Source of the DNA: a virus | Lineage: Duplodnaviria > Heunggongvirae > Uroviricota > Caudoviricetes | Length of the DNA: 64,000 bases | Direction: 5' to 3' (one strand) | IMG/VR virus record: IMGVR_UViG_3300031133_000383 | Location: 314,635 to 378,634 of that record | Shown here: positions 1 to 64,000 of the stretch, one piece after another | How positions within the stretch are numbered: position 1 is the first letter of the stretch | Layout: the number at the start of each line of letters is the position of its first letter | Notes under the pieces: generated by a model | What the model saw: only the letters and a program-made list of their open reading frames with translations | Database searches by the model: none | Told to the model about the DNA's origin: nothing | Made by a program: the position numbers and the translations under genes

Positions 1-2
1 TT

Positions 3-170
3 GTAAAATTCAGTGATTACACTAATCCAGTTCGATATTTAAGTGCAGTCGCCACACCAATTTATCTAAAAAATCGGCTAAACAATGATGAATATGATCG
101 TTTGGAGCAGTTGGCTTCACTCAACAACTGTGCTAAAGAACCAATACTTGTTTTTACACAACTTGATTAA
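3..170 (+). CDS. 3' end of a gene truncated by the window edge
   Basis: Frame 3 is open from nt 3 (VKFSDYTNP...FTQLD) to TAA at 168-170, followed by hairpin cccga-actga-tcggg. Confidence 0.6.
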   Translation, partial: VKFSDYTNPVRYLSAVATPIYLKNRLNNDEYDRLEQLASLNNCAKEPILVFTQLD

Positions 171-199
171 ATAAAGCCCGAACTGATCGGGATTAATAT

Positions 200-814
200 T
201 TAAAGAATTGCGGCATTCCAGCCAACATATACTTGTTTAGAATAACACTTTGAAAGACAGTATCCATATTTTGCAAGCAGCCATAATACAAAATCAATTA
301 TAAATATATGGCCTTGTCTATTACTTATGTCCTCTATGGCTATTTTAGATTTTTCACTCATATTGTTCAATTGATGAATATATCTAAAAATATCTTTTAC
401 ATCGTCAAATTCCTTCAATTGAGGGGGTAGATGTTTTCCTTCTATCCTGTATTTTTCAATAGCACCTTTAGTTCTGTAAGAATGTTCATCTGCAAATGTA
501 TAAACAGATGGATTTTGTTTATATATTTTGTATTCATTAAGACCATTTTCAAGATCTAAGAAATCAATCCCTACATTTTTATTTATCTTTTTTAAGGTTA
601 ATCCATCTTGTGCCATTAAATTGAAAAATATATCAAATACGTAGATGCGTAAATTGGACAGAGAATGAGAATCAAATAGGTTTTCTTTAGCCTTGTCATT
701 TTGATAAAGAAAACAGAAGAATTCAATTAGGTTGGCTTTATCATCGACACTTCGTAGAAAAGAAGGAAGATGTTTATTTGAATCAATCCATTTTTCCAAA
801 TTTGTTTTTTGCAT
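200..814 (-). CDS. Hypothetical protein with a two-fold internal repeat
   Basis: KHLPSFLRSVDDK...IYVFDIFFNLMAQDGLTLKK repeats as KHLPPQLKEFDDV...IFIIDFVLWLLAKYGYCLSK; SD aagggg. Confidence 0.8.
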   Translation of the reverse strand: MQKTNLEKWIDSNKHLPSFLRSVDDKANLIEFFCFLYQNDKAKENLFDSHSLSNLRIYVFDIFFNLMAQDGLTLKKINKNVGIDFLDLENGLNEYKIYKQNPSVYTFADEHSYRTKGAIEKYRIEGKHLPPQLKEFDDVKDIFRYIHQLNNMSEKSKIAIEDISNRQGHIFIIDFVLWLLAKYGYCLSKCYSKQVYVGWNAAIL

Positions 815-877
815 AAAGTCCCCTTAAATAGAGACTTATTATAACATAGAACTTCTTTTTGATCAATTATTATGGAG

Positions 878-1402
878 TTACAAATTATTTTTTCTTAATT
901 TATTTCTGATTTCATTCGCAATGTTTTCTTGATGGGCTGGTGGATTTTTTATACTTTCTTCAATAATCTTTTTAACATCTTTGAAAGCTTCGCCAACATC
1001 AAGTTCTCCTAATTTTTTTAAAAATTCTTGTCCATGTTTTTCATTGTACAATGACTGCATTGGCTTATCTAAATCAGGATTACTTACCAGATCTTTATTG
1101 GTTCTATGATTGAGGTATGAAATCAATCCTGCTCCTATTCCTATGCTGGCTGGTAAAATGGAGCCTATCAATCCACCATTCCCCATTCCTCCCATGTAAG
1201 ATGCACCTATCAACATGCCTACTGGTAGTGTTGCCACCAATGTTAATCCAGCCGATGAATATAAATAATCTGCAAGTTCATCTCGACGATCAATTTTTTC
1301 ACTAACAAACTCATAATCACTTAGGGTTTCGGAAAAATCGTCAACTAACCCTTGTACTTTATAGGATAAATCATCAGCTATTTTTTTATCGAATAATTTC
1401 AT
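878..1402 (-). CDS. Membrane protein with two Gly-rich hydrophobic segments and a basic C-terminus
   Basis: AGLTLVATLPVGMLIGASYMGG and GGLIGSILPASIGIGAGLISYL; ends IRNKLRKNNL. Confidence 0.75.
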   Translation of the reverse strand: MKLFDKKIADDLSYKVQGLVDDFSETLSDYEFVSEKIDRRDELADYLYSSAGLTLVATLPVGMLIGASYMGGMGNGGLIGSILPASIGIGAGLISYLNHRTNKDLVSNPDLDKPMQSLYNEKHGQEFLKKLGELDVGEAFKDVKKIIEESIKNPPAHQENIANEIRNKLRKNNL

Positions 1403-1573
1403 TTTTGTATTTAATATTGTTTATAATTATTTTATCATATTTATTTTTAATTGAAACACTTATATTATTTTCAATATTGTCATGTTAACACCTATAGATA
1501 GCAATTTTTGTGGTTGCATAAAATAGGCAATATTGTTATAATCAGAATACAGAAACCATAAGGAAGCGTTGTA

Positions 1574-2041
1574 ATGTCAGAAAAGAAAATTCTACAAGTA
1601 GGTCAACTCATCAAATCTACAGGCTACATGTTTAAACAGGAATCTGATATTTCAGAAGTGATGGCGGAGTTTGGCAAAAACCATAGACGACTACGAGTAT
1701 TTCATGAAAAAGGTTTGTGCTGTTCAAACCCAGCTTGTCGCAATACAGGAACGCGGCTGATTCTGGCTGTTGATAAAACGGGCGGTCTACACTGGGATAT
1801 TTATACCGATAGTCTGATCCTTATGAATATTGATCATATTGTTGCAAAATCCAAAGGTGGTAAGGATTATATTGGAAACCTTCAGCCCATGTGTAAATTT
1901 TGTAATTCTATGAAAGGCACTCTGGATATTGATAATGAAGCGTTAGCCTTGTTGTATCACGAAAACAACAAACTGTACAAAATGGAGAAAAATAGTCGCA
2001 ATCTTCAAAAGAAACGAGAGCTTAGACCTGCTCAGGTTTAA
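1574..2041 (+). CDS. HNH endonuclease
   Basis: CSNPAC...NIDHIVAKSKGGKDYIGNLQPMCKFCNSMKG matches the HNH motif; SD aagga. Confidence 0.9.
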   Translation: MSEKKILQVGQLIKSTGYMFKQESDISEVMAEFGKNHRRLRVFHEKGLCCSNPACRNTGTRLILAVDKTGGLHWDIYTDSLILMNIDHIVAKSKGGKDYIGNLQPMCKFCNSMKGTLDIDNEALALLYHENNKLYKMEKNSRNLQKKRELRPAQV

Positions 2042-2090
2042 TATCAGTTTTATTGCTCTATATTACTATGAATAAAATATTGATGAGGAA

Positions 2091-2516
2091 ATGGGTATGT
2101 TTAACACACTAAAATCATTGTTCAAAAAGGATGATGAAATTACTATTTTCAATAAAAAAAGTAATGTTAAACATGCAGGTTTTAGCGTATCACTTGATAT
2201 GGATTCCAGTCAATATGTATTAAGTATTCATGATTTTCTAGAAAACACCACTATTCTTTGCTTTCCAAAAAATAAAGAAGATGTAACGGCACATTTGAAT
2301 CAATTGGATTCCGACATTAGCTATTCATTGAAAGATAGAAACAAAAAAATAATGATTCGTGCTGAATATTTGTTTCATACCATATTGAACTACCAAAAAA
2401 ACAAGTATTATTTCCATGCTTTTGTTAATTATCGCAAGCTAATGAATTTGACAGTTTCTAATAAAAAATTAATGACCCAATACAATAACCGAATCGAAAA
2501 AGAAAATTTTCTTTAA
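2091..2516 (+). CDS. Hypothetical protein
   Basis: 141-aa ORF with SD gagg. Confidence 0.7.
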   Translation: MGMFNTLKSLFKKDDEITIFNKKSNVKHAGFSVSLDMDSSQYVLSIHDFLENTTILCFPKNKEDVTAHLNQLDSDISYSLKDRNKKIMIRAEYLFHTILNYQKNKYYFHAFVNYRKLMNLTVSNKKLMTQYNNRIEKENFL

Positions 2517-2731
2517 AAGGAATCAATAATATGAATACAAATGATTCGAAAGCTGTCATTAAAGCCATCAATGAATCAATGGCAATTTTAAAGAAAGTTG
2601 ACAAGAAAAAGACAAAATACTGATATAGAAGCCTTCTAGAATTTATTGTCATATATTGTTATTTTGTTAAAGCTTAATTTTTATTAAATATTGAAAATGA
2701 TTAAGTATTCTATTGTATGATAAAAGCCACT

Positions 2732-3823
2732 TTATGGCTTTTTAATTTTTAATTTTTCTTCAGCTATTTTTTCAATTTTGAAACTATCTCTACTTTTGAT
2801 AAAGTCATTTTGATCTTGATAATATCGTATTGTCTTGAATTTATTATCTTTCAAAAACTCTATAATTTTTTCTTTTTTTTCTTGTCTATTTGATGTATGT
2901 GTATTATTTAAATCATATAACTGATTGAGTTGATCAAATGTAATGTACTTTTTTAATTTCATTCCCAATACAAAAGTTGCAAAATTAACAGTTTCATTAC
3001 GTTCGTTGATTTCTGTGTCATTAAACATTACTCCCAAATTAGCGGTATCACTTTTAATTCCAAATCTTTTATCTAAATATTCATCTGGTTGATCCAGATT
3101 CAGGAACTCTTTTGCATTTTTTAATATCTGATATTTTATTTCATCTATCTTAGATCTTATATCATCATTCCTTTCTCTTACTATTTCTAAAAAACGAGAA
3201 AATTCTTGAGTAGATTTTTTGAAGTCTTCTTTAATATATCTTTCAAAGGAATTAAATAAATAATCTTGTTTTTCTTTTTGCTCATTTACCTCATCTTGGT
3301 AGAAATCTATCAAAGATAATGAATCAGTTGTATCATGGCCTTCCAGTTTTAAAAACAATAAATTTTTTTGCTCTTTTTCTAAAAGCCTATTTTGGATATT
3401 TTCTTCTTGTTTTGCCTCTATTAATTCAATTCTATATTCCTTCCATTGTTCAATTAAACCATTAATGTCATTTGAATATTCTTCAAGTTCAGAGTTGTAA
3501 TCAGTATCAATGAGATTTATAAGTTTTTCATAATCTTTTTCGTAAGAGAAAATATTACCTAATATGGCATTATATAAGTCTTCTGGCAGTTCATTTACTA
3601 GTTTTACAATATCATTAGCCCAAGTATTCAGATCATTGATAGCAGTCAGTAATTCAAAAAGTTCGACTTTTAAATATTGGGGATCTTGTTCCAAGTCTTC
3701 TTCATATATTTTTGTTGAATTTCTACGATCAAATTGTAATATATTTATTTTAGGACAGGTTATTTCATGTTTTTGATGAATCCCTAGTAAGGCGTCAACA
3801 CTGACTTGTTTTTTGTATTCCAT
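2732..3823 (-). CDS. Acidic coiled-coil hypothetical protein with basic C-terminus
   Basis: 363 aa, E/K/Q-rich helical composition; ends EKLKIKKP. Confidence 0.8.
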   Translation of the reverse strand: MEYKKQVSVDALLGIHQKHEITCPKINILQFDRRNSTKIYEEDLEQDPQYLKVELFELLTAINDLNTWANDIVKLVNELPEDLYNAILGNIFSYEKDYEKLINLIDTDYNSELEEYSNDINGLIEQWKEYRIELIEAKQEENIQNRLLEKEQKNLLFLKLEGHDTTDSLSLIDFYQDEVNEQKEKQDYLFNSFERYIKEDFKKSTQEFSRFLEIVRERNDDIRSKIDEIKYQILKNAKEFLNLDQPDEYLDKRFGIKSDTANLGVMFNDTEINERNETVNFATFVLGMKLKKYITFDQLNQLYDLNNTHTSNRQEKKEKIIEFLKDNKFKTIRYYQDQNDFIKSRDSFKIEKIAEEKLKIKKP

Positions 3824-3950
3824 TTTTACCTTATTTTAATAATTATACAGATAATAATAGTATATCATATTTTAAAAGACCTTCAAAAAAAAGTGTCTTT
3901 TTTATTATATATATGTTAAAATCTGATAAATTTATTTTGGAGCAATCTTT

Positions 3951-4715
3951 TTGAGACGATCTAATTCAGACATACGGACAATAGGTCCTGAAAAATATTT
4001 TATCGAAGAAACATTGCAGGGTTTTACTTATGATAAAACACGAGAACTTCATATTTTATCACAACTTCTTGACATCGATAAAAGTTTTTTAATCCATGAC
4101 CGTTACTTTTGGCTGTTGGAAGATTTGGGGTTTCAAGAATTAGATGCTTATTATTTTGAGTATAGAACACCAGCAAAAGCACTCTTCTCAGCAGGAGGAA
4201 TTGAAATTCCTCGTTGTCAAAAACTTTTTGTAAAAACAATCAATAAGGAAGGAGATAAATTAGAATTATTGTTTAAAAGAGTAACTACTAGTAATAATAA
4301 ATACGGAAATCATTATTTTTATTATTTAACAATTAAAGGATATGTTCATTTTGATAATAGTATTATGAAGAAAGAAAATGATTCATTGACTTATTTTGAT
4401 GAAAATGGCCAAAAGTTAATTTCTGTCAAATTAGCATTTAATTCGGTTATTCATACCTATCAAAAATTTCCTAATTGTGATCCCATTTTTAGTGTTATAA
4501 AATCTGATCGCGATATTTATGTTGAGATGATTACTTATCATAAAGAAAATGAAATTAATAATGTTTTTTTTAATTGTTTTGGAAAGCAGTTAGATTATTC
4601 ACATCTATGTGAGTTAATTCCAGAAATTGAAAAAATTTCTAAAGGCGAATTATTGGGATGGATTACAAAATTATCCGACAGTAATAAAAAAATAATTGAA
4701 ATGTATATATCATAA
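3951..4715 (+). CDS. Hypothetical protein, C-terminal EM-motif family
   Basis: SD ggag then TTG start; ends LSDSNKKIIEMYIS. Confidence 0.8.
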   Translation: MRRSNSDIRTIGPEKYFIEETLQGFTYDKTRELHILSQLLDIDKSFLIHDRYFWLLEDLGFQELDAYYFEYRTPAKALFSAGGIEIPRCQKLFVKTINKEGDKLELLFKRVTTSNNKYGNHYFYYLTIKGYVHFDNSIMKKENDSLTYFDENGQKLISVKLAFNSVIHTYQKFPNCDPIFSVIKSDRDIYVEMITYHKENEINNVFFNCFGKQLDYSHLCELIPEIEKISKGELLGWITKLSDSNKKIIEMYIS

Positions 4716-4728
4716 TAGGAGATAACAC

Positions 4729-5154
4729 ATGATTATATGGGTTTTAAAATACATTGATAAAAAACAGGAACTAGGTCCTTTGGGTATGTGGGATTCAGCT
4801 TTGGATAGCATTGTGTCTGTTTTTTTCAAAAAAAGTATAAACGAATATTATAAGAAGAAATTGGAAACTATTAAAAATAATACTTTACCTCCACGTTTTA
4901 AAAAGGGTGATAAAGTCTTTTTGTTTTTAGAACACAGTGAAGATATTGAATGTTCAATTGATTCCACTTTCTTTGATTACTCAAATAAAATATATTTTTA
5001 TTCCATATTTGAAGTCAATAACCAAAGAAAACATATACGCTATCCAGAAATGTTGTTCTATTTCAAAGAAAAAGATAGGTTTACACAATCAGAAATATCT
5101 TTTGTTGAATTAATGGTCCAATTAAAACCTGCAAAAAAAACAATTGCTGATTAG
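4729..5154 (+). CDS. Hypothetical protein
   Basis: SD aggag; PRFKKGDKV segment suggests an SH3-like barrel; ends in TAG. Confidence 0.75.
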   Translation: MIIWVLKYIDKKQELGPLGMWDSALDSIVSVFFKKSINEYYKKKLETIKNNTLPPRFKKGDKVFLFLEHSEDIECSIDSTFFDYSNKIYFYSIFEVNNQRKHIRYPEMLFYFKEKDRFTQSEISFVELMVQLKPAKKTIAD

Positions 5155-5214
5155 TTGCTTTTCAGAAATACATTTCATATAATAGCTGCCAACCTAAAGG
5201 AGCTATACGTAGTA

Positions 5215-5508
5215 ATGAGTAAAATTTTTTCAAAATTGACTTTTTTGGTGATTGCATTATTGGTTATTATAGTTACAGTTTTAGATTTATGCCGATTTTC
5301 TCAGCTAGCCACTTCATCCTATGAAAATCCTTGGTTTTCCAATTCAATTTCTCAGCCGTACACTACTTTTAGGTTGAGTCTTGTATCAGAAGACTATAAA
5401 CGCGAATACTGGACTCAAAATTCGATTGGATCTGAACGTTTGAAAATTCGCGAAATTGCTGTTAATGATGTTGTGTTCTGGACCATTATTGAACGACATC
5501 CCATTTAA
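5215..5508 (+). CDS. Membrane-anchored hypothetical protein
   Basis: SD aaggag before ATG 5215; N-terminal TM LTFLVIALLVIIVTVL. Confidence 0.65.
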   Translation: MSKIFSKLTFLVIALLVIIVTVLDLCRFSQLATSSYENPWFSNSISQPYTTFRLSLVSEDYKREYWTQNSIGSERLKIREIAVNDVVFWTIIERHPI

Positions 5509-5517
5509 AAACAAAGA

Positions 5518-6012
5518 CTACTGCAATTCTTTCTTAGGATCTGCAGTGTTGTCTTGAATTTGTTCCAATCCCGGATTATACATCACATAATGAACTGCAT
5601 TGTCTTGACACTGGAAGTAGGCCATGTATCTTTCAGATTTGTCAGGAATTATATAAGCAAAAGCAGCACCTTTTTGCACACCTTCTGTTGCATTTTTATA
5701 ATTTTCTCTAAATTGAACATCCAGTAATCCTGCAATACTTTGACAAGCCGCTTCATCAATCTGTGGAAGACCAATAGCTTCTATCTTTCTAACTTGTTTT
5801 TCATCATTGAAATAAACTTGATAAGTTTGAAATATTTTTTCTATAGGTTTTGGTGGATTAACTTGAACAGGTTCTAGAACTTTTGGCGTATAATTTGTTG
5901 GATAAAGCGAAGATTTTTCTCCGATGGTTATTCCAAAAGGTGAGAAATCAGCAGCATGAACCGTTGTAATTGCTGTCATTAATAAACAAACTTTCATTAT
6001 GTTACGTATCAT
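5518..6012 (-). CDS. Secreted/periplasmic protein
   Basis: Start moved to ATG 6012 (SD aggt); signal peptide MIRNIMKVCLLMTAITTVHA-ADF. Confidence 0.7.
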   Translation of the reverse strand: MIRNIMKVCLLMTAITTVHAADFSPFGITIGEKSSLYPTNYTPKVLEPVQVNPPKPIEKIFQTYQVYFNDEKQVRKIEAIGLPQIDEAACQSIAGLLDVQFRENYKNATEGVQKGAAFAYIIPDKSERYMAYFQCQDNAVHYVMYNPGLEQIQDNTADPKKELQ

Positions 6013-6193
6013 GATTTTACCTATATTGATTTTCGTGTTTATTAGTATAGAACCTTTTTTGTCAAAGTCAAAATTAATAAAAGTTGACGAAATACTCAAT
6101 ATGGTATATTATTACACTGTTTTAGACCTATTTATTTTAAATTCCTTCCTTTGCACCAATTTCCATGGCTTTAATTAATTTAAGGGAAATCTA

Positions 6194-6961
6194 ATGTCTT
6201 ACTATGTTCTGACACCTTTATTGACTTATCTGGCTTATATTGTGTTCTATGTCAAAATTGATGAATTACACATTGATATGGTGTTGATTAGAGGCCATTT
6301 GTTTAAAGCTATCTCATTGGTAGTTACTTTTCTTTTTGTTGTAATTTTAAATCAACTGGTTTCCTATGTTTTATTTAAAAACATATCATTTAATCCAACC
6401 ATGGCTTTTATGTCAATCTATCTTGGTTTGATGTGTGTTGTTTTCAAAAAAATTGATCATGTCAAATTTGATCATCAGCAATTTCATAGAAACCTAAATG
6501 AATGCAAAAATACTTCGGACACTGGCTTAACGGATCACGACTTCAATGCTATTGTTGCTGCAATTAGAAAAAAACAAACGTTAACTCATATGCTTTTTAA
6601 TGCTTATACTAATATATTTTTTATTCAAGTTCATTCGAAATGGTTAAAGGTTTTATTTTTACATGGAACGGATTCTTCTAGAAATTTGTTAAATCATTTT
6701 TCAGTAACTTCATCATCAATTATCAATAAAAATAAAACATCCTTTTTCAAACGATTTATTGGGATGATGATGCTTGATAGGTTCAAATATTACTCTTACC
6801 CAGCAAATGGTTCTATACCAGAAACTATTTTAAGTGTCCATTTTCTTTTAACTCAACCATTGGCACCTGTAAAGCTTATTTATGAGATTGACAAAAAGTC
6901 TCTTCAAGATGATTTAACACCAGCAGATTACTCTTTGATTGAAATGCTTAGCATAAAATAA
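6194..6961 (+). CDS. Membrane protein, C-terminal EM-motif family
   Basis: Three N-terminal hydrophobic segments; ends LTPADYSLIEMLSIK. Confidence 0.8.
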   Translation: MSYYVLTPLLTYLAYIVFYVKIDELHIDMVLIRGHLFKAISLVVTFLFVVILNQLVSYVLFKNISFNPTMAFMSIYLGLMCVVFKKIDHVKFDHQQFHRNLNECKNTSDTGLTDHDFNAIVAAIRKKQTLTHMLFNAYTNIFFIQVHSKWLKVLFLHGTDSSRNLLNHFSVTSSSIINKNKTSFFKRFIGMMMLDRFKYYSYPANGSIPETILSVHFLLTQPLAPVKLIYEIDKKSLQDDLTPADYSLIEMLSIK

Positions 6962-7079
6962 CAAATCCATTTTTCTATTTGAAACTTTCAAGTATAATGT
7001 GTTTGAAAAGTCCTAAGCTTTATAGATGATATTGAAATTAATTATTCAATGATTAAAATTTAATTTCACCCTTTGAAAT

Positions 7080-8659
7080 CAATTAGAGACTTGGAAGCCT
7101 CGTCCTTCAGGGCGGGGAGGAATAGTCTCTCATGTCTTCTTTCAATTGGCAACTTATTGAATGTTGACTTTTATTTTTAGTCTCCTATAATATTTTCTAT
7201 TATTTTTTCAACTTTTTTATATGTTGTCTCAGGAGAAACATTTGAAGCGTAACACTAAAAAGAAAAATCCATTGATTGAGACTAGAGTCTGCCAAATGTG
7301 GCTTAATTCTCTTTCTTCTTTCGATCATGATTTTCTTTTTAAACTTTCTACTCATTCTTCTCTTATGTACAATTTTGCACTTTATCAAATTCGGCAAAAC
7401 TATTTTAAATCAAATTTATTGTCTTTTAAAGATAATTATCATTTATGTAAAAACAATGAACACTTTTCTATCTTATTGAACGATTGCTCACAGCAAGTCG
7501 TTCAACTTGCTCATCGTGATTTTAATTCATTTCTTGGATTGTTAAAAGCCAAAAAGAAAGGCACTTATACTAAAGAAGTGAAAATAGCTCGATATAAGAA
7601 AAAAAATAATGAAACTGTTTTGTCAAATATCGTTATTCAAGGTCGTAGTATACGAATAGATCATAAACAATCATCAAAACTAGATAATGTTAATATATTT
7701 AAATTCAATGCTTCCAAGGCTTTTAAATTACTTTATCCCAATACAAGTCATTCTTTTGAATTTCAAGTGCCAAAACATATTCAAACCATTAATGAAATAA
7801 GAATTATTCCACATGGAAAAGCTCCTGTTCAATTTAAACTCGAAGTTGTTTACAAAACAACTATCGAGACAAAAAAAGATGATAATGGTCAATATCTATC
7901 AATAGATCCGGGTTTAAATAATTTAGTAGGTTGTTTTAATTCTAAAAACGGACAGTCGTTTATTATTGATGGTAAATATATTAAATCTATCAATCACTTC
8001 TATAATAAAAAATCGTCTAAGTTACAAAGTAAAATCGATTTACGTAAAAATGAAAAATTAGAAACAAATGATCTAATTAAAAAGAAAAATAAATTAACAC
8101 ACAAAAGAAACAATAAAATTAATGATTATTTCCATCGTTCTACAAAGTTTATTGTTGATTATTGTGTAAAACACAATATCAACAAGATAATTGTTGGTGA
8201 AAATAAAGAACAGAAACAAGATATTAATATCGGTAAAATCAATAATCAAAATTTTGTATTTATTCCTCATGCTAAATTCAAAGATGTACTTGAATATAAG
8301 GCAAAAGCAAAAGGTATTGAAGTAGTAAGATGCGAAGAGTCTTACACTTCAAAAACAAGTTTCATTGACCTAGAACCAATGAAACACCAAGAGAGCTATC
8401 TTGGTAGAAGGACCAAAAGAGGAATGTTCAAAAGCAAAGAAGGAATATTGATAAATTCGGATATAAATGGAGCAGCAAATATACTAAGAAAGTATTTAGA
8501 AAGTAGTGGCAAATTTAAAGAATGGAGAGATCTTTATTTTAAAGAAGCTAGTAAGGGTATCGTAAACTACCCAAAGAAGCAAACCTTGATCAGTTTACTG
8601 ATAAAGTCAGGCTTCAACAAAACTAAAAAAGCTCCGTCCTTCAGGGCGGGGTAGTTTAC
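7080..8659 (+). mobile_element. Non-autonomous IS200/IS605-family (IS1341-like, TnpB-only) element
   Basis: Subterminal palindrome cgtccttcagggcgggg at both 7101-7117 and 8635-8651; right end ...gtagtttac; no tnpA; removing 7080-8659 rejoins a reading frame (cct ttg aaa t|ac aac aag). Confidence 0.85.
7221..8654 (+). CDS. tnpB: RNA-guided endonuclease TnpB
   Basis: MYNFALY wedge; RuvC-I SIDPGLNN; RuvC-II IIVGE; EESYTSK; RuvC-III NSDINGAANI. Confidence 0.93.
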   Translation: MLSQEKHLKRNTKKKNPLIETRVCQMWLNSLSSFDHDFLFKLSTHSSLMYNFALYQIRQNYFKSNLLSFKDNYHLCKNNEHFSILLNDCSQQVVQLAHRDFNSFLGLLKAKKKGTYTKEVKIARYKKKNNETVLSNIVIQGRSIRIDHKQSSKLDNVNIFKFNASKAFKLLYPNTSHSFEFQVPKHIQTINEIRIIPHGKAPVQFKLEVVYKTTIETKKDDNGQYLSIDPGLNNLVGCFNSKNGQSFIIDGKYIKSINHFYNKKSSKLQSKIDLRKNEKLETNDLIKKKNKLTHKRNNKINDYFHRSTKFIVDYCVKHNINKIIVGENKEQKQDINIGKINNQNFVFIPHAKFKDVLEYKAKAKGIEVVRCEESYTSKTSFIDLEPMKHQESYLGRRTKRGMFKSKEGILINSDINGAANILRKYLESSGKFKEWRDLYFKEASKGIVNYPKKQTLISLLIKSGFNKTKKAPSFRAG

Positions 8660-8819
8660 ACAACAAGACAATTCTAAGCAGTATTATTCATTTCAAAGAC
8701 AAAAAATTTTCTCATCATGTGTTAAAACAAATAAGACCCGATTTTGTTTTTTTTAATACAGCATTACAAGAAACATTGAGCGAGCAGGATCTTGATCTTA
8801 TTGATATAATTAAATATTG
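8660..8819 (+). pseudogene. 3' remnant of an EM-motif-family gene interrupted by the TnpB element
   Basis: Open frame NKTILSSIIHFKDKKF...LSEQDLDLIDIIKY* right after the element; the 5' part (about 7000-7079) carries in-frame stops. Confidence 0.6.
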
Positions 8820-8910
8820 ATTATTTACTTTTTTTTATTTAATGGTATTATTTGTACTAATTTTTAAAAACTCTCTGTTAATAGATAATTGTTTAAGGAA
8901 CTTTTATAAT

Positions 8911-9651
8911 ATGTCAAACAATAGCTGCCGGTTAATTTATGTAGACGGCCCTCCTGAGTTCTTTATTTCAGGTGTTACATCTACACCTGTTATTAGAACA
9001 GCGTCCACCACTTCTTCTAGTTTTCCTAGTATTGAAAATTTTGATGAGCGTAGAAAAGACTTGTCACTGTTTAAGCTTGAAGCAATGACACAAGAAGATT
9101 TCAATATATTACTGTTTTCAGATAAGTTCTTCTTATTAGATGTTTTTGATAAACAAAAGCTTTTGGTTTTGCTGGATAAAGCTGTCGCTGATTCAGGATT
9201 TTTTGACTTGAAAGTTGAAGTTTTTTTTGAAGCACACAATGATGTTTTTTTAATGGTTAGTAAACTTTTTTATACCTTGGATTCAAAACCTTATATATTT
9301 TCAGACAAAAAAAGCTCTTCGTATTTTGTTGTGGGTCGATTCGGTTATTTCGATTTTTCGAACTTGTCTGTTTACGATAATAGCAACCTTTGTTATAAAA
9401 AAACACTCTACCAGTTTGAAGAAAAGTTGTATACTCAACTATCGATTAATCATCCTGAAATGAATAAAATACTTCCCTTAGCTATAACATATGATGAGTT
9501 TGGTATAGTATATGTTAACTATTATTACAATGGAAAATTAATAGAACATGATATTTTAAAAAATATCAAATTTGATTTTGATGCTAGAAAAAGTTCTTTC
9601 GATTATTTTACACACAATGAAATCTGTACTTTAAAAATGTATATAGAATGA
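8911..9651 (+). CDS. Hypothetical protein, C-terminal EM-motif family
   Basis: SD aagga before ATG 8911; ends FTHNEICTLKMYIE. Confidence 0.8.
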   Translation: MSNNSCRLIYVDGPPEFFISGVTSTPVIRTASTTSSSFPSIENFDERRKDLSLFKLEAMTQEDFNILLFSDKFFLLDVFDKQKLLVLLDKAVADSGFFDLKVEVFFEAHNDVFLMVSKLFYTLDSKPYIFSDKKSSSYFVVGRFGYFDFSNLSVYDNSNLCYKKTLYQFEEKLYTQLSINHPEMNKILPLAITYDEFGIVYVNYYYNGKLIEHDILKNIKFDFDARKSSFDYFTHNEICTLKMYIE

Positions 9652-9758
9652 TTGGTTATAATTAAAATGGTTGAAAAATAAACTTATATTATTCAATTAT
9701 TATGGTATCAATAGTTTTTTCATGATATAATAGCTTTTTAATTAATGAGATCATTACC

Positions 9759-10301
9759 ATGCAATCATTAGATCCTATTACTCTTATATTGTTTGAAATT
9801 ACTTTAACTGTTGCTGTTTTCTTGTCAATTTCAAGTTTGAGTGTTTTTTTATACTCATTGTTTAAATCAAAAAAACAAACTATATTTTCAAAGCCTGCTG
9901 GTTCATTAACTGAGTCCTGTATTTCTGCCAAGTTTATAGACTTTGATGATGAACTGAAAGATTGGCTATCAACTATCATTAAGTCACCTCTGCAATATGC
10001 TGATCCTGTTTGCGGCAAGCATTTAATCTATCATTATTTCAATAATGACATGGTTTATAATAATAAAAGAATTGATTGTACTCATGTAAAAATCAGGTTC
10101 AAATTATTGGCTTATCATAATGGATCGCAAAGCTTGTGTATCAATTTTGAAAAGCACTATGGTAGACCGCATTGGATTAACAAAGAGATGACCTATAATT
10201 ATCCTTCTACACAAGAAGATATTTATATTGACCTTTCTGATTTTGGGACTGTATGGCCTACATTGCTCGATAAATTATTTATTGTTGAAAAAAAGACTTA
10301 A
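9759..10301 (+). CDS. Membrane-anchored hypothetical protein
   Basis: N-terminal TM; promoter ttgaaa...tgatataat upstream. Confidence 0.7.
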   Translation: MQSLDPITLILFEITLTVAVFLSISSLSVFLYSLFKSKKQTIFSKPAGSLTESCISAKFIDFDDELKDWLSTIIKSPLQYADPVCGKHLIYHYFNNDMVYNNKRIDCTHVKIRFKLLAYHNGSQSLCINFEKHYGRPHWINKEMTYNYPSTQEDIYIDLSDFGTVWPTLLDKLFIVEKKT

Positions 10302-10400
10302 GACAATTGATAATCTATAATTTTTTATTACAACTAATTGACTTAATAGTATTAATATGTACATTATAGATTATCTTGTTGATAATGGAGTCTATAAACA

Positions 10401-10736
10401 ATGTTCGCTATTCCAGTGCTTTTAATTTTTATTATTTTTATTATTTGTATCATTGCTGTTGTTCAATATGGTGATGAGAAATCGCATCCTAGAGGCGTTA
10501 CTATTTCAAAAATCAATTCAATTGGAAACTCCATTGATTTCACAGTTAATGGTGTCACGAATCAGTACAACATGCAACTTCCTAAATCCATTCCCTTTAC
10601 AACTCAAGACAAAATAAGTATTTCTTATCAATTAAATAATAAAAAGATTACGGAAATAGAAGAAGTTTTCATCAATGATAAATTGGTATGGGATATTGGT
10701 GAACAAGGAAATGTAGCATTGGAAATAAAATTGTAA
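10401..10736 (+). CDS. Membrane-anchored hypothetical protein
   Basis: SD ggag; N-terminal TM. Confidence 0.75.
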   Translation: MFAIPVLLIFIIFIICIIAVVQYGDEKSHPRGVTISKINSIGNSIDFTVNGVTNQYNMQLPKSIPFTTQDKISISYQLNNKKITEIEEVFINDKLVWDIGEQGNVALEIKL

Positions 10737-10741
10737 GCGAC

Positions 10742-10957
10742 CTAGGTCGCTATTTTTTCGGCTAAGTAACGTGGCATATTAATAATACAGCATAGATATA
10801 ATGACATATTTGCAACAACACTCCACATATTTATAGTATCTTCTATATACATATTATGCATTCCTTTTATAAAGACAGGAGTTGCCAGTAGAAAACAGAC
10901 AGCAAAGCAAACACTGTATGTTTTGTTCTGTAATGCGTTTTTCATATTTTTTGTCAT
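10742..10957 (-). CDS. Small 2-TM protein, paralog of 10965-11216
   Basis: FLLATPVF...YLCCIINMPRYLA. Confidence 0.75.
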   Translation of the reverse strand: MTKNMKNALQNKTYSVCFAVCFLLATPVFIKGMHNMYIEDTINMWSVVANMSLYLCCIINMPRYLAEKIAT

Positions 10958-10964
10958 TTTATAT

Positions 10965-11216
10965 TTACCTTATGTCGTTGTCATTTTCTCTATTTTTACT
11001 GGCTATTATTTGTGGTAGCGAAAGAATACAAAATAAATAAGATATCAAATAGTAGGTACAAGTGGTAAAGTTAAATCTGTTATCAACCATTGCGTGATAT
11101 GTTTCTCGCATGAAAAATGGTGTTGCTATTGCAAACATAATGATAAATGCATACCTGAAGCTTTTATCTTCCATCTCTTTTTTTAAACTAATAATTAAAG
11201 CTTTTATAAAATTCAT
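10965..11216 (-). CDS. Small 2-TM protein, paralog of 10742-10957
   Basis: FAIATPFF...YLFCILSLPQIIA. Confidence 0.75.
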   Translation of the reverse strand: MNFIKALIISLKKEMEDKSFRYAFIIMFAIATPFFMRETYHAMVDNRFNFTTCTYYLISYLFCILSLPQIIASKNRENDNDIR

Positions 11217-11331
11217 TTATTTACCTTATTTTTCTTTAATCATACGTTTTTTTATCTATTTGTCAATTTACACAACATGTTTTTAGTGTTATACTGTTGT
11301 TCATACAAATACTATTAAGGAGTTTTTCCAA

Positions 11332-11661
11332 ATGAGTTTGACACAAGCCTTTCTATTTGCATTTATTGCCTATTTAACTTACAAATTGCTTGCAAATTTT
11401 AATAGTGTAGATATGAAAAAAATTAAGAAAGATATATTATCTACAGTAATAAATGCCAATATCCAAAAATCTAAAACATACAAAAGCGATTTTGAAAATC
11501 ATTTAGTGGCATTACGTTCAGGAAACCCAGTAATGGTTGAAGAAGCTATTCAAAAATATGAAGCGACTCTTCAGCAAGATCTAAAAGAATTGGAAGATTT
11601 TAGGCAAAAAATTGAAGACCCTAATTTCGATTTAGACTCTCTTAATTCAAAAACAAACTAA
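11332..11661 (+). CDS. Membrane-anchored coiled-coil protein
   Basis: SD aaggag; N-terminal TM followed by a helical region. Confidence 0.75.
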   Translation: MSLTQAFLFAFIAYLTYKLLANFNSVDMKKIKKDILSTVINANIQKSKTYKSDFENHLVALRSGNPVMVEEAIQKYEATLQQDLKELEDFRQKIEDPNFDLDSLNSKTN

Positions 11662-11721
11662 CCTAGTTAGTTTTTTTTTATTTTATTTGTGATATAATGA
11701 AAATATAACTTATTATCACTT

Positions 11722-13509
11722 ATGAATTTAAATCATTTTACAATTTATACGCAAAAAAAAGCACAGTATAGTGTTGAATCTATCCATTCAGAAGAATTTT
11801 CTTTTGGCAGTTTTTCTGAATTTTTCTCTTCGAACTTTGGTCATTCAAATGCATTGTATAGATCTTTATCCAACGAAGTACTCAATTTACGTTATCAAAA
11901 AATAGATAGTTTTTCAAAGTTTTTAAATAATGAAATTGATTATAGCCTATTACAAAGTCATGCTTTGAGAATAGATAATTTTCAAATTTTTCTACCATTC
12001 AATGTCAAAAAGTTTCAAACAGGAACTGCAGTTCTATTTGAACAGTGGATCAAACAAGCCAAAAAACATGGTGTTGACATAACAGAGGAAAAAGAAAAAT
12101 TCATTCAACTTCAATCACAGGCAATTGAATTAATAAAAAATACAATTAAAGATAAAAGAGTATTTGAAAAAGCTTTCTTTATATTAGGAAATAGTTTTCC
12201 AACACAAGAAGTTCAAAACAATTTAAAGCATTATATAGCAGAAAATAATTCTCTACTATCAACGGACTATTATAAAAAATTTATAGCTGTTGACTGTAAG
12301 CGTATTTTAGATATTGGGGATAAATTATCTTCATTGACCACAGATATTTTAGCAAAAATACGAATATCTTCTCCACATGCCTTTGAAAACATTGCAGAAC
12401 ACTACTCTAATGCTTTAAAAAATGCAAATGGAGATATAAAGAATTTCTTTGTTTCTAAATTTGAAAGCAATATTTTAGGTAATATAGAACTCTCAAAAGG
12501 GCAATCTATTCAGAAAGCTTTAGTCTTTGAAGATGATAGTATTCTATTAATTGATCGTTATGACAACCATATTATTCCAAAAAATAATAATGAATTAGTT
12601 GAAAAACTTGAACAGTTTTATCTTGATATTATTGATTACAAATCTAGAAAAAACCCTACCTTTGCTGTTCTTTTCAAAAACAAGTATAAAGAGGAAAATG
12701 ATATTGAGCGTACACTCATTACAGTTGATTCTTTATTGGAGAATTATAGTATTTTAAAACAAACCAATTTTAATACCGATATATTAAATAAAGGTCTTGA
12801 AGAGATTAACGACTACATCAGTGCGACTGTCAAAACTTTCAAAATCCATAAATATGCATCCAGTATTTTAAGTTCAAAATACAAACATCTATTATCTGAC
12901 GAATCACTACCTTTCTTTGAAAAGTTTTATGAAGAGCAATTAGACACCAGCTATCTTCAGAATTATATTGGTAAAAAACTTGCATTACTTAAAAACCCAG
13001 AAGATTTTAAAGATTTTGTTGAACAAGTTCATAATAATTTATTTTCATTTAATCATGAGAATACATTAAGAAAAGTTAAATTGCTTGATAAGGAAGCTAT
13101 TTACGATAAAGACAATATAATGATTGTTGAAATAAATTCCTTTGATGAAAGTAAAGCGTTGGGCACCGACAACTGGTGTATTTCTCGTAATGACTATTAT
13201 TTCAAAAGTTATTGTGAAAACGAGAATCGTCAATACTTTGTATTTGATTTCAATAGAGAATCAAAAGATCGTTATTCCATGATAGGTATTACATTAACGC
13301 CTTCTGGTACTATACATGCGGCTCATGATAAAACAGACGACAGTGTAAAAAACAATCAGGCAACTATAAAAACAGCTTTGACAATTTTAGCAGCACAATA
13401 TGATCATTACGAAGATAGTTTAAGCGAAGTAACCAAAGAACGAGTATTGGAACATATTAAAGAAGATTCACCAGTAAAAACACATCCTGTTTTTAAACAA
13501 GCTATTTAA
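11722..13509 (+). CDS. Large hypothetical protein with a PcfJ-like C-terminal domain
   Basis: ESKALGTDNWCISR...FKSY...QYFVFDFN...SMIGIT resembles the WC-containing PcfJ-like domain (from memory). Confidence 0.6.
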   Translation: MNLNHFTIYTQKKAQYSVESIHSEEFSFGSFSEFFSSNFGHSNALYRSLSNEVLNLRYQKIDSFSKFLNNEIDYSLLQSHALRIDNFQIFLPFNVKKFQTGTAVLFEQWIKQAKKHGVDITEEKEKFIQLQSQAIELIKNTIKDKRVFEKAFFILGNSFPTQEVQNNLKHYIAENNSLLSTDYYKKFIAVDCKRILDIGDKLSSLTTDILAKIRISSPHAFENIAEHYSNALKNANGDIKNFFVSKFESNILGNIELSKGQSIQKALVFEDDSILLIDRYDNHIIPKNNNELVEKLEQFYLDIIDYKSRKNPTFAVLFKNKYKEENDIERTLITVDSLLENYSILKQTNFNTDILNKGLEEINDYISATVKTFKIHKYASSILSSKYKHLLSDESLPFFEKFYEEQLDTSYLQNYIGKKLALLKNPEDFKDFVEQVHNNLFSFNHENTLRKVKLLDKEAIYDKDNIMIVEINSFDESKALGTDNWCISRNDYYFKSYCENENRQYFVFDFNRESKDRYSMIGITLTPSGTIHAAHDKTDDSVKNNQATIKTALTILAAQYDHYEDSLSEVTKERVLEHIKEDSPVKTHPVFKQAI

Positions 13510-13525
13510 TTATAATGGATTAAAA

Positions 13526-15313
13526 ATGAATATTAATGATTTTATAAAAATTGTACAAGAAAACTATAACTCTAATTTAAATGTTACGTCTGATGACTTT
13601 GTTGCTTTTTGTGTTCATAGGTTAATTCAAGAAACAGACTTGTCGTTCAACTTTTCCAGTACATATCTATGTACTATGGCGACTGATAACTTGATAGGCT
13701 TAATAGGCTTTAATGATCAAAATTCAAAAGATTCATCTGTCTTTCTGTCTGAATATACTCGGGGTACTAATTACGAATCATTCAATATGCACGATAACTA
13801 TCTAAAGAAAAACTATCCACTTATATTAAATTCTCAACAAGTTGGTTTGGTGGAACGTTTTAATGATGTTGTGCAAAATATGGAAAGTTTCAATGATATT
13901 AATAAAGCTTTCACTTTTGATGATATAACACAGTTGAAGCATATCATGCCATTGAAAAAATCTACATTATTGCCATTCTATATAACATCCAACACAGAAA
14001 ATAAATTCGAATCAAGTCACTATAATGCTATTAAGAAAACAAACAGTATATATATCAATAATTCGTTAGAAAATTTACACGATATTTCTCCGAGTTTTAA
14101 TTTTTATTCAAATGATGTAATAAGTAAAATATTATATAAAAATAAAAATGATAAAATACTATTTAACTTTGATGATTTTGATTGTCTTACACATGCAGCA
14201 CAAAGAAAATTACTTCAAACAGCAGGATTGCAGCATGCTCTTATTGACGATGTAGCCTTTGATACTCTGGTTCAAAACGATGAATTTACTGAAAATAATT
14301 TTATGGGTAGACTGGCGGTTTCAAATTCTCTATCAGAAATGATAATTGGTTATTTTGACAGCATGGAATTAGAAGATATAAAATTTGAAATAGAAATGGC
14401 TACGGATCTTGTTAAGTCGCATCCAACATTAGAGAAAATTTTATCAAATAATGTCGCCTTGAAAGAGGCTATTGATAATTGTATATCCATTGCCTTTGAT
14501 AAATATCCTACTTTGAATTATAAAGTTCAGAATATTTCAATTATTAAAGATATCGAACTTATTCATAAAGGTGAAAACTCATTGTTGCCAATAATAGATA
14601 CTTTCAATTTCACACACAATCTCGGTAATTTAGCTGAAATCAATAATAATGGAGACTTATCTATATTTCTATCGCAATTTAGACTATATGGTATGGATTC
14701 CATTACGAATCTAGATCTTCAACCGATAAAAAGTTATGATACAGAATCAGAAGAAAGTATACGATTTATAACTGCTAACCAATTCAATGCTAATGGAATA
14801 CTTTCCGCTAAAATTTTTAGAGCCGATGATACTCATCATCATTTAAAAATTAAGTCAGTTATCATTGATCCTTGCTTACCCAAAAAAGCAATTAACGAAT
14901 TAATTGAAAGTACATTTGAATATGCAAAAAAACATAGTTTAATTTTAGATTTTGATTTACCAGAAACTTTTAAATATGGTAACTTAGCCAAAGATGATTT
15001 TATTGATATGCTTCAAGTATTTAGACATTCCTATAAAGACTCAGTAGTGTGTATTGCTGATTTTGGTGGGATTGATTTCATTAGTAATAATAAGTCTACT
15101 ATTCAAATAGAATCTTTAGTTAATAGCTATATGTTTATGGCAAAAAAAGCCGATTTTTCCTATGCCGAGCTTATCAAAGCTAAACCGCTTCTTGAAAATA
15201 TTCATCTTGAAAATATCAAGAGTCAAAGTAGTCATATAGAGCGAAAAATGGATAAACTAATGGAATCATTAAAAGGCGATAAAAATTTATTAAAACATCA
15301 AAAGCCTGTATGA
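13526..15313 (+). CDS. Large hypothetical protein
   Basis: 595-aa ORF; ends KNLLKHQKPV. Confidence 0.8.
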   Translation: MNINDFIKIVQENYNSNLNVTSDDFVAFCVHRLIQETDLSFNFSSTYLCTMATDNLIGLIGFNDQNSKDSSVFLSEYTRGTNYESFNMHDNYLKKNYPLILNSQQVGLVERFNDVVQNMESFNDINKAFTFDDITQLKHIMPLKKSTLLPFYITSNTENKFESSHYNAIKKTNSIYINNSLENLHDISPSFNFYSNDVISKILYKNKNDKILFNFDDFDCLTHAAQRKLLQTAGLQHALIDDVAFDTLVQNDEFTENNFMGRLAVSNSLSEMIIGYFDSMELEDIKFEIEMATDLVKSHPTLEKILSNNVALKEAIDNCISIAFDKYPTLNYKVQNISIIKDIELIHKGENSLLPIIDTFNFTHNLGNLAEINNNGDLSIFLSQFRLYGMDSITNLDLQPIKSYDTESEESIRFITANQFNANGILSAKIFRADDTHHHLKIKSVIIDPCLPKKAINELIESTFEYAKKHSLILDFDLPETFKYGNLAKDDFIDMLQVFRHSYKDSVVCIADFGGIDFISNNKSTIQIESLVNSYMFMAKKADFSYAELIKAKPLLENIHLENIKSQSSHIERKMDKLMESLKGDKNLLKHQKPV

Positions 15314-15426
15314 AAGCTGGCTGGTAATTCGTGATTTTGTCACTTTCAGAAAATTTCTAGACAACCAATGGACACTGCTTAATTCTTGAGGTATAATAAC
15401 ACTATTAAAAATCTCGGAGGTTCAGC

Positions 15427-15630
15427 ATGTCCAAGTCTAAAATTGATGTATCTGCTGTCGCTGCTAAATACGAATCCAAAAGCGAAGAAATCTCTAAAAT
15501 CAATATCTTGCTTTCAAGAGAAAAAAAATCGAGTGCCATCGAAGCTTTTAATATTGCACTTAAAACAGCCAAATCAGAGCTTAAATCGCTAAAAAAAATG
15601 CTTGAAGAATCCGACTTCATTCCTGTATAA
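15427..15630 (+). CDS. Small coiled-coil protein
   Basis: Strong SD ggagg, promoter upstream. Confidence 0.7.
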   Translation: MSKSKIDVSAVAAKYESKSEEISKINILLSREKKSSAIEAFNIALKTAKSELKSLKKMLEESDFIPV

Positions 15631-15642
15631 GGATACTATTCT

Positions 15643-16440
15643 GTGCTTATAAAATTTAAAGATTTTGATACAGAAGCAACTTCTTTAACTTTATCTGATA
15701 AAAATCTAGCGAGTTTGCAATCATTGTTATTGTCAAAAATCAATTTGTTGAATAGAAATCTTGATATAACATCTGATATGATTGAAGCTTCTGTGTTTGT
15801 AATGGCTGATAGAACCAAATTTTATGTACCTAAAAATCATAAAGATTTTTTGAGCATTAATGTTAGGGTTCAATTTTTTGAAATTGTGTTGAACATGAAC
15901 CTTTTTGTTTATTTTGATGAGAAGGGAAAATTTCATCATTACGCTACTTCCTGTAATTTATCCAGCAGTTACTTCCTTGAAAAATTGAAGTTGGATCAAC
16001 TGGGGGTTAAGCATACAAATATTGAATTTAATCTAGATATTCCCAATCGTGATGAATATGGGCACTATAAGCTGATTAAAGTAGGCAATTTTAAATTTCC
16101 CAATCTGGAAATGCCTATTATTTCAATTGAATATTCTTTTAATAATAATCATGAAATCGACTGTAAATGCCTTAATTTGCAATCATCGAGCAGCGGTTCT
16201 AGTATGCCTGTTCATATTTTTGAAAAAATAGATACCGAAATCATGTTTATAAAATTTCTTGAATACGTCATAAAAGAAAGAGATGCATGTGATAAACAAT
16301 TTTTAGATGTTACCAAACTTGATTTCCAAAAATCAGAATGGATAAAAATAATTCATGAAAGTTTTTATAAAAATCTTATTGGTTATCATAGGCAAGAATT
16401 TTTGAACTATTTAACTGTTATTGAAATGTCTGGTTATTGA
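15643..16440 (+). CDS. Hypothetical protein, C-terminal EM-motif family
   Basis: SD aagga then GTG; ends FLNYLTVIEMSGY. Confidence 0.8.
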   Translation: MLIKFKDFDTEATSLTLSDKNLASLQSLLLSKINLLNRNLDITSDMIEASVFVMADRTKFYVPKNHKDFLSINVRVQFFEIVLNMNLFVYFDEKGKFHHYATSCNLSSSYFLEKLKLDQLGVKHTNIEFNLDIPNRDEYGHYKLIKVGNFKFPNLEMPIISIEYSFNNNHEIDCKCLNLQSSSSGSSMPVHIFEKIDTEIMFIKFLEYVIKERDACDKQFLDVTKLDFQKSEWIKIIHESFYKNLIGYHRQEFLNYLTVIEMSGY

Positions 16441-16452
16441 GGAATCATCGTA

Positions 16453-16860
16453 ATGTATTTAATGTGTAAAAAATGTGAAACGCCTTTGACAGCAGACCTT
16501 TATCCGAACAGAAAATGGCAAAAGACTTTAAAATATCCAGAAGCCAGCATTGATCAAAATGAAAAGATTGAATATGATTACTCTATTAAAAAAGGTACGT
16601 ATGTTTTGTTGAAACATGCGTTCAAAAATCTCGACTACTATAGTGATTTAGAAAAAACTTTCATTCTTGTAAGTCAACATGATATACTCGACCAATCACA
16701 GTTAGTATTTGAATCAGGTAACGGGTGCTGTGGTAATTCATGGGTCGAGTTTATTTGTCCGTGCTGTAAAACACAAGTAGCTGATCAGTTTCTTGATTGT
16801 TATGAAGATAAACATATTCGTTTTAATTCGACTACAATTATTAGACAATATAAAAAATAA
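16453..16860 (+). CDS. Putative zinc-binding protein
   Basis: CKKC...GCCG...CPCC; SD gagga. Confidence 0.75.
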   Translation: MYLMCKKCETPLTADLYPNRKWQKTLKYPEASIDQNEKIEYDYSIKKGTYVLLKHAFKNLDYYSDLEKTFILVSQHDILDQSQLVFESGNGCCGNSWVEFICPCCKTQVADQFLDCYEDKHIRFNSTTIIRQYKK

Positions 16861-16940
16861 AGACAGAAAAAAAGCTTGCAACAAAAATAAAAACTTGATA
16901 GACTACACACACTTAAACAGATAAACAAAAGGAAATAAAC

Positions 16941-17009
16941 ATGCAAGGTGATGTCGGTGGAAACAATAAGAAAAACACAACAAGTTCACCAGCTATGAGC
17001 CAAATCTAA
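16941..17009 (+). CDS. 22-aa micro-ORF MQGDVGGNNKKNTTSSPAMSQI
   Basis: SD aagga; first ORF after a promoter at about 16876-16904. Confidence 0.4.
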   Translation: MQGDVGGNNKKNTTSSPAMSQI

Positions 17010-17057
17010 CACCAAAATCTTATCAATAATCCATCAAACATTAGGAGACAGTAAGCT

Positions 17058-17087
17058 ATGCAATCTGACGAATACGAAGGTATTTAA
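17058..17087 (+). CDS. 9-aa micro-ORF MQSDEYEGI
   Basis: SD aggaga before ATG. Confidence 0.3.
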   Translation: MQSDEYEGI

Positions 17088-17166
17088 ATTTATCTAGCTA
17101 CACTGAGATGCATTAAATTAACTTGTTACAAAAATTACCATATTATCTATATTAGGAGAAATTACT

Positions 17167-17292
17167 ATGGCACAATCTGAAAAAGTACAACGTGAAATCG
17201 AACTGGCTTACCGTAAGCGTGAATCTGAGGTTGAAGCTCAGAAAGAACGTGATTGGTCACGTCATGAGAAAGCACGCAAAACGGCTCGTTAA
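17167..17292 (+). CDS. 41-aa micro-protein, QREIE-AY...W..HEK family
   Basis: SD aggag; MAQSEKVQREIELAYRKRESEVEAQKERDWSRHEKARKTAR; two paralogs in the window. Confidence 0.8.
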   Translation: MAQSEKVQREIELAYRKRESEVEAQKERDWSRHEKARKTAR

Positions 17293-17345
17293 ACGAGCCA
17301 ACCATCAAGAATTTTATTACTAACTACAATATTGGGAGACATTTT

Positions 17346-17462
17346 ATGTCCGATAACCAAAAGCAACGTGAAATTGATGAAGCTTATGAAAAGCGTGCGA
17401 AAGAGCGAGAGCGTCAGATTGACGAAGCATGGAAGCAACACGAAAAAAATAAAAACAAGTAG
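17346..17462 (+). CDS. 38-aa micro-protein, QREIE-AY...W..HEK family
   Basis: SD gggag; MSDNQKQREIDEAYEKRAKERERQIDEAWKQHEKNKNK. Confidence 0.8.
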   Translation: MSDNQKQREIDEAYEKRAKERERQIDEAWKQHEKNKNK

Positions 17463-17467
17463 TTTAT

Positions 17468-17498
17468 AAAGGGCAGTCAAACTGCCCTTTTTCTTTTT
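17468..17498 (+). terminator. Intrinsic terminator
   Basis: aaagggcag-tcaaa-ctgcccttt plus T tract. Confidence 0.8.
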
Positions 17499-17538
17499 AA
17501 TCAAAATGTTATTTCTGCTATTATTCGAGGAATGTATC

Positions 17539-17760
17539 ATGCAAAAGAAAACACTAAAACAACTGATTTGGAAGCTTAAATGGATTAAAGCATGGAAGGA
17601 AGGCTTTGATGTTGGTGTAAAGGGTTGTTCTTTTTCATTAACACCTTATCCGACGCTAAGTCATACTGATTATTCTATTGATAGTTCACGATCAAAACGA
17701 TCTAATTGGAGTAAAGGCTATTGGTCCGGGTTAAAAAAATTCAAAGTTAAAGCTGCTTAA
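17539..17760 (+). CDS. Small basic hypothetical protein
   Basis: SD gagga; AWKEGF...PY...WSKGY pattern is loosely Rmf-like (weak). Confidence 0.6.
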   Translation: MQKKTLKQLIWKLKWIKAWKEGFDVGVKGCSFSLTPYPTLSHTDYSIDSSRSKRSNWSKGYWSGLKKFKVKAA

Positions 17761-17761
17761 T

Positions 17762-18238
17762 ATGACAACTGAAAATCGTTATTTTTGTATACAGAGACAT
17801 GATGGTCAACATGTCTTTATCAGTTCAAAGCATATGGAAATTCATGCAGATGTTTTTGAGTGGCTACAAGAAGCTATTTTACTGATGGACATCCCGCTAG
17901 ATGATTATATCAAGCAATCTATCGAATTTAATCATATGATTGGATATACAGTTTGTGTGGATGTTGATGACACAGATACAATTGTTTATGCCACACGTAA
18001 AGGACGCAAATGGAGTAGTAAACTTGTTTTGAATAGAGAACCAGAAGCCTGCAATACATTAACTGTAGTGTTAAAGCGAAGAGGTCTAAATAAATTATAT
18101 TTGCTGACGGCTTATATTGGATGTGTGGCTGAACGAGAAGAAGCTGATTTCAATTTGAAAAATATAGATGAAAGAAAAAAGTCTTTTAATTTTTGGAAAA
18201 ATAAAGCATTGATTTATAGAAAATCAGATATAGAGTAA
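17762..18238 (+). CDS. Hypothetical protein (phage-type)
   Basis: YATRKGR...NREPEAC..LTVVL...LTAYIG...FWKNKAL. Confidence 0.75.
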   Translation: MTTENRYFCIQRHDGQHVFISSKHMEIHADVFEWLQEAILLMDIPLDDYIKQSIEFNHMIGYTVCVDVDDTDTIVYATRKGRKWSSKLVLNREPEACNTLTVVLKRRGLNKLYLLTAYIGCVAEREEADFNLKNIDERKKSFNFWKNKALIYRKSDIE

Positions 18239-18518
18239 CGAAAAATATTTTAGTGTTTTTTATTGTTACTGATGGTAACATCAGTTGAATCCACTTTTTT
18301 AATACATAAAACCCATTAAATCCCCTTTAAAAGCCCGGTATGTCTGGTTTATGTACTTTATTGACGCAAAGATGTAGTTGAATTAACTGTTTTTATTGGT
18401 ATAATATGGTTACAAATTGAAAATTGATTGTTTCCTTCAAAATGATACTCTTATACTTTATTGAACTATTGGCTCTCCATAGTTCTCCTAGATTAATAAC
18501 ATAACCAAAGGTGAAAAA

Positions 18519-18767
18519 ATGTACTTTCAAACAAACATAAGTAAACAACTTGTCAGAAGTGGTAGACTTGAAACTTATTATAATACTGCAAACTTATTTA
18601 AAAAATATGAATTAGGGTTTTGGGAAATTTATCAAGATATCAATACGATTACCAGAGAGCCTGTTAGTTCTCCTTATAGAGTATTCAGAACTATTTTTAG
18701 TACCAGCAATCCACAAAAAATGGCTTCTAAATTTGCTAAATTAAATAACAACAAGTCTTTTGCATAA
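18519..18767 (+). CDS. Hypothetical protein
   Basis: SD aaggtg; terminator at about 18824-18849. Confidence 0.7.
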   Translation: MYFQTNISKQLVRSGRLETYYNTANLFKKYELGFWEIYQDINTITREPVSSPYRVFRTIFSTSNPQKMASKFAKLNNNKSFA

Positions 18768-18927
18768 ATGTATAATAAAGTAATAAGCTATTTATTATTT
18801 GAATAAATTTCTAGACTGACAATAGACCTTCCATTCGGAAGGTTTTTTTGTTTCTACAATAGAAATTCTTTACAGGCGAATGACTTTTTGTTATACTTTT
18901 TATATAACATAACAATAAGGATTTTAC

Positions 18928-19257
18928 ATGACTACTGCACATGACATTCAAACCTTTCAAAACTTTATTTTAACGCTTTCATTATGCAATCTTCATTTCG
19001 AACGAGATGACCTAAGTATTGACACCGCATTATCAGAGGCTCTTTCTGTAGTTAATATTGCTAACAGTCTGCAAGATTTTAATCCTAATGATCGCCAGCT
19101 TGGCTGTATTGTTGGAAATTTGAAAAAAGTAGCTCATAATTATATTATCAATCCTTTAACTGATTTACAGAACACTCCTGTTAATGATACCTTGTTTCAA
19201 CTTCGTTATAACCTTCGTATTGCAATTGATTATCTTACTAATAATTATTCTGAATAA
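18928..19257 (+). CDS. Hypothetical protein
   Basis: SD aagga, promoter upstream. Confidence 0.7.
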   Translation: MTTAHDIQTFQNFILTLSLCNLHFERDDLSIDTALSEALSVVNIANSLQDFNPNDRQLGCIVGNLKKVAHNYIINPLTDLQNTPVNDTLFQLRYNLRIAIDYLTNNYSE

Positions 19258-19331
19258 TTAGAGATTTTTTATCATGCTCTTGCTTCCATTAGAAATGGTA
19301 TTAGTTGCGATTAATAATTTTGGAGATAATG

Positions 19332-20165
19332 ATGTTTAATGTTGATGAAATTTTATTAACTGAGACAGTTAGTGATGCTGGTTTCTGTCAGTTGGATATT
19401 AAATCACCTAATGGATTGCATTATATTATTATTGATAATGTTCCAGACAATCAACACACTTATTTAAAACTTACTTATCATCATAATGTTGTTTTTGAAT
19501 TTCCGATTGATAAATTCAGAGAAGATTCGGTATTTGATACCACATATTTTAAAAATACTCAACATCATTACTTATTCAGAATGGATATAGAGTCATTAAA
19601 ATTATTTTTAGAAGACACTCAAAATTTGATTTATATTCCTTATTCTGTCGGTTTTGAACACTATTTGTTTATTGGTGCCATTTTGTATCAATTGGATTTT
19701 GCTTCCAATCAATTAAACTATACGACAAGTTCTTCATCTAATAATCAAAGATGGATATACACTTACAGAGAAATAAAAGAGAGTTCCATTGCTAGAATTG
19801 TTGACACTCATTCTATTGATAGGTATACCGTTGATAACTTTCCCAGACGATCACATTTTTACCACTATATGATTGTGGGTGATCATTTTCAATTACTAGG
19901 TGTTTTTAATGGTCATTTCCAAGATTTATTTTCGATACGCTATTCACCAAAAACATTAGAATTGCATCTTCATAGCTTTAGCAATGGTTATTCTTACCTC
20001 ACCAATCAAACAGCAGACGACATGAACCGCATCATGAAAAATGAGTTTTATGACTGGCTGGATTTTGATGGTACTCAGTTTATTAAGGCAATGTTAAAAG
20101 ATCTTGATTTTAAAAATATGGCATTTAAAGATGCTTTGACCATAATGGAAATGGCCGTCATTTGA
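19332..20165 (+). CDS. Hypothetical protein, C-terminal EM-motif family
   Basis: SD ggag; ends MAFKDALTIMEMAVI. Confidence 0.8.
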   Translation: MFNVDEILLTETVSDAGFCQLDIKSPNGLHYIIIDNVPDNQHTYLKLTYHHNVVFEFPIDKFREDSVFDTTYFKNTQHHYLFRMDIESLKLFLEDTQNLIYIPYSVGFEHYLFIGAILYQLDFASNQLNYTTSSSSNNQRWIYTYREIKESSIARIVDTHSIDRYTVDNFPRRSHFYHYMIVGDHFQLLGVFNGHFQDLFSIRYSPKTLELHLHSFSNGYSYLTNQTADDMNRIMKNEFYDWLDFDGTQFIKAMLKDLDFKNMAFKDALTIMEMAVI

Positions 20166-20304
20166 GATCTTTCTTACTTTTTTAATGCGAGCCAATAAGC
20201 ATTGTTAATTCAGACCTTTAAATTCATGCCTGACAGTTTAGTATCTTTATATAAAAGGTAATAAAGAAATCTTACTTTTTGCTACTTTTTCTTTGAAATA
20301 AAGC

Positions 20305-20333
20305 TTGATAAACGATAGATACTATCGTATAAT
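20305..20333 (+). promoter_or_regulatory. Sigma70-like promoter with a palindrome in the spacer
   Basis: TTGATA-17nt-TATAAT; inverted repeat acgatag-ata-ctatcgt. Confidence 0.65.
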
Positions 20334-20501
20334 AGATTCTCGAAAGGGCGATGTATACACTACTGTTGGTAGTCTTGAGTTATTAATGGAACGTGTCTTG
20401 CGATGACAACTTAGGTTGTTCTTAATTTTTTGTTAGACATTGAGGCTAGTTGATTGACTCTCTCTTTGTGGCAGATGGTTAAGTAGATACAAAGCTCGTA
20501 T

Positions 20502-20578
20502 GGGACTTTAGCTCAGTTGGTTAGAGCGTCCGACTCATAATCGGCAGGTCGTAGGTTCAAGTCCTACAAGTCCCACCA
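20502..20578 (+). tRNA. tRNA(CAU), probably Ile2 (lysidine type); elongator Met not excluded
   Basis: Full cloverleaf, anticodon arm ccga-CT CAT AA-tcgg, encoded CCA; lacks initiator features. Confidence 0.93.
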
Positions 20579-20649
20579 GTTTTTTAATGTAAAGCAGTAC
20601 TTCAATATAGAAACAGCTATGGTGCTAACTAACTATTGAGGATATTAAC

Positions 20650-20952
20650 ATGAAAGAACAGTATATTTTAAAAGAAGTTGAATCCGTTACTCAGATTGCA
20701 AAGAATATTTTTGGTGATATTGTTGAAAAAGTCTATTATGCAGAAATAGCTTATGCTTTTATTGCAGAATCAGAAACTATTGAAAGGATTGATAATCAGA
20801 TTGAGAGTGCATCCAACCAAGAAAATTCAATCGACCAAGATTGCAAAACTGTTGTTATTGAGTTTGTAAATGGTCGTAAAGTTATCTTTTCTAACTCTGA
20901 GTGGGGTTGTATGGAGTCATTAAGCAACGAAGACGTGAAAAAGATTATTTGA
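20650..20952 (+). CDS. Hypothetical protein
   Basis: SD gagga; terminator at 20960-20987. Confidence 0.75.
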   Translation: MKEQYILKEVESVTQIAKNIFGDIVEKVYYAEIAYAFIAESETIERIDNQIESASNQENSIDQDCKTVVIEFVNGRKVIFSNSEWGCMESLSNEDVKKII

Positions 20953-21033
20953 TGGATTAAGAAGACTTCTACGGAAGTCTTTTTTTTGATCACTATTATT
21001 TAGAGAATATTTTTAAATTTAATCAAAAAAATC

Positions 21034-21062
21034 TTGAAAATGTAGAGGTATTTTGATATTAT
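21034..21062 (+). promoter_or_regulatory. Sigma70-like promoter for the ncRNA operon
   Basis: TTGAAA-17nt-TATTAT. Confidence 0.65.
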
Positions 21063-21065
21063 AGC

Positions 21066-21222
21066 GTTGTTGGGAATCCGAGAAATCTTGAGTGAGCAGA
21101 TCGAAGTATGGAGTTGTGATCCATATCCTAAACTAGGCTCAGGCGTTGACGCAGGCAGGTGACATGACGATACGATGTCCCGGTAGACACACTACGCCGG
21201 AAATCTGTAACCAATCAATAGC
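21066..21222 (+). ncRNA. Candidate structured ncRNA (about 155 nt)
   Basis: GC-rich, no ORF; closing helix gttgttgg/ccaatcaat; internal helices tgagc/gctca, tatgga/tccata, gcagg/tctgt, gacat/atgtc, ccgg-tag/cta-ccgg. Confidence 0.6.
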
Positions 21223-21267
21223 GGTATCACTAGTGCTTCATATCGTGTATTGATATATATTGAATTT

Positions 21268-21561
21268 TGGGAGGTGGGCTTAGAAGCAGCCATCCTTTAA
21301 AGAGTAGGGCAAAAGCCATCGGTGTTTGGGATATCAACAGTAATCATGTTTTGTTTCTGTTTTAAGAAATAAGCATGACAAGTGAGACAGGGTAGATAAT
21401 GAATGAATCCACTTTTAATTAGTTCATTTTCTATCAAAAAGACTCAGCTAAAGATGCCCAACGGTAGCCTAGAAAGCTTACTGTTTGCCGTGGTAGTGGT
21501 CTTGGTAAAGTGAATAATAGAGTTTGTCATATTATTCCCCTTTTGGCGTAATAGCACACCA
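21268..21561 (+). ncRNA. ncRNA mimicking the 23S rRNA L11-binding domain (H43-H44) with a ~240-nt insert
   Basis: 5' half TGGGAGGTGGGCTTAGAAGCAGCCATCCTTTAAAGAGT aligns to E. coli 23S 1053-1090; 3' half GCGTAATAGCACACCA aligns to 1091-1106; no other rRNA sequence around it. Confidence 0.85.
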
Positions 21562-21614
21562 TTATTTTGTATTTTAAAATCGTTATTGTACATTTGTTTA
21601 TCTTTTTACTAAAA

Positions 21615-21683
21615 CTGCCACCAAGGCTGACGCTGGGCTTCTAAAACCTAAGCGGAAGGGTTCGAATCCCTTGTGGTGGACCA
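21615..21683 (+). tRNA. Short (69-nt) tRNA with CUA anticodon and reduced D arm; amber suppressor-like
   Basis: Acceptor ctgccac/gtggtgg plus A-CCA; T arm aaggg-TTCGAAT-ccctt; anticodon arm tgggc-TT CTA AA-accta. Confidence 0.7.
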
Positions 21684-21694
21684 ATTTTAAACAC

Positions 21695-21713
21695 GCTCAT
21701 TCTGAGCTTTTTT
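21695..21713 (+). terminator. Probable intrinsic terminator of the ncRNA operon
   Basis: gctca-ttc-tgagc plus T tract. Confidence 0.55.
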
Positions 21714-21730
21714 ATTTATCGGAGAATCTG

Positions 21731-22375
21731 ATGAGTTTTTTAATTTATTCTCAAATTGAATCCCGTCTAGAACAGGTTTTCGCTTAATTGAATTCTAAAT
21801 TTGGCGTTGTTGTGATTAAACATTATATTAAGCCTCGTTCTGAACAAGCTGGGAAAATATATGAAGTCATTTCAAATTTGGGTACATTTGAAATTGTGCT
21901 CTATACCAATTATAGTAATGTAACCTTTAAGGAATTGATTGTTTGTGAAAATGGTCAATTAGTCAATTACTCATCGTCATCCATTCTTGATAGTGTTGTC
22001 AATCAAATCAATCAAAAACTTGATATCTTGAAAGCCGTTAGAGTCATTCCATTTGAAGAGTCTATCAGTCATTTCATGGATAATGTCAAAGTTCAAATCA
22101 AGATGAGACTAAACAAGCATCTTCATATTCGAAACCAATTTAGTGTTAGTGTCACTATTCGCAAAGAAGACTGCATTTTACTTGTGGGTAATGTAACTGA
22201 TACCATCTTGGTTGATCGGGGTTTAATTTTCTCTTTTAAGGAAGACGAATTATACATGGCTGATTCATGGCAGTACCTGAAAGAGTTCATTCATACCACT
22301 TACAACATACCCCTGAATCAAAAAGATGTGGATTATGCTGATTTAGGCTCTGTTATTGATATGGTTCATCTTTGA
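21731..22375 (+). pseudogene. EM-motif-family gene with a premature in-frame TAA at 21785-21787
   Basis: SD ggag plus ATG 21731 (MSFLIYSQIESRLEQVFA*) in frame with ORF 21788-22375, which ends LGSVIDMVHL. Confidence 0.65.
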
Positions 22376-22434
22376 TACATTCATCTTAAACGGCTTCATT
22401 TTTCTCTATATTTATGCTATAATAACTGCAACCT

Positions 22435-22776
22435 ATGGAGACAATCACTATGTCATTTCTAAAAATCAGTGTTCAAGAAGGTTTTACTCAGCATAAAACT
22501 GAATATGATCTGTTTATTGTCGGCACCGATGGTAAAGGCAATGAAGTTGGTTATGGTGACTGGCGTTTTAGTGGAATGCTTAAAAAAGTAGCTTGCGTAA
22601 TTGATCCTCTTCATAAAAATATTCTGGCTGAATGTGTTAGCTATGATGACAATTTGGTTAAAGCCATGGCTGAACATGCAGTTGCTGCCCAGTCCTTGTA
22701 TTATTGGTCGTCAGCCGATCCCTTGATCAATTGGAATCTGCTTTCTGATTCCTTTGTCGTAGAGGAAATCTATTAA
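22435..22776 (+). CDS. Hypothetical protein
   Basis: SD ggag suggests start at ATG 22450. Confidence 0.7.
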   Translation: METITMSFLKISVQEGFTQHKTEYDLFIVGTDGKGNEVGYGDWRFSGMLKKVACVIDPLHKNILAECVSYDDNLVKAMAEHAVAAQSLYYWSSADPLINWNLLSDSFVVEEIY

Positions 22777-22777
22777 C

Positions 22778-23302
22778 ATGTCGTTAGCCATCAGAAACGA
22801 ATATCAAACAGTAGGGGTTGACAATTATTACATTGATAATGCCAATACCTATGTAAACCCACATTCTAAGCAGGCTCTTGATTGCTTGGATGCTCTATGG
22901 CAATCCAGCTTCACCTCTGTTCTTGATCTTGCTTGTGGAGATGGCCTAATTACAAAACATTTAAAAACCAACCGCTTTTCAGGGTCTATTGTAGGATGTG
23001 ACAAATTTCTATTTTCCCGTTATAGAAAAGAAACACAATGTCCGTGCTTTGAATATTCATTTCAAGACATAGCACGACAAAAGCATGATTTGCCAATGAT
23101 TGATCTGACCGTTATCAGTTATGCAATTGATTTAGTAGAGAAATCATACCTTGATAACATGCTTTTTTCTTTGTCATTGGTGTCTGACTATCTTTTGATT
23201 ATTCGGCCCAATAGTCATTTAATTGATCATTATTCTTGGAAGTTGGTTAATTCTGTTAAAATGGGCAAAGCTCGGGGAACAATTTACAAGAAAAACATAT
23301 AG
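22778..23302 (+). CDS. Class I SAM-dependent methyltransferase-like protein
   Basis: Motif I VLDLACGDG, followed by IVGCD. Confidence 0.8.
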   Translation: MSLAIRNEYQTVGVDNYYIDNANTYVNPHSKQALDCLDALWQSSFTSVLDLACGDGLITKHLKTNRFSGSIVGCDKFLFSRYRKETQCPCFEYSFQDIARQKHDLPMIDLTVISYAIDLVEKSYLDNMLFSLSLVSDYLLIIRPNSHLIDHYSWKLVNSVKMGKARGTIYKKNI

Positions 23303-23787
23303 TCCTAAATCATATTTAAAAGGATTGCTGTCTGTTGAACAGGTTGCTATAATGGTGTCATTAACCAATGAGAAAAACTCTATGAAAATGCTAATTTTGG
23401 TTCCAGTTTTTATGCTCTCTATGGTAACAGTTCATGCCGATCCGTATAGAACTCAATTCATGACACCATCTCCTGCTCTTGCACCTATGCCTGTCATTAA
23501 AGTACCTAAAAATACATCTACAAATGGCTACACTAAAACTGTCATCACACCCAAGCCAAAAAGCAAACACAATCAATGCTGATTAACACCACTATCTTTG
23601 AAGAATTAACTTATTTTGGCCTGTTGTTGATTATTGTATCAATGAGCATTTTTCAAGGACTGCATAAAGGCCGCTTTCCATGATAGCCTTTTTAATCAAC
23701 TTAGATATTGACAGCATATTTTAATTGTGTTGATTTTTATTTGATTGATGTTATTATATTTTTACTTAATTATATGAGGATATATAG

Positions 23788-24312
23788 ATGTTCAAGAAAT
23801 CCAGCAAGCTGTTTAGTTTTGATTTACCTACAATTGTAATTATTTTATTCATCTTGTCTTTTAAATCTTTTGCATATAATCCATCTTATGTACCATCTGG
23901 TTCTATGTTACCCACTATTCAAGACAAGTCTTTTATCTTGGTGGATGTTCATACCTATGGCCTTAAAATCCCATTTACCAAAATAACGTTGATTCCCATC
24001 TCCAATCCTCAACGTGGTGACATTGCTGTTTTTAGAATGCCATTGAAAGAAAATACCAATTACATCAAACGTATTGTTGCTGTTCCCGGTGATAAAATTT
24101 ACTTCAATCAACATGAATATTTTATCAATGAAACGCCTAAAGATTTATATAAATATAACTACACTATTATTCCAGAAGACAAGTATTTTGCTATTGGTGA
24201 TAATATTGAACATTCATATGATAGCCGATTTTGGGGATTTGTACCTAAAGAAAACCTTGTAGGTAAATATGTAACTACATTGGTTAAATTAAAATCAGTA
24301 TTACCTGACTAG
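23788..24312 (+). CDS. lepB: Signal peptidase I (S26)
   Basis: N-terminal TM; VPSGSMLPT (Ser), RGDIAVF, YIKRIVAVPGD (Lys), GDN..SYDSRFWG. Confidence 0.92.
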   Translation: MFKKSSKLFSFDLPTIVIILFILSFKSFAYNPSYVPSGSMLPTIQDKSFILVDVHTYGLKIPFTKITLIPISNPQRGDIAVFRMPLKENTNYIKRIVAVPGDKIYFNQHEYFINETPKDLYKYNYTIIPEDKYFAIGDNIEHSYDSRFWGFVPKENLVGKYVTTLVKLKSVLPD

Positions 24313-24360
24313 TTAAAACATCATATAAACAATATCCAGAACGATCTGGATATTTATTGT

Positions 24361-24888
24361 TTATTTATTTATTATATATGGCTCAATTTTTTTGATGACT
24401 GTTAGGTCTATGTCAATATATGAAATCATGCCGGTATATTCCACACCCAAATTGTTTAAAGCCTTGATTACATTTTCCTTATGAAACATTTTATAAACGT
24501 CTTTATATTCAGAAGGTGTTGTTGTAAAAAAACCTACTAACAATATAAAATACATTAGTGTACTGGCAAACATTATGGGCACTATTACTTTATAATTGAT
24601 ATCTAAACAAATTATAAAAAAGTTGACAGCTAATATTATCAATAATGTACAAGTAATATTTGAAAAAGTCTTTTTTTCTTCATTTTTAAATTTCATAAAT
24701 TTTTCAAACTTCTCGTTGTTATTAAGTATGATAGAATCTATGGCTTTTTCAACATCTTGCCTCGGTTGATTTTTTTGCATCTCTTTACCCTCATTTTTAT
24801 AATATATTAACGGATTATTTTGAATTATCAATTGCTCTTTTTTGATTTTTTTGTTAAAATAATGAAATTCTTTCAAAGATGGAGTCAT
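24361..24888 (-). CDS. 2-TM membrane protein
   Basis: Two hydrophobic segments; true start probably MQKNQ (SD gaggg). Confidence 0.7.
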   Translation of the reverse strand: MTPSLKEFHYFNKKIKKEQLIIQNNPLIYYKNEGKEMQKNQPRQDVEKAIDSIILNNNEKFEKFMKFKNEEKKTFSNITCTLLIILAVNFFIICLDINYKVIVPIMFASTLMYFILLVGFFTTTPSEYKDVYKMFHKENVIKALNNLGVEYTGMISYIDIDLTVIKKIEPYIINK

Positions 24889-24889
24889 A

Positions 24890-25786
24890 ATGAAAGCATC
24901 CCTGTTTAATAAAAACTTTCTTAAGGATCTAAAATTGCCCGTTGCTGTGGATAAAGATCCTTATTTTTCTCATTACATGAACCTTGTTGATCCTTATTTT
25001 TCGTCACTCGACAAATATCAGACTTTTGTTCAGTGCTTTGAAAATCATGGTCGTGAATTATTTTTTGACAATAATCGTCGCCTAGTTAACGCGACTCTTG
25101 ATTATTTAAAGGATAAACCGGCTTTTGAAGTTTTTAATAATATCGACATCAAGCAATTTAAGAAGGATATTCAAATCTCTGGCCAAGAATTGTATAAATC
25201 CCATAATCAGAACAAACATTTTATCAGTATTGATTTGGTTAAAGCAAATTTTCAGTCACTGCTTTTTGTGGTTCCTGATTTGTTTGATGGTCATACCAAT
25301 TATGATGATTTTGTTAAAAGTCGTGGTTTTAATGATTTTATGGTTATTAGCAAACAGATTCGACAAATCTTATTTGGTAATATGAACCCACAACGTCAAC
25401 AAAAGATCCAATCATTTATGATGAATCAAATTGCTGATATTCTGGTTCTAAACGGTATTTCTGTTTCAGATATTTATAGTTTATCGTCTGACGAATTGGT
25501 TTTTGAAAATGTTGACGATAATCATACTGTTTTTGATGTGGTTAGTGTATTAATGCCTCTTGGTTTTGATGTAAGAGTAGAAGCCTTTAAGTTGGTTCGG
25601 CCTTTTGAAAAGCCTTTCTATGTAAAAGAGTTGCAGGATGGCACTAAATCGTTTAAAATGGTGCCTACTTCGGTAATGGCGGAATTTATTAAACGTCTTG
25701 AAAACCGTCCGGTTGAAGACATTGACCTCTATTTTTATGATGAAACAGGTCGTCTTTCTAAACACGTTGAACCTTTTATTGATTAG
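24890..25786 (+). CDS. Hypothetical protein with polymerase-palm-like acidic motifs
   Basis: FISIDLVKANFQSL...SKQIRQILFG...SLSSDELVF; SD ggag. Confidence 0.6.
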   Translation: MKASLFNKNFLKDLKLPVAVDKDPYFSHYMNLVDPYFSSLDKYQTFVQCFENHGRELFFDNNRRLVNATLDYLKDKPAFEVFNNIDIKQFKKDIQISGQELYKSHNQNKHFISIDLVKANFQSLLFVVPDLFDGHTNYDDFVKSRGFNDFMVISKQIRQILFGNMNPQRQQKIQSFMMNQIADILVLNGISVSDIYSLSSDELVFENVDDNHTVFDVVSVLMPLGFDVRVEAFKLVRPFEKPFYVKELQDGTKSFKMVPTSVMAEFIKRLENRPVEDIDLYFYDETGRLSKHVEPFID

Positions 25787-25796
25787 GAGATCTACC

Positions 25797-26495
25797 ATGA
25801 TTGGTCGTAAAGCTTATATTCCTTATGGAAATCAGGTTATTGCTATTGAAATCTATGCTGAAACACCCGGAGATTTTACGGCTCGCACAGGCATTGATTT
25901 ATCTAATGAGTGTGTAGCTCAAATTTCTACACTTGAAAATATCTTGGATCAAGTGGTTGAAAGACCAGTTGGACCTTCTGTTGAACGTTTTCATACTGCA
26001 GAAGGCATTGGAAATATTGTAAATCGTAAACACTTGATGCTTTCCTCAGTTGACCTTGATGATATGATAAAGTATTCATCGGTGTCTACTAAGCTTTTTC
26101 AAGCTTCCGATATTGACGGTTTGGAACCAAATGCTATTGATTATCTTTCTGGCACTTCCTTTTTTCATGACAAAACTAAAAAAAGTTTTCAAGGTTTTAT
26201 TGAAATACCTAGTAAACAAAACACAATTCTTTCAGATTTTAACCAGTTGACTACTTGTAGCGTTAAGATAATTAATAATAAATATTTTGTTCCAGTTCAT
26301 CTATTCAAAAACTCTGAATTCCTCTTTGATGATAAACGTGACAAAAAGGAAAATGGCGAATGGATTGTCCTCTATTATGGCATTGATAATACTTCATATG
26401 GGTTACGATTCTCTACAGAAGATATGGCTTTGGAGTATATTGAATGTGGATTTAAAGCAGGTTATAATCCCGATATTCTTTATTATAATTCTTGA
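25797..26495 (+). CDS. Hypothetical protein
   Basis: SD aggag before ATG 25797; terminator at 26513-26535. Confidence 0.75.
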   Translation: MIGRKAYIPYGNQVIAIEIYAETPGDFTARTGIDLSNECVAQISTLENILDQVVERPVGPSVERFHTAEGIGNIVNRKHLMLSSVDLDDMIKYSSVSTKLFQASDIDGLEPNAIDYLSGTSFFHDKTKKSFQGFIEIPSKQNTILSDFNQLTTCSVKIINNKYFVPVHLFKNSEFLFDDKRDKKENGEWIVLYYGIDNTSYGLRFSTEDMALEYIECGFKAGYNPDILYYNS

Positions 26496-26794
26496 TCTAA
26501 CTTGTATTAATTAAGGACACATTGTGTCCTTTTTTCTTTTCTTAAATTTGTATTTATCTTATTGTTTGCTATTCTTTATAAAAAGGAGACTTCATTATGC
26601 CTGATTTCATCAAACCTCAACCACCCAAGAAACCAATACCTCCGATTATTAGAATAATTAAAAATGAGAAAGTGATCAATAAAAAAGAAATTGAACAACA
26701 CTCTAAGCGTTAATCAAATTGTTTTGTTGATTGTCTCAAAATATTATGATATAATCGCCCTCATATATCTACAATTACATAAGGGGGAGATATA

Positions 26795-26977
26795 ATGAGA
26801 ATTTTAACTCTTAAAGCTTTGGCAATTATCGGTGTAGTGATGTTTGCATTGACGGGTCATGTATTTCCTGCTATCATGATGTTCTTATTTGGAGGTTTCT
26901 GGATTCTTGAACGTTGTGACATCACTCATTTTTTTCATGATCAGAATACTTACAAATTTAGTCGAAATTATTTCTAG
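26795..26977 (+). CDS. Small membrane protein
   Basis: SD aaggggga; two hydrophobic segments. Confidence 0.6.
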   Translation: MRILTLKALAIIGVVMFALTGHVFPAIMMFLFGGFWILERCDITHFFHDQNTYKFSRNYF

Positions 26978-27162
26978 GAGTCTATTGTGAATAATAAACA
27001 TACGCTTTTCTTGATCAAGGAAAAACTTAAACAGATGGGGCCAGAAGAAGTATTGAGGCAGCTTTATGCATGCCGTACTGATGGGCCTTCTGTTAAGGAA
27101 TTCATTACTGACCACTCCAAAAAAAATTCTTTTCTTGGTAAAAAATCCTAGGAGTTTTATCA

Positions 27163-27459
27163 ATGTCTACTCAATACATAATGAATCGAGCAAAATGGAT
27201 TGAAAAAGTACTTACTATTTTGCCATCCAGTATTCAAAATCGTGATGAAGTTGCTGATGATTTGGCCCATGAATTTGGGATTCTTTCAGGTTTGGTCGGC
27301 GGTGGATGGTATCCCAATGAAGCTGTTGATCAATATCTTGACCGTGAATATCGAAATGGCCATATCAATGACAATGATTATGATGAATATGACAATTTGA
27401 TCAAAGCTTATATCATGCGTGGCGAAGCAGAATATGCAGCCAATAAAAAAGGAGAGTAA
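27163..27459 (+). CDS. Hypothetical protein
   Basis: SD aggag. Confidence 0.75.
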   Translation: MSTQYIMNRAKWIEKVLTILPSSIQNRDEVADDLAHEFGILSGLVGGGWYPNEAVDQYLDREYRNGHINDNDYDEYDNLIKAYIMRGEAEYAANKKGE

Positions 27460-27460
27460 T

Positions 27461-28555
27461 ATGACTGCTTCTATTGATACACAACTTCAATTTTGTGCTG
27501 AAAGTTTGGTTGAGTTTTTTAATTCGCCAGCATTCAAACCCGAAAAATTAGTTTCTTCAAATCTGAAACCAGTACCTTCTTTGAAAACTATTGATTTTGA
27601 TAAGCAATCTAGTGACGATATTATTTCTATTCTTAAAGCAAACATTGACGACGCAAAAAAAGTAGAAGACTCTTTGATTTTTGAACAAAAAGGATTTCTA
27701 TATCATTATAAAAAATCTCGTTTTGGTAATTTGAGATTTTCAAAATATGAAAAACCCGATTTTTCAAATGTGCCTGACAAATTCCTGCAGCCTGTCTCAA
27801 ATGATAGAACCATCGTTTGCAATATGTTAGCTGAACTAGCAACACTTTATCCAAAAAAGTCGTTTCAAAAAATGAAACCTGATACTGAATTTTCTAGTAC
27901 TGGATTTGGTATTTTCAGTGTATCAACCCGCTCTAACAATACTTACTTTTCAAAAGACATGCTTGAACTGTGCAATGCATTTCCAGAGGCTTTTTCCAAA
28001 CAGGAACTTGCGTTTCTCGACGATATCAAAAATGACTCAATGAATGGAGATACTACGGCCTCAGATGTTGCTCTTCACGTATTTACCTTATGGGAAAACA
28101 TGTTGCGTAATGGGCGTCATGATAAAAACAATATTTATAGTTTCAATGATGCTGATAACTTTGCTTACTATGCAGAAACAAGCACTCATGTCATGATTGA
28201 ACAAGAAAGTCAGAATACTATATATGCGTATGTGAAAGAAAAAGTCACTGATCATATTCAAATCTGGCAGACTGCTAAAATTGTTGATACTGTTAGTGAA
28301 CTGTTTGCTGAGAAGCTTGAAGAATCCAGCAGTTATATTGAATTGATGCAGCTTTTAAATCATGATCATGGATATCTTTCTTATCCCTGTAAACTGTCAG
28401 GCGTAGGCTATCCGCAATCATCTGCCTATTTTCTAGAAAATCTTCCAGAGGATAGTGAATTTCTTGTGTTCGATTCAAAACGTGGATTCAATGTAAATTC
28501 TGCTTATTGTTCATCACTGCTAGAAGACTTTGATATTTTGTCTACTGTCTATTAA
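27461..28555 (+). CDS. Hypothetical protein
   Basis: SD aaggag before ATG 27461; long ORF. Confidence 0.8.
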   Translation: MTASIDTQLQFCAESLVEFFNSPAFKPEKLVSSNLKPVPSLKTIDFDKQSSDDIISILKANIDDAKKVEDSLIFEQKGFLYHYKKSRFGNLRFSKYEKPDFSNVPDKFLQPVSNDRTIVCNMLAELATLYPKKSFQKMKPDTEFSSTGFGIFSVSTRSNNTYFSKDMLELCNAFPEAFSKQELAFLDDIKNDSMNGDTTASDVALHVFTLWENMLRNGRHDKNNIYSFNDADNFAYYAETSTHVMIEQESQNTIYAYVKEKVTDHIQIWQTAKIVDTVSELFAEKLEESSSYIELMQLLNHDHGYLSYPCKLSGVGYPQSSAYFLENLPEDSEFLVFDSKRGFNVNSAYCSSLLEDFDILSTVY

Positions 28556-28620
28556 ATAGCTTGTGAATTTTGTCGAATCTTGATATAATTCTCTCACTTT
28601 AACTAATGAGGGAATTTGTC

Positions 28621-29496
28621 ATGTTTCATCTTAATGGTTCGCGTCGTCCTAGCCCAATAGGCACCATTACTTTCAAATCTTTCAATCATAATTTGGCCCA
28701 CACTATTCAACATTTTTTCATGAATATGAATTCTGACCGCCGAATTACTACAATCAATCTTGAAATGATTAAAGAAAAATTTCGTAGTGAATTTGGATTT
28801 GTTGATTGGAACAGCAAAGAAACTTCATTTAGCATGAACACTCACTATATTCTTTTCAACATCGAAGTAAATAAACAGAATGATAAAAAGAATAATGGAA
28901 AATATCTAAAGGTTTTTCTTTATATTCTTCCAAAAGAATGGCTTCAAGGTGAGCCTAAACAAATGGACAAACATTTTGTAGCCAGTATTAATCCACTGGC
29001 TGAAATTAGAACTCAAAAAGAATTGAATAGTGATTTTGTCAGCACCTATAAAGTTCAAATTGACAATAATGAATTTGTGAATGTAAAACTTCATAAAGAA
29101 GCCTACCATCTGGCTAAAGGCGATATGGAAAAGATACATATTCAAAAAGCTATTATTGTAGATGGCGTCTATTATGAAGTTGGCAATCCTATTAAACAAT
29201 TCAAAGAAGTGGACATTAATGAATATCGTTTGATTGCGGTTGATCAGTTTTCAATCAATGATGTTGTTTTTGAAGCCAAAGTTGAAGGCATTGGTTCATC
29301 TATCAAATTTACCAAGGATGTTAATAAGCTGTCAGATGGCTTTTATAGGGTTATGGGTGTGGTTGTAGGTGCCATTCTTATTGAGACAAACACCAGTTTA
29401 CTGACAGGTGTCTCTAAAAAAATGGTATTCCTAAAAGATACCTCTGCTGATTTTAAACGACTTGAAAAACAAATTAGTCTTATTGAAACTGTTTAA
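28621..29496 (+). CDS. Hypothetical protein
   Basis: SD gaggg before ATG 28621. Confidence 0.75.
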   Translation: MFHLNGSRRPSPIGTITFKSFNHNLAHTIQHFFMNMNSDRRITTINLEMIKEKFRSEFGFVDWNSKETSFSMNTHYILFNIEVNKQNDKKNNGKYLKVFLYILPKEWLQGEPKQMDKHFVASINPLAEIRTQKELNSDFVSTYKVQIDNNEFVNVKLHKEAYHLAKGDMEKIHIQKAIIVDGVYYEVGNPIKQFKEVDINEYRLIAVDQFSINDVVFEAKVEGIGSSIKFTKDVNKLSDGFYRVMGVVVGAILIETNTSLLTGVSKKMVFLKDTSADFKRLEKQISLIETV

Positions 29497-29677
29497 TTTG
29501 GATTGAAAAACCAAGCAAACAATTTCATCATTTAGTTTTTTTATACTATTTTGTATAGCCACAAGCATGAAGTTTAATAGATTGGATCATGTTGTTCCTG
29601 CGATTTTGATACTTCTTAATTCTATGTAGCATAATAAAATTTATTATGCTATAATTTTCGAATTATTAGGAGCATGT

Positions 29678-30595
29678 ATGTTTAAACAATTCCAATGCCA
29701 TGAGTATGCTAATGAAATTTTAAATTTATTCAAACCTCTCTTTGACTATGAAGTTACCGACGAAAAGTGTAATCTTTATTATTTGAATAAGAACTATATC
29801 TATACTGCCAGTATAAATAATTTTTTTGATATTAAAAATATTTGTCTCAATATAAGATTTGATTCTAAAAGAGAAAAAGATCTTGCCTTAAATCCTAAAA
29901 TAAGACTAAAAATGTTGGAGGCTTCTCCTAGCATAATAAAAACAGATTATGATGAATTTGCAAAAATTATTGGTGGGTATTTGGACAAAAAATATCAAGC
30001 AGACTATGAAAATCTGGAAAAGGTAGTTGATGTTTTTATCAGAGCAGGTCTGAAATTAGGGTTTTTTGAAGAAGTAGACAACAAGGCATATGAAAACACT
30101 TGGGCATCATATATAGATTGTAAACCTAATCTAGGCTGCATTCATATTGGTGATTACTCGAAAAATATGTCAATCGTAACATTTAACAGAATTTTTCAGA
30201 AGGGCGGAACTCTTCGAAAAAAGCACTTCAAGAAATCTTATGTAGCAGTAAGTATGGAATACCTAGTTAACTCTAAAAATGAACTAAAGCCTTATTTTAA
30301 AATCAGTCTACCTTTTACAGATGAAAAAAAAATACACTACTACATGGCACTTGAAAGTCCAGATAAGCTTTATATTGTAGAAAAAGAAAAAGATATTTAT
30401 ATAAAATATATTGAAAAATTCAAAAGTATTACGCTGGATATTAACAAAATTGAAAAACATTTTGAAAAAATATTTAGAGCTAATATTGAGGATATTATTC
30501 ATTCTCTAGTGAGAATTGATAAAGATATATTATCAGATATGAGTATTCAGGAATTACAAGAACACTTTGTTCTTGTGGATATGATTAAAAATTAA
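29678..30595 (+). CDS. Hypothetical protein, C-terminal EM-motif family
   Basis: SD aggag; ends ELQEHFVLVDMIKN. Confidence 0.8.
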   Translation: MFKQFQCHEYANEILNLFKPLFDYEVTDEKCNLYYLNKNYIYTASINNFFDIKNICLNIRFDSKREKDLALNPKIRLKMLEASPSIIKTDYDEFAKIIGGYLDKKYQADYENLEKVVDVFIRAGLKLGFFEEVDNKAYENTWASYIDCKPNLGCIHIGDYSKNMSIVTFNRIFQKGGTLRKKHFKKSYVAVSMEYLVNSKNELKPYFKISLPFTDEKKIHYYMALESPDKLYIVEKEKDIYIKYIEKFKSITLDINKIEKHFEKIFRANIEDIIHSLVRIDKDILSDMSIQELQEHFVLVDMIKN

Positions 30596-30749
30596 TATCA
30601 TTCTAATTTTTTTGATTGATGATCAACTACACGGGTCTTCAACCTGTATCTTTGATTAAATTTTGTTTATCTTAAAAAAGCTTTTAAATCTAGTTTTTTT
30701 GTGATATACTGTTTTTCTAAATTAATCAATCTTGAATGGGGATGTCGAA

Positions 30750-30872
30750 ATGAATCGTAATTTTGTAGCAAAACATATGAACACTTTCAACAAGCCTGCT
30801 ACTCAGGTTGATAAAAAACGAAAGTCTAAAAACAAGCGTGATAAACGTGCATTCTTGAAAGATATCGACTGA
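30750..30872 (+). CDS. 40-aa basic micro-protein
   Basis: Promoter and SD gggga; MNRNFVAKHMNTFNKPATQVDKKRKSKNKRDKRAFLKDID. Confidence 0.65.
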   Translation: MNRNFVAKHMNTFNKPATQVDKKRKSKNKRDKRAFLKDID

Positions 30873-30999
30873 TTATGGGACGATTCTTGATCTATTAATC
30901 GTTTAAGTTATCTTCAAATAACAGAACTATAATTTTAAAAAATTCGAAATAACTGTGGTAAAAACAAACTTCTTTCATACTTTTAATTAGGAGAATACT

Positions 31000-31308
31000 A
31001 TGTCTGTCAACTGTCATACTTGTCCTTTCAAACAAAATATTCCGGGCGATTGTCATGTAGCCTGTGGACATCCTGTTGTTAATGGCAAAAATCAATTCAT
31101 CGTCTTATCTGCTGTCATGCGAGGGTCTGGCCATCTACTGACTCAGCCTCTTGGCTTGATTTTTTCTGAATATGGAATTCAATCGGGGTGGTGCAATTTT
31201 CCCATCAATTATGATCCTGCTTGGTTAAGTGGTGAATGTAAACTTCGTTCTCATTATGAAGCTGCAGTCGCTGCAAAGCTGGAATCAGAATCTTCTTTGA
31301 AATCGTGA
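31000..31308 (+). CDS. Cys/His-rich putative metal-binding protein
   Basis: CHTCPF...IPGDCHVACGHP...GWCNFPINYDPAW...C; SD aggag. Confidence 0.75.
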   Translation: MSVNCHTCPFKQNIPGDCHVACGHPVVNGKNQFIVLSAVMRGSGHLLTQPLGLIFSEYGIQSGWCNFPINYDPAWLSGECKLRSHYEAAVAAKLESESSLKS

Positions 31309-31342
31309 CATACTCACGTCAATGAATTACCGGGGCTTCCCG
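31305..31342 (-). repeat. Solo IS200/IS605-type end remnant, copy 1
   Basis: Reverse complement cgggaagccccggtaattcattgacgtgagtatgtcac; near copy at 58921-58957. Confidence 0.55.
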
Positions 31343-31423
31343 CAAAAGATCCTGAAAATAGGTTGTAGTGTATAAGCTATTTTGTTATAATAGCTTATCT
31401 TAAATTTAGAGCCATTCATTGAA

Positions 31424-31867
31424 ATGACTATCCTTTATTCCAAACGCCAGCAAAATTCCATTGATAAAGTCGTTGATTTTGCAAAAAACATTGAAGACAA
31501 CGGCTTCCAATATAAAATTGCAGCAGGTATTGTTTATAAAAACAAAATTATTACCATTGCCAACAATGTTAATAAAACGCATACCTTCCAGAAAAACTTT
31601 TCAAAAAATGAACAAGCTATTTTCTTGCATGCAGAAACAGCCGCTATTCATAAAGCGTTGAAAGTTTTGGGTAAGGAAAAACTGAAACAGGCTACTTTGA
31701 TTGTGGCTCGTATTGCCAATATTCAAACCAACCCAAAAAAGATGCACTATAGCCAAGAAATTGCCAATAGCAAGCCTTGCTCTGGCTGCGAGCATTGCAT
31801 CAATTCCTTTGGCATCAAAAATGTTATTTACAGCATGAATGATGGTTTTAAAATGCTTGAATTCTAA
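31424..31867 (+). CDS. Zn-dependent deaminase (cytidine/dCMP deaminase fold)
   Basis: LHAETAAI...SKPCSGC (HxE...PCxxC). Confidence 0.88.
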   Translation: MTILYSKRQQNSIDKVVDFAKNIEDNGFQYKIAAGIVYKNKIITIANNVNKTHTFQKNFSKNEQAIFLHAETAAIHKALKVLGKEKLKQATLIVARIANIQTNPKKMHYSQEIANSKPCSGCEHCINSFGIKNVIYSMNDGFKMLEF

Positions 31868-31935
31868 TAGTTATTGCCATTGCTCATGATGTCTGTTATA
31901 ATTACCACTCAATTAATCCAGTCAGGAGTTTTATC

Positions 31936-32508
31936 ATGAAATACTACTTGCTATCAGTTATCTTTTTTCTCAGTATGAGTTGCGGGGCTTATGCAAGCGA
32001 GTGTGATATTCAAACAAAAGGTCTGTCTGCGGATGCTGTTCGCCAAATGGTCGATCTTTGCCAAAAAGATCTTGCATCACAAAAAACTGATGGGTTGACG
32101 GAAAACGTTCAGATGCTGGGTAAAATCATGGAAGTGTCTCATGAGTTTTCTTCGTCTCTTGGACTTGCGGCTCGCGAACTGGGGTATGCTGCAAATGAGT
32201 TCTTGGCATCACCAGCAGGCATTTTGACAGCAACTGTTATTATTTGGAAAGTGTTCATGGTCCAGATTCTTGGCATCATCTTTCTCATGGTTGTTATTCC
32301 ACTCTGGATTTATATGCTGCGGAAAACTATGATAGACAAGGTTGAATATCTGCCTATCAAACGTTGGGGTGGTCGTGAAGGTCATAAAAAAGTCGTTACC
32401 TATGAAAGTTTTGATTCTATTAGTAGTGAGCGTTGTGGATCAATGTTGATTATCTCTGTATTTGCAATTGTTCTTATTGCCATCATTGTAGGTAAGATGA
32501 TTACTTAA
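31936..32508 (+). CDS. Membrane protein with signal peptide
   Basis: SD aggag; signal peptide and 2-3 TMs. Confidence 0.75.
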   Translation: MKYYLLSVIFFLSMSCGAYASECDIQTKGLSADAVRQMVDLCQKDLASQKTDGLTENVQMLGKIMEVSHEFSSSLGLAARELGYAANEFLASPAGILTATVIIWKVFMVQILGIIFLMVVIPLWIYMLRKTMIDKVEYLPIKRWGGREGHKKVVTYESFDSISSERCGSMLIISVFAIVLIAIIVGKMIT

Positions 32509-32522
32509 ATTGTCAATACAAT

Positions 32523-32546
32523 AAAAGGCACTTAGGTGCCTTTTTT
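32523..32546. terminator. Bidirectional intrinsic terminator
   Basis: aaaaggcac-ttag-gtgcctttttt between convergent genes. Confidence 0.8.
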
Positions 32547-32572
32547 ATTGAACATCTACTGTATTATAATTT

Positions 32573-34015
32573 TTATATTTTAAAGTCACTTTTGCTTACA
32601 TAATTTTGAGCTTGTTTAGCTATCTGTGCCAATTTAATATCTTGAATCTTTGAAAAATCATAGTTTAATTGATCCATATTGATTTTTTGCTTGATAGGGT
32701 CAAGTACATCTTTGCTTATAATACTATGACTTTCTACTGACTGTTTTATCATTTCAATTGTTTTAGCTCTATCTCCCTTGTTGGTTAGATACATGAACTG
32801 AGTCAGTTTTCCATAATCTATCTTATCGCCGACCTCTCTTAGTATTCTATCAGCAATTTTTTCCATTCTCATAGGATTAACCTTTGTCGATTCTTTGTAT
32901 TCTACAATATCAAAACCTGAACGTTTAACAATGGATTCACCAAAATGGTTCATCATTGCAGTATTTTTATTATTATCAACATCATTTAAAATGTTACTTT
33001 TTGATAATGAAATCAAGTTACTTTCTATAAAATTTTTATTTGTGTCCTTAAAATCATTTGTTTTTATTTTAGAACTCACAATGTACGCAAACTCCGATAT
33101 ATCTTCAACTTTCATTTTAAGCAAATCAGGATTTTCATTGATTACTTTTTTGAACTCCATCATTGCATAGGCTGTGTTGTGTGTGAGATCATGATCTAGG
33201 TTTCTTACTCTGAACTTGATAACACCGTCTACAATTTCATTAAATGTGTCAAGACTTTGTGATTCGACACCTATCAGCATGGTGGATGCAAAATCTGAAT
33301 GCATTTCTCTGTTAACAACATCTTGATCTTGCCCAAATTGGTGTGATTGTCTGAATGAACTATGAGCGGCTTCATGATATACAAGATACTTAGTAATTAG
33401 TTGATGATTGCTTATCTCAACCAGACTTGAAATCCATGCCACATCTTGTAGATTGACATCAATGTTATTTTCATTGTTGTTGACTAACAATAGTGAATCC
33501 TTTACGTTTTCCAATACACCATTGTCTACATGATTATAATAAGCACTTCCGTTGGTATGAGAATTTGATAGTGTTAGTATGCTTTCAGACCAGAATGGAT
33601 TTTTGACAACCATTGTTTCACCTTCTTCAAGTGTTCCAATTCTATTTATATTACTTTGACCTAGTGCTTGAAGACCTATCCCACTATAGTTTGTGTTTGC
33701 AATATTGTTGCCCAAATTGATGTTGTCTTTATATTCTTTTATCTTTGAATATAAATCCATTCCTTGGTCATTTTGTTGTATCATTTGTTCATGTGCTGCA
33801 ATCGGTGCTTGTTCTGTGATTGGTTGATGTGGAAGTGCGTTTGAAATGAAATTTAATGCAGTGGCTCCCAACAGACCATAAATAACTCCCTTGTTTTTAT
33901 TGATGTATTCTCCAAAATTATAAAGAAGTCCTTTAGTGGCTTTAAAGCTGTCAGTATGATAAAGATTATCATCAAAATTTTCTTTTATATTAGCTAATTG
34001 ATTGAATTTAGACAT
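32573..34015 (-). CDS. Putative zincin metalloprotease-like protein
   Basis: LVYHEAAH (HEXXH) plus downstream REMHSD; hydrophobic segment near N-terminus; ends SKSDFKI. Confidence 0.65.
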   Translation of the reverse strand: MSKFNQLANIKENFDDNLYHTDSFKATKGLLYNFGEYINKNKGVIYGLLGATALNFISNALPHQPITEQAPIAAHEQMIQQNDQGMDLYSKIKEYKDNINLGNNIANTNYSGIGLQALGQSNINRIGTLEEGETMVVKNPFWSESILTLSNSHTNGSAYYNHVDNGVLENVKDSLLLVNNNENNIDVNLQDVAWISSLVEISNHQLITKYLVYHEAAHSSFRQSHQFGQDQDVVNREMHSDFASTMLIGVESQSLDTFNEIVDGVIKFRVRNLDHDLTHNTAYAMMEFKKVINENPDLLKMKVEDISEFAYIVSSKIKTNDFKDTNKNFIESNLISLSKSNILNDVDNNKNTAMMNHFGESIVKRSGFDIVEYKESTKVNPMRMEKIADRILREVGDKIDYGKLTQFMYLTNKGDRAKTIEMIKQSVESHSIISKDVLDPIKQKINMDQLNYDFSKIQDIKLAQIAKQAQNYVSKSDFKI

Positions 34016-34135
34016 TATTTTTATTGATGTTTTTTATTATTATACCATTGATTCAGAAATATTAAATAGCTAATTCATTATCTTGACTAAAATAATCATT
34101 CTATGCTAATATGATGATTCTTTGGAGAAAACTTT

Positions 34136-34438
34136 ATGAATCGTGAAAAAATAATCAGTCTTTTCGAACATTACCTTGAAAATACAGATGAACATCACAA
34201 ATTTGATCGTATAAAAAACCCAGTTACCAAACGTCCCGATCTGCAAGCTTTCATGATTTTGGATACATTGCTGCCTTCTGATGATGATATTATTGCAGCG
34301 GCTGAGCATGATATTATTTATCTGGCTCCTGATATTGACGACTTGGCAGCAGTTATTACAGAAGACGACTTTCTTGCTCTGATTCGTTGTGGCATATCCT
34401 ATGACCGTCACTATGATTGCTTGTATATGTTTGTTTAA
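34136..34438 (+). CDS. Hypothetical protein (phage-type)
   Basis: SD ggag; RPDLQAF...AAEHDIIYL...LIRCG. Confidence 0.75.
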   Translation: MNREKIISLFEHYLENTDEHHKFDRIKNPVTKRPDLQAFMILDTLLPSDDDIIAAAEHDIIYLAPDIDDLAAVITEDDFLALIRCGISYDRHYDCLYMFV

Positions 34439-34503
34439 TTTTCCTTGTAAATTAAGCATTTTGGTGATATAATTATTTAAATCAAATTGTAGAGGTACTG
34501 TTC

Positions 34504-34941
34504 ATGGCTATTCATTTTATTGACAATATCGAAAAAGAGAAAAACACAAGTACAGAATTTTATCTTCGCGACATCATTAATTCTGCATTCTCTTTTTTGG
34601 AGTCAGAAGTTTACAAGGGTGCAGTACCACGTTATGTCTCAACGGCAAAACGTAAAGAAATAGAAAACATTATCAAAGAAAGATACTGCTTGGTCTATTG
34701 GTGTTCCTCTTATGAGTTTCCAGTCAACAGTTATCATGATGATGATGGTGATTATATATCCTCTGATTCAGAGACTGTTTTTTATGGATTTGATCATGCA
34801 GCCGCTGTTAAGGCTCTGGAATCAGATGGTATTGAGGATGCTGCTAAAGTCTTGAATGCAATACCAATTGTTGACGAATTTATCAATCTTTACTACGGAG
34901 AGGGCATCACCTTTTCTTATTTCTTTGTCGAAAAGAAGTAA
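34504..34941 (+). CDS. Hypothetical protein
   Basis: SD gaggt. Confidence 0.75.
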   Translation: MAIHFIDNIEKEKNTSTEFYLRDIINSAFSFLESEVYKGAVPRYVSTAKRKEIENIIKERYCLVYWCSSYEFPVNSYHDDDGDYISSDSETVFYGFDHAAAVKALESDGIEDAAKVLNAIPIVDEFINLYYGEGITFSYFFVEKK

Positions 34942-35239
34942 TTTGATTATTGTAGCAAGAAGGACACTTATTTTGAAACCGGTGTTATGGCAGTATTTTG
35001 ATTGATCTTTGCCGTTTTGTTCAAAACAGACATCTGCCATAAAGCCTATTTATTCGAGATTATTAGTATAATACTCCTTATTTTTCAGGTTTTACCTTCA
35101 AAGATGACTTTGTGGCCGTTAAACTATCTTGTAGTATGGGCTATGATGGCACTGAAAGTGTTACCATTCCAATACCTTTTGAATGGCTTGCGGTACAGCA
35201 AAAGAAAAAACTTGACGATCAAGCCACATAAAAGATATA

Positions 35240-35575
35240 ATGGCTTCCTATAAAGCCATTGGGGTACATATCATGAGTGCAATGCATGTTCGTTTAGAAA
35301 GAGTGTTCGATAAAAAAGGTAATTTCAACCTTTCTGAATTTTCTCTTACCCATTTTGATCCCTATCGTAAAACAAATAGTGAAAACTATATCGAACTTTT
35401 TAATCTTCTCTTTGATAATGACAGCAATGTCCTATCCGAAGTCTATCAAGCACTGCCTGCGTTCATCAAGAGTAAAAAGCTGAGTCCTTTTTCAGATGCT
35501 GTTAAACTTTACTATGGTCAGATGCATGGTGCCAATACCAATAACAGCTATCCTGCTACTTATATCTTTCGTTAA
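35240..35575 (+). CDS. Hypothetical protein
   Basis: SD ggggt suggests start at MSAMH. Confidence 0.6.
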   Translation: MASYKAIGVHIMSAMHVRLERVFDKKGNFNLSEFSLTHFDPYRKTNSENYIELFNLLFDNDSNVLSEVYQALPAFIKSKKLSPFSDAVKLYYGQMHGANTNNSYPATYIFR

Positions 35576-35640
35576 AAAAAACTTGCTATAAACCGTTGTT
35601 TTTGCTAGAATAACTACACTTAACCACAAGGAAATAATAG

Positions 35641-35754
35641 ATGACTACCAATAAAAAACAAAATGAAATCGAAATGGCTTATGCACAACGTGATGCTATC
35701 AAGCAAAAACAAGAAGAAAAAATGTGGGCTATCCACGAAAAGAAAAAACGCTAA
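35641..35754 (+). CDS. 37-aa micro-protein, QREIE-AY...W..HEK family
   Basis: Promoter and SD aagga; MTTNKKQNEIEMAYAQRDAIKQKQEEKMWAIHEKKKR. Confidence 0.8.
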   Translation: MTTNKKQNEIEMAYAQRDAIKQKQEEKMWAIHEKKKR

Positions 35755-35788
35755 TTTTCTTATCATTCTAATTTCAGGAATTATCTTT

Positions 35789-36163
35789 ATGCAAAACCAA
35801 ACAGTTCAACTTACGGATCACGCAATTATTGACTTTACTCACCTTGATCATGCTCCCGATGGGTATTTTGCAGCCGCTATGGGATGGTACTTTCACGGCG
35901 AGCTAGAATCGAAAGTAGGATATGATTTGGCGGCAGCATCAGAAGATTTGATGTTGCTTGAAGATGGTATCTATGCCGGTACTTGGCAAGGCCACGACTG
36001 TACCTTCTTTTTTTGGACCTATATTTCTGACTTCAATATTGCTCCCGCAAATGATCCTAGCATGAAACATAAACGCTATCGCGGGCTGATTGTGCTGAAT
36101 ACCGATAAGTCGTCTTTTGAGGATGCACACAAAAAATACACCGCAAAAGTACAATTCTTGTAA
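35789..36163 (+). CDS. Hypothetical protein
   Basis: SD agga before MQNQTVQ. Confidence 0.7.
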   Translation: MQNQTVQLTDHAIIDFTHLDHAPDGYFAAAMGWYFHGELESKVGYDLAAASEDLMLLEDGIYAGTWQGHDCTFFFWTYISDFNIAPANDPSMKHKRYRGLIVLNTDKSSFEDAHKKYTAKVQFL

Positions 36164-36382
36164 ACTACACCGATCAGAAGAAAGAAGTTTGCCTGTTTCT
36201 AATTGATTTCAAAGAATAAAATAGCCTGATAATATTCTAATTATCGGGCATTTTTATTTTTTTCTGTTTTTTTTGAATTTTATATGATATAATCGACTGC
36301 ATGTATTTTAAATTTCTATAGATTCTGTTATTTGGTAGAATTTTTAAGATAACTCATTTATTTTAGCTTAGGGGACATTTTC

Positions 36383-37054
36383 ATGCTCAAAAAGGTTAGC
36401 AGCTACTCCGAATTCATCAAATACCTTTTTGATGACAATGTACAAGTCAACTTTGAACTTATTGAAAACGAATTTCATTTGCCATCAAACAGAGATTCAG
36501 AGTTAATTCTAAGCCATTATCATATTGATAAGCCATCTGCTTTAAACAATATTCATCTATTGAAAAATGGTTTTGTTGATCATGAAGGATTCAGGATTTA
36601 TTTAATTTATTGTGAGGGATTGGTTTACTCTAAGGTTTTTAGTTATCTGGATGTTCATGTTGCTGCTAAATTCAGAGATCTTAATAGTCCTTGGAAAATT
36701 GTCTATGATTCATTATATTTTACATGGTTGAGTAAATCATTTCATAGACACTCAAAGCAAACCTATACGCATCCTGTTAAAATTGAACAACAGTATTCTC
36801 AATATACCCTTTATTTTGCACCACAAGAAAAATTTGCAGTATCAAGAGTCGTTGTGGATAGCAATTATAGATATATTGTTGATATTGAATTTTCAAAAAA
36901 CTATTCAACTGTTTTAAGACTGTCTGATTTGTCCTTATCTTATCCTGAGATTGCAAACCAACTCAGATTTAAAGTCCGTTCAGTTGATAAGTTTACAACA
37001 AACAATAAGCATTTTAGAGAGCATCTTAAAATTTTAGAAATGATTGCTCTTTGA
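36383..37054 (+). CDS. Hypothetical protein, C-terminal EM-motif family
   Basis: SD agggga; ends FREHLKILEMIAL. Confidence 0.8.
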   Translation: MLKKVSSYSEFIKYLFDDNVQVNFELIENEFHLPSNRDSELILSHYHIDKPSALNNIHLLKNGFVDHEGFRIYLIYCEGLVYSKVFSYLDVHVAAKFRDLNSPWKIVYDSLYFTWLSKSFHRHSKQTYTHPVKIEQQYSQYTLYFAPQEKFAVSRVVVDSNYRYIVDIEFSKNYSTVLRLSDLSLSYPEIANQLRFKVRSVDKFTTNNKHFREHLKILEMIAL

Positions 37055-37063
37055 GGACTAATT

Positions 37064-37705
37064 ATGATTCCTATTACTGATTATGACTCTTTGTTTAAAA
37101 CACTTCTCTCCATTGAAGAAACTGGATATTTTATCACACCAATAGAAGTATTTTTAAAAAATGAAACAGTTACTAAAAATATATACTATACCTGTATTAT
37201 TGACAGTAATAGTTATGTAATATTCCAATTAACTAAAAATATAATAACCAAGAAATTTTTTTTCTGTACGGATTTTAAAGGCAGTCATCGTGACCACGAT
37301 GAACCTGCTGTTATTGAATATTCTATTCATGGCAATATTATTTTAAAAGAATGGTTTATTAAAGGTAGCCCAAATAGAAAAAATAATTTAAAACCTATTT
37401 GTATTGAATATAAATATAATAAAAAAAATGTACAACATGTTAACAATTCTGCTGATGAACTCAAAAATGCTGGTTTTGTTATTTTTAATTACTTGAAAAA
37501 AAATATTGGTGTTAGTTGCTCCCATATACTATATGATTTAGACAAATCAAAAGTTGTTGATATTTTTCTTTACAATAATGGTCAACCTATATCAATTGAC
37601 ACTTTATTGGAATCTTATCCCGCCATCAACGACCTCTCATTGTCTAATTGTTTTGATTTATCTACCTCTGATATTATTACTGTACTGGATATGATTTTTC
37701 AATAA
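37064..37705 (+). CDS. Hypothetical protein, C-terminal EM-motif family
   Basis: HRDHDEPAVIEY...EWFIKG unit; ends DIITVLDMIFQ. Confidence 0.8.
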   Translation: MIPITDYDSLFKTLLSIEETGYFITPIEVFLKNETVTKNIYYTCIIDSNSYVIFQLTKNIITKKFFFCTDFKGSHRDHDEPAVIEYSIHGNIILKEWFIKGSPNRKNNLKPICIEYKYNKKNVQHVNNSADELKNAGFVIFNYLKKNIGVSCSHILYDLDKSKVVDIFLYNNGQPISIDTLLESYPAINDLSLSNCFDLSTSDIITVLDMIFQ

Positions 37706-37795
37706 ATCAGTAACTGAATTAAGATTTCATTTCATAAATTTCTTGATTTTTTATCATTTTTTTGATAAAGTACTGCTTTGAAATGAGGATAATGT

Positions 37796-38224
37796 ATGCA
37801 AATCGATGTAGATACTATTAGGCACAATGAATCAGCAGTTGGTCAAATTTTCTGGATTTGTGATTTTCGTCGCGATGATTTGGATAAGAAAGCCCAACGC
37901 CATGTCCAACCTACAAAAGTAATGGTTCGTTCCAATAAAGAAACAACTAAAAGAATTTATTATTCAGAAGTTCACTTTGTTAAAGTAGGGGTTAATGGAA
38001 AAGTATCTACCACACCTATCATGTTGTTTGATAATACCGGTTATCGATCCGATACAGGTATTCCAGTGTTTGTTTTTGATAACGAAGAAGAATGTATTGC
38101 CAAATACAATCAACAAGCGGACAAAATTATCGCAGCCATTGATCTTCGCATGCAATGTATTCTGTCCAGTTTGGCAGCCGAAAAACAAGACATTCTCAGA
38201 TTGAAAATGAATTCAAGAACCTAA
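37796..38224 (+). CDS. Hypothetical protein
   Basis: SD gagga. Confidence 0.75.
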   Translation: MQIDVDTIRHNESAVGQIFWICDFRRDDLDKKAQRHVQPTKVMVRSNKETTKRIYYSEVHFVKVGVNGKVSTTPIMLFDNTGYRSDTGIPVFVFDNEEECIAKYNQQADKIIAAIDLRMQCILSSLAAEKQDILRLKMNSRT

Positions 38225-38779
38225 AATGATTTTTGATTATCTCAAAAAAATTGCTAGGTATGCAAAATGATTTTGGCACTGACATTTATTTTAATGCTGT
38301 GCTTCACTTTGAGTTTCATGAATTATTGGAAACTTGTTCCACAACAGGACTTCGGTCTTTTCAAAAGGAGAAGGTATGTTTAGATTGTTTTCCAAAAAAG
38401 TCATTGTTGTTGAATATCCAAACAGTGTTAGCATTTATGATAGCTATTCAAAAGTCAAAAAAGATACTGAACTTCTCCAGTTTGTTGATTCTGATATGTC
38501 ATTGAAATCTAAATCAAGTAGCCTTGAAGCACTAGTGGTAAATCCCAATGATGAATCTTTTACTATCATCATCTATTCAATAAACAAAAATACAACAAAC
38601 AGGTTAAGTCCAGCGGCAAAGCATGCTTTTAATCGATATTATTTCTCATTTTTTAAATCATATCTAGATCTTGATATTTTCTCAGCTTTCTCATTTAGTA
38701 AACATGAAGCTTGATTGTGTATTACTAACTTGATTTTTCTCTAATATTTGTTATAATAATAAAATCTTAATTCAAGGGT

Positions 38780-39268
38780 TTGAGATCCATGACTGTCACT
38801 TTTCGCATAAATCTTGATGAATCACAATTCCCTCAGAAAAAGGTTTTTATGTGTGATCTTTTTCCTGAACTCGATGATGCCTATTTTGAAGGCGATTATG
38901 GCATTAAATTTGACCCGGACACACGACAATTTTATGAGCTTCAAACAGTTATCGATTTTGCTCATGAAAAAAATTTCTCCACTTTCAATTTTCAAGCTTT
39001 ACTTAAATTGATTGATCATAATATTTATATCATAAGTAAAGAAAATGATAATTTTGGTGAAGTCAAATATGAAAATCTTCAATCATTTCGGCGTAAAGTA
39101 TTTATTGCTCGTAACAAAGTAAATCAGAACAATATAAAAGAAGGCTTTGTGGATGGCATTATGTATTATGGTGGTATGACTCTTGAATACATACAATTTA
39201 ATTTGTCATTGATGCTGAGCATTATTTATAATGCAATAAAACGCCAGTTTGATATTATTTGGAATTGA
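38780..39268 (+). CDS. Hypothetical protein
   Basis: 162-aa ORF after a promoter. Confidence 0.7.
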   Translation: MRSMTVTFRINLDESQFPQKKVFMCDLFPELDDAYFEGDYGIKFDPDTRQFYELQTVIDFAHEKNFSTFNFQALLKLIDHNIYIISKENDNFGEVKYENLQSFRRKVFIARNKVNQNNIKEGFVDGIMYYGGMTLEYIQFNLSLMLSIIYNAIKRQFDIIWN

Positions 39269-39278
39269 GGACATACCT

Positions 39279-39623
39279 ATGAAGCATTCAACTGATGTAT
39301 TTAGACTTGGACTTTCATTTATGTTTGGAACATTGTTTTTTTCTCTATTTCTTTGGAATTATTTTATAAATCATTACGCACATTCTGTATTAATTCAGGA
39401 ATTAGGACAGCCTATGACTAGTAGTCTTCTTATCTTTGTTTACTTTATGCCTCTTTTTATTGGTTTACCTATTGGATTCTTTTTTATCTTTAAATCAATC
39501 AAAATGGAAAATGAAGAATGTGCTGTTCAAATAGCAGAAATTCGTCAACAACATGAACAAGAAACAAAAGAATACAATGAACGTATAGAGGCTTTAAGAT
39601 TGAACTTCTATAACAAAAGTTAA
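39279..39623 (+). CDS. 2-TM membrane protein
   Basis: SD gagga; two TMs and a coiled-coil tail. Confidence 0.7.
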   Translation: MKHSTDVFRLGLSFMFGTLFFSLFLWNYFINHYAHSVLIQELGQPMTSSLLIFVYFMPLFIGLPIGFFFIFKSIKMENEECAVQIAEIRQQHEQETKEYNERIEALRLNFYNKS

Positions 39624-39639
39624 ACTTAATTAGGAGAAA

Positions 39640-40026
39640 TTGATGACTCAGATTCCACAATCGCAAGTTGTTATGGTAGATTTAGTAAACTCTACTACTG
39701 ATAAGTTTGCAAAACTTATTGATGACAAAGCTATCGGTACAACATTTTCTTGGATTGAATTTCGCGACACAACGTTACTGAAAATTATCGAATTTTCATG
39801 TGGCTTTCTGAACTATTCGGATAAAGAACTTTATTTGAAAACCTTCAATAGTCGTATGGCTGCTAATGGGTATTTACTCAAAGCAGTTAATTCACTTGAA
39901 GATAAAGTAGAAGCTTGGCATGAAGGTGATGGACATTTACAAGAACTGCATGAATACCTTTCACTGACATGGCAAGATTATAATCATTTTGTTCATGGTA
40001 CACCTGTGTATATTAAAAATAAATAA
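39640..40026 (+). CDS. Hypothetical protein
   Basis: SD ggag; C-terminal VEAWHEGD...LHEYLSLTWQDY. Confidence 0.7.
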   Translation: MMTQIPQSQVVMVDLVNSTTDKFAKLIDDKAIGTTFSWIEFRDTTLLKIIEFSCGFLNYSDKELYLKTFNSRMAANGYLLKAVNSLEDKVEAWHEGDGHLQELHEYLSLTWQDYNHFVHGTPVYIKNK

Positions 40027-40093
40027 TTCGTCTATTTTATCAGTAAATTTCGTTTTTAAAAAAATAAGTCATAATAAAATTAGGAATTATACG

Positions 40094-40723
40094 ATGAATA
40101 CCAATACAGAAGAATCAATTTTTTTTAAAAAAATGTTTATGAATTTTGCAAGTAAACATAATATAACAGTTGAACGCTATTGCTCAGTCAAATTGTTAAG
40201 CTTTTATAATCATAATTTTGATCCTGTCATGCTTTATGATGTTGGTGTTGATGAAGTAGCTCCCCTTGTATTAAAACCTTTTCGAGGTTTCAAAATAAAG
40301 AAATTAGTTAATGAACTTACACAATATTTATCAAAATGTTCAAATAACTATCTAGATACTTTTTTGGACAAGGATTTTTTTACTTCATATATAATTTATA
40401 ATACTCAAAGTATTTTTTTGAATAAAGATTATACCAGTGTTCATGATATTGCTTATTATCAACTAGAACTTATCAATAATAAATGTTCAACTAATTTTTT
40501 AGTTAATTTGCATACAAAGCCAGTCAAGGCTACCTACTACGAAACGCCAGAAGATACTGTATTAGATAAATATTTGGTAATCGATGTCTATTATAAAGAT
40601 ATAGAATCTTTATTAAATCCTTTTCTTGATTATTATTCGACTGCCATATGTAAGATGCTTGAAATACCTTTAACTCCTATTAACAAAGAGTTGTTGACAG
40701 TATTGAAAATGAAAACAATTTAA
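40094..40723 (+). CDS. Hypothetical protein, C-terminal EM-motif family
   Basis: SD agga before ATG 40094; ends INKELLTVLKMKTI. Confidence 0.8.
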   Translation: MNTNTEESIFFKKMFMNFASKHNITVERYCSVKLLSFYNHNFDPVMLYDVGVDEVAPLVLKPFRGFKIKKLVNELTQYLSKCSNNYLDTFLDKDFFTSYIIYNTQSIFLNKDYTSVHDIAYYQLELINNKCSTNFLVNLHTKPVKATYYETPEDTVLDKYLVIDVYYKDIESLLNPFLDYYSTAICKMLEIPLTPINKELLTVLKMKTI

Positions 40724-40805
40724 TCACCATTATTAAACTTTTTCTTGACGAATGATTGATTTTTTGTTATAATCAGACAAATATAAATGAATGAGGACTA
40801 TATTT

Positions 40806-41885
40806 ATGTCAACCTTTAATGCTATCGTGCTTCCAGTCATTGTTGAGGCCCACCCAAACGCTGATGCAATTGAACTTGCTCGTGTGGGGGACTATTTTTC
40901 CATTATTCAAAAAGGATATCTAAAAACAGGTGATCTGGCTGTTTACATTCCAGAAGGTGCTCTTGTTCCTGAATTTATTCAAGAAGAAGTTGGCTGTTTG
41001 GGTAAATTAGCAGGCTCCAAGAAAAATCGTTTGAAACCTAGTATGCTGCGTGGAGTCCTCAGTCAAGGTCTTTGCTATAAGGCTCGTGATGGCTGGGTTG
41101 AAGGTCAGGACATGGCTCAGGAACTGGGTATTGAAAAATACGAACCTCCTATTCCTGTCCAACTCGCAGGTGAAATCTTGAATGTTGGTCATGAAAACGT
41201 TTTTACCTTTGATATTGAAAACGTAAAACGTTTTCCACATATTCTTCAAGAAGGTGAGTTGGTATCCATGACCGAAAAACTTCATGGTACTTTTACAGTA
41301 GTGGCCAGCTTGTATGGTAAAGAACCTAATTCAGATATGGTCAATGGCCGCTCTTTTGCGAGCAGTAAGGGAAATTTTAATAAAGGCTTGGCCATTCGTG
41401 ACAACGAGCGTAATGCTAAAAACACCTATGTTCGCGTGGCTAATGAGTTCGGTTTGTATACTGCATCTGCTGTACTATCAGATCGTTTTCAGGACAATGT
41501 TTATATTACTGGCGAAACTTTCGGCGATGTGCAAGATTTACGCTATGGCTTGGAAAATGGCAAAATCGATTTTCGTGTGTTCAATATTTTTGTAGGTAAC
41601 CGTGCAAAAGGTGTTATGCCACTCAATGATGCTGAACTTGAAGCAGCCTTGACTGAGTTTAACCTTAAGCGTGTTCCTGTTCTCTATAAGGGGCCTTACA
41701 GTAAAGAAGTGATGTTGCAACACACTGATGGCAAGGAAACCTATTCTGGACAAAACCTTCACATGCGAGAAGGTTTGATTGTCGAACCTCTTGTTCAGAG
41801 ACGTGTTCCAGAAATTGGACGGGTTGTCTTGAAAAGTGTTTCAGCTATTTACCTTGCTCGAAAAGGTGGGACAGAGTTCAACTAA
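40806..41885 (+). CDS. ATP-dependent RNA ligase, DRB0094 family
   Basis: N-terminal HPNADAIE...LRGVLSQGL module; motif I TEKLHGT; GETFG, FRVFNI, REGLIV, LKSVS. Confidence 0.9.
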   Translation: MSTFNAIVLPVIVEAHPNADAIELARVGDYFSIIQKGYLKTGDLAVYIPEGALVPEFIQEEVGCLGKLAGSKKNRLKPSMLRGVLSQGLCYKARDGWVEGQDMAQELGIEKYEPPIPVQLAGEILNVGHENVFTFDIENVKRFPHILQEGELVSMTEKLHGTFTVVASLYGKEPNSDMVNGRSFASSKGNFNKGLAIRDNERNAKNTYVRVANEFGLYTASAVLSDRFQDNVYITGETFGDVQDLRYGLENGKIDFRVFNIFVGNRAKGVMPLNDAELEAALTEFNLKRVPVLYKGPYSKEVMLQHTDGKETYSGQNLHMREGLIVEPLVQRRVPEIGRVVLKSVSAIYLARKGGTEFN

Positions 41886-41887
41886 TT

Positions 41888-41910
41888 GGGACCTTCGGGT
41901 TCCTTTTTTT
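41888..41910 (+). terminator. Intrinsic terminator
   Basis: gggacc-ttcg-ggttcc plus T tract. Confidence 0.8.
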
Positions 41911-41953
41911 ATGTCATCGTGCTATAATTATCCAAATTATCAGGATTAGAAAG

Positions 41954-42556
41954 ATGTCAAAAATTTTTGAAAATATCATCAACTCCAGTTTTCGTCTTGA
42001 CTTGAATGGTGTTGACACTTTTGAAATTACACCTACTGTTCCCAATAGCACCTTTAATAATTTTGTTATTTTTATTGCTCATGACCAAGATATTCATATC
42101 ATGCCCAGTATTAACATTGAAGCAGGTTCGCTTAGAAATGAACATGGCGAAATAAATGATGTTTTTATGGATATGTTTTTTTCTTATGAACAATATCCTG
42201 TCTTTACTGGCTTTCTACATATTCTTGCACATGCCATTGAATCTGATAATGCTAGTCGTCAAACCTCTGTTCTAGAGCCTGATGGTGCTCCTGTAACTGC
42301 TCTGATACGTCAAATCATTGCGAATCGTGAGTATCCTTGTGTGGAACAAGGCAAGTCGTATTCACGTCTGCAAGATGACAATGGCGGTGAAACCAGTTCT
42401 ACACTGGATGTTGCTTTTGTCTCGGACGGTGTGTATGTTAAGGTGAGATCCTTGGACAGCCTTCGTTTTAGGACTTATTATGGTGGTGGTAAAAGTCATC
42501 GTGTTCGTAATGTTTTGTTAATATTATGCTATCTTATCAAAAATCAACAACTCTGA
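41954..42556 (+). CDS. Hypothetical protein
   Basis: SD agga; C-terminal RLQDD...SLRFRTYYGGGKSHRVRNVL. Confidence 0.75.
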   Translation: MSKIFENIINSSFRLDLNGVDTFEITPTVPNSTFNNFVIFIAHDQDIHIMPSINIEAGSLRNEHGEINDVFMDMFFSYEQYPVFTGFLHILAHAIESDNASRQTSVLEPDGAPVTALIRQIIANREYPCVEQGKSYSRLQDDNGGETSSTLDVAFVSDGVYVKVRSLDSLRFRTYYGGGKSHRVRNVLLILCYLIKNQQL

Positions 42557-42643
42557 TATTTCTTTAACTCTCTTGATAAAAACATGGTATCTTGTCATCT
42601 TTTGATCGTGTTCATTTATACAACTACGTACTAGCGTAGTTGT

Positions 42644-42799
42644 TTATTTTATTTTTAATTGTTCAATTTTTTTCGAGTCTAATTGCATACCATATTCTGA
42701 TGTTTTAATCTTTTTTGCTTCTTTATCTGCAGCTATTGCACCTGTGCCAAATACTCCCATAAATACAGATAGTACCAAACCTGTCATTTCTTTTTTCAT
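42644..42799 (-). CDS. 51-aa secreted peptide
   Basis: SD aggagg; MKKEMTGLVLSVFMGVFGTGAIA-ADKEAKK...QLKIK; hairpin acaactacg/cgtagttgt downstream. Confidence 0.65.
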   Translation of the reverse strand: MKKEMTGLVLSVFMGVFGTGAIAADKEAKKIKTSEYGMQLDSKKIEQLKIK

Positions 42800-42934
42800 T
42801 CTACCCTCCTATATAGTTAGCTTGCTATCTATATTATAGATCTAATATCCTAAAGGTCAACAGTTTGTTTCGATAATATAGATCAACCTGTTTTATTTGT
42901 TTAAAAATAGTCAGTTATTATATAATTTGAATAT

Positions 42935-43236
42935 AAAAAAAGCCCTGCTTTTCTGAGCAGAGCTTGTGAATAAGGCGAGGTGGAGATGAATTTCCGATTA
43001 AAAACCTCGTAGGTCCCCATAATAAAAAAATCCTTGGCGATTTTTTCATTACTTGGTCATTATAAACCACGTTGTTGAGTTGACCATTCTTCAACGCAGG
43101 GCATCTTTCTATAATACTAGCTAGTTTGCAGAATTAGCCACTCCTTTAAAAACAACTAGACTAGGAATTTTTTTATATAACCAAGAGAGTATCCATGTAA
43201 AAAAATTTCTTAAAAAAATGTAATATCTCTACCAAG
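42935..43236 (-). ncRNA. Candidate ~300-nt small RNA
   Basis: TTGACA-17-TATTAT promoter at 43271-43243; several hairpins; terminator ctctgct/agcaggg plus U tract; no SD-led ORF. Confidence 0.45.
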
Positions 43237-43347
43237 ACAGTAATAATAACTTTATATGTTCATTTTGTCAACTGTCTTGATGCCCATATTGATCTTTCTA
43301 TTTGGTTTGTCATATGGTATAATGGCGTATATTTCAGGGGTGATATT

Positions 43348-43938
43348 ATGGCTGCTTTTATATTTACAGAACACCATGAAAACCATTCATTAGGCCGTTT
43401 GATACATTGTCATGGATTGTATGAGCACACTCATACAGTGAGTCGTTTTAAATCGATTTCCACTGACCTTATTGCTGGCAATACTATTTCTATTATGGGC
43501 GACCCATCTTGTTTAAAGATATCTCATTTTTCAACTGTTGTTTGCAAAGTCGATGATAGGCCAATAGGTTTGCTTATTTTTGAAAATTATTCAGTTGATT
43601 CTTCAGTTAAAACCTCTTTTATAGTGAATAAAAAGAAACGTTGTCATACCATGTTGGGTTTTATAGGCACTTACGTTGTTCCTGAATTTAGGAATCAAGG
43701 GATTGCCAGACAAATGATGGATGTTTTTAATCACCATATTGAATCAAAGTTTAAAACAAATGAACGCCATGTCTATATGCTCTGTGCCATGGGTAAGTCT
43801 TTTGATATAGCTGAAAGTGCTTGTGAACGTTTTCTAACTGTATCCAGTCCCTATAATTTAAATTTTTGGAAACAAAAAGCTCGTAATTTTTTTATCTACA
43901 ATGCTATTTCTCTGGCAGAAAATGCACTTATGACCTGA
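43348..43938 (+). CDS. GNAT-family acetyltransferase
   Basis: Motif A YVVPEFRNQGIARQMM. Confidence 0.8.
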   Translation: MAAFIFTEHHENHSLGRLIHCHGLYEHTHTVSRFKSISTDLIAGNTISIMGDPSCLKISHFSTVVCKVDDRPIGLLIFENYSVDSSVKTSFIVNKKKRCHTMLGFIGTYVVPEFRNQGIARQMMDVFNHHIESKFKTNERHVYMLCAMGKSFDIAESACERFLTVSSPYNLNFWKQKARNFFIYNAISLAENALMT

Positions 43939-43991
43939 TAATATTATAATTTAATGCTGTAATTAATCTATTAAATAATGAGGATTTACTT

Positions 43992-44258
43992 ATGTGGCAG
44001 ACAGTATTTCGTAAACTAAACTATATTTTTATTTGGACTTGGTATAACGATTGGTTTCGTTTATTTGTTATTATGACACCCACTTACATGGTATTTTTGA
44101 TTCCTTTTTGTTTATGGATTGGCGTGCCTAATGAATACATGAAGAATGTATTATTTTCTGTCTATCTTATTGGTCTTGGATTGGCTTTTGTTTATAATGA
44201 TTATTCTAATCTGCGTAAAATTGGCATGGATGAAAATAGAAATACATTGAAAACATAA
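43992..44258 (+). CDS. Small membrane protein
   Basis: SD gagga; two TMs. Confidence 0.7.
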   Translation: MWQTVFRKLNYIFIWTWYNDWFRLFVIMTPTYMVFLIPFCLWIGVPNEYMKNVLFSVYLIGLGLAFVYNDYSNLRKIGMDENRNTLKT

Positions 44259-44278
44259 TTATAGTTTGAATTTGTTAT

Positions 44279-44305
44279 AAAAAAAGCTCCCGAAGGAGCT
44301 TTTTT
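44279..44305. terminator. Bidirectional intrinsic terminator
   Basis: aaaaagctcc-cgaa-ggagcttttt between convergent genes. Confidence 0.85.
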
Positions 44306-44603
44306 ATTCTTTGAAGTTGTGTATTTCAGCAATCAGTTTACAGTCATTTTCCATTGCTTCCATCTGCTCTCGAATAGTATCAATCTTGGCGAGATCTTTA
44401 TCTCGTACTTTTCCAATCCACATATCAAAACTGTTGCGATATGATTTTTTAAGTGTGTCGTAACCACTCACTAATTCAGCAAGTTTATATTCATTTTTAT
44501 AGAGATAAAGCCTACCTGATGCTAGTTGCACGATATATCCATCTTTTTCATAAACCTGCTCTCCATAAAGAGTACATTTGTTTGGAGCGGCTGTATATCC
44601 CAT
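44304..44603 (-). CDS. Hypothetical protein
   Basis: SD gagga. Confidence 0.7.
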   Translation of the reverse strand: MGYTAAPNKCTLYGEQVYEKDGYIVQLASGRLYLYKNEYKLAELVSGYDTLKKSYRNSFDMWIGKVRDKDLAKIDTIREQMEAMENDCKLIAEIHNFKE

Positions 44604-44664
44604 AATTCTATCCTCTTTTGTTAAACTATTTTATCAAAAAACCGTTTAGATATCAATCGTTATT

Positions 44665-45654
44665 TTAAATTTTGTATCCATATAACTTTTTTCTCTCATT
44701 CCTTTGTACATCTTTAACCATTACGTTAAATAATTTTGCTGTATAATATGCATCATTTCCTGCATTGTGTAAGTTTTTTGCAATTATCATATGGTTTTCC
44801 AACAATGTCTTAAGTTTAAGCGAATCATGTTCACCTTCTTTTTTTAAATGATGACGATGTACAATTTGTGTATCAAATACCTTATGTTGACTGTAATCAA
44901 TCTTATTTCTTTCAAGAAAAGCCAATTCTGTTGAATGTTCATGCACAATTATAGCCGCTGTCTTTAATAGTGCAATTTCTATACAATTTTTAAGTTCATC
45001 ACTGGTAACTGTTTGTGAAATTCCAAAGTTGAAAGACTGCTGTAGTTTTGTTTTATTTTCGGATATTTTATCTATATGTTCTTGTACAATATAATGGTAT
45101 GATTCCATTTTTCCGTCTTTGAAAAAAGTCAATCCAGCTTCTCTTATATGCTTAATATTGAATTTATCTATCACGCCTGAATAATATTCAAAATCAATTG
45201 CTACTGCATAAGTGTTACTTAAATCAAAATTTTTAACTTCTCCATAGGTTTTAGTACGTTCCAACATTTCTACTTTATCCAATTCTTTCTGAGCCTTATA
45301 GGCTTTAAAAGCAGGCGTTTCTCTAGCAGTAAGTAAAGCCAATTTTAAATCTTCTATTGTATTGACAGGATATGCAACTATATCCGCTTCGCCAGTACGT
45401 GCTGCTTTCAAAAAATCATCTGTGATTTTAAAGTTCTTGTTTTTCATATACCAACATAGTTTTATCTTATCCAACTGATCATCAGAAAAAACCTTAGATA
45501 GTTTTTTATTACTTTGTATATAGATTTCTTTGAATTCAAAATGATTAAATAAATATTCCAAACCTGATATATGTGATAGTAACTTTCTGTTTTCTCTTTC
45601 TTCCAGTTGTTGCATCAACTTATTTTTTATTATATTAATATCATAATAATTCAT
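44665..45654 (-). CDS. DEDDh-type 3'-5' exonuclease domain protein
   Basis: ExoI VAIDFEY, FDTQ, ExoIII LHNAGNDAYYT; ends KKLYGYKI. Confidence 0.82.
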   Translation of the reverse strand: MNYYDINIIKNKLMQQLEERENRKLLSHISGLEYLFNHFEFKEIYIQSNKKLSKVFSDDQLDKIKLCWYMKNKNFKITDDFLKAARTGEADIVAYPVNTIEDLKLALLTARETPAFKAYKAQKELDKVEMLERTKTYGEVKNFDLSNTYAVAIDFEYYSGVIDKFNIKHIREAGLTFFKDGKMESYHYIVQEHIDKISENKTKLQQSFNFGISQTVTSDELKNCIEIALLKTAAIIVHEHSTELAFLERNKIDYSQHKVFDTQIVHRHHLKKEGEHDSLKLKTLLENHMIIAKNLHNAGNDAYYTAKLFNVMVKDVQRNERKKLYGYKI

Positions 45655-45824
45655 ATTTTATATCCATGATACTTTCTTAAATTATATCATATTATTTTTA
45701 TATTCAAAGAAATGAACAGTTTATTTATGGCTTCCTTTTTTCTAGGTGGTGCTCCATATAATTGTTGCTTTCTGAATCTGGATTTGATATGATAGCCTTA
45801 CATTAATCAAACAGAGAAATAATC

Positions 45825-46199
45825 ATGAAAATTGAACATGAAGTGATCAGTGCCGTTGTCAGTCATTTTCTTAAAAATCAACCTATTTCCGTCTTGTCTA
45901 ATATGCTTTTTCATAAAGCTAAACAAATCAAGGATCGGCATGAAATTGTCAAGCATAGTGCCACCATGATTGTAAAGGATGACGAATGCAACATTCGAAT
46001 TCATCGAAATGATGTGTGTCCTCGTGTTTTGCAAGATGTTGAAAAAGCAGAAAATTTGACAACCCAACTGGAAATCACCATTGAAGGTGAGATCGTTAAC
46101 GTTATGATTGATTATGAACCCAACACGATGTGGTTTAATATCAAGTCGAAAAAATTTGATGAAGTCTTTGAAAAAGCCAAAGAAATGGCTAAGGAGTGA
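45825..46199 (+). CDS. Hypothetical protein
   Basis: 124-aa ORF after a promoter. Confidence 0.7.
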   Translation: MKIEHEVISAVVSHFLKNQPISVLSNMLFHKAKQIKDRHEIVKHSATMIVKDDECNIRIHRNDVCPRVLQDVEKAENLTTQLEITIEGEIVNVMIDYEPNTMWFNIKSKKFDEVFEKAKEMAKE

Positions 46200-46202
46200 C
46201 CT

Positions 46203-46625
46203 ATGGAATTTCGTAAGTTTGTTGAAAAAGCTTTAGGAGAAGTTAGTTTAGATAGTAATCTTCAGAGTTTATACGGCTATATTTCAGCACAAGATATTGA
46301 TGCTATGAGTGATGCCGAACTCGAAAATGTATTTTTTGAAAAAAATTGGGTATCTGGTGGTATAAATGGGAACAGTTGTTATGGTCGAAGTCCTAGATCT
46401 GTTGAACCGTCATCACCTGAAGATATTACGCCTGATTTGGCCAAAGTTTTAATAGCAGTTGAAAAAAGTGATATCAACTTTTTGACTTATATGTCAAAAA
46501 TACAACCATTGATTAAATCTATTGATTTTTCTATGGGTGAGGATTATTACGGCAATTACTACAATTACTCTCGTTTGTATGTAAACTTGAAAGAATTGTA
46601 TGATGCTCTCTATTCTGCTGCCTAA
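46203..46625 (+). CDS. Hypothetical protein (phage-type)
   Basis: SD aaggag; WVSGGINGNSCY...EDYYGNY. Confidence 0.75.
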   Translation: MEFRKFVEKALGEVSLDSNLQSLYGYISAQDIDAMSDAELENVFFEKNWVSGGINGNSCYGRSPRSVEPSSPEDITPDLAKVLIAVEKSDINFLTYMSKIQPLIKSIDFSMGEDYYGNYYNYSRLYVNLKELYDALYSAA

Positions 46626-46832
46626 TTATTATATTCTTTTATGATGTTGCTATGCAATTTAAAGAGTTTGTTAAAGAAGTAACAATTGTTATGATTATAT
46701 GAATAAACGTATCGAGGCAGCAGCCCCGAACGATTTAACACAATTAGCAATACAATAAACCTCACTTGTGTGAGGTTTTTTTATTGCAGAAATAGAAAAA
46801 ATAAGCTATATTGATAATCTCAGGAGAAAAAA

Positions 46833-47066
46833 ATGAACAAAGGCTATTCGACCGAAATGATCTCAACCAATTTTTCAATTGGCTGGTTATATGTGGGCAA
46901 TATCCGAAGGTATCTCAATGACATTATTGAAAATCAGGGATGGCCTGTAAAGTATGAAGAAAAAGTACGATTTTTATCAAATGAATTTACACTGTATGGT
47001 AATCAACGTGACCTTGTTTATATTCAAAGCAAAATTCAACATTACTTAAATAATCTTGAATTCTAA
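46833..47066 (+). CDS. Hypothetical protein
   Basis: SD aggag. Confidence 0.65.
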   Translation: MNKGYSTEMISTNFSIGWLYVGNIRRYLNDIIENQGWPVKYEEKVRFLSNEFTLYGNQRDLVYIQSKIQHYLNNLEF

Positions 47067-47525
47067 CAATGGCTGAGTGGCTTTCAAATATAATGGATGC
47101 TTGGGCATACCTTGTTTAGTTGTTCCCAAACACCACATTTCGACATTCAACTTAGTCAACAAGTCATAGACTTCTTGCACTCTTTCTATTTTCGCATTGC
47201 CTCCCCATGCACAAATAATCTTTTTATGTTTTAAAAAAAGATTCATGAGATATTGATTATTGTCTACACCGACCGGATCAGATGCTACCCATAGATCCTT
47301 TGGACTTGGACTTCTGAATGCATACAAATTAACAACCTTTAGCGAATCATGACCAAAATCTTTCGCAAATTGAATGCACCGCCTGATTGTAGGATCATCC
47401 AGTAAAGCATCTGCAGTACTGGGGTTTAACATACAAAAAATGGCTGGATTATTAGCATTCTCTACAAAGTCTCTACCCAGTTCATAACGATATTGTTGAC
47501 AATCACTTATAATCGCTGTTTTCAT
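47046..47525 (-). CDS. DUF1643 family protein
   Basis: YRYELGR...MLNPSTAD...DDPTIRRC...VNLYAFRS...CAWG...PKHPLY. Confidence 0.88.
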   Translation of the reverse strand: MKTAIISDCQQYRYELGRDFVENANNPAIFCMLNPSTADALLDDPTIRRCIQFAKDFGHDSLKVVNLYAFRSPSPKDLWVASDPVGVDNNQYLMNLFLKHKKIICAWGGNAKIERVQEVYDLLTKLNVEMWCLGTTKQGMPKHPLYLKATQPLLEFKII

Positions 47526-47691
47526 CTAGTTTTCTCCAGTTTGACTCTACTATACAACATCACAATTAAAAGTCAAAAATGCATATGAAGGCTTTATTTT
47601 GTAAATGATATTTTTATATTGATAACAAAAGTATTGTTTTTATAATTTTATTTTGATAGTATTGTTCTTTATATTTTAAGAGGAAAGCAGG

Positions 47692-48162
47692 ATGAGTTTT
47701 CTAAACGCTATAAAAGATGTAGAAGATGAGCTAAACATTGTTTTGCCACAAGACTATATTAATTTTCTTAAAAATGAATACGAAAATTCATTAGACAACG
47801 ATGATGAACATGATGATTTCGAATATAAATCTGATTTTTTGAGCATTGATGAGTTAAAAACAGGACAAAGTGTATTAAAACGATACAATCTTTTCAAAAA
47901 TATGACACCTGATCAATTCAGTTTGGAAGATTATAGAAAACAATTGATTATTTCTGATATTGATGGCTGTTGCATTGTTATTGATACCAGAGAGAATGGC
48001 AATGGTGTTTACTTATTGTTTCCAAATCAACAAGAAGTTAGAGTGGTTATTGTACAAAATGAACAAAATGAAAATGCCGTCAGTATACTGGCTTTAGGCG
48101 GTGAACTTAGAAGAAAATTTGCTAATTTTACTGAATTCTACAATTGGTACATTTTATGCTGA
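47692..48162 (+). CDS. SMI1/KNR4 (SUKH) domain protein
   Basis: IKDVEDELNIVLPQDYINFL...FANFTEF. Confidence 0.7.
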   Translation: MSFLNAIKDVEDELNIVLPQDYINFLKNEYENSLDNDDEHDDFEYKSDFLSIDELKTGQSVLKRYNLFKNMTPDQFSLEDYRKQLIISDIDGCCIVIDTRENGNGVYLLFPNQQEVRVVIVQNEQNENAVSILALGGELRRKFANFTEFYNWYILC

Positions 48163-48418
48163 TAGTCTCATAATATATATTCTATTTTTCCACCATCCAT
48201 ATCTTGAATCATCTATTGCCTGCCGTGCAGCATAAAGATTATATTGGTCCATATTACAAAAGTTGAAAAGTAACATTAATTAATCTTTATAGTTGTTAAT
48301 AAAAAATAAAAACAAAACCTTAAAGGATCGCTTTTAAGGTTTTTTTGTCTTAAAAAGGTTGCTTATTGAGTGTTTTTTTGCTACAATAGCCTCATTGAAA
48401 ACCAACGGAGATACACCA

Positions 48419-49564
48419 ATGTCGATTTTTCCAACCATCCATACCTTGAATGATATGTTGCCTGCTGTGCAGCATAAAGATTACATTGGTGTTAACAAGC
48501 AGTCCAACGGTGCTACCGTTATTTGCTACAACATCAGTAACAGTGAATCTTTTTTGACTGCTCATGAAAAAGAAGCTCGTGGCATCACTTTTGACCGTGA
48601 AGGCAACATTGTGGCTCGCCCATTGCACAAGTTTTTCAACTTGGCAGAACGTGCAGAAGTTCAACCTGCTGTCTTGGATTGGACCAAAATGCACGCTGGT
48701 TTCGACAAAATGGATGGCTCCATGATTACTACTGGTTTCATGGATGGTGAGTTTTTTGCTAAATCCAAAAAATCCTTTGAATCGGATGTGGCGGTTTCGG
48801 CTAAGCGTTTCGTTGAATTGAACCAGAAGTATTACGACTTCACCAAATACTGTGCATTGGCTCACTTGACTCCTATTTTTGAGTTCACTTCGCCAAACCA
48901 TCGTATTGTGTTGCGTTACAATCAAGACAACATGACGTTGTTGCATATCCGTGATAACTTCACTGGTGAATACTTCATGCATGATGAACTGGCAAAACTG
49001 GCGGCTCGCTTTGAAATTCCAGTTAACAAGCCACTGTTTGGTAACGGTTTTGACCTGACTGAGTTGCTGCATTCCCTGAATACTGCCGAAGGCATCGAAG
49101 GCTATGTTATCCAGTTTGAAAATGGTGAAATGGTTAAAGTAAAAACCAAGTGGTATATGAACTTGCACCATGCTGTTACCTTTGTTCGTGAACGTGATAT
49201 TGCTCGTTTGGTACTGGAAGAAAAGATTGACGACTACATTGCATTTGTTAGCTTGAATGCACCAGACGCCGATTTGAGCCATATCCATCGTATCAATGAC
49301 ACTATCAAGGGTGAAGTGGAAGCGATTGATAAAGAAGTTACCGAAATTGCGACTCAGTATGCAGGTTCGGATTTCAAAACGATTGCAATGGCCGTTAAAG
49401 GTCATCCACATTTCACCTTTATCATGAACATGGTGCGTGGCAAGTCAAACGACTATTTGAAGTATTACGAAGCAAATCGCTTGCGAGAAGTATGGTCCTT
49501 GGAACAGATTGATTTGGGCGATTTTGCAGGTGATTTGGAAGAAGCAGAGGAAGAAGCGGGTTAA
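48419..49564 (+). CDS. T4 Rnl1-like RNA ligase
   Basis: EARGITFD...RPLHKFFNLAE; motif I KMDGSMI; FEFTSPNHRIV; EGYVI; VKVKTKWY; SD ggag before ATG 48419. Confidence 0.92.
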   Translation: MSIFPTIHTLNDMLPAVQHKDYIGVNKQSNGATVICYNISNSESFLTAHEKEARGITFDREGNIVARPLHKFFNLAERAEVQPAVLDWTKMHAGFDKMDGSMITTGFMDGEFFAKSKKSFESDVAVSAKRFVELNQKYYDFTKYCALAHLTPIFEFTSPNHRIVLRYNQDNMTLLHIRDNFTGEYFMHDELAKLAARFEIPVNKPLFGNGFDLTELLHSLNTAEGIEGYVIQFENGEMVKVKTKWYMNLHHAVTFVRERDIARLVLEEKIDDYIAFVSLNAPDADLSHIHRINDTIKGEVEAIDKEVTEIATQYAGSDFKTIAMAVKGHPHFTFIMNMVRGKSNDYLKYYEANRLREVWSLEQIDLGDFAGDLEEAEEEAG

Positions 49565-49576
49565 TCCCGCTTTTTT
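49554..49576 (+). terminator. Intrinsic terminator
   Basis: aagcggg-ttaat-cccgctt plus T tract. Confidence 0.8.
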
Positions 49577-50481
49577 CATTTTTGGAGAAAACCAATGATT
49601 ACGCCTGTAACTGACAAAAAAGTTATCAAGTTGATTAAATCTGGACTTTCACTCACAGGTTCCAACAAAGCAACTAGAATTGATAACTGGGTTTATAATG
49701 CTCCATTATTCAGAAACCTTTCTTTTGATAAACATGGGCCAACACGTCATTTAGCACTATTGATCTTTTGAAAATTTTCGAAAAAACTCGTGATTTCAAT
49801 TTGATTATGCCTGCTATTTAAAGCTGGCTTAACTTTTCTAATTATGCTCTAATACTGTATCTTTTATTGAAAAGAAACCATCATGACTATTAACTACCTG
49901 TCCATTTTTAACAGTCAGACAACCACACTCAATTATACCTGTGCCAAAGACAAGACGACCTCCTTGCTCATGGTGTTCTGAGTCCTTTTGTAGAGCGTGA
50001 ATCCAAATTTATTGTTACTGATGGTGTTTTGTTCACACTCTTTGGGTCGTATCCAAAAGGCAATGTAGGCAAACAGATATCAGATAAGCAACTCTTGCTT
50101 CTGGAAGAAATTTATAGTACAACAACTACAAAGCATCTGGATAATTGCTTACTTGTCGAATACATCATTAAATAGGAGTTGTGTAATGTGGCCTTTCTTT
50201 ATTCTTATTATCATCTTGGTAAGTTCTCATATCATGTATGTTAGATACCTTTTTCAATTAATAAATAAATATCACGTCATTCCTAGACTAATACATATCA
50301 TAGTATACAGTGTTATTATAATTTCTGCTATTTTACTAATTGTTCTTGGTTATTCAATGCATTATTGAGAAAAATCCTGATAGTATTTTACGATTTATGA
50401 AAAGTTCAATAAATTTTTGATATTTTCATGAAAATATATTTATTTTTTTAAATATTATGATATAATTATGCCATCACAAAG

Positions 50482-50841
50482 GTGGATATCATGAATATAC
50501 TCAAAGACTTGAAGCGTAAAATCAGACTCTTAAAAGTGTTCCGATTCAATCAAAAAATTCTTTATCTATTGCAAGATCCAGTGGTCGTCAATTCAGCACG
50601 TTTTGAAGATATTTATACGAATGAAAAAAAAGAAACGCACTATATGACCATCTATTATACTGTTAATGGATTTGAAATTTCAAAATTTCAAGTTGATGGC
50701 AGTTTTGCTTCTTACACTGTGTTCAAAGATAACCTTCAACTGTATTCATTTGTTACACGCTTTGGTATTCCACTGAAGAAGGATGTGGACATTGGGTTAG
50801 TTGATTCCATTTTTTCGAAAAAAATGTTGCAATCTTATTAA
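50482..50841 (+). CDS. Hypothetical protein
   Basis: SD aaggtgg; start probably ATG 50491. Confidence 0.7.
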   Translation: MDIMNILKDLKRKIRLLKVFRFNQKILYLLQDPVVVNSARFEDIYTNEKKETHYMTIYYTVNGFEISKFQVDGSFASYTVFKDNLQLYSFVTRFGIPLKKDVDIGLVDSIFSKKMLQSY

Positions 50842-50889
50842 TCACCTATTATAATCAAATTGCATTTTAGCTAGATAGGAGAATATATT

Positions 50890-51027
50890 ATGCACGGTTC
50901 ATTTGGTGATGCCAAAGAAGCTTTTCGTGGTGGTAAAAAACGTGATACTGAACAAGCCAAATTTCATAAGAAAGATAAAGAATGGCGTAAAAAACGGCGT
51001 CAGCGACACGAAGCTATTGGTGACTGA
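50890..51027 (+). CDS. 45-aa basic micro-protein
   Basis: Promoter and SD aggag; MHGSFGDAKEAFRGGKKRDTEQAKFHKKDKEWRKKRRQRHEAIGD. Confidence 0.7.
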   Translation: MHGSFGDAKEAFRGGKKRDTEQAKFHKKDKEWRKKRRQRHEAIGD

Positions 51028-51096
51028 TCGATAGAGCATATTATCGTTTAACATTAGCCATCATTTCTAAAATGATGGCTTTTTAATTAAGGTCAT

Positions 51097-51243
51097 TCAA
51101 TTTTTTTCTGGACCACATTTATTGCTGGGATTTTCTTTCAGACATTCCTGATTGTCCTGTGAGGTCGCAAACTCAAAGTTAACACCTGAATGACACGCTG
51201 TAAGTGTAAAGGCAGCAAACAGTACTACAATAAATTTTCTCAT
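51097..51243 (-). CDS. 48-aa lipoprotein
   Basis: SD gagga; MRKFIVVLFAAFTLTA-C lipobox; two further Cys. Confidence 0.75.
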   Translation of the reverse strand: MRKFIVVLFAAFTLTACHSGVNFEFATSQDNQECLKENPSNKCGPEKN

Positions 51244-51394
51244 ATTGATTATCCTCATAGATTTTTAATTATATTATTTTTAAAAATATAGTCAATCTCA
51301 AAATGTTATATTTTTCATTATTTTCTTTATTTTTTGTCCTTTAAATGGTATAATGGCTTATGTTTTAGACAATCTATTTGAATAAAGGATAAAA

Positions 51395-52189
51395 ATGATC
51401 AATAATCTTATGACGGCTCAGCAGGCTTTTAATGTATCCATGAATACGTATCCACTGCTGTATGCTGCTCCAAGTCTTGATGAAGCTAAAATAAAATATT
51501 TTGATCATGTGTTTAATACGATAGGTAATGGTATTAATGAAATACAAACCTTTGTTGCACGTCATCAACTCAATCCTGCAAATAGATCATTTACAAATAG
51601 TTTTCCAGTAAAATATAGTGATGGTTCCTGTTTATTTATGGCTTATACAGAAGTTCGTCAAGTAGCTGATGTAAAGTTTCCTGTGACAAGCAGCATTCTT
51701 CATGAACTATTTACAAAAGAAGAATTGGAGAGTATGCCAGAGGTGGTGGCGAGTGCTCCTTTTCAATCAAAAAGAAATAATCATGTTTTTAGTCCATATC
51801 CTAATTTTTCTAAGTGTTACTCCATGGTCTGGAATATGGATGTTACTTTGTTTCACCATTCATGGGTAGAATCTGCTTTTTGGTATTACACTCAAATGAA
51901 GACTTTTTTTAATAGTGAAACTGTACACTTTTATCATTCTGCTCCGCCTATTGAAGAGAATAAACTGGCACAGCTTATTGCTGATTATGAATCCAATTTC
52001 AGATATTGCAAAGTGGCAGATATGAGCGATGCTGATTACTTTAAGGCAATTTCTGATGCTTATGAATTGGATTATAATGGCGATACTCTAGATTTTATAA
52101 AAAGACGTTGGTCTATTGAATTGTCTCGTATCAATATTTTTATTGATGAAACACTTGATATGCTAGATAAAAAAATCAATAAAAAATAA
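51395..52189 (+). CDS. Hypothetical protein (H.F...GNG family)
   Basis: SMNTYPLLY...YFDHVFNTIGNG. Confidence 0.8.
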   Translation: MINNLMTAQQAFNVSMNTYPLLYAAPSLDEAKIKYFDHVFNTIGNGINEIQTFVARHQLNPANRSFTNSFPVKYSDGSCLFMAYTEVRQVADVKFPVTSSILHELFTKEELESMPEVVASAPFQSKRNNHVFSPYPNFSKCYSMVWNMDVTLFHHSWVESAFWYYTQMKTFFNSETVHFYHSAPPIEENKLAQLIADYESNFRYCKVADMSDADYFKAISDAYELDYNGDTLDFIKRRWSIELSRINIFIDETLDMLDKKINKK

Positions 52190-52228
52190 GTTGACTTTAT
52201 TCAATTTTTTTCATACAATTCTTGGATT

Positions 52229-52312
52229 GCGGAAGTGATGAAATGGTAGACGTGCTGGTCTTAGAAGCCAGTGTCGAGAGACGTGCGGGTTCGAGTCCCG
52301 CTTTCCGCACCA
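52229..52312 (+). tRNA. tRNA-Leu(UAG)
   Basis: Class II cloverleaf, anticodon arm ctggt-CT TAG AA-gccag, A73-CCA. Confidence 0.95.
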
Positions 52313-52335
52313 AATTTTAAAGCAAGGACATTACT

Positions 52336-52767
52336 ATGTCTATTACTCATAATTATCAATCTTTGTTGGATTTTGGATTTAGTCACTATTCCGCAACACC
52401 CACTGAAGTCACTCATGTGCTTTCAGACCTCTATCAAGATGGATTCATTAGTTATTATCGATCACTTGATCTTACATTGCCAGAAGATTTATTCCATCAA
52501 CGTCAAAATTTTTTTAGCCATCTTGTGACTGATCATAATGATGAACCTGATTATATTCAACTATTACTTAAAGCTAACATTGATTACAAACATGCCGTTT
52601 GGACAAAAGATCAGACTGCACACGGTGCCATTACTCCTACATTTCGAAAAAACTTATCATGGCGTAATGAGACATATAATTACTTTCCTGACAAACACCC
52701 TTCACTCTACTTTATGATATATAGAGAAATTAGAAATTCTTTTGTTAACTTATTTATTCCTGAATAA
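52336..52767 (+). CDS. Hypothetical protein
   Basis: SD aagga. Confidence 0.7.
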   Translation: MSITHNYQSLLDFGFSHYSATPTEVTHVLSDLYQDGFISYYRSLDLTLPEDLFHQRQNFFSHLVTDHNDEPDYIQLLLKANIDYKHAVWTKDQTAHGAITPTFRKNLSWRNETYNYFPDKHPSLYFMIYREIRNSFVNLFIPE

Positions 52768-52841
52768 TCTGGTCTATTTTATTATTTTCTGTACATTTTC
52801 ATTATTTTTTGATAAAATAAGACAACCTTTTCAGAGATTGC

Positions 52842-53462
52842 ATGATGATTTATAACCCCCAAGATATTTTTAAGCATTTAATCTTAAGTCAGCCTCAATT
52901 CTTTAAGACTTCTTGGGATTGTATGAAAACTATTTTTCTTAGCCAAGATGAACGTTTTGTTTTGACAGATGATTTTAAAATCTGTTTAGTAACTGATGAA
53001 CCTATTTCTGTACATATTGATCGCACATCATTGCAATTTTACAAAAAAGCAGTTCAATCTACAGCGTTTGCCAGTAATTATGGTCATAAGAACATTCATC
53101 AAAAAGCCATTATTGATCTTGAATTTCAAACATTGATTTATGATTTTATTGATGAAAGAATTGATGATATTGTCAAAATGAAACAACCTTATTGCGAAGC
53201 TTTTGAACCATCAGTAAAAGATTTGCAATTGATTTCTTCTACTTCATTGCTTTTTAAAATTGATAATCAATTAGACAGTGATTGGATTACTTATGCAACT
53301 ATTACTGCTGGAAATATTAAACATATTTTGTGGAGCAACTATGGTATTCATACTGCTCAGTCTGCCGTTACAGATCCTGCATCATGGGTTCAACATCATT
53401 ATTTTGAAACCTTTATTAAAATGAACGATATTATTAAGAAAATCACGGGGAAAGACGAATAA
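52842..53462 (+). CDS. Hypothetical protein, probable paralog of 53462-54079
   Basis: IFKHLILSQPQFFKTSWDCMKTIF N-terminus; similar length and layout. Confidence 0.75.
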   Translation: MMIYNPQDIFKHLILSQPQFFKTSWDCMKTIFLSQDERFVLTDDFKICLVTDEPISVHIDRTSLQFYKKAVQSTAFASNYGHKNIHQKAIIDLEFQTLIYDFIDERIDDIVKMKQPYCEAFEPSVKDLQLISSTSLLFKIDNQLDSDWITYATITAGNIKHILWSNYGIHTAQSAVTDPASWVQHHYFETFIKMNDIIKKITGKDE

Positions 53463-54079
53463 TGAATAAAATTGAAAACATGATTAAATATATCATTTCA
53501 ACCTATTCGACTGCTTTTCCTACTCGTTGGTTAGTATTGCATCATATGTTTTTTGTCACAGGCAATGGCATGCATTGGTCAAAATCCGGCGAGTTAATAG
53601 GCCGTATCAGCTATGATGCGGAAAAGCCGATTGATCTCAAATTTGACCAACTTGATTCACTTGTTGTTATGCAAAAACAGCTTGCAGGAATCCAGATCCC
53701 TGATGTAAATCTGTCATTGGATGTCAAAATAGATTTTTATACAAGAATGTCGGAATTTACCCGTAAAAACATTGACACCATCAGTGCAAACAATTTTTAC
53801 TATTTCGATGAACAAAAACCATCGATTGAACAATTTGGCTGGGGTTTTTGTGGCAACCATTTATTAACAGATTTACCAAAAAACATTCAATCAGGTTATA
53901 AGTCTTTAGTTTTTGAAGCTGTTTCTATTGCTATGAATGTTTTGATAGAGAAAAGTTATAAAAATAATCAGAAAATAAATTCTTTCGATAGTGATTTTAT
54001 GCTACAATCAAACTGGATTAATACTGAACATATGGATAATTATCTCCAATTGAAATCTATTATTGAAAAGCTTATTTAG
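53462..54079 (+). CDS. Hypothetical protein (H.F...GNG family)
   Basis: IISTYSTAFPTRWLVLHHMFFVTGNG. Confidence 0.75.
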   Translation: MNKIENMIKYIISTYSTAFPTRWLVLHHMFFVTGNGMHWSKSGELIGRISYDAEKPIDLKFDQLDSLVVMQKQLAGIQIPDVNLSLDVKIDFYTRMSEFTRKNIDTISANNFYYFDEQKPSIEQFGWGFCGNHLLTDLPKNIQSGYKSLVFEAVSIAMNVLIEKSYKNNQKINSFDSDFMLQSNWINTEHMDNYLQLKSIIEKLI

Positions 54080-54092
54080 TTAGGAGAGCAAT

Positions 54093-54524
54093 ATGTCTAT
54101 TAACGCGGGTAATGCACAACTTTTCAAGCCTGTTTATAGAAATCGCAGTCATGCACGTTTGGATTTTGGTGACTTTCAAAAAGAAATCAATACTCATCTT
54201 CGCTCAATTCTGCCTTATCATCTGCAATTCAAAGTTTCATTCAGTGATCATTTTCTGGATCGCATCATGGATAGGAAAGCTGATCCTCGACATATCAAAA
54301 AAATGATATGGGATACTTTAGATAAAAAAATATGCGAAATTCTGTATTTTACAGTAGTTGAAAAACCGAATCCACGAATGACTTTTACTGATACTATTCA
54401 TTATGTAATGTCTTCATGGGTCCAACATTCGAAGACGCTGGTTTTTCGTACCTATGTCTATAACCCTAATCGATTTGAAGGCACCAGTAAAGAAAAGGAT
54501 TTTGTAATCAATCATTATCATTAA
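54093..54524 (+). CDS. regB: T4 RegB-like endoribonuclease
   Basis: Colinear with T4 RegB as remembered: EINTHLR~QINNEIR, FKVSFSDHFLDRIMDR~FHLKYSQHLLDRAIQR, RMTFTD~RLEITD, LVFRTYVYNPNRFEG~LQCRMAIINSRRLPG. Confidence 0.7.
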   Translation: MSINAGNAQLFKPVYRNRSHARLDFGDFQKEINTHLRSILPYHLQFKVSFSDHFLDRIMDRKADPRHIKKMIWDTLDKKICEILYFTVVEKPNPRMTFTDTIHYVMSSWVQHSKTLVFRTYVYNPNRFEGTSKEKDFVINHYH

Positions 54525-54583
54525 CTTTACAAACCCTCTCTTTTTTGTTATAATATCATAAGTAAACAAAGGGGGGGATAATC

Positions 54584-55090
54584 ATGAATGACACTAAAGT
54601 AAACGATCTTAGTAATGAAATCGAAAACCTCGAAGAAAGCATCGAAAAGACGATTCGTCTTAAAGGTTTCTATCGCATGCCGATGGTTTCTGCTTATCCC
54701 CCTGCTATGAAAGTGCTTCGCGACATGGTTGAACGTGGTCTTTTGACTGAGCGTCAACATGGGCGTGAAATTTTCTTTTCAGCGACTAATAAAATTGTCA
54801 AAACTGTTGTTGTTCGCAGTATTCCAGCAGAAAAAATTCAGTCGGGCTTTACCGTTGGGCGAGCTAAAACGATTCGTGTTATTTCGCGTATCAATAATCG
54901 CTTTGCAGAAGTTGATGCTTCTAATTTTGAAATGTTGGGATTGGTATCGAAAGTTGAAACAAAAATGGTTCCAGCTAACTTTTGGGAAATGCTCACTTTT
55001 AAGAAAAATTGCCGTAAAACTGTTTTGAAGTTTTATAATAATACCACCGTCGTTGTTAATCCTGATGACGAATTGATGAAGGTACGCTAA
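54584..55090 (+). CDS. Hypothetical protein, possible N-terminal winged helix
   Basis: KVLRDMVERGLLTERQHGREIFFS. Confidence 0.7.
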   Translation: MNDTKVNDLSNEIENLEESIEKTIRLKGFYRMPMVSAYPPAMKVLRDMVERGLLTERQHGREIFFSATNKIVKTVVVRSIPAEKIQSGFTVGRAKTIRVISRINNRFAEVDASNFEMLGLVSKVETKMVPANFWEMLTFKKNCRKTVLKFYNNTTVVVNPDDELMKVR

Positions 55091-55091
55091 T

Positions 55092-55436
55092 ATGAATGAA
55101 TTGGGTAATATCGAAATTAATCAAGAATCTTTGTGGCGTGAAGTTTGGAAATCTGAACGTATTTCTATTGACAAAAAACGTGAATACCTGCTGAATTTAA
55201 ATCACTTTAGAAAGGCAAGTGACAATGCTCGTAATTTGACATTGTTGGTTGACTCCAAAAAACCTTTGAGTTCAGAAGATATTGCTAATATTCAATTGGC
55301 CATACAACAAGAAAATGATTATATTGAATGTTTGCGTTTATCAGGCTCAGCTTTGTACATCGAATATGATAATTTGAGTTCTATAGCTGATGCCTTGCGT
55401 GTAGAATACGAAAAAAAAACTAGCTGTAAATATTAA
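55092..55436 (+). CDS. Hypothetical protein
   Basis: SD aaggt; adjacent to the previous gene. Confidence 0.7.
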   Translation: MNELGNIEINQESLWREVWKSERISIDKKREYLLNLNHFRKASDNARNLTLLVDSKKPLSSEDIANIQLAIQQENDYIECLRLSGSALYIEYDNLSSIADALRVEYEKKTSCKY

Positions 55437-55510
55437 TTGTACAGTTAATAGCGTGTAAAAAAGAAAAGACTATTTATTTAGTTTTTTATATTTTGTAAAA
55501 TTATTGATTA

Positions 55511-56473
55511 GTGAGTATTTTAATAATGAAAGAAGCCTTTTTTGAAAAATTTGGACAGATATTTTGTAGAGACTACGAAAATTTCAGTGTTTTTTTAAAA
55601 CAATCTAATTTTTTTAAAGAGGTAAAGTCCAAAAAGTATAACAATACAGATTTTAAATATTATGAATCAACTGAAAAATATAATGGGTTATCTTATATTC
55701 TACAATTAACAAATACACCTTTTTCTCAGCTATTATCTGTTTTTTCATGCAAATCTAATTATTTTAACAATAAAAACGACAAGTCTCCTAGTCTTAATAG
55801 GTTGTTTTCGCTTGATTTAAAAGTTTTAAACATTTATGAATTGATGGGTAAAAATCCTGATATTATGAACATTCTCGCTGACTTAGGCGATGAACCCTCT
55901 GACAATGTTCCTAATGTTTTATCAGTAGGTGATATTGACGGATTGAAACAGTTTTTTATTGATGCTCAATATGAATTGGGCATTAATAATTTTGATAAAT
56001 TAATTAAAGATTATAGTCAATACGATGAAGAATTCTTGTTCAAGCTCGATTTTATTTTTAATTTATACCATCATAAAGGCTTTACTGAAAAAATGATTCT
56101 TGGTGGCAGTTATCATTATATTAAATGTCACGTTGAAAATAAGGAGGTATTCTCTTATTCCAATGATTCAAGCGAAGATTATTTTTTTATTTTTGAAAGA
56201 GATATTGAAACAAAAAATATTCGTGTCTTCTTTGATTTCATGAGTAATATTGATAAATCTAAATTTAAATTCTCTACATGTGTGGTGGGTAATCATCCAA
56301 TGATTGTTAGACATTATTTGGAAAATGAAATTCCTTGTTTCATTTCTACTGATGGGCATACCAAAGTTATTAAAAATACTCAAACTTATCTTTTTGATGA
56401 TATTGAATACATTGCTAACAATTTGGCTCAGAAATTGAATATTAAATTGCCTAAAATCTTTAGCATTTATTGA
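55511..56473 (+). CDS. Hypothetical protein
   Basis: 320-aa ORF. Confidence 0.75.
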   Translation: MSILIMKEAFFEKFGQIFCRDYENFSVFLKQSNFFKEVKSKKYNNTDFKYYESTEKYNGLSYILQLTNTPFSQLLSVFSCKSNYFNNKNDKSPSLNRLFSLDLKVLNIYELMGKNPDIMNILADLGDEPSDNVPNVLSVGDIDGLKQFFIDAQYELGINNFDKLIKDYSQYDEEFLFKLDFIFNLYHHKGFTEKMILGGSYHYIKCHVENKEVFSYSNDSSEDYFFIFERDIETKNIRVFFDFMSNIDKSKFKFSTCVVGNHPMIVRHYLENEIPCFISTDGHTKVIKNTQTYLFDDIEYIANNLAQKLNIKLPKIFSIY

Positions 56474-56564
56474 TTATTAGAGAGTGTTCAGTATCTTTTT
56501 GTGTTTGTTTTTTGAAATTTATGGTACACTTTATTCTCAACCCATTCTTTAGAAAGGTGTTATA

Positions 56565-57200
56565 ATGGTCAAGAAAAATCATCCTCTCTTTGATTACCTA
56601 AAATCTGCTAAAATATTCACAGTCACTATGATGGTTTTTAGTTTTGCATTGCTTTACAATGCAATGAATACTCAGGTTAAAACAGATATTACATTTTCTA
56701 TTTTCATCTCTTTTTCATCTATTTGCCTTTGGGTCATGTGTATTATCACATCAAGGATACAGTCAATTCACACATTTTATCATTGGTCGAGTTTGCTGAA
56801 CTATACTCTATCATTGGCAATAGTTATTTATTATTTCATATGGTCTAAAAATTATCCAATTGCGGTTTTTGGCTTTTTTATTGCACAAGTTTATGTATTG
56901 ATATTATTGTCTCAGATCTATAATTTCTTTATTTTAAATCATCATGAATTTTCAGAATTACGCTTATTGAACAATGGCGAAAATCCTTTTAATTCACCTA
57001 TGAATGTTGCATTAAGCCTTTCAACTAAATTTTCGTTCTTTACTGCAAATGGGATTGTAAAAATTGGTTATGGTGATTTGTATTTTAACAATAAGAAATT
57101 TGATATGTATCATGTTCAACACTACTTTGAAAAAAATGGCCTTACTATCATGACAGTAACAAATGATGATTTTTTGGTTATGGAAATGCTAGACCACTGA
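56565..57200 (+). CDS. 4-TM membrane protein, C-terminal EM-motif family
   Basis: SD aaggtg; ends VTNDDFLVMEMLDH. Confidence 0.8.
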   Translation: MVKKNHPLFDYLKSAKIFTVTMMVFSFALLYNAMNTQVKTDITFSIFISFSSICLWVMCIITSRIQSIHTFYHWSSLLNYTLSLAIVIYYFIWSKNYPIAVFGFFIAQVYVLILLSQIYNFFILNHHEFSELRLLNNGENPFNSPMNVALSLSTKFSFFTANGIVKIGYGDLYFNNKKFDMYHVQHYFEKNGLTIMTVTNDDFLVMEMLDH

Positions 57201-57258
57201 CCATTTACAAATTCCTTTTTTATGCTATGATTGCATTAATTAACATCGGCCAACTATC

Positions 57259-57483
57259 ATGACAACATTTTCACAAGCAGCCGTTCTTGGTGGTCATTCA
57301 ATCAAAGTCAATGATACTATTCTTATTAATCCCTCACGACATGTCACCATTGTCGGTTCTGATATTTCAATCAATCCTGACAGCGGCGAGACAGATGTCA
57401 TCTTTGTCATCAACTTTTATGATGGAGAACGCTCAGGTACTGAACGTGTACATCGAAAACATCTATCTGACTGGTTGCGTTGA
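57259..57483 (+). CDS. Small hypothetical protein
   Basis: Promoter tttaca...tgctatgat upstream. Confidence 0.55.
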   Translation: MTTFSQAAVLGGHSIKVNDTILINPSRHVTIVGSDISINPDSGETDVIFVINFYDGERSGTERVHRKHLSDWLR

Positions 57484-57567
57484 GCATTTTTCGGCCTTGA
57501 TATTGTTGTCAGTAGACTTTTTTTGATGTATAATAGTTGCATTAAAATTATTTTAAGGTCTTTTGAC

Positions 57568-58908
57568 ATGTCCTCCACAGTTGCATCTTTCAGTATTGTT
57601 GGCCGTAATATGACCGCTATGGCTCGAAACATGGTGTTGGATGGTGATTGGAGAAAAAGCACTAAATTCTTGATCGATGAATTTGAAGGTATGACGCATG
57701 GTTATGCTCACATGATTTTGCGTGGCACTCATGTGCTTGACGGTATCAATAATGATATTGAAATGATTGAAGAGCGTGACGATAACTATATTGAAACAAT
57801 GAACGAAATCTATTGTCACAACAGTTTTTACGAATTAGGACAGCTTTATGAATTTCAATCTTTGGTTACAAATGAAACTGTTCATGAAGACATTCGTCGT
57901 CGTCAACTTAACCATGATATTCCAGCCTATGAAGAATATGTTCGTAAATACCTATGCCCCCAACAGGCGTTAGTTTTCAATGTAACCATGGATAGTAAAA
58001 ACTTTTATACCATCATAGCAACTAAAAAAGATAACAATGATCTGCCATTATGGTTTGGAGAGGATGATTTTAGCCGTTCTGCTAAAGCATTCTTTACAAA
58101 ACATCTAAAACCTGCTCCAGTACCTGCAGTTGATAAAGGTATATTTATACAATCTGTTGATGAGCCTACCGAAAAACCTGACTGGTATAAATCCATTCGT
58201 ACTGCTCGGGCATTGCAAACAGCTTCAAATCATGGTTTTGATTCAATTGAAGGCTTTTCAAACAGCCTTCGAAAAAATGTCTTGCAAACAATTGTAGACC
58301 GTGGAGTTCAATGGAAAACGCTTCATATTAATCATGATGGAATAAATGAAACCATCCAGTATCCTTATGAATTAGCGATGGCGTATGTTTTTTCTCGGAC
58401 GGATATCCGACAATTTGCTCCGAAATGGACACCAGTTTGTCCTAGTAATATCAAACAAGATAATGATTCAAGACTGCATTCCGATATTTGGATTGCATTG
58501 GGGTTCGATTTCGATGGTCAAGAATACGACTATAGCACTAAAGAAAACTTAATTCTGTCGGCGATTGTTGATGAACTTCATAACGAAGTTTTCCCAGCCG
58601 GTGAATTTATCACTTTGAACTCGGCGGGGCTGAAAACATTTACAGGTAAAGTAGTTACTCCACAGTCAAAAAAAATTACAAAACATGATATTCTGGTTAT
58701 TCCACATGCTGGATCTGAATTTGAGATTTTTGCTCGGCAAGCGGGTCTTGTCATTTCAGAAGTAGGTGGTAAACTGGCTCACTTAGTCATTGTAGGTCGA
58801 GAAATGGGATTGCCTTTGGTTCGAGTTGATAATGCATGCGAGTTATTCAAGGAAGACGTTGTTATTTCTCTTAACTTTGATGAATGTACTTTAAAAGTAA
58901 AACGATAA
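57568..58908 (+). CDS. Protein with a C-terminal PEP-utilising enzyme mobile (phosphohistidine swivel) domain
   Basis: DILVIP...VISEVGGKLAHLVIVGREMGLP matches the GG..sH.aIvaRE.g.P motif; no ATP-grasp or TIM-barrel domain evident. Confidence 0.78.
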   Translation: MSSTVASFSIVGRNMTAMARNMVLDGDWRKSTKFLIDEFEGMTHGYAHMILRGTHVLDGINNDIEMIEERDDNYIETMNEIYCHNSFYELGQLYEFQSLVTNETVHEDIRRRQLNHDIPAYEEYVRKYLCPQQALVFNVTMDSKNFYTIIATKKDNNDLPLWFGEDDFSRSAKAFFTKHLKPAPVPAVDKGIFIQSVDEPTEKPDWYKSIRTARALQTASNHGFDSIEGFSNSLRKNVLQTIVDRGVQWKTLHINHDGINETIQYPYELAMAYVFSRTDIRQFAPKWTPVCPSNIKQDNDSRLHSDIWIALGFDFDGQEYDYSTKENLILSAIVDELHNEVFPAGEFITLNSAGLKTFTGKVVTPQSKKITKHDILVIPHAGSEFEIFARQAGLVISEVGGKLAHLVIVGREMGLPLVRVDNACELFKEDVVISLNFDECTLKVKR

Positions 58909-58920
58909 TACGAAACATAG

Positions 58921-58957
58921 GTAACATACTCACGGCCATGAATCACCGGGATTTCCG
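58921..58957 (-). repeat. Solo IS200/IS605-type end remnant, copy 2
   Basis: Reverse complement cggaaatcccggtgattcatggccgtgagtatgttac; near copy at 31305-31342. Confidence 0.55.
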
Positions 58958-59034
58958 GTAAAATATTCTAAATTTTTGTTTTCATTTAGGCTGTTTTGAT
59001 GTATAATCTCCTAAATCGTTAAGAGATTCTAGCC

Positions 59035-59535
59035 ATGAGCGAAAAGCCTACAAAAATCATCCCCTTCATTCCTCACTATAAACGTGGAAACAATGAAGTA
59101 GTTTTAGAAACGGAATCTGATTTTTATGACCGTCTTGGCAATAAGGCTAGGGTTACTAAAGTCGTTTATCGTGACAACAAAGGTAAATTTCACGAAGAAA
59201 CTATTCGTGTCAAATGGGAACAGCTAATTGACATCAAAAAGACGGTTCCTGAGAAAGTTCATTTGGTTCGGGCCTATATCAGTTTGATGGTGTGCAGTAA
59301 TGGCTTGTTTTTTTATACTACTTTAGCCATGAGTAATGGTGTTGTATCAACTCCAAAATGTTCAAAAGAACTCTATAAGGCTTTGTATGATGTTTTTTAT
59401 TTTGCCAATATGTTTGGTATCGAACCTGATATCTATGAACCCTCTGAGCATGTTTCTGCTGCTGAGATTGCAGCGGCTTACGAAGAAATTAGCCTTCTTG
59501 TTGAAAGCAAAAAAAATCGAAAATCTGACATGTGA
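59035..59535 (+). CDS. Hypothetical protein
   Basis: 166-aa ORF after a promoter. Confidence 0.7.
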   Translation: MSEKPTKIIPFIPHYKRGNNEVVLETESDFYDRLGNKARVTKVVYRDNKGKFHEETIRVKWEQLIDIKKTVPEKVHLVRAYISLMVCSNGLFFYTTLAMSNGVVSTPKCSKELYKALYDVFYFANMFGIEPDIYEPSEHVSAAEIAAAYEEISLLVESKKNRKSDM

Positions 59536-59921
59536 TTGATATGCTAATCTTCTTTCCTGTTCTTATTTTGGTATTGAATTGGCCTTTATATTTTATAGGT
59601 CTAATGGATATCTATACATTTCAAGATCTTTTTAAGTTTTTTAGTTATATGATGATGATAAGTATAGGTTTGAACATTTTTTATACTTTTTTGTCAATAT
59701 TTTATGTATTTAGAATTCGCAATTTGAGCAATAAATATCATATTGTTCCATGGCTAGTTTGTTTGAATAGTTTAATTGCTTTTAAATTTATAGCATATTA
59801 TGGTTATTTGAATTGGCTTCCAACTTTTTTGATTTGGTGTATGGTTACAATAACATTTTGCTTATTATCTTTTAAAATAATAGTGAAAAACCATCATAGA
59901 AAAATACAATCTTTTGATTGA
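59532..59921 (+). CDS. Membrane protein
   Basis: Four hydrophobic segments; 4-nt overlap with the previous gene. Confidence 0.7.
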   Translation: MIDMLIFFPVLILVLNWPLYFIGLMDIYTFQDLFKFFSYMMMISIGLNIFYTFLSIFYVFRIRNLSNKYHIVPWLVCLNSLIAFKFIAYYGYLNWLPTFLIWCMVTITFCLLSFKIIVKNHHRKIQSFD

Positions 59922-59985
59922 TTTTTGTCTGTCTTCAGGCTATAATATCTCCTATTAAAATCAAATTCACAAAATAGAGGTTAAC

Positions 59986-60222
59986 ATGATTAAGTCATTA
60001 AAAGAGTATGCATCTGTTGCTCGCCTGTGGGTCATTGAATATGAAAAATCTATTTTAGAATTGGGGATCACACATACTCTTGGAGGTACGTTTACTTCAA
60101 AAGAAGATTTATATTCTGCTATTGAAAGCCAGCTTAAAACTATTTTGAACAGTAAGGAACTTGAAGAAGATATTTCTTTTGAGTCTGCTCTTTTGATTCT
60201 TAAAGGTCAGAATGTAGCATAA
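59986..60222 (+). CDS. Hypothetical protein
   Basis: SD gaggt; terminator at 60237-60260. Confidence 0.7.
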   Translation: MIKSLKEYASVARLWVIEYEKSILELGITHTLGGTFTSKEDLYSAIESQLKTILNSKELEEDISFESALLILKGQNVA

Positions 60223-60505
60223 TATTTTTTACTTTAAAGCCATCTTCGGGTGGCTTTTTTGATCAAGTTAAATTGATTTCCATTATTGTTAAAAACTCGT
60301 TTAAATCAAAAATATTTCGACAGTCATTTGTATTTAAAAAAGCTACAACATCTTCTTTTCCTTATTTTTCTAAATTTACCTTAATATTTTCTCTATCTTA
60401 CTCTCTTTAGCTTTTTTATCAATAGCTTTACAATATGACATTTTTTATTTTTCTTTAAATAGTTGTTGACTGTAAACCATCATTTTGATAATATAGTCAC
60501 ATCAA

Positions 60506-60589
60506 GCCCGAGTGGTGGAATGGTAGACGCGGTGGATTCAAAATCCTCTGTCGAAAGACGTGCCGGTTCGAGTCCGGCTTCGGGCACCA
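60506..60589 (+). tRNA. tRNA-Leu(CAA)
   Basis: Class II cloverleaf, gtgga-TT CAA AA-tcctc, A-CCA. Confidence 0.93.
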
Positions 60590-60599
60590 AATTTATATT

Positions 60600-60753
60600 T
60601 TAACTGTTGAAAAGAGATGCTGTGCTAATACCAGTGTGGCAGTAGAGGTGGTGACCTATTACTTTATTGCATGATGTTAGCAGGGTTATGAAAGTCACTA
60701 TAATAGTTAAGGGTTGGTAGTAATGCATTTTCAATCTCTCTATGCATTATGAC
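60600..60753 (+). ncRNA. Double-pseudoknot structured RNA, copy 1
   Basis: P1 ttaactgtt/aatagttaa; P2 tgctaata/tgttagca; P3 gcagtagag/ctttattgc; PK ggtgac/gtcact; PK agaga/tctct in the loop of taatgcat/atgcatta. Confidence 0.75.
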
Positions 60754-60770
60754 TTTTATTGTTGGTAAGG

Positions 60771-60944
60771 TTTCAATTGTCGAAAAGAGATGCAGTGGTA
60801 ACACCCAAGCGGTGATAGAATTGGTGACCTATTATTTTATCACACGATGTTGCCATTAGTCAGGAAAGTCACTATAACAATTGAGACAGCAGTAGATGTG
60901 TTGTGTGCTTTAAATCTCTTTGTACACTGCATGCTGGACTACTG
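60771..60944 (+). ncRNA. Double-pseudoknot structured RNA, copy 2
   Basis: P1 tttcaattgt/acaattgaga; P2 tggtaaca/tgttgcca; P3 gtgatagaa/ttttatcac; same two pseudoknots; stems covary with copy 1. Confidence 0.75.
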
Positions 60945-60977
60945 ATTTGTAACGCAGGTTTTTATCCCTGCATTCTA

Positions 60978-61064
60978 TTTTGTTTAGGCTTGTAGCTCAG
61001 ATGGTAGAGCGGAGGGCAGAAACCCTCGCGTCGGAGATTCGATTTCTTCCTCGCCTAGACAAAA
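60978..61064 (+). ncRNA. tRNA-like RNA / pseudo-tRNA
   Basis: Canonical D and T arms; anticodon arm gaggg-CAGAAA-ccctc (6-nt loop); acceptor stem has a 2x2 mismatch, extends to ttttgtttaggc/gcctagacaaaa, no CCA. Confidence 0.7.
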
Positions 61065-61220
61065 TTTTTTATTTTTAATCAATCAAAGATGACAGCTATT
61101 TGAACTCTGGATTGGTGTAATGATTTTTTTCAACAACCTTGAGCTTGATGTTTTCAAAAAAGAAATCATGGTTAAAAATCTTGACTTCTTTAGCATCTGA
61201 TGCTAATATAACCACACAAA

Positions 61221-61304
61221 GCCCGAGTGGTGAAATGGTAGACGCGGGGGACTTAAAATCCCCTTCCTTACGGAGTGCCGGTTCGAGTCCGGCCTCGGGC
61301 ACCA
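61221..61304 (+). tRNA. tRNA-Leu(UAA)
   Basis: Class II cloverleaf, gggga-CT TAA AA-tcccc, A-CCA. Confidence 0.95.
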
Positions 61305-61312
61305 AATTTTAT

Positions 61313-61386
61313 TTCTCGTTAGTTTAACGGTAGAACAGCGGCCTCTAAAACCGTGTATGCGGGTTCGAATCCCGCACGAGGAACCA
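61313..61386 (+). tRNA. Amber suppressor tRNA (CUA)
   Basis: Acceptor ttctcgt/acgagga, D arm gttt/gaac, anticodon arm gcggc-CT CTA AA-accgt, T arm gcggg-TTCGAAT-cccgc, A-CCA. Confidence 0.88.
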
Positions 61387-61393
61387 GTATCAT

Positions 61394-61470
61394 GGGACTT
61401 TAGCTCAGTTGGTTAGAGCGTCCGACTCATAATCGGCAGGTCGTAGGTTCAAGTCCTACAAGTCCCACCA
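61394..61470 (+). tRNA. tRNA(CAU), probably Ile2; identical to 20502-20578
   Basis: 77-nt exact copy. Confidence 0.93.
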
Positions 61471-61547
61471 AATTATCAAAAATTGTCTATATATTGTATA
61501 TTTCCTTTAATCAGGACAATTTGTTGCTACATCCTCTGAGGTGCCAA

Positions 61548-61898
61548 ATGAATTCAATTGATGTGAATAAAATAACCCCATCTTGGTATGTCAAAGATAA
61601 TATTCTTTTTTTAGATATTCATTATTGGAAACGTAACGAAACAACAGAAGGCCACTGTGGAAGCACTCTAATTTGGAGGAAGACTATCATAAATGGCAAT
61701 CTGATCGCCGCTTATAATTCCATAGTAAAATCAGCTAAAAAATATTTTGATTTACCCTACCTTAAAAAAATCAAGGTGGATAAGTCACCTGCAGTAACGC
61801 CTATTGATGAAAATCATGACTTTGATTTCTATCATCCTCTAGTAGTTTTTTTTATCGGGGTGCTTGTCGGTATGATTTTTATTAAAATGTTGAATTAA
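61548..61898 (+). CDS. Hypothetical protein with C-terminal TM
   Basis: SD gaggt before MNSIDV; C-terminal hydrophobic helix. Confidence 0.7.
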   Translation: MNSIDVNKITPSWYVKDNILFLDIHYWKRNETTEGHCGSTLIWRKTIINGNLIAAYNSIVKSAKKYFDLPYLKKIKVDKSPAVTPIDENHDFDFYHPLVVFFIGVLVGMIFIKMLN

Positions 61899-61932
61899 CT
61901 TTTTAATTTCGATACAGTATGGATATCTATTA

Positions 61933-63135
61933 ATGACAAACCGCCTTGAACTACTGTTAGCGAATACGCCTATTGAATCTGTTTTTGATCATTCAGATTT
62001 TAGTGTTGTTACAGAAGCTGCTAATGTAGGCGAAGTCAGTTTCAATCATTTTGATTTTTTAACTGATAAATCGTATACCGCTACTACCTTTTTCACTGGT
62101 CTTGTTCAATCTCTTTCTTTTATCTTTCCAAATTTTACGATTTCCGAAATTAAAAGTTTAAGTTCTACGGCTTACTTTTACTTTGACATTTTCCCATTTC
62201 CTCAGATTATGAATGATATGCATGCTTCTAATTTCAAAGTGCATGTACTTAATCGAAAAGATACAGTTCGTGTAAATTTCAACCTCTTTACTCTTTCGTT
62301 TCGTTTTAAAAAATGGATTTTTAGTTTTAGTGATACGTTCAAAAAAGAACAGGAAATGGAATCCATTTCTTTTGTTAATATTCATACTGCTATGCTGAGA
62401 TCTTTTAAAGAATTGATTTCAGATGTCATGATTAAGCCACCTCTATTATTTAATAATGCAATCTTCAAGAAAATTATTGAAAATAAATCTAACTTTTCCT
62501 TTAACTCCATGCGTTATGAAGATGTTTTTACACACGAAACTGATGTCAATTTTTCTAGGCATATTAAAAAAATTCAACCGTTGATGATTGTAGGCGATCT
62601 TCGCTCTATCAAGGGTGTTGCTCAACCAGCTATGTTGTATGTAAAAGGTGATATTCGCGTAACTCGTAATGTTTTGAATGTTGCTAAATCAAGTGAAACA
62701 CAAGTATATTTTCGTTATGAATCCCTTGATTTTATAGACTCGCTATTTTCAGTGACTTTTTCTTCTGAGCAACTATCTTCTTTACGAAAGATACTTAATT
62801 TGATTAACAAGATTAATATTTGTTTTGAAAAAGAAGCGTATTCAGGTATTGAAGTCATTCGTATTAACAATTCCAAAAAAGCTATTTATAATTTGATTAA
62901 AGAAAAAAATGCATTTCATATTACATTTGGTAGAACTAGTATTCATATCAATCGTTATATTGAATGCTCTATAATTATTAATAATTCATACCAATCTATC
63001 AAAGTTGAAAGTTTTGAAGAAGCTTTTAATTGTATTTATCAGGCATTCGCTGTACACGTTGCTAATTATTTTAATATTGATCAAAGCCTAGTGAATGATG
63101 ACTATATCAACTTATTGGAAATGGTTCGTCATTGA
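61933..63135 (+). CDS. Hypothetical protein, C-terminal EM-motif family
   Basis: 400 aa; ends VNDDYINLLEMVRH. Confidence 0.8.
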   Translation: MTNRLELLLANTPIESVFDHSDFSVVTEAANVGEVSFNHFDFLTDKSYTATTFFTGLVQSLSFIFPNFTISEIKSLSSTAYFYFDIFPFPQIMNDMHASNFKVHVLNRKDTVRVNFNLFTLSFRFKKWIFSFSDTFKKEQEMESISFVNIHTAMLRSFKELISDVMIKPPLLFNNAIFKKIIENKSNFSFNSMRYEDVFTHETDVNFSRHIKKIQPLMIVGDLRSIKGVAQPAMLYVKGDIRVTRNVLNVAKSSETQVYFRYESLDFIDSLFSVTFSSEQLSSLRKILNLINKINICFEKEAYSGIEVIRINNSKKAIYNLIKEKNAFHITFGRTSIHINRYIECSIIINNSYQSIKVESFEEAFNCIYQAFAVHVANYFNIDQSLVNDDYINLLEMVRH

Positions 63136-63193
63136 CTTTTTTTTATAATTTTATATACTTCTTTTATTTTTATAATATTATTTCGGAGAATAT

Positions 63194-63901
63194 ATGATTA
63201 AAATTATGGAGTATATTGGCCCAGTCTTTACTGTAAATAATCCTCGATATAAACTAGTGCCTATTGAAGAAACAATACAATCTGCCTGTGTCAATGATGA
63301 CTGTATCAATTATCATCAGCCTCTTTTTGATGGTGTCTTTTGTCCTTTTTGTGGGATGAAAGGAGAGTCTTTTTCTTATACAGTTGATCGTTATTTAACA
63401 CAAGAACTTGTTCCCGAAGATGAACAATGTAATCTCTATCTCAAAGCAATAGAACTAGAATCCAGAACGCTTCGTTTTATTCCAAAATTCAAGTCTTATC
63501 AATATAGCCCAAGTTTTTCGTTAATTCATTTTGTTTCAAAAAAATGTTCAAATTATACTTGCCAAGACAACAACCACGAATATCATGATGATTATGATTT
63601 TTGTTATCAGTGTGGATCTAAACTTTCAAATAATATTGATTCTCAACAAAATACTATATTTATTGATGATATTTTAAAAGAACAGAAAAATCAAATATCC
63701 TTAATTTTATGTGATTCAATAGAACATTATGTTCTGCATAATTTGGATGAATTGATTTCAACACCGTTATTTGATCAGTTTATTATTGATTTCATGAACA
63801 GAAAAGAATACAAATCAATTATTAAAGAACTTGAATATATTTATGGTACAGGTACAGTTGTTGTTGAAAATAGACATATAACTTATCGACCAGATATTTA
63901 A
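63194..63901 (+). CDS. Protein with two zinc-ribbon repeats
   Basis: CVNDDC...FCPFCG and CSNYTC...FCYQCG; SD ggag. Confidence 0.75.
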   Translation: MIKIMEYIGPVFTVNNPRYKLVPIEETIQSACVNDDCINYHQPLFDGVFCPFCGMKGESFSYTVDRYLTQELVPEDEQCNLYLKAIELESRTLRFIPKFKSYQYSPSFSLIHFVSKKCSNYTCQDNNHEYHDDYDFCYQCGSKLSNNIDSQQNTIFIDDILKEQKNQISLILCDSIEHYVLHNLDELISTPLFDQFIIDFMNRKEYKSIIKELEYIYGTGTVVVENRHITYRPDI

Positions 63902-64000
63902 GAATTCTCTGTTATTTATGAATACATATTGAATTTTTAAGAGGATGGGAAAAATATCTTGACCTTTAGTAAAAATCTTGATATTATTATAGGTATTAAA

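Follow-up and report, generated by a model that had tools for sequence, protein, structure and literature searches.

In poxviruses, ankyrin proteins carry a C-terminal PRANC/F-box-like helix motif through which every member attaches to the same host machine. PTS1, HbYX and clamp-binding peptides are likewise C-terminal, and recognition of each involves its free carboxylate. The residues D-M-F occur in bacterial clamp motifs, for example QADMF. The cargo peptides of encapsulins and microcompartments have flexible linkers, sit on recognisable enzymes and are read by one shell protein. Among phages, the C-terminal 11-residue peptide of the RB69 DNA polymerase (gp43) binds a crevice of the gp45 clamp (PMC2705854), and Bacillus phage G contains ~35 copies of a zinc-ribbon (PMC7824862).

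We analyzed a 64,000-nt stretch (the window) of a 437-kb phage-like record for which twelve dissimilar proteins had been proposed to share a C-terminal motif centered on a Met close to the stop codon. All twelve ORFs were present on the + strand with the C-termini quoted in the original prediction. They encode proteins of 254 aa (3951..4715, ending KIIEMYIS, with a weak paralog at genome position 124444), 255 aa (6194..6961, SLIEMLSIK, with a hydrophobic N-terminal half), 269 aa (8842..9651, CTLKMYIE; 246 aa from the ATG at 8911), 265 aa (15643..16440, TVIEMSGY), 286 aa (19305..20165, TIMEMAVI; 277 aa from 19332), 195 aa (21788..22375, SVIDMVHL), 305 aa (29678..30595, VLVDMIKN, a member of subfamily A), 223 aa (36383..37054, KILEMIAL), 213 aa (37064..37705, TVLDMIFQ), 244 aa (39989..40723, TVLKMKTI; 209 aa from 40094), 211 aa (56565..57200, LVMEMLDH, an integral membrane protein) and 400 aa (61933..63135, NLLEMVRH). 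Use of the upstream alternative starts at 8842, 19305 and 39989 leaves the three tails concerned unchanged. Met is fourth from the end in 11 of the 12, and a one-residue extension places it at −5 in the ORF at 6194. The membrane protein at 56565 has strongly hydrophobic segments at residues ~20-125 followed by ~90 soluble residues, and the predicted mixture of soluble and multi-TM carriers was confirmed. The proposed remnant DLIDIIKY is also real; it closes an open frame of ~70 codons on the + strand (8602..8817) that ends DLDLIDIIKY-stop, has Ile at −4, abuts a TnpB gene (7221-8654) and is probably a truncated member of the tail family.

Across the whole 437-kb record, the strict pattern [LIVMFTC][LIVMFTC][EDK]M-x-x-x-stop was found in 49 ORFs compared with 0.63 expected, an enrichment over background that agrees with the original prediction. 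Among ORFs of 100 aa or longer in this record, we counted 148 occurrences of the four-residue core, 49 of them exactly at −7 to −4, and the motif was enriched ~77-fold in the tail relative to its internal occurrences. Met was present at −4 in 103 ORFs of the record (14 expected), while its counts at the other positions within −1 to −11 were 9-18 each. Because HMMs built from 45-residue and 70-residue tails were too weak, recovering 44 and 19 members respectively, we used a tail position matrix with internal windows as its null to count members. The matrix returned 78 members, corresponding to ~16% of genes in the record, and the Met at −4 and the chain end were fixed in 77 of these 78. The copy number is at least 78 and probably ~95, or ~16-19% of genes in the 437-kb record, so the twelve proteins first listed were real but an undercount (78-95 in the record). 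Members are spread across the entire record, in part as tandem arrays (21 adjacent member pairs versus ~11 expected). Their uniform + orientation holds within the window but not genome-wide, where 12 of the 78 are on the − strand.

We made several further observations on the record. Shine-Dalgarno-like sites precede 54% of genes, as in a prokaryotic system. A promoter scan gave no signal above the shuffled expectation. A tRNA with the anticodon CTA is encoded, but stop-codon recoding was rejected since reading TAG, TGA or TAA as sense merged no genes.

The genome is 31% GC overall and the tail codons are likewise AT-rich, which would be compatible with a nucleic-acid signal near stop codons or with a motif that arose by chance from base composition. 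However, information in the tail codons is concentrated at codon positions 1-2; third positions carry none, synonymous codons are free, and Leu, Ile and Val codon usage matches that of the genome. Nothing is conserved 3' of the tail stop codon. The codon-position analysis and the enrichment over internal positions refute this explanation, to which we assign next to no probability, and selection on the tail acts at the protein level. The size of the family, this protein-level selection and the fixed distance from Met to the C-terminus are established, and the family is very large, real and without prior description.

Conservation of the tail spans −14 to −1. The conserved element, a terminal helix of 13-15 residues that carries a capping box and often follows a short helix, ends in the consensus hydrophobic-hydrophobic-[E/K/D]-Met-hydrophobic-x-hydrophobic-COOH. 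The helix-cap-like segment described in the original prediction ([LIFVM][ST]xx[DE]) was found in 27 of the 78 members and in 20 of 395 non-members, a 7-fold enrichment. An aromatic-rich Y-F-x-x-x-F motif is enriched 40-70 residues before the end, but only 12 of the 78 members have it. Pro and Gly together make up 0-3% of residues over −14 to −1 and reach normal levels upstream, where neither a Pro/Gly-rich nor a low-hydrophobicity stretch indicative of a flexible linker was found. The hydrophobic positions (−9, −7, −6, −4, −3 and −1) are distributed around most of the helix, not confined to a single face, and nearly encircle its last two turns. The residue at −5 is charged but may be acidic or basic (E, K or D), which would suit a solvent-facing residue beside a buried Met. 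The hydrophobic residues at −1 (82% of members) and −3 (76%) resemble the last and third-from-last residues of class II PDZ ligands. Those ligands bind as an extended strand; in the two subfamilies modeled, the tails are helix to near their end. Neither PF13180 (PDZ) nor PF03572 (S41) had a match in the record; a host protein may be the reader.

BLAST and iterated HMM searches within the record sorted the members into subfamilies of 8, 7, 4 and 3, some pairs, and singletons, and the iterated HMMs pulled in distant members across their full length. Between subfamilies, similarity was undetectable by BLAST, HMM or hhalign, consistent with the dissimilar bodies noted at first. Comparison by hhalign of eight subfamily alignments, and of the deeper A3 and A6 profiles, retrieved no relation, and subfamily A and B profiles showed no detectable similarity to each other. 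Several members are membrane proteins with 3-4 TM segments and a body unlike that of the soluble members. Common descent is favored by the tandem arrays, by this full-length recruitment of distant members, by the lack of Pfam domains and by the shared architecture of the two structure models described below. With the profile comparisons negative and the membrane members different, common descent of all bodies is a proposal.

A Pfam search of 94 tail proteins (the 49 strict ones and 45 further) identified none with a credible domain; no match was better than E 0.0015 and none was above the curated cut-off. Among size-matched non-member neighbors, 25 Pfam families were present in at least ~15 of 100. 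The original observation that no recognizable enzyme carries the motif was thus upheld. A PHROGs scan of ten window members returned marginal matches only, to families of unknown function, and searches of the A and B profiles against solved structures by sequence gave no match. Because none of the 94 carriers has a known domain, we favor one duplicated and diverged family over a portable address tag or degron, which would mark unrelated proteins for packaging into virions, for entry into a phage compartment, for secretion or for proteolysis at a set time. A portable tag would account for the large set dispersed over the whole record, for bodies that are dissimilar and include membrane proteins, and for the lock to a free C-terminus, which resembles known C-terminal signals. 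However, enzymes are usually found among such cargo, the ordered tail lacks a linker, integral membrane proteins are unlikely cargo for a capsid or compartment, and searches of the record, possibly a fragment, turned up no gene for a capsid protein, terminase, PDZ protein or S41 protease. We therefore regard such a tag as improbable, and we saw no sign that specifically favors virion loading, import or a degron. The same features separate the tails from encapsulin and microcompartment cargo peptides. Both are short terminal helices common to otherwise unrelated proteins, but here there is no linker, the helix is ordered (pLDDT above 85 over the last 50 residues of the models), the carriers have no enzyme domains and some are in the membrane. 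An HK97-fold shell protein (PF05065) had no match in the possibly incomplete record.

We also searched for the family outside the record. Subfamily A has 8 paralogs in the record and 39 representatives outside, and the tail is kept in ~36 of the 38 outside homologs that include the C-terminal end. All 18 proteins from a subfamily B search, 17 of them from outside, retain it as well. The tail window ranked 9th of 294 in A and 2nd of 249 in B for conservation within the family. Seven related metagenomic records bear 2-13 tails per 9-21 kb, and some are on contigs of 1.1-1.9 Mb. The tail is therefore a clade-wide feature that is retained in relatives. ORFs 37064 and 56565 had no relatives in a collection of 5.8 billion proteins. 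Searches of a phage collection, of viral contigs with a subfamily A protein, and of species genomes gave no match. The nearest cultured phage, on the basis of one protein, is Xanthomonas phage XacN1, and a 50-kb sample of its genome contained no such tails.

AlphaFold models were obtained for two subfamilies, A (ORF 29678) and B, with pLDDT of 92 and 87.5 and pTM of 0.81-0.90. Each comprises a helix, an 8-stranded beta-meander and helices at the C-terminus. In the two models the tail forms the final part of a C-terminal helix that is placed with confidence (pLDDT 80-95; residues 290-304 in ORF 29678) and runs to the last or second-last residue. As modeled, the tail is ordered and helical rather than a floppy tag. 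The amphipathic address tag envisaged originally, taken as a loose attachment to unrelated cargo, does not fit an ordered helix with no linker and hydrophobic residues on most sides. A fold search with the A model gave Z of 6.4-5.0 to cystatin-like folds and to the C-terminal 'double wing' of T4 MotA, and the B model matched open beta-sheets at Z of at most 5.3; these matches were too middling for a fold or function to be assigned. A complex prediction with one full-length member each of A and B, run without controls, gave no verdict (score 0.00) and counts neither for nor against an interaction.

Since the tail is a confident and ordered part of the monomer in both models, it could be a mere structural element. 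All members would then descend from one helix/beta-meander/helix fold in which the tail is lodged in the sheet's groove; Met and the C-terminus would be required solely for folding, with no shared partner. The confidence of the models, the missing linker, the wide hydrophobic arc around the helix and the lack of foreign domains in all 94 members are consistent with this explanation, as are the frataxin-like helix-sheet-helix sandwiches to which the second half of A aligns weakly (Z 4.3-4.6). Hydrophobic residues that nearly encircle the last helical turns could be buried equally well within the monomer or in a partner. However, a core helix normally co-evolves with its packing surface, and here the rest has diverged while Met at −4 and the end are invariant. 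In addition, the ~90 soluble residues of membrane members are too few for the modeled fold, and the frataxin-like core of A already ends at the helix 255-278, making the tail helix an addition. We consider a purely structural role unlikely, although it deserves serious weight.

Bodies that have diverged past detection while Met −4 and the end stay fixed point to an external constraint on the tail. Our preferred explanation, held tentatively and at somewhat less than an even chance, is a clade-specific expanded family in which the bodies vary but a C-terminal handle stays constant and fits one shared partner. The family would have grown by duplication and very fast divergence. Soluble bodies would consist of a helix and beta-meander, with 3-4 transmembrane helices instead in a membrane-anchored subgroup, and each member would keep a constant C-terminal module of short helix, capping box and 13-15-residue terminal helix. 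Diversification of the bodies may have let them bind different targets, probably molecules of the host or of competitors, while the tail may have been retained because a common partner must accommodate every member. Met, which is invariant, and its hydrophobic flanks would plug into one hydrophobic pocket, with the carboxylate three residues beyond Met as a register mark. We reasonably infer that the tail would dock to a hub protein; the record has no recognizable clamp, PDZ protein or S41 protease as a candidate partner. The handle might further be a C-terminal signal read with its free carboxylate, of a kind new to phages, that tethers ~80-95 fast-evolving soluble and membrane proteins to a single hub, a more speculative proposal that we think rather doubtful.

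The sliding clamp is one partner suggested by precedent, including the D-M-F of bacterial clamp motifs. The RB69 gp43 end, SLFDMFDF-stop, fits the strict pattern residue for residue and at the same distance to the free C-terminus (L-F-D-M-F-D-F-COOH). The tails might plug the hydrophobic crevice of a clamp as this peptide is known to do in gp45 (PMC2705854). However, RB69 gp43 is one replication enzyme with a flexible tether, whereas the tail family comprises many proteins with ordered helices, some of them in the membrane; Pfam found no replication or transcription domains in the 94 carriers. T4 gp43 itself (ending SLDFLFG) and gp55 are outside the pattern, and ~80 clamp clients would be unprecedented. 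Searches for gp45-type and beta clamps, PolB and Pol III alpha (PF02916, PF00712, PF00136 and PF07733) gave no match in the 437-kb record, possibly a fragment of a larger genome. Clamp binding is thus very improbable.

The preferred explanation, a diverged family with a constant handle, is closest in architecture, and in architecture only, to the poxvirus ankyrin/PRANC proteins, which also combine lineage-specific paralog expansion and fast-diverging bodies with a conserved helical motif at the extreme C-terminus. However, the tail family is in a prokaryotic system, and no F-box, PRANC or ankyrin Pfam match was found at E ≤0.01 in the 94 proteins. As in other jumbo-phage expansions, one giant genome contains tens of copies of a single family, but this family is two to three times larger than that of the phage G zinc-ribbons, lacks a recognizable domain and has a stop-anchored C-terminal helix as its sole defining feature.

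One family absent from databases accounts for about one-sixth of the genes in this very large phage-like element and in its relatives, and the tail can be used as a practical marker for recognizing the clade in metagenomes. Should the tail prove purely structural, the family would remain an extreme case of body divergence around a fixed terminal element. If it is a docking handle, the identity of the partner would explain the function of ~80-95 orphan genes at once and would reveal how such elements organize a large effector repertoire. A single-hub tether in a giant, possibly megabase-scale element would, if true, amount to a programmable adaptor repertoire for host takeover.

The complete record was analysed, a sequence of 437,043 bp from a viral collection (31% GC) in which the window covers bases 314635-378634. 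All twelve window ORFs named in the original prediction were present with the C-termini quoted for them, and the tail (hydrophobic-hydrophobic-[E/D/K]-Met-x-x-x-stop) was confirmed in 11 of the 12, the exception being ORF 6194, in which one additional residue places the Met at −5. The predicted remnant was also recovered, as a frame of ~70 codons (window 8602-8817) with the C-terminus DLDLIDIIKY. It is abutted by a TnpB transposase gene (OrfB_IS605 and Cas12f-like TNB; window 7221-8654), one of four TnpB genes in the record. Because the remnant frame directly follows this gene, a tail-bearing gene may have been truncated here through TnpB insertion. A 147-aa ORF at window 31424-31867 ends in GFKMLEF. 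It keeps Met at −4 but otherwise resembles the tail poorly; it may be a degenerate or short member and was left out of the member counts.

Across the whole record, which has 533 ORFs of 100 aa or more, the four-residue core occurred 148 times in these ORFs. It lay exactly at −7 to −4 in 49 cases (0.63 expected), and Met stood at −4 in 103 ORFs (14 expected; 9-18 at adjacent positions). The abundance of the tail exceeds chance, and the proposed enrichment above background was borne out by these counts. We identified 78 members with a position matrix built on the 15 C-terminal residues, its threshold set from all internal windows with 0.2 false positives allowed; a further 15 carry Ile or Leu instead of Met at −4, or a different residue at −5. 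Set against the ~498 genes that encode 100 aa or more, the family makes up 16-19%. Members are distributed over the entire record at 2-12 per 40 kb, with 21 neighbouring pairs compared to ~11 expected, and 12 lie on the minus strand genome-wide.

The tail is conserved as protein, not as DNA. Its information content falls in codon positions 1 and 2 while wobble positions are free, its Leu/Ile/Val and Glu/Lys codons match genome usage, and no conservation was detected 3' of the stop codon in tail genes. Conservation extends from about −14 to −1, with hydrophobic residues at −14, −9, −7, −6, −3 and −1, Asp or Glu at −11, a charged residue of either sign at −5 and an invariant Met at −4; Pro and Gly are absent from this segment. 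A capping box (hydrophobic-[S/T]-x-x-[D/E]) is found in 35% of members versus 5% of other proteins, and in many members an extra short helix with L-N-hydrophobic-[S/T] lies ahead of it. No flexible linker was found upstream of the tail.

A credible Pfam domain is missing from all 94 tail proteins, consistent with the earlier observation that no recognisable enzyme carries the motif. For comparison, 100 size-matched non-members matched 25 families (in at least ~15 proteins) and the 120 largest non-members matched 85. Similarity searches within the record recovered small subfamilies only, and profile comparison between subfamilies detected no relation. As had been proposed, the tail proteins include multi-transmembrane carriers: in five to six members, among them window ORFs 56565 and 6194, the first ~125 residues contain strongly hydrophobic transmembrane segments and are followed by ~90 soluble residues and the tail.

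AlphaFold models were obtained for two subfamilies. Subfamily A consists of window ORF 29678 and seven paralogs, with 39 representatives outside the record in a library of 1.84 billion proteins; of the 38 outside representatives whose C-terminus is present, ~36 have Met at −4 with the chain ending three residues on. The subfamily A model (37-row alignment; pLDDT 92, pTM 0.90) runs from a small helix-plus-sheet domain through a helix and an eight-stranded meander to three C-terminal helices, the tail forming helix 290-304. The subfamily B model, built from six paralogs and their orthologues (23-row alignment; pLDDT 87.5, pTM 0.81), consists of helices, a meander of eight strands and further helices at the C-terminus, the last of them 32 residues long and carrying the tail. 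Comparison of both models with solved and viral structures gave no convincing match (best Z 6.4 and 5.3). The N-terminal 200 residues of the A model (window 29678-30595) resemble the T4 MotA C-terminal DNA-binding "double wing" (Z 6.0, rmsd 3.7, 91 residues) and the E. coli YdcD double-wing domain (Z 5.3), likenesses too weak to assign function. In both models the tail is predicted to be an ordered part rather than a floppy appendage, as would be expected if it were a purely structural keystone that serves structure only, a reading that we consider somewhat unlikely.

On contigs of 1.07-1.86 Mb lie close relatives of the 437-kb record, with subfamily B orthologues at 50-76% identity. A 179-kb entry in the viral collection matches a segment of the 1.86-Mb contig (Ga0308158_10000001) at 100% identity; both come from the same sample. 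Within the 437-kb record, terminase, HK97 capsid, family-B polymerase, Pol III (alpha) polymerase and clamps had no match, and the longest ORF is 796 aa. On these grounds the record may be a piece of a megabase-scale prokaryotic-virus-like or phage-like genome, despite a completeness estimate of 98%. Its gene content includes Hsp70, tRNA synthetases, GatA/GatB, several peptidases, RNA ligases and TnpB, and Shine-Dalgarno-like sites precede 54% of its genes. The stretches L012, L003 and L002 of the record encode, on the plus strand, a full-length Hsp70 (L012:2807-4705, E 8.6e-254), a prokaryotic RING-finger protein of 736 aa (L003:366-2573) and a protein of 632 aa (L002:3029-4924) that carries the polyvalent-protein ADP-ribosyltransferase domain. 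MFS transporters, a chemoreceptor signalling domain and genes for NAD synthesis are also encoded. The only links to cultured phages that emerged for the record run through its largest protein (778 aa, no assigned function; L012:11520-13853, minus strand), which shares 45% identity with proteins of the Xanthomonas jumbo phages XacN1 and Xoo-sp13; a 50-kb sample of XacN1 contained no tail motif. A tRNA cluster in the window includes a tRNA with anticodon CTA (61313-61386; amber suppressor, "Pyl" according to ARAGORN). Reading TAG as sense did not lengthen genes of the record, and TAG is the correct stop of some tail genes. Two other expanded families were observed, one of nine DEDDh_C (Pol III epsilon-like exonuclease) paralogs spread record-wide (for example window 44665-45654, minus strand) and one of four members (one at window 2732-3823, minus strand).

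The same tails occur in tandem arrays in seven other metagenomic records. Members contain no foreign domains, occur in tandem arrays, are similar in size and share a helix-meander-helix plan, which together speaks for a single family that duplicated and diverged rather than a tag pasted on unrelated proteins. These features also weigh against a portable address tag or degron, the reading of the original prediction, which now appears improbable. Whether within a subfamily, between subfamilies or in relatives, Met stays at −4 and the chain ends at exactly the same distance from it, and the tail is among the most conserved windows within families. An external common constraint would produce such a pattern, a fixed tail on bodies that have diverged beyond detection and on a different membrane body. 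Because the tail stayed constant while the bodies diverged, we tentatively favour a putative docking handle, kept constant on otherwise variable bodies, over both the structural keystone and the portable tag. The C-terminal plug of RB69 DNA polymerase, a peptide that binds the clamp crevice (PMC2705854), ends in SLFDMFDF, the same residue pattern as the tail. We take this plug as an analogy for how the tail might act; that the tail itself belongs among clamp-binding plugs is very improbable, as T4 lacks the pattern and no clamp was found in the record.

We found no description of the tail family in curated families, solved structures or the literature searched. Viral multigene families that share a constant terminal motif are familiar as a general kind; what is new here is how large the family is, that it is an orphan, and that its signature is anchored at the stop.

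What the first reader, a model, noticed from the sequence alone, without database searches (positions are those of the whole stretch)
21034..21713. An ncRNA-only operon: unknown RNA, rRNA mimic, then an aberrant CUA tRNA
Seen: one promoter (TTGAAA-17-TATTAT) and one terminator bracket about 650 nt with no ORF and three consecutive structured units separated by AT-rich spacers. Known: RelA is activated by uncharged tRNA next to the H43/H44-uL11 region. Inference: co-transcription of a GAC mimic with a defective tRNA suggests a joint decoy for tRNA/ribosome surveillance.
Basis: inference. Interest (0 to 1): 0.72.

Follow-up and report, generated by a model that had tools for sequence, protein, structure and literature searches.

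The report
Phage operon of ribosome-mimic and tRNA-like RNAs
A giant uncultured phage has one protein-free gene unit that encodes a copy of the ribosomal RNA site that binds protein uL11 and, behind it, a stripped-down tRNA look-alike; related phages keep this pair, which suggests that phages imitate parts of the translation machinery away from the ribosome.

Summary
The 680-base stretch is real. A sigma-70-type promoter (21034-21062) and a terminator (21695-21717) bracket an ORF-poor unit.

Unit 2 (21262-21567) belongs to a large phage RNA family. This scan has met the family before on other DNA, and I found it in neither Rfam nor the papers I searched. Its two ends rebuild 23S rRNA H43/H44, the uL11-binding GTPase-associated centre. 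A 236-nt insert splits them and a covarying helix closes them.

Unit 3 (21615-21683) is not a tRNA by ARAGORN or Rfam. It is a conserved D-armless tRNA-like RNA with G3·U70, A73, an encoded CCA and a CUA loop. It occurs in four related phage contigs with compensatory changes in all three helices. In three of these contigs it follows the mimic behind a homologous promoter. In the fourth it stands alone.

Unit 1 (21069-21261) is absent from all four relatives. It shows no structure signal and no homologue.

Metatranscriptome contigs from four runs cover 21078-21569 exactly and bridge units 1 and 2.

The operon and the pairing of mimic with tRNA-like RNA are therefore supported. The three-part design and the joint RelA decoy are not. 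The most likely function, untested, is that each RNA acts off the ribosome as a separable mimic.

The parts
20962..20987 (+). Hairpin with T run that ends the upstream gene (ORF 20650-20952). It marks the left border of the RNA unit.
   Evidence: Read (AAGACTTC tacg GAAGTCTT then T8). The scan did not list it. RNA-library contigs of X10 stop at 20955.
21034..21062 (+). Sigma-70-type promoter TTGAAA-17-TATTAT with TG before the -10.
   Evidence: 10 of 12 positions. Homologous promoters lie in the relatives: TTGCCA-17-TATAAT in L330 and TTGTCA-17-TATAAT in L329, each followed by GTTG as in the window. Exact RNA-library contigs start at 21078-21080 in 3 runs.
21069..21261 (+). Unit 1: a transcribed, G+C-rich 5' segment found only in this phage. 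No known family and no shown structure.
   Evidence: G+C 0.49-0.55. MFE z +1.66. No Rfam match at E<=10. No homologue. Absent from L321, L322, L329 and L330, where about 22 nt join the promoter to the next RNA. Covered by RNA-library contigs that run on into unit 2.
21262..21567 (+). GAC-mimic RNA: a self-closed copy of the 23S rRNA H43/H44 (uL11-binding) domain. The closing helix pairs 21262-21270 with 21559-21567.
   Evidence: Family covariation. In the window 7 of 9 closing pairs form, with two U.U.
21272..21301 (+). H43-like hairpin and the UUUAAAGA junction strand. The A1067 equivalent is 21282, U1060 is 21275 and A1088 is 21303.
   Evidence: The 1058-1080 pair takes all four Watson-Crick forms in 48 of 48 and 70 of 70 family members.
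21306..21541 (+). Inserted domain of 236 nt between the equivalents of U1090 and G1091. Its base helix pairs 21306-21309 with 21538-21541.
   Evidence: The base helix covaries in the family: 48, 48, 42 and 38 of 48 paired and 70, 69, 64 and 49 of 70. Cellular 23S genes have no insert here (0 of 120).
21545..21558 (+). H44-like hairpin GGCGUAAUAGCACA. The A1095 equivalent is 21550. A1101 (21556) pairs with U1090 (21305).
   Evidence: U1090-A1101 in 70 of 70. The most frequent contexts among the 120 cellular 23S hits read AGCTCAC at the same place.
21568..21614 (+). A+T-rich spacer between the mimic and the tRNA-like RNA.
   Evidence: No plus-strand promoter-like site here.
21615..21683 (+). D-armless tRNA-like RNA. 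Acceptor helix 21615-21621 with 21673-21679, including U2.G71 and G3.U70. Linker CAAGGCUGA 21622-21630. Long arm 21631-21654 with a loop holding CUA at 21641-21643. T arm 21656-21672. A73 at 21680. Encoded CCA at 21681-21683.
   Evidence: Homologues in 4 viral contigs carry compensatory changes in the acceptor (A-U to G-C), the long arm and the T stem.
21695..21717 (+). Intrinsic terminator that closes the unit.
   Evidence: GCTCA ttc TGAGC then T6. The relatives have a hairpin with T run at the same place (seen). The scan did not call it; by my count the loop is about 15 nt, beyond the scan's 8-nt limit.

Best explanation
WHAT IT IS
This is a small-RNA operon of the phage tRNA-operon type. 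One host-type promoter drives about 650 nt that end at an intrinsic terminator. It yields two conserved RNAs that imitate RNAs of the translation apparatus.

1. A 306-nt RNA whose ends refold into the uL11-binding GTPase-associated centre of 23S rRNA (H43, H44 and their junction). It is closed by its own helix and carries an extra 236-nt domain between U1090 and G1091.
2. A 69-nt tRNA-like RNA with acceptor helix, T arm, encoded CCA, G3.U70 and A73, no D arm, and a long arm whose loop reads CUA.

In this phage alone, a 190-nt unconserved segment (unit 1) lies between the promoter and the mimic and is transcribed with it.

SHOWN
The anatomy, the conservation and covariation of both RNAs, their linkage in this lineage, and the presence of units 1 and 2 in RNA libraries.

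INFERRED MECHANISM
- The primary transcript is cut like a tRNA precursor, with RNase P acting at the tRNA-like 5' end and trimming back to the closing helix.
- The mimic works off the ribosome by binding something that normally binds the rRNA domain. Free uL11 is the most likely ligand. Otherwise it is a factor or toxin aimed at H43/H44.
- The tRNA-like RNA is handled by tRNA enzymes and is probably charged by AlaRS through G3.U70.
- The two are separable modules that share a transcription unit, not one obligate device.
For: TRANSCRIPTION UNIT
- Promoter and terminator and no ORF of 50 aa or more.
- Exact RNA-library contigs: 21078-21509 (X10), 21080-21555 (X9), 21080-21235 and 21206-21569 (X8), 21159-21299 and 21270-21533 (X11).
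- Contig starts fall at 21078-21080 in 3 runs, just downstream of the -10.

THE MIMIC
- It is 92% identical to 23S rRNA over 36 nt, and the H44 box follows after the insert.
- Of 74 IMG/VR loci with the 5' box, 73 are the split form and 1 is true rRNA.
- Of 120 cellular hits, 0 are split.
- On 23 sequences, 95.5% of cells pair against 73.1% in shuffles. The covariation score is 0.599 against 0.154 (0 of 500 shuffles reach it) and 0.09-0.15 when the partners are slid.
- The pairs 1058-1080, 1057-1081 and 1082-1086 covary, and U1060 is kept in 70 of 70.
- tRNA genes lie on the same strand within the flanks in 36 of 50 non-redundant loci, often 4-20 nt away, and in 50 of 119 loci.

THE tRNA-LIKE RNA
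- It has 4 homologues.
- All 16 pairs I named form in all sequences. Three pairs changed on both sides (8 of 500 shuffles reach this, 0 in every slid control).
- RNAalifold finds the same acceptor and T arms by itself, plus a 7-pair arm. Five of its 19 pairs are compensatory.
- G3.U70 and CCA are invariant in 5 of 5, and A73 is kept in 4 of 5.

LINKAGE
- The order promoter, mimic, tRNA-like RNA, hairpin recurs in L321, L322 and L330.

ESTABLISHED KNOWLEDGE (recalled)
- The 58-nt 1051-1108 rRNA fragment binds uL11 on its own.
- AlaRS charges minihelices that carry G3.U70.
- RNase P cuts tRNA-like structures.
Against: - No binding, processing or charging was tested.
- The mimic differs from rRNA at U1101A and carries a large insert inside H44. 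Family members vary at A1067 (61 of 72 keep A), G1068 and A1070. The ligand may therefore not read the factor-binding loops, and uL11 binding is not assured.
- The 3'-anchored set is partly constrained. The 5' box was accepted only at 5 or fewer substitutions, and 35 of 119 loci had no such box within 470 nt.
- Thermodynamic z-scores are unremarkable.
- The promoter match is no better than chance by count.
- RNA evidence comes from assembled contigs, which cannot show ends, strand or a single transcript. No DNA run was laid beside them.
- The tRNA-like alignment has only 4 distinct sequences.
- The 1-72 and 2-71 pairs (C-G, U.G) differ from those I recall for tRNA-Ala.
- In L330 a promoter-like site overlaps the H44 box, so the tRNA-like RNA may have its own start in the relatives.
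Confidence: 0.5

Rival explanations
1. Counter-defence decoys. The mimic soaks up a host or competitor effector that attacks H43/H44, such as an ADP-ribosyltransferase or a nuclease. The tRNA-like RNA soaks up an effector that attacks tRNAs or their CCA ends. Ribosomes and tRNAs are spared during infection.
For: - A toxin aimed at exactly this site exists. Tre23 ADP-ribosylates 23S rRNA at bases 1095-1098 of H44 and lowers EF-G GTPase activity (PMC8661411, passages read).
- The H44 loop GCGUAAYAGC is kept in the family.
- The split form is phage-only: 73 of 74 viral loci against 0 of 120 cellular loci.
- From recall, phage tRNAs that neutralise tRNA-cutting defences are known (PARIS; I saw the title and abstract of PMC11464382 in the listing).
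- The XacN1 copy lies directly behind a 2'-5' RNA ligase gene.
Against: - No defence system aimed at the GAC is known to me, and none was tested.
- Tre23 is an interbacterial toxin, not a phage defence.
- A free RNA must outcompete thousands of ribosomes.
- Loop positions 1067, 1068 and 1070 vary in part of the family.
Confidence: 0.2
2. One reading: the mimic and the uncharged defective tRNA together imitate the ribosomal site that activates RelA. They would trap RelA, or set it off at the wrong time, and so control the stringent response.
For: - The two RNAs share a promoter and are linked in 4 of 5 loci of the lineage.
- From recall, uL11 is needed for RelA activation, and RelA holds the CCA end of a deacylated A-site tRNA.
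Against: - The tRNA-like RNA has no D arm and hence no normal elbow.
- G3.U70, A73 and CCA suggest that it would be charged, not uncharged.
- The RNAs are separable (L329). In the wider family the mimic sits beside ordinary tRNAs.
- No RelA/SpoT domain lies in the phage.
- From recall, RelA also needs the 30S A site, H38 and the sarcin-ricin loop, none of which is imitated here. Blast of the unit against an E. coli rrn operon finds only H43/H44.
Confidence: 0.06
3. Amber read-through module. The mimic titrates uL11 and so weakens RF1-dependent termination at UAG. The CUA-bearing tRNA-like RNA, charged with alanine, then reads UAG.
For: - The CUA loop is kept in 5 of 5, and G3.U70 with CCA in 5 of 5.
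- Linkage with the mimic holds in 4 of 5.
- Papers on uL11 and class I release factors exist (Bouakaz et al. 2006 and Sato et al. 2006). I saw only their titles in reference lists. That loss of uL11 weakens RF1 is my recall.
- The phage also has a normal CUA tRNA at 61313-61386.
- An earlier scan note (e1-5780021) saw an rRNA look-alike beside a suppressor tRNA in a TAG-recoded phage.
Against: - The genome reads well in the standard code. ORF cover is 0.50-0.92 and gains no more from TAG-as-sense than from TGA-as-sense.
- A CUA tRNA lies near the mimic in only 1 of 50 loci and 1 of 93 tRNAs.
- The loop is 9 nt, or closed by a C.A pair.
- Whether a D-armless RNA can decode on bacterial ribosomes is doubtful.
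Confidence: 0.07
4. Only the mimic matters. The tRNA-like RNA is a decayed tRNA kept as an RNase P processing signal that makes the mimic's 3' end, and unit 1 is junk leader.
For: - It fails the tRNA models.
- It lies just before the terminator.
- From recall, tRNA-like 3' processing signals are known (mascRNA of MALAT1). Rfam's weak hit to that family is only the T arm.
- RNA contigs end at 21509-21569, near the closing helix.
Against: - L329 keeps the promoter, tRNA-like RNA and hairpin with no mimic to process.
- The long arm and its loop, which RNase P does not need, are conserved with compensatory changes.
- G3.U70, A73 and CCA are kept.
Confidence: 0.12

Closest known systems
GTPase-associated centre of bacterial 23S rRNA (tip of H42, H43, H44; E. 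coli 1051-1108; binding site of uL11 and thiostrepton). The numbering is recalled, anchored on A1067 and A1095 and on the 1043-1123 and 1095-1098 positions quoted in PMC8661411.
   Same: - The H43 hairpin and loop, the UUUAAAGAGU junction strand and the H44 hairpin GCGUAAUAGC are shared.
- So are the pairs 1057-1081, 1058-1080, 1059-1079, 1082-1086, 1087-1102, 1091-1100 and 1092-1099, and U1060 and A1088.
   Different: - It stands alone and is closed by a 9-bp helix of free sequence in place of H42.
- An insert of about 50 to 365 nt lies between 1090 and 1091.
- It has A at 1101, where the most frequent contexts among the 120 cellular 23S hits have U.
- It is found in phages only: 0 of 120 cellular hits are split.
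The phage GAC-mimic RNA family noted earlier by this scan on other genomes (e1-5990574, e1-5746002, e1-6074430, e1-6251876 and others). It has no Rfam entry.
   Same: The window's unit 2 has every feature: 5' box, 3' box, closing helix, inserted helix, and a place in an RNA-gene cluster.
   Different: - Here it has its own promoter.
- It has a 190-nt 5' segment found only in this phage.
- It has a simple hairpin where many members carry a GGCACCCCG...GGUAAGGCUGA module.
- Its fixed partner is a D-armless tRNA-like RNA instead of ordinary tRNAs.
tRNA-like domain of tmRNA and alanine minihelices (recalled: G3.U70, charged by AlaRS, no D stem).
   Same: Acceptor helix with G3.U70, a T arm with GGUUCGAnUCC, no D stem, and a CCA end.
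   Different: - No mRNA-like part or tag frame; ARAGORN's tmRNA search finds none.
- It has a long arm with a CUA loop in the anticodon position.
- The 1-72 and 2-71 pairs are C-G and U.G.
D-armless mitochondrial tRNAs, such as animal mt tRNA-Ser(AGY) (recalled).
   Same: A short D-replacement linker, an extended anticodon-side stem and a normal T arm. ARAGORN calls it only in mitochondrial mode.
   Different: - It is in a phage of bacteria.
- The loop is 9 nt or closed by C.A.
- CCA is encoded.
- It scores 13.2 bits against the best model of the tRNA clan.
Stable small RNAs co-transcribed with tRNAs in phage tRNA clusters (T4 RNAC and RNAD, described as 'of yet unknown functions' in PMC9697503, passage read).
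   Same: Phage-encoded, non-coding, in tRNA-type transcription units, presumably cut out by tRNA-processing enzymes, function unknown.
   Different: No sequence likeness was tested. Here the RNAs are recognisable imitations of an rRNA domain and of a tRNA.
Ribosomal-protein mRNA leaders that imitate rRNA binding sites (for example the L10 and L1 leaders; recalled).
   Same: An RNA outside the ribosome that copies the rRNA site of a ribosomal protein.
   Different: - Those are cis-acting leaders of ribosomal-protein operons.
- This is a free-standing phage RNA gene with no ribosomal-protein gene nearby, and the phage has no uL11 gene.
- The copy is far closer to the rRNA than I recall for such leaders.

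Membership tests
tRNA (Rfam RF00005 / clan CL00001; ARAGORN standard model) | Cloverleaf with a D arm; passes the covariance-model or ARAGORN threshold. | tested here: not met
   - No ARAGORN call at default settings.
- No Rfam tRNA hit at gathering score or at E<=10 on 901 nt.
- The best clan hit is tRNA-Sec at 13.2 bits against a gathering score of 47.
- Only 9 nt lie between the acceptor and the long arm.
tRNA (Rfam RF00005 / clan CL00001; ARAGORN standard model) | A 7-bp acceptor helix, a T arm with a GTTCRANYC-type loop, a discriminator base and a CCA end. | tested here: met
   The acceptor pairs 7 of 7 in 5 of 5 sequences (two of the pairs are G.U). The T stem has 5 pairs, with one compensatory change. 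CCA is encoded in 5 of 5.
tRNA (Rfam RF00005 / clan CL00001; ARAGORN standard model) | A 7-nt anticodon loop with U33 on a 5-bp stem. | tested here: inconclusive
   The loop YUCUAAA has U33 and A37, but it is closed by a conserved C.A pair, so it may be a 9-nt loop. The stem is 4 pairs, or 7 pairs with a bulge.
23S rRNA GTPase-associated centre | The H43 and H44 hairpins with their loops and the junction pairs. | tested here: met
   Family covariation.
23S rRNA GTPase-associated centre | It is part of a 23S rRNA gene, continuous from H43 to H44. | tested here: not met
   - It is flanked by a promoter, unit 1 and the tRNA-like RNA, not by rRNA.
- A 236-nt insert splits it.
- All 120 cellular hits are continuous at this point.
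23S rRNA GTPase-associated centre | Binds uL11 and thiostrepton. | not testable with these tools
   No RNA-protein binding tool is available here. It needs filter binding or a gel shift with purified uL11.
Phage GAC-mimic RNA family (undescribed; defined here and in earlier scan notes) | A 5' box GGCUUAGAAGCAGCCAUCNUUUAAAGAGU and a 3' box UUUGGCGUAAYAGCACAC, joined by a covarying closing helix and split by an insert with a covarying base helix. | tested here: met
   Both boxes in the window are exact. 7 of 9 closing pairs and 4 of 4 insert-base pairs form.
tmRNA | A tRNA-like domain together with an mRNA-like domain that has a tag reading frame. | tested here: not met
   ARAGORN's tmRNA search finds none in the region or in the whole phage genome. 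No Rfam tmRNA hit.
GOLLD / ROOL and the other Rfam 15 families | A match to the family's covariance model. | tested here: not met
   No match at gathering score in the window, and none at E<=10 on 20900-21800, 21060-21265 or 21595-21700 beyond chance-level hits.
Ribosomal-protein leader (rRNA mimic in cis) | It lies in the 5' leader of a ribosomal-protein operon. | tested here: not met
   The next ORFs (21788-22375 and after) gave no relatives in the search. No Ribosomal_L11 or L12 domain lies in the phage.

The most novel reading that the evidence does not exclude
Phages carry free-standing RNA copies of working parts of the translation machinery as a toolkit. In this lineage two of them form one operon whose joint job is to rewire termination or surveillance at the ribosomal A site. 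The uL11-site mimic drains uL11, or a factor that reads H43/H44. This weakens RF1 or RelA action, while the alanine-accepting, D-armless CUA RNA exploits the gap or traps the same factor. This would be RNA-only control of host translation by imitation, with no protein partner encoded by the phage.
Probability: 0.1. Interest if true: 0.9.

Novelty: new variant of a known kind. Interest (0 to 1): 0.72.

Why it matters
Copies of rRNA protein-binding sites are known as cis-acting leaders of ribosomal-protein operons, and tRNA look-alikes are known in several settings. Here a virus encodes both kinds as free RNA genes under one promoter.

- The rRNA copy is nearly letter-perfect where the fold needs it.
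- It is phage-only in my scans.
- It belongs to a family of well over a hundred loci that I found in neither Rfam nor the papers I searched.

If the mimic binds uL11, a translation GTPase, RelA, a release factor or a toxin aimed at H43/H44, it would show a new way for phages to tune or shield host translation with RNA alone.

The D-armless, G3.U70-bearing CUA RNA is a compact natural test case for what bacterial tRNA enzymes and ribosomes will accept.

The metatranscriptome contigs place this RNA in RNA libraries from environmental samples, so it is not only a genomic pattern.

Tried and rejected
UNIT 1\n- No match in GenBank phages, in the phage's own genome, in 76 family loci, in 119 further loci, in two exact 21-22-mer scans of IMG/VR or in Rfam at E<=10.\n- I asked whether unit 1 is a decayed tandem copy of the promoter and the start of the mimic. 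A 12-nt direct repeat lies 197 nt apart. The local alignment score of 19 is reached by 79 of 300 shuffles, so I rejected this.\n- HDV-like theta ribozymes beside phage tRNAs (I saw only titles and abstracts in the listing) were not tested beyond the Rfam scans.\n\nLOOKING FOR CLOSE RELATIVES\n- The two flanking proteins gave no relatives in IMG/VR.\n- An exact 19-mer of unit 3 gave nothing.\n- A lineage-specific 23-mer in metagenome contigs gave one locus (L081). They give 75 and 55 extra calls on the control loci.\n\nLITERATURE\n- Searches for a described family listed nothing relevant among the titles and abstracts shown.\n- Subscription journals and supplements were not covered.
Full report
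WHERE THE WINDOW LIES
The window is bases 314635-378634 of a 437-kb virus record that is 98% complete by its own estimate. Its G+C is 0.316. ARAGORN finds 26 tRNA genes in the record. The genome reads well in the standard code, and reading TAG as sense gains no more than reading TGA as sense.

THE OBSERVATION
- A sigma-70-type site TTGAAA-17-TATTAT with TG before the -10 lies at 21034-21062, and a terminator at 21695-21707 plus a T run.
- The number of promoter-like sites in the 1.6 kb scanned is no higher than in shuffles (5 against 5.3 +/- 2.2), so the site counts only together with what follows.
- A second hairpin with a T run at 20962-20987 ends the upstream gene. I saw it in the sequence; the scan did not list it.
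- No ORF of 50 aa or more lies between 20953 and 21787 on either strand.
- Rfam finds nothing in the region at gathering score or at E<=10, and ARAGORN at default finds no tRNA there.

UNIT 2: A SPLIT rRNA MIMIC
- Window 21268-21303 is 92% identical to E. coli 23S rRNA. GCGTAATAGC at 21546-21555 matches the rRNA bases that follow directly in the rRNA.
- The two halves of the uL11-binding GTPase-associated centre (H43 and H44) are therefore both present, but 236 nt apart.
- The same two boxes lie in unannotated gaps of Aeromonas phage 4_4572, Pseudomonas phage pf16 and Xanthomonas phage XacN1.
- An exact 27-nt scan of IMG/VR gave 74 loci. Of these, 73 are the split form and one (L065) is true rRNA.
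- Of the 77 elements (73 viral, 3 from GenBank, and the window), 67 have a recognisable 3' box within 700 nt, and 48 of those are unique.
All read AAAGAGT followed directly by GCGTAA, that is, ordinary 23S rRNA: 112 by my pattern and 8 with variant H44 loops.
- So the split form was found only in viral records, and the insert sits between the equivalents of U1090 and G1091. The numbering is recalled, anchored on A1067, A1095 and the positions quoted in PMC8661411.

STRUCTURE OF THE FAMILY
- On the 48 unique elements, a closing helix of nine pairs (1047-1055 with 1104-1112) is paired in 40 to 48 of 48, with all four Watson-Crick types.
- The pair 1058-1080 is paired in 48 of 48 (GC 21, UA 13, AU 10, CG 4).
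- The first four pairs of the inserted helix are paired in 48, 48, 42 and 38 of 48.
- On a MAFFT alignment of the 23 shortest members (chosen by length, of 47 unique by that script's slightly shorter cut), 95.5% of cells pair against 73.1 +/- 1.3% in shuffles.
- The covariation score there is 0.599 against 0.154 (0 of 500 shuffles reach it) and 0.09-0.15 for slid partners. 14 of 24 pairs changed on both sides, which 54 of 500 shuffles also reach.
- The first set was picked by an exact 5' box, so I repeated the counts on 70 unique elements anchored on the 3' box.
  - 1057-1081 is AU in 63 and CG in 6.
  - 1058-1080 takes all four types.
  - 1082-1086 is UA in 35, CG in 20 and AU in 12.
  - U1090-A1101 holds in 70 of 70.
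  - U1060 is kept in 70 of 70.
- Limits of that second set: 35 of 119 loci had no 5' box at 5 or fewer substitutions within 470 nt. The loop positions are not invariant: A1067 is kept in 61 of 72, G1068 in 56 of 72 and A1070 in 61 of 72.
- Inserts run from about 50 to 365 nt.
- The window's element spans 21262-21567. 7 of 9 closing pairs and 4 of 4 insert-base pairs form.
- Many members carry a GGCACCCCG...GGUAAGGCUGA module just before the 3' strand of the inserted helix. The window has a plain hairpin there.
- Blast of five members against an E. coli rrn operon shows no other rRNA piece in the inserts.

GENOMIC SETTING OF THE FAMILY
- In 36 of 50 non-redundant loci at least one tRNA gene lies on the same strand within the flanks, often 4-20 nt from the closing helix. 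The neighbours have many different anticodons.
- In the second set 50 of 119 loci have a tRNA within 480 nt.
- A CUA tRNA is nearby in 1 of 50 loci and makes up 1 of 93 tRNAs.

UNIT 3: A CONSERVED tRNA-LIKE RNA
- The element at 21615-21683 is called only at relaxed or mitochondrial ARAGORN settings. Those settings give 75 and 55 extra calls on control loci.
- Its best score in Rfam's tRNA clan is 13.2 bits. It is not a tRNA by those tests.
- Blast of unit 3 against the 119 new loci gave two strong hits: 82.5% over 80 nt, E 1e-18.
- A gapped motif scan of all IMG/VR gave four loci in four contigs of 152-193 kb.
- The five sequences (four distinct) align without gaps.
- In the structure I named, all 16 pairs form in all sequences. 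Three pairs, one per helix, changed on both sides. 8 of 500 shuffles reach this, and none of the slid controls has any.
- The acceptor change (A-U to G-C at 6-67) also settles the register of the acceptor helix. The other register would be broken by it.
- RNAalifold by itself finds the same acceptor and T arms, plus a seven-pair arm with one bulge and a nine-base loop that holds CUA. Five of its 19 pairs are compensatory.
- Invariant in 5 of 5: U2.G71, G3.U70, the linker AAGGCUGA, the loop UCUAAAA and the encoded CCA. A73 is kept in 4 of 5.
- From recalled knowledge, G3.U70 with A73 is the main mark read by alanyl-tRNA synthetase, also on minihelices and on tmRNA. Charging with alanine is therefore a fair prediction, but it is untested.

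LINKAGE OF THE UNITS
- In L321, L322 and L330 the order is promoter, about 22 nt, mimic, about 25 nt, tRNA-like RNA, hairpin with T run. The promoter is TTGCCA-17-TATAAT, 11 of 12 in L330.
- The start after the -10 reads GTTG, as in the window.
- In L329 the homologous promoter (TTGTCA-17-TATAAT) is followed directly by the tRNA-like RNA and the hairpin, with no mimic.
- The mimic and the tRNA-like RNA are thus linked in 4 of 5 loci of this lineage, counting the window, yet each can exist without the other.
- Unit 1 is in none of the four relatives.
- The terminator scan did not call the relatives' hairpins; by my count their loops are about 15 nt, beyond the scan's 8-nt limit.
- In L330 a promoter-like site overlaps the H44 box, so a separate start for the tRNA-like RNA cannot be excluded there.

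UNIT 1
- It is G+C-rich (0.49-0.55) but folds no better than shuffles (z +1.66).
- It matches no Rfam family and has no homologue in any search.
- The idea that it is a decayed duplicate of the start of the mimic failed a shuffle test.
- It is best described as a transcribed segment found only in this phage, of unknown use.

RNA EVIDENCE
- The run index lists nine RNA runs that hold part of the stretch. I laid four metatranscriptome runs from four studies on 20300-22500.
- Contigs with no differences cover 21078-21509 (X10), 21080-21555 (X9), 21080-21235 and 21206-21569 (X8), and 21159-21299 and 21270-21533 (X11).
- In all four runs a contig bridges the unit 1 / unit 2 junction with more than 31 letters on each side.
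- Starts at 21078-21080 in three runs fit a start just after the -10.
- The huge depth at 21262-21335 comes from true rRNA contigs of other organisms.
- Several loose ends run on into other members of the mimic family, so other members also occur in RNA libraries.
- Limits: these are assembled contigs, which show neither ends, strand nor single molecules. No DNA run was laid beside them.

WHAT IT MOST LIKELY DOES
- The anatomy is that of a phage tRNA-type operon that yields stable small RNAs, as known for T4 RNAC and RNAD, whose functions are still unknown (PMC9697503, passage).
- The mimic keeps what the rRNA domain needs to fold, and it evolves on its own line (closing helix, insert, A1101). 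This argues for a role as a free RNA that binds a ligand of that domain.
- uL11 is the simplest candidate. From recall, the isolated 58-nt domain binds it tightly.
- A toxin aimed at this very site exists: Tre23 modifies bases 1095-1098 of H44 (PMC8661411, passages). A counter-toxin decoy is therefore a serious rival.
- The variation at 1067, 1068 and 1070 in part of the family speaks against a ligand that reads the H43 loop letter by letter.
- The phage encodes no uL11, bL12 or RelA/SpoT domain.
- A bolder reading is that loss of uL11 weakens RF1 while the CUA RNA reads UAG. It rests on recalled work (I saw only titles) and finds no support in the phage's codon usage.

NOVELTY
- I found no Rfam family and no paper (searches; only listings read) that describes either RNA.
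- This scan has noted the mimic family before on other genomes. I re-tested its core claims here.
- New here are the conserved D-armless tRNA-like partner, its linkage with the mimic in one lineage, the exact placing of the insert against 120 cellular rRNA genes, and the RNA-library contigs.

Noticed in passing
window 60598-60885: Two copies of a repeated unit lie between tRNA genes: 81 nt at 77% identity and 27 nt at 81%, with a spacing of 173-174 nt. They look like a pair of related small RNAs. No Rfam match at gathering score.
   Followed up: partly
window 60986-61057: Rfam calls a tRNA here (40.4 bits) that ARAGORN misses. By my reading its anticodon-side loop reads CAGAAAC.
   Followed up: no
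window 61313-61386: This is a normal-looking tRNA with a CUA anticodon (59.2 bits in Rfam), in a phage that appears to use the standard code. The phage therefore carries two CUA-bearing RNAs.
   Followed up: partly
G000:C1:389162-389237 (outside the window): ARAGORN calls a tRNA with a four-base anticodon, agaa.
   Followed up: no
window 21403-21513: An ATG-started 36-aa ORF lies inside the inserted domain of the mimic. By my own reading of the sequence it ends in a hydrophobic stretch. This is probably chance, since the inserts of other members differ.
   Followed up: no
window 21269-21305 (loose ends): RNA-library contigs of the four runs include other members of the mimic family, which diverge from the window just outside the conserved 5' box. 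The family is thus represented more than once in these metatranscriptomes.
   Followed up: no
L330 647-675: A promoter-like site TTGGCG-17-TATGAT uses the H44 box of the mimic as its -35 and ends 18 nt before the tRNA-like RNA. The window has no such -10.
   Followed up: no
L003 830-1728 (Xanthomonas phage XacN1): The XacN1 copy of the mimic starts about 20 nt after a gene annotated as 2'-5' RNA ligase and is followed by its own terminator.
   Followed up: no
L081 1183-1490 (reverse strand of the locus): A metagenome member of the family reads GGCTTAGAGGCAGCC, that is, G at the A1070 equivalent. It lies between protein genes with no tRNA next to it.
   Followed up: no

Follow-up and report, generated by a model that had tools for sequence, protein, structure and literature searches.

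The window, by which we mean the whole stretch of DNA analysed here (64,000 nucleotides), has 31.6% G+C and covers bases 314635-378634 of a virus record of 437,043 bp, which CheckV estimates to be 98% complete. When 20 kb of the window were compared with cultured phages by megablast, no close cultured relative of this phage emerged. The window encodes an Rnl1-like ligase whose best protein match, 43% identical, belongs to the Ralstonia jumbo phage RsoM2USA. Between the ORF end at 20993 and the ORF start at 21788 there is an ORF-poor gap of about 800 nt with no credible ORF inside. This gap holds an apparent RNA-only operon, in which an upstream RNA of about 180 nt, a non-coding RNA of about 294 nt and a tRNA-like RNA with a CUA anticodon follow one another, and no protein gene lies downstream before the terminator. 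The two ends of the 294-nt RNA are predicted to fold as a copy of the uL11-binding domain of 23S rRNA, and we refer to this RNA as the mimic. The features of the locus are as follows:

21034-21062, + strand: promoter-like site upstream of the RNAs of this operon, with TTGAAA, 17 nt and TG-n-TATTAT; it has an extended -10 TG, agrees with the consensus at 10 of 12 positions and is recognised by consensus match only
21066-21250, + strand: upstream RNA, about 180 nt, in the same predicted transcript and outside the mimic
21268-21305, + strand: 5' half of the mimic; corresponds to 23S nt 1053-1090, with identity to enterobacterial 23S at 31 of 38 positions (A1067 is 21282)
21272-21296, + strand: H43 hairpin (1057-1081), with loop 1066-1072 at 21281-21287 and covariation at 1057:1081 and 1058:1080
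21306-21545, + strand: structured insert, 240 nt, between U1090 and G1091 (its helices are given below)
21546-21561, + strand: 3' half of the mimic; corresponds to 23S nt 1091-1106, with identity to 23S at 13 of 16 positions (A1095 is 21550)
21615-21687, + strand: tRNA-like RNA with CUA anticodon, about 70 nt; its T arm is normal, its D arm is nearly absent and it ends in ACCA
21695-21716, + strand: intrinsic-terminator-like hairpin (21695-21707) with a T run, end of the RNA-only operon

Lower H44 and the outer stem each have their 5' strand in the 5' half, which also holds the H43 hairpin in full and the turn at 1082-1086. The 3' half supplies their 3' strands, together with upper H44 and its A1095 loop. 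The mimic is single-copy in the phage genome, and in the window it is flanked by a tRNA-Met gene on the + strand. The tRNA-like RNA at 21615-21687 was missed by both ARAGORN and Rfam. Three relatives, the contigs L172, L406 and, in part, L156, have an insert that can be aligned with that of the window. The upstream RNA at 21066-21250 has no ORF, no Rfam match and no homolog in any fetched locus, and it is absent from the operons of L172 and L406. In these two contigs a promoter-like site (TTGCCA-17-TATAAT) lies about 25 nt upstream of the mimic itself.

The sequence at 21268-21305 is UGGGAGGUGGGCUUAGAAGCAGCCAUCCUUUAAAGAGU, and that at 21546-21561 is GCGUAAUAGCACACCA. As the reference for the core we used the 23S rRNA of Salmonella LT2 (L195:296-353), which we take to read as E. 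coli 1051-1108. The original prediction, made from the letters of the window, had described the two stretches as the two halves of 23S nt 1053-1106, and the comparison with Salmonella bears this out. The 5' half differs from the reference at 7 of 38 positions (1053, 1054, 1058, 1061, 1080, 1089 and 1090), the 3' half at 3 of 16 (1101, 1105 and 1106), and the 3' decamer GCGUAAUAGC matches 23S at the expected place. In loops 1065-1073 (UUAGAAGCA) and 1093-1098 (GUAAUA) there is no difference from the enterobacterial sequence, so that the A1067 and A1095 loops are intact, as had been claimed. Four paired replacements, U1053-A1106, G1054-C1105, G1058-C1080 and U1090-A1101, account for eight of the ten differences, in agreement with the view that the differences are mostly compensatory. 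The remaining two, G1061 and G1089, are unpaired. When the whole window was compared by BLAST with two real 23S loci, only the 5' half was matched (E 3e-7 and 4e-6), and neither BLAST against 23S nor motif comparison found any other stretch resembling rRNA, either within the operon or elsewhere in the 64-kb window. The mimic therefore has no flanking rRNA, which had also been noted.

Rfam 15 at the gathering score has no match over 21268-21561, LSU_rRNA_bacteria and L10_leader included. This is in line with the failure of the original prediction to recognise a named family, while its expectation of split partial LSU matches was not borne out, as not even these were found. At E up to 10, the only match was snoR118 at 21392-21487 in the insert, with 20.7 bits against a gathering score of 44. 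The minimum-free-energy fold of the element alone is uninformative (z = -1.7) and lacks the core, which is not surprising where the structure depends on tertiary contacts.

The mimic belongs to a family. IMG/VR was scanned with two patterns, one for the 5' half and one for the 3' half. The scans gave at least 175 instances and at least 141 unique sequences, and in all of them a variable insert joins the two halves. Homologs that did not keep the halves together had been named as the outcome that would speak against the prediction, and the scans gave the opposite of that outcome. Only two real 23S sequences were among the scan matches listed, and 34 of the 80 contigs listed exceed 100 kb. Using BLAST, we also found an unannotated 5' half in cultured phages: Aeromonas phage 4_4572, the Pseudomonas phages pf16, UNO-G1W1, Milchi and Astolliot, the Xanthomonas phages XacN1 and XaC1, the Rak2-like phages GAP32, CBB and fHe-Yen9-03/04, one Vibrio phage and one Paenibacillus phage. 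Hosts of the cultured carriers include Pseudomonas, Aeromonas, Xanthomonas, Cronobacter, Pectobacterium, Yersinia and Vibrio. In the five cultured-phage loci that were read, the 3' half follows 120-240 nt after the 5' half. In four of the five, the element lies among tRNA genes and on their strand; the stretch read in XacN1 has no annotated tRNA.

A covariance model (R1) was built from 38 short, diverse members, with the window element left out. It finds the window element with 54.9 bits (E 4e-17; a second match at 21496-21564 has E 1e-6) and recovers pf16, 4_4572 and XacN1, which were outside the training set, at 85-102 bits. The window element has the features of this split-H44 family, namely linked halves, a closing stem, a UUUG linker, a position on the tRNA strand and a virus genome. 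The 3' pattern matched 88 times in 185,579 species genomes of bacteria and archaea. About 30 of these matches were real, with a 5' half upstream; the others are at the chance level (about 69 expected). The real elements lie mostly in metagenome-assembled contigs, many of them with tRNA arrays. The family is essentially restricted to phages and is rare in bacterial genomes. Of 115 viral control loci chosen by the tRNA T-arm motif only, four carry the mimic.

We then assessed selection on the rRNA fold across the family. In the 38 diverse members 95.9% of the cells are paired, compared with 78.4% in shuffles, and the covariation score is 0.470 versus 0.126 for shuffled alignments (0 of 500 reach it) and 0.07-0.16 for slid partners. 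Changes on both sides are seen at eleven pairs, among them 1052:1107, 1053:1106, 1054:1105, 1055:1104, 1057:1081, 1058:1080 and, in the tertiary turn, 1082:1086. Pair types of the core were counted in the 125 members with a readable register. All four Watson-Crick types occur at 1052:1107, 1053:1106 and 1058:1080 (the last 100% paired), G-C, A-U and U-A at 1054:1105, and A-U and C-G at 1057:1081. The turn-closing pair 1082:1086, 98% paired, occurs as U-A, C-G or A-U. At 1056/1103 a purine-A mismatch persists across the family.

Other positions do not change at all. U1060, A1077, A1088, G1071, C1072, G1093 and A1098 are invariant, as are the pairs G1091-C1100 and C1092-G1099 and the G1093/A1098 combination. 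We take these seven nucleotides to be those of the tertiary contacts of the domain, which presumably comprise U1060/A1088, the 1082:1086 pair, and G1071 and C1072 with the pairs 1091-1092/1099-1100. Since the scans fixed some positions, we recomputed the conservation of each half from the members found through the other half only. It turned out that the tertiary-contact nucleotides stay invariant in the half not used for finding the member. This points to preservation of the tertiary contacts at the level of sequence. A1067 is conserved in 90% and A1095 in 96% of the family, and the variable loop positions are G1068, A1070, A1096 (A in 75%) and U1097 (U in 49%). Position 1101 is A in 96% and pairs with U1090. 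Position 1061 is U in 70%, A in 16% and G in 11%, that is, a purine in about 27%; it is G in the window. The U1061A change has been reported to stabilise the tertiary fold with Mg2+, and the frequent purine is consistent with selection for a domain that folds by itself, outside the ribosome. In 15 of the 140 members listed, a second hairpin follows A1077.

High similarity to 23S is what a decaying, functionless scrap of host 23S rDNA would have as well. We regard this origin as extremely improbable. Compensatory changes keep every helix, and the covariation contradicts decay. At least 141 unique copies occur in unrelated phages, with derived features that rRNA does not have (the insert, UUUG and A1101), and no rRNA sequence flanks the window element. 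The core covaries as the rRNA fold requires, which upholds the earlier conclusion that selection acts on the fold and that the element is not a decayed scrap.

In the window, the insert is closed by AGGG (21306-21309) with CCCU (21538-21541), and the UUUG linker follows (21542-21545). The closure becomes AGAG/CUCU in L172 and L406. RNAalifold with three sequences preferred 21497-21502 as the partner of 21306-21311; we prefer AGGG/CCCU, as originally proposed, because of the covariation across the family. In 38 members the closing stem covaries at four pairs, all changed on both sides. Comparison with L172 and L406 revealed 17 insert pairs with compensatory change and supported the insert helices that had been named from the sequence. 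The helices are as follows:

21315-21324 with 21486-21494, + strand: insert helix, conserved in the relatives
21327-21330 with 21457-21460, + strand: insert helix UGGG/CCCA, conserved in the relatives
21338-21341 with 21447-21450, + strand: insert helix
21344-21351 with 21371-21378, + strand: insert helix
21383-21386 with 21443-21446, + strand: insert helix
21391-21404 with 21422-21435, + strand: long insert hairpin, missing from the original prediction (7 compensatory pairs)
21461-21468 with 21477-21484, + strand: insert helix (4 compensatory pairs)
21512-21519 with 21530-21537, + strand: insert hairpin, specific to this phage

A scan for further relatives of this insert found only L172, L156 and L406, plus four chance matches in coding DNA. 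Across the family the insert is 32-382 nt long and always lies between U1090 and G1091; the shortest inserts are single hairpins. Of 69 members picked by the 5' half alone, 55 have UUUG as the linker and 9 have UUUA. Apart from this, the inserts share almost nothing family-wide. A small module, CCCC-(hairpin of 3 bp, tetraloop GNRA or UAAC)-GGUAAGG, occurs in 35 of the 140 members listed, at a fixed 15 nt from the insert end, just before G1091, and its loop-adjoining pair covaries. By its form it could be a docking hairpin, bracing the junction. The window insert has an A/U hairpin in its place. The 3' strand of H44 is uninterrupted in the family, so that lower and upper H44 could stack as in the ribosome, with the insert leaving sideways.

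An insert that is always present, with covarying helices of its own and a module common to a quarter of the members listed, might carry the function itself. The rRNA fold would then be a sturdy scaffold or a processing handle, and the insert would act in a lineage-specific way. We consider this very doubtful. What is conserved family-wide is the rRNA-like core, down to unpaired loop nucleotides, while the inserts have nearly nothing in common and the shortest are single hairpins. Moreover, intact A1067 and A1095 loops would be unnecessary in a scaffold.

All 413 tRNA genes within 2 kb of the members listed are on the strand of the element. Thirty-five elements start no more than 30 nt after a tRNA, and 34 end no more than 30 nt before one. 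The family RNAs are probably transcribed together with tRNA genes and cut free by tRNA-processing enzymes; since the elements abut tRNAs, 5' and 3' processing of the latter would be a natural route of release. The identity of the flanking tRNA is not conserved across the family. Nor is there a steady neighbouring protein, as the commonest one, an HNH endonuclease, is found in 10 of the 140 loci listed. The next commonest are TerD proteins and Pnkp/RNA-ligase repair proteins (Pnkp/Rnl in 4 loci), and a 2'-5' RNA ligase lies beside the XacN1 copy. The 437-kb phage genome of the window encodes no uL11, bL12 or RelA/SpoT domain.

Taken together, the family-wide conservation suggests that the RNA is an off-ribosome mimic that binds a protein recognising the copied site. 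Our tentative first candidate for this protein is uL11, and we hold this reading to be possible, at somewhat less than even chances. The original prediction had proposed that the RNA titrates uL11, dampens RelA signalling or decoys a defence aimed at the ribosome; these are three separate mechanisms, and we find such a functional reading plausible. The partner should be a host factor, because the family has no conserved neighbour protein and the phage has no uL11, bL12 or RelA/SpoT of its own; it should also be universal, because the family occurs in phages of several bacterial phyla. According to the proposed mechanism, the two RNA ends would rebuild the self-folding 58-nt GTPase-associated centre, that is, the top of H42, H43 and H44. 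The free mimic would bind uL11 through its C-terminal domain, away from the ribosome, and by soaking it up would leave ribosomes short of uL11. Low uL11 occupancy would in turn weaken RelA activation, RF1 termination and the GTPase turnover of factors. RelA activation depends on uL11, as described in the relC literature. EF-G turnover and RF1 termination are uL11-dependent (PMC1802607). The copied domain folds alone, and uL11 binding needs only the folded domain (PMC6239185). The footprint of the uL11 C-terminal domain comprises 1058-1060, 1062-1065, 1075-1083 and 1088 (PMC1802607). In the family these positions are conserved or covary, and the universal insert site is outside the footprint. 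We rank uL11 first because the domain folds by itself, is recognised by uL11 and keeps the footprint away from the insert.

Three points stand against uL11. The second hairpin of the 15 members mentioned above lies inside the footprint, and binding may be hindered there. Depletion of an abundant, mostly assembled protein needs a high RNA copy number. Finally, the A1067 and A1095 loops are superfluous for binding of the uL11 C-terminal domain, and their conservation points at least equally to a factor, an antibiotic or a toxin that reads the loops.

One such possibility is that the RNA imitates the factor site, so that it binds a translational GTPase, a release factor or RelA and retunes elongation, termination or the stringent response. 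The conserved loops are those that contact the factors, and EF-G was reportedly found by Munishkin and Wool in 1997 to bind oligonucleotide copies of both rRNA domains. A hairpin resembling the sarcin-ricin loop would add the second half of the factor site, and two of the 140 members listed, both with long inserts, have one (AGUACGGGAGGAA in L030 and GGUACGAGAGGAAG in L119). About 0.1 such matches are expected by chance, and the signal is borderline. Its rarity counts against this explanation, as does the absence of a sarcin-ricin-loop copy from the window insert. A1067 is not A in about 10% of members, and the affinity of factors for the naked domain is weak compared with that of uL11. We therefore find imitation of the factor site quite unlikely.

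The loops may also be read by an enzyme. The RNA would then be a decoy, or substrate sink, for an ADP-ribosyltransferase, nuclease or methyltransferase of a defence system or a competitor that attacks this site, much as phage tRNAs take the place of tRNAs attacked by defence nucleases, or shield them. Phage tRNA arrays with RNA-repair genes are a counter-defence setting, and some of the tRNA arrays that hold the mimic adjoin such genes (Pnkp/Rnl, the Rnl1-like ligase in the window and the 2'-5' ligase of XacN1). We know of no anti-phage system that targets the H43/H44 site. The toxin Tre23 ADP-ribosylates H44 at 1095-1098 and blocks the EF-G GTPase (PMC8661411). Loops that such enzymes read are conserved in the family although uL11 does not need them, but A1096 and U1097, within the Tre23 target, are the most variable loop positions. 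Tre23 is also an interbacterial toxin, which counts against the decoy explanation, and a stoichiometric decoy is weak against a catalytic toxin. On balance we think a decoy for an enzyme unlikely.

Binding of uL11 away from the ribosome, our preferred reading, can be compared with known systems. The GTPase-associated centre of 23S rRNA (E. coli 1051-1108) is a domain of 58-60 nt that binds uL11 and thiostrepton. The mimic has the same secondary structure, loop sequences, invariant contact nucleotides and covarying pairs. It differs from the 23S centre in being outside an rRNA gene and phage-encoded among tRNA genes, and in having the 1090/1091 insert, the UUUG linker, A1101 with U1090 and often a purine at 1061. 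The leaders of ribosomal-protein mRNAs (the L10 leader RF00557 and the L1-bound leader of the L11 operon) are also copies of rRNA sites that compete for a protein off the ribosome. They are cis-acting, cellular and located upstream of ribosomal-protein genes, whereas the mimic stands alone between a promoter and a terminator. In the window, no ribosomal-protein gene is co-transcribed downstream of it, and no Rfam leader matches.

Among phage RNAs, the species 1 and 2 of T4 (rnaC and rnaD) are, like the mimic, stable non-tRNA RNAs in a tRNA cluster and on the tRNA strand. They are not members of the family, as in the T4 tRNA region the family model gave a best score of 6.5 bits (E 0.27), inside segB, and the rRNA motifs are absent. 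GOLLD and ROOL are large structured non-coding RNAs of phages and prophages, often beside tRNA genes; Rfam 15 presumably holds them as RF01998 and RF03087, and it gave no match of either to the window element even at E up to 10. To our knowledge, rRNA mimicry has not been reported for GOLLD or ROOL. Phage tRNAs that replace or shield host tRNAs share with the mimic both the setting and the idea of a translation RNA copied by a phage. The mimic, unlike them, copies part of an rRNA, which is no ribosome part alone, so that it could act only as a ligand or a decoy. A search of the open-access literature found no published description of such an RNA. A catalogue of viral structured RNAs, with about 10,000 candidates, reports no overlap with rRNA predictions (PMC10690425), and it may include the family unnamed. 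Judged by its sequence, the mimic appears to be a new kind of phage RNA, with a function that we can only propose.

If this reading is correct, a functional centre of the ribosome exists in phages as a free-standing RNA copy. Such molecular mimicry would be of a kind not described for any virus, and a widespread one, in view of the at least 141 distinct copies and the 4 of 115 sampled loci. The uL11 stalk base, which governs RF1 termination and the GTPase activity of factors as well as RelA activation, would be a new point of contact between phages and host translation. Unannotated gaps in the tRNA arrays of pf16, GAP32 and XacN1 would receive a function, and phage tRNA arrays would hold cargo besides tRNAs. 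The idea can be tested in cultured phages, for which the well-studied 58-nt rRNA domain is a natural control.

We also considered the neighbour of the mimic in the window. The mimic and the tRNA(CUA) that lacks a D arm could form, in this lineage, a two-part operon that overrides termination. The mimic would draw uL11 or RF1 from ribosomes, RF1 termination would weaken, and the CUA tRNA would read UAG. This idea, which we regard as a long shot, is based on the dependence of RF1 termination on uL11 (PMC1802607) and on the presence of the RNA pair in the window and three relatives. TAG recoding was not seen in the window, where 6 of 52 long ORFs terminate in TAG and where treating TAG as a sense codon opens the fewest frames. 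CUA tRNAs are present in 9 of the 140 mimic loci listed versus 3 of the 115 control tRNA loci, a difference that was not put to a formal test and that we judged too small for a family-wide link to amber-suppressor tRNAs. In L172, L156 and L406, the mimic and the CUA tRNA are kept as a pair, with paired changes in the anticodon stem of the tRNA.

Two further RNAs lie in the predicted transcript of the rRNA mimic, the phage RNA that copies nt 1053-1106 of 23S rRNA:

21066-21250, + strand: RNA of about 180 nt, first in the transcript and higher in G+C
21615-21687, + strand: tRNA-like RNA ending in ACCA, its anticodon CUA and its T arm normal

In the tRNA-like RNA, only about 12 nt occupy the place of the D arm, and neither ARAGORN nor the Rfam tRNA model calls it. 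Using a comparison of loci, we found a tRNA-like CUA RNA directly 3' of the mimic also in L172, L156 and L406, the contigs whose mimics are related to that of the window. Among these relatives the anticodon stem shows paired changes, and the C31/A39 mismatch is kept. For the RNA at 21066-21250 there is neither an ORF nor an Rfam match, and none of the fetched loci contains a homolog; the related operons of L172 and L406 lack a counterpart of it.

Other tRNA genes of the window include the following:

61313-61386, + strand: tRNA of normal shape, anticodon CUA (labelled Pyl by ARAGORN), the second CUA tRNA of the window
20502-20578 and 61394-61470, + strand: two tRNA-Met(CAU) genes, 41 kb apart

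Both tRNA-Met genes have the same aligned sequence and the same Rfam score (74.2 bits). A search of the window for TAG recoding gave no sign of it: TAG is the stop of 6 of the 52 long ORFs, and the fewest frames open up when it is read as sense.

Within the family of phage RNAs with the same split rRNA-like core, a module is shared by 35 of the 140 members (for example, L003:1640-1660 and L172). It consists of CCCC, a hairpin of 3 bp capped by a GNRA or UAAC tetraloop, and GGUAAGG. Its distance from the insert end, which directly precedes G1091, is constant at 15 nt. The loop-adjacent pair of the module covaries. This module is probably a docking hairpin. The mimic of the window has an A/U hairpin in its place.

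In 15 members, an extra hairpin is inserted after A1077 of H43, within the published uL11 footprint. Its carriers include L102, L115, L131, L132, L151, L152, L161, L165, L181, L183, L189 and L194, the last of which has a tandem pair of mimic copies. A hairpin resembling the sarcin-ricin loop occurs in the insert of each of two long members:

L030, element position 262: AGUACGGGAGGAA
L119, element position 264: GGUACGAGAGGAAG

These two RNAs may mimic both halves of the factor-binding site.

In Xanthomonas phage XacN1 (L005, 149050-152085), the gene immediately 5' of the mimic carries the annotation 2'-5' RNA ligase, and the mimic has a terminator-like hairpin of its own on the 3' side; this 3-kb stretch has no annotated tRNA genes.

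The window also has three ORFs of note:

11722-13509 and 13526-15313, + strand: two neighbouring ORFs of exactly 595 aa each
7221-8654, + strand: ORF of 477 aa with a match to a transposase family (phrog_506, E 3e-31)

The 595-aa ORFs, which have no PHROG match, may be tandem paralogs. The transposase-family ORF sits within a jumbo phage genome.

Follow-up and report, generated by a model that had tools for sequence, protein, structure and literature searches.

Directly after tRNA-Leu(CAA), within one of the tRNA operons of a jumbo phage related to XacN1 and with tRNA genes on both flanks, two tandem paralogous copies of a structured RNA domain of about 160 nt are encoded, and their fold of four helices (P1, P2, P3 and P4) is real, as shown by the compensatory changes between the copies. 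Stable structured RNAs in phage tRNA operons are a kind already known; what is new here is the uncatalogued fold. About an even chance is given to the reading of the element as a lineage-specific structured RNA of the tRNA-Leu(CAA) operon, composed of two paralogous domains and a tRNA mimic and acting in trans, with the lineage so far limited to one XacN1-related jumbo phage.

The window, i.e. the whole 64,000-nt stretch of DNA that was analysed, corresponds to bases 314635-378634 of a 437,043-bp IMG/VR virus record with a CheckV completeness of 98% and a GC content of 31%. Among cultured phages, the Xanthomonas jumbo phages XacN1 and Xoo-sp13 stand nearest to it (about 45% identity for a 778-aa protein). 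A near-identical stretch was found in the runs of at least 18 studies, labelled as phyllosphere, leaf, seed, plant, food and dairy. The whole phage genome contains 27 matches to tRNA models and no match to the Pfam models Terminase_6N and Gp23. Its longest ORF is 778 aa with the standard code, which is unusual at this phage size, and readthrough of TAG or TGA yields no long ORFs. The direct neighbours of the two copies are tRNAs, and the nearest ORFs were assigned no function by Pfam or PHROG.

An earlier sequence-only reading of this DNA had placed a tandem RNA pair directly after tRNA-Leu(CAA), and the pair was confirmed at the positions listed in Table 1, with 10 nt from the end of the tRNA to the start of copy 1, a column identity of 83% between the copies and a period of 173 nt. 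The helices proposed in that reading were written onto the alignment of the two copies and the pairs were then counted. P1, P2, P3 and P4 comprise 34 nested base pairs, which together with 13 candidate pseudoknot pairs make 47, and standard pairs were found in 98.9% of the cells (47 pairs in two copies). Nine pairs had changed on both sides (two in P1, one in P2, three in P3 and three in P4) and seven more on one side. With the 3' partner moved by 1-3 columns as a slid control, 0-2 double changes and 30-51% pairing were obtained, and the observed values of pairing and double changes were reached by 1 of 500 column shuffles. That the stems change in pairs, as had been claimed, is borne out by these counts, which come from one pairwise comparison of two members in one genome, for which R-scape-type statistics are impossible. 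P1 to P4 also recur within the minimum-free-energy fold of each copy taken separately, and an extra outer stem around P4 is present in copy 2 only. Several G-U pairs would become C-A mismatches if the opposite strand were read, and the RNA strand is therefore +. In one DNA contig from another sample, a substitution (A60776T, depth 3, possibly a sequencing error) would turn an A-U pair in P1 of copy 2 into U-U.

Table 1. Features of the tRNA-Leu(CAA) unit (positions in the window)
Feature	Position	Strand	Basis
Sigma-70-type promoter of the unit: TTGACT, 17-nt spacer, TAATAT, TG before the second hexamer	60466-60494	+	Predicted; consensus match only
tRNA-Leu(CAA), CCA encoded	60506-60589	+	ARAGORN, Rfam (47.8 bits)
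Copy 1, structured RNA	60598-60756	+	Alignment, pair counts, MFE fold; two-copy covariance model, 183 bits
Copy 1 P1	60600-60607 / 60703-60710	+	
Copy 1 P2	60623-60630 / 60675-60682	+	
Copy 1 P3	60639-60647 / 60662-60670	+	
Copy 1 P4 (3' hairpin)	60720-60728 / 60742-60750	+	
Copy 1 candidate PK1	60649-60655 / 60694-60700	+	
Copy 1 candidate PK2	60613-60618 / 60734-60739	+	
Copy 2, structured RNA	60771-60934	+	Alignment, pair counts, MFE fold; two-copy covariance model, 195.7 bits
Copy 2 P1	60773-60780 / 60877-60884	+	
Copy 2 P2	60796-60803 / 60848-60855	+	
Copy 2 P3	60812-60820 / 60835-60843	+	
Copy 2 P4	60900-60908 / 60922-60930	+	
Copy 2 candidate PK1	60822-60828 / 60868-60874	+	
Copy 2 candidate PK2	60786-60791 / 60914-60919	+	
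Small GC hairpin GCAGG/CCUGC, then AUUCUAUUUU	60954-60971	+	Terminator-like; bridged by RNA-library contigs
tRNA mimic, closing helix and U-run	60977-61077	+	Rfam tRNA model, 40.4 bits; fold z-score -2.9
RNA-library contigs (two studies, one each)	60612-61035 (424 nt), 60614-61036 (423 nt)		0 differences, no loose ends

The single-stranded blocks that had been described as kept were recovered in full, all four of them being present and unchanged in both copies: GAAAAGAGAUGC at 60609 (copy 1) and 60782 (copy 2), GGUGACCUAUUA at 60650 and 60823, GAAAGUCACUAUAA at 60690 and 60864, and AAUCUCU at 60733 and 60913, respectively. Two long-range pairings, PK1 (UGGUGAC/GUCACUA, 7 bp) and PK2 (AGAGAU/AUCUCU, 6 bp), can form by complementarity in either copy. 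The pseudoknot blocks do not differ between the copies at any of their 26 bases, and PK1 and PK2 are therefore without covariation support; of the description as a covarying double-pseudoknot RNA, the covarying nested stems hold, whereas the pseudoknots are complementary and none of them covaries. When the loops were shuffled with matched composition, pairings of at least 7 bp (the length of PK1) arose in 12.7% and those of 6 bp (the length of PK2) in 52%, and the complementarity of PK1 and PK2 is statistically not unusual. Both are plausible candidates and appear sterically feasible from geometric considerations, according to which PK1, with 7 bp, could be spanned by a 1-nt loop, and P3 (9 bp) could lie folded back against P2 (8 bp).

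Conservation between the copies is uneven, with an identity of 26/26 in the pseudoknot blocks, 62% in the nested stems and 5/15 (33%) in the linker between P1 and P4. Changes were found in 16 of the 34 nested pairs; at the same rate, the probability of no change in the 13 pseudoknot pairs would be approximately 0.53^13 = 3e-4. The blocks are thus frozen while the stems drift, which argues that they are constrained as sequence, beyond mere pairing. Possible causes are an active site, a binding surface, or a pairing that also fits the other copy. A three-codon mini-ORF (AUG, two codons and UAA), located directly after an AAGAG run at 60618-60629 (AUGCUGUGCUAA) and 60791-60802 (AUGCAGUGGUAA), was rejected for its lack of a usable Shine-Dalgarno spacing, and its presence in both copies probably reflects no more than a chance combination of bases conserved in the junction and the stem.

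The promoter predicted for the unit recurs in identical form at 61181-61209, where it heads the next tRNA unit, and no ORF was found between copy 2 and this next promoter. The cloverleaf of the tRNA mimic (60986-61057) has a 6-nt 'anticodon' loop CAGAAA, two acceptor-stem mismatches and no CCA, and it is not called by ARAGORN. A 13-bp helix (60977-60989 / 61053-61065) closes the mimic and is followed directly by the U-run at 61066-61077 (UUUUUUAUUUUU), so that the mimic is a probable tRNA-shaped intrinsic terminator of the unit. A 23-nt part of its D-arm recurs about 13.5 kb downstream, outside the window.

Logan contigs from four runs were mapped to the stretch. The two RNA-library contigs bridge copy 1, copy 2, the GC hairpin and most of the tRNA mimic, and between the two studies their starts differ by 2 nt and their ends by 1 nt; beyond 61036 the sequence is continued by a DNA contig. 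No repeat of at least 16 nt was found in the genome at either end of the RNA contigs, and no joints or circular junctions were reported in the contigs. Neither RNA run covers 60380-60504 or 61055-61120, and the uncovered part is not taken as evidence. Logan contigs give no strand, level, depth or true ends and RNA libraries can contain DNA; the RNA contigs are read as a weak hint that a defined RNA, about 0.42 kb long or longer, exists. Their starts lie 4-6 nt past the 5' strand of P1 in copy 1 (60600-60607), at the onset of the invariant junction block, and this strand is missing from the assembled RNA although P1 covaries. An internal promoter candidate at 60677-60704 (TTAGCA, 16-nt spacer, TATAAT) was rejected on the grounds that the second hexamer reads TATAAC in copy 2 and that the RNA contigs start 100 nt upstream.

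The claim that the compact RNA is unrecognised agrees with the search of Rfam 15, in which all 4227 families were compared by cmscan at E<=10 with the 701-nt region and with copy 1 and copy 2 alone, and nothing relevant was found; the single-copy searches returned only two C/D-box snoRNA matches of 11-11.5 bits, near chance. At the gathering score, only tRNAs were matched over the whole window. No match at E<=10 was given by the models of hammerhead, twister, twister-sister, pistol, hatchet, hairpin, HDV and glmS, or by those of the riboswitch aptamers, and no ORF follows the copies within the unit. The GOLLD and ROOL models were matched neither at the gathering score over the whole window nor at E<=10 locally, no tmRNA was found by ARAGORN or by the Rfam tmRNA models, and the models of RNase P RNA and T-box gave no match in the Rfam searches. 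Catalogued ribozymes, riboswitches, GOLLD, ROOL, tmRNA, RNase P RNA and T-box are thus excluded within the reach of covariance models. The TROVE-domain protein Ro60 (PF05731), the partner of bacterial Y RNA (YrlA), is absent from the 437-kb genome, and the control genomes were positive.

Several likenesses were considered and rejected. ToxI-like antitoxin repeats of type III systems are about 36-45 nt long and stand in tandem beside the gene of an endoribonuclease toxin; the units here are 173 nt apart, their neighbours are tRNAs and the nearest ORFs are without assigned function. An HDV/theta fold was rejected on topology, each of the four covarying helices being nested with respect to the others, and because no HDV-type start lies 5 nt or less from the end of the tRNA. 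For the latter, a loose home-made HDV descriptor was used, which gave no candidate starting at 60584-60596; it is too permissive in AU-rich sequence (941 raw hits), so that only this absence at the tRNA end was used, and its other matches contradict the covarying stems. A match to CR-I of RNase P (GGAAAGUC) was rejected because it is too short, its strand order is reversed and the RNase P models are unmatched. A T-box-like pairing between UGGUG and the CACCA that ends the tRNA was dropped as speculation, the T-box models being unmatched as well.

Homologues were searched with a covariance model built from the two copies and with sequence patterns. A search of IMG/VR with such a two-copy model had been put forward in the sequence-only reading; the model was run on the phage's own 437-kb genome, on XacN1 and Xoo-sp13 and on five IMG/VR relatives, and only the phage's own two copies matched. 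In the own genome, two chance-level scores were obtained besides, and no third copy was found across it by a fuzzy search with the four blocks. XacN1 gave no match, and a match of 18 bits in Xoo-sp13 was rejected, as it lies antisense inside a CDS and is without the conserved blocks. The five IMG/VR relatives (47-56% protein identity), one of which is a complete 435-kb genome, gave no match either, nor did the tRNA clusters of the complete relative with the filters of the model switched off. These relatives were found only with a three-sequence protein alignment; the 400-aa neighbour gene, or the 778-aa protein alone, returned none from IMG/VR.

The pattern searches covered IMG/VR, JGI metagenomes and GTDB genomes. 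The pattern GGTGACCTATTA..GAAAGTCAC was matched 0 times in IMG/VR, by the identical phage and one chance match in the JGI metagenomes and by one chance match in GTDB. The patterns GAAAAGAGATGC..GGTGAC and GAAAGTCACTATAA..AATCTCT gave 21 matches (in IMG/VR), none of which was confirmed by the covariance model, and 4 matches, likewise without a confirmed one, respectively. Neither 50,697 phage records (blastn, 'distant' mode) nor 5,426 E. coli genomes, queried with 60598-61064 by blastn, gave a match. Within the reach of the searches run, the family consists of two members in one phage species.

Among known systems, RNAC and RNAD of phage T4 have their genes within the tRNA cluster and are freed from the precursor transcripts of tRNAs. 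The element here is likewise a structured RNA of a large phage at tRNA genes; unlike RNAC and RNAD, it combines two paralogous domains with a tRNA mimic in a single RNA, and the fold proposed for it is more elaborate. No sequence similarity to them was found by blastn in 'distant' mode among the 50,697 phage records, in which T4 is assumed to be included. To our knowledge, no role has been established for T4 RNAC and RNAD, GOLLD or ROOL. RNAC and RNAD (species 1 and 2) have been described as small stable RNAs of unknown function from a large virulent phage (PMC9697503), and GOLLD and ROOL as pseudoknotted phage or prophage RNAs of unknown function, often located by tRNA islands (bioRxiv 10.1101/2024.12.08.627333). 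With the latter, the element shares that it is phage-encoded and adjoins tRNA genes, which is a common setting and not membership; GOLLD and ROOL are about 600-800 nt long and widespread, in contrast to a domain of about 160 nt in one phage species. The element belongs to none of T4 RNAC/RNAD, GOLLD and ROOL.

In the twister ribozyme, a helix stack with internal loops is folded by pairing of the terminal loop back to an internal loop, and the cut lies just 3' of the 5' strand of P1. The RNA contigs here start at a place comparable to the twister cut. In contrast to twister, the second long-range pairing (a candidate) here involves an additional 3' hairpin in place of the terminal loop already used. 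The domain also has about three times the size of twister, lacks its conserved nucleotides and is matched by no twister model. The theta ribozymes, which are minimal HDV-like ribozymes, are reported mostly beside tRNA-Met, suppressor tRNA and tRNA-Leu (PMC10879173). The likeness to them is that of a structured RNA beside a phage tRNA, with both described as double-pseudoknot folds. The covarying helices here are nested; in theta ribozymes, P1 and P2 cross each other, the RNA is much smaller and the cleavage site lies no more than 5 nt from the tRNA.

For the trans-acting structured RNA, the following course is envisaged. Host RNA polymerase would start at the sigma-70-type promoter predicted at 60466-60494 and transcribe, in this order, tRNA-Leu(CAA), copy 1, copy 2, the small hairpin and the tRNA-shaped terminator, presumably stopping near 61066-61077. 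The tRNA would be cut off by host tRNA-processing nucleases, leaving an RNA of about 0.43-0.49 kb with both domains and the tRNA mimic. In each domain, P1, P2 and P3 form one helix stack with two internal loops between them, with P4 as a separate 3' hairpin. The stack would probably be locked twice: in PK1, the P3 loop and the 3' side of the P1/P2 junction would pair, and in PK2, the 5' side of this junction and the P4 loop. The frozen loop and junction blocks may then serve as the working surface, with which the RNA would most likely hold or titrate, in trans, a protein or RNA partner tied to tRNA metabolism or host takeover. Action in trans is taken as most likely solely through the exclusion of alternatives, both a cis regulator and an efficient self-cleaver being unlikely. 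The RNA contigs run across both copies into the tRNA mimic, which argues against two efficiently self-cleaving units, and neither an ORF nor an expression platform follows the copies in the unit, which argues against a cis-acting riboswitch.

Of the other readings, the one that sees in each copy a self-cleaving ribozyme of a new class is unlikely but keeps a real chance. The cut would fall between the 5' strand of P1 and the GAAAAGAGAUGC junction, so that the trailer of tRNA-Leu would be trimmed and the operon transcript divided. The contig starts of two libraries at 60612 and 60614 suit a cleavage model better than a simple release of the intact RNA, and the absence of the covarying P1 5' strand from the contigs resembles the behaviour of short helices that dissociate after cleavage. 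The compact domain with two candidate long-range pairings around a frozen junction follows the general design of small self-cleavers, and theta/HDV-like ribozymes are known beside phage tRNAs including tRNA-Leu (PMC10879173). Against this, both contigs pass the equivalent site of copy 2 (about 60783-60787), so that copy 2 at least is not fully cut. The models of known self-cleavers are unmatched at E<=10, the length of about 160 nt is above that of most small self-cleavers, and RtcB is absent from the phage genome. Contig ends are, moreover, not equal to mapped RNA ends, no compared DNA run crosses 60612, and a host RNase cutting in the AU-rich trailer after the tRNA could yield the same contig end. 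Because the contigs cross the copy 2 site and a host RNase could account for their start, self-cleavage was ranked second. A little less probable still is its specific form, in which the ribozyme would cut the P1/junction boundary of copy 1 near 60609-60612 and free the trailer RNA of tRNA-Leu, copy 2 being a slower or regulated paralogue.

The identity of 26/26 bases in the pairing blocks while the intramolecular stems drifted would also be expected if the blocks must fit either copy, as in a self-assembling scaffold in which the invariant blocks pair between copies or molecules to give a dimer or higher oligomer, comparable to ROOL and GOLLD. The retention of tandem copies on one RNA agrees with such an assembly, and RNA-only assemblies are described from phage tRNA islands and from RNAs shorter than 200 nt (bioRxiv 10.1101/2024.12.08.627333; 10.64898/2026.07.01.735769). 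The same invariance is, however, equally explained by sequence-specific tertiary contacts or by one shared ligand or protein, and pairing within a copy appears sterically feasible, so that the scaffold is judged distinctly unlikely. Slightly lower again is the probability given to elements acting in cis, i.e. tandem aptamers, a put-like antiterminator at the 60954-60971 hairpin, or spacers that guide or protect nuclease cuts in a multi-tRNA transcript. The tandem copies do stand upstream of this terminator-like hairpin and the RNA contigs read through it, but downstream in the unit there is only a tRNA mimic that is not chargeable, the next tRNAs have their own promoter and no riboswitch family matches; four helices and frozen junctions in two copies far exceed the needs of a spacer, and the element is missing from most other tRNA gaps of its own genome and of the relatives. 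Finally, with only two copies in one genome, and with AU-rich sequence and G-U pairs making helices easy to find, the stems could be put down to chance in a recent tandem duplication of junk spacer without function. This is highly improbable in view of the nine double compensatory changes and the 98.9% pairing, where the slid controls reach only 0-2 and 30-51%, the sharp drop in conservation from 100% in the pseudoknot blocks to 33% in the linker, and the near-identity of the stretch in at least 18 studies from leaf, seed and dairy habitats.

Large phages repeatedly put elaborate RNAs inside tRNA operons, and the element is a small, tractable example of them. For the domain of about 160 nt, the natural compensatory changes give a clear map of the helices and the frozen junctions mark the likely working surface; its small size makes it accessible to cleavage assays, structure probing, pull-downs and cryo-EM, while the RNA of two domains and a tRNA mimic is seen in leaf and seed RNA libraries. 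If it were self-cleaving, it would represent a class of ribozyme not described before. Since it is known from one phage species only, the generality of the element and the statistical weight of its structure are limited.

Other features of the phage genome were observed as follows. A tRNA with a CUA anticodon (amber suppressor; labelled Pyl by ARAGORN) lies at 61313-61386 between tRNA-Leu(UAA) and tRNA-Met, and a CUA tRNA is also present in the complete 435-kb IMG/VR relative. Readthrough of TAG barely lengthens the ORFs of the window or the genome, and the phage therefore does not look globally TAG-recoded. Within the window, a 477-aa ORF at 7221-8654 (+) has OrfB_IS605 and Cas12f1-like TNB domains and is a TnpB-type transposon nuclease, a 364-aa ORF at 40791-41885 (+) has an Rnl2-type RNA_ligase domain (PF09414, E = 5e-17), and a 461-aa protein encoded at 57523-58908 (+) has a C-terminal PEP-utilising mobile domain and is distantly related (21-30% identity) to proteins of Caulobacter and Vibrio phages. 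Outside the window, genes for a full-length Hsp70/DnaK, for an NAD-dependent DNA ligase, for an M3 peptidase and for an MFS-acyltransferase fusion were found at C1:182807-184708, 203147-205018, 102124-104040 and 24221-26173, respectively.
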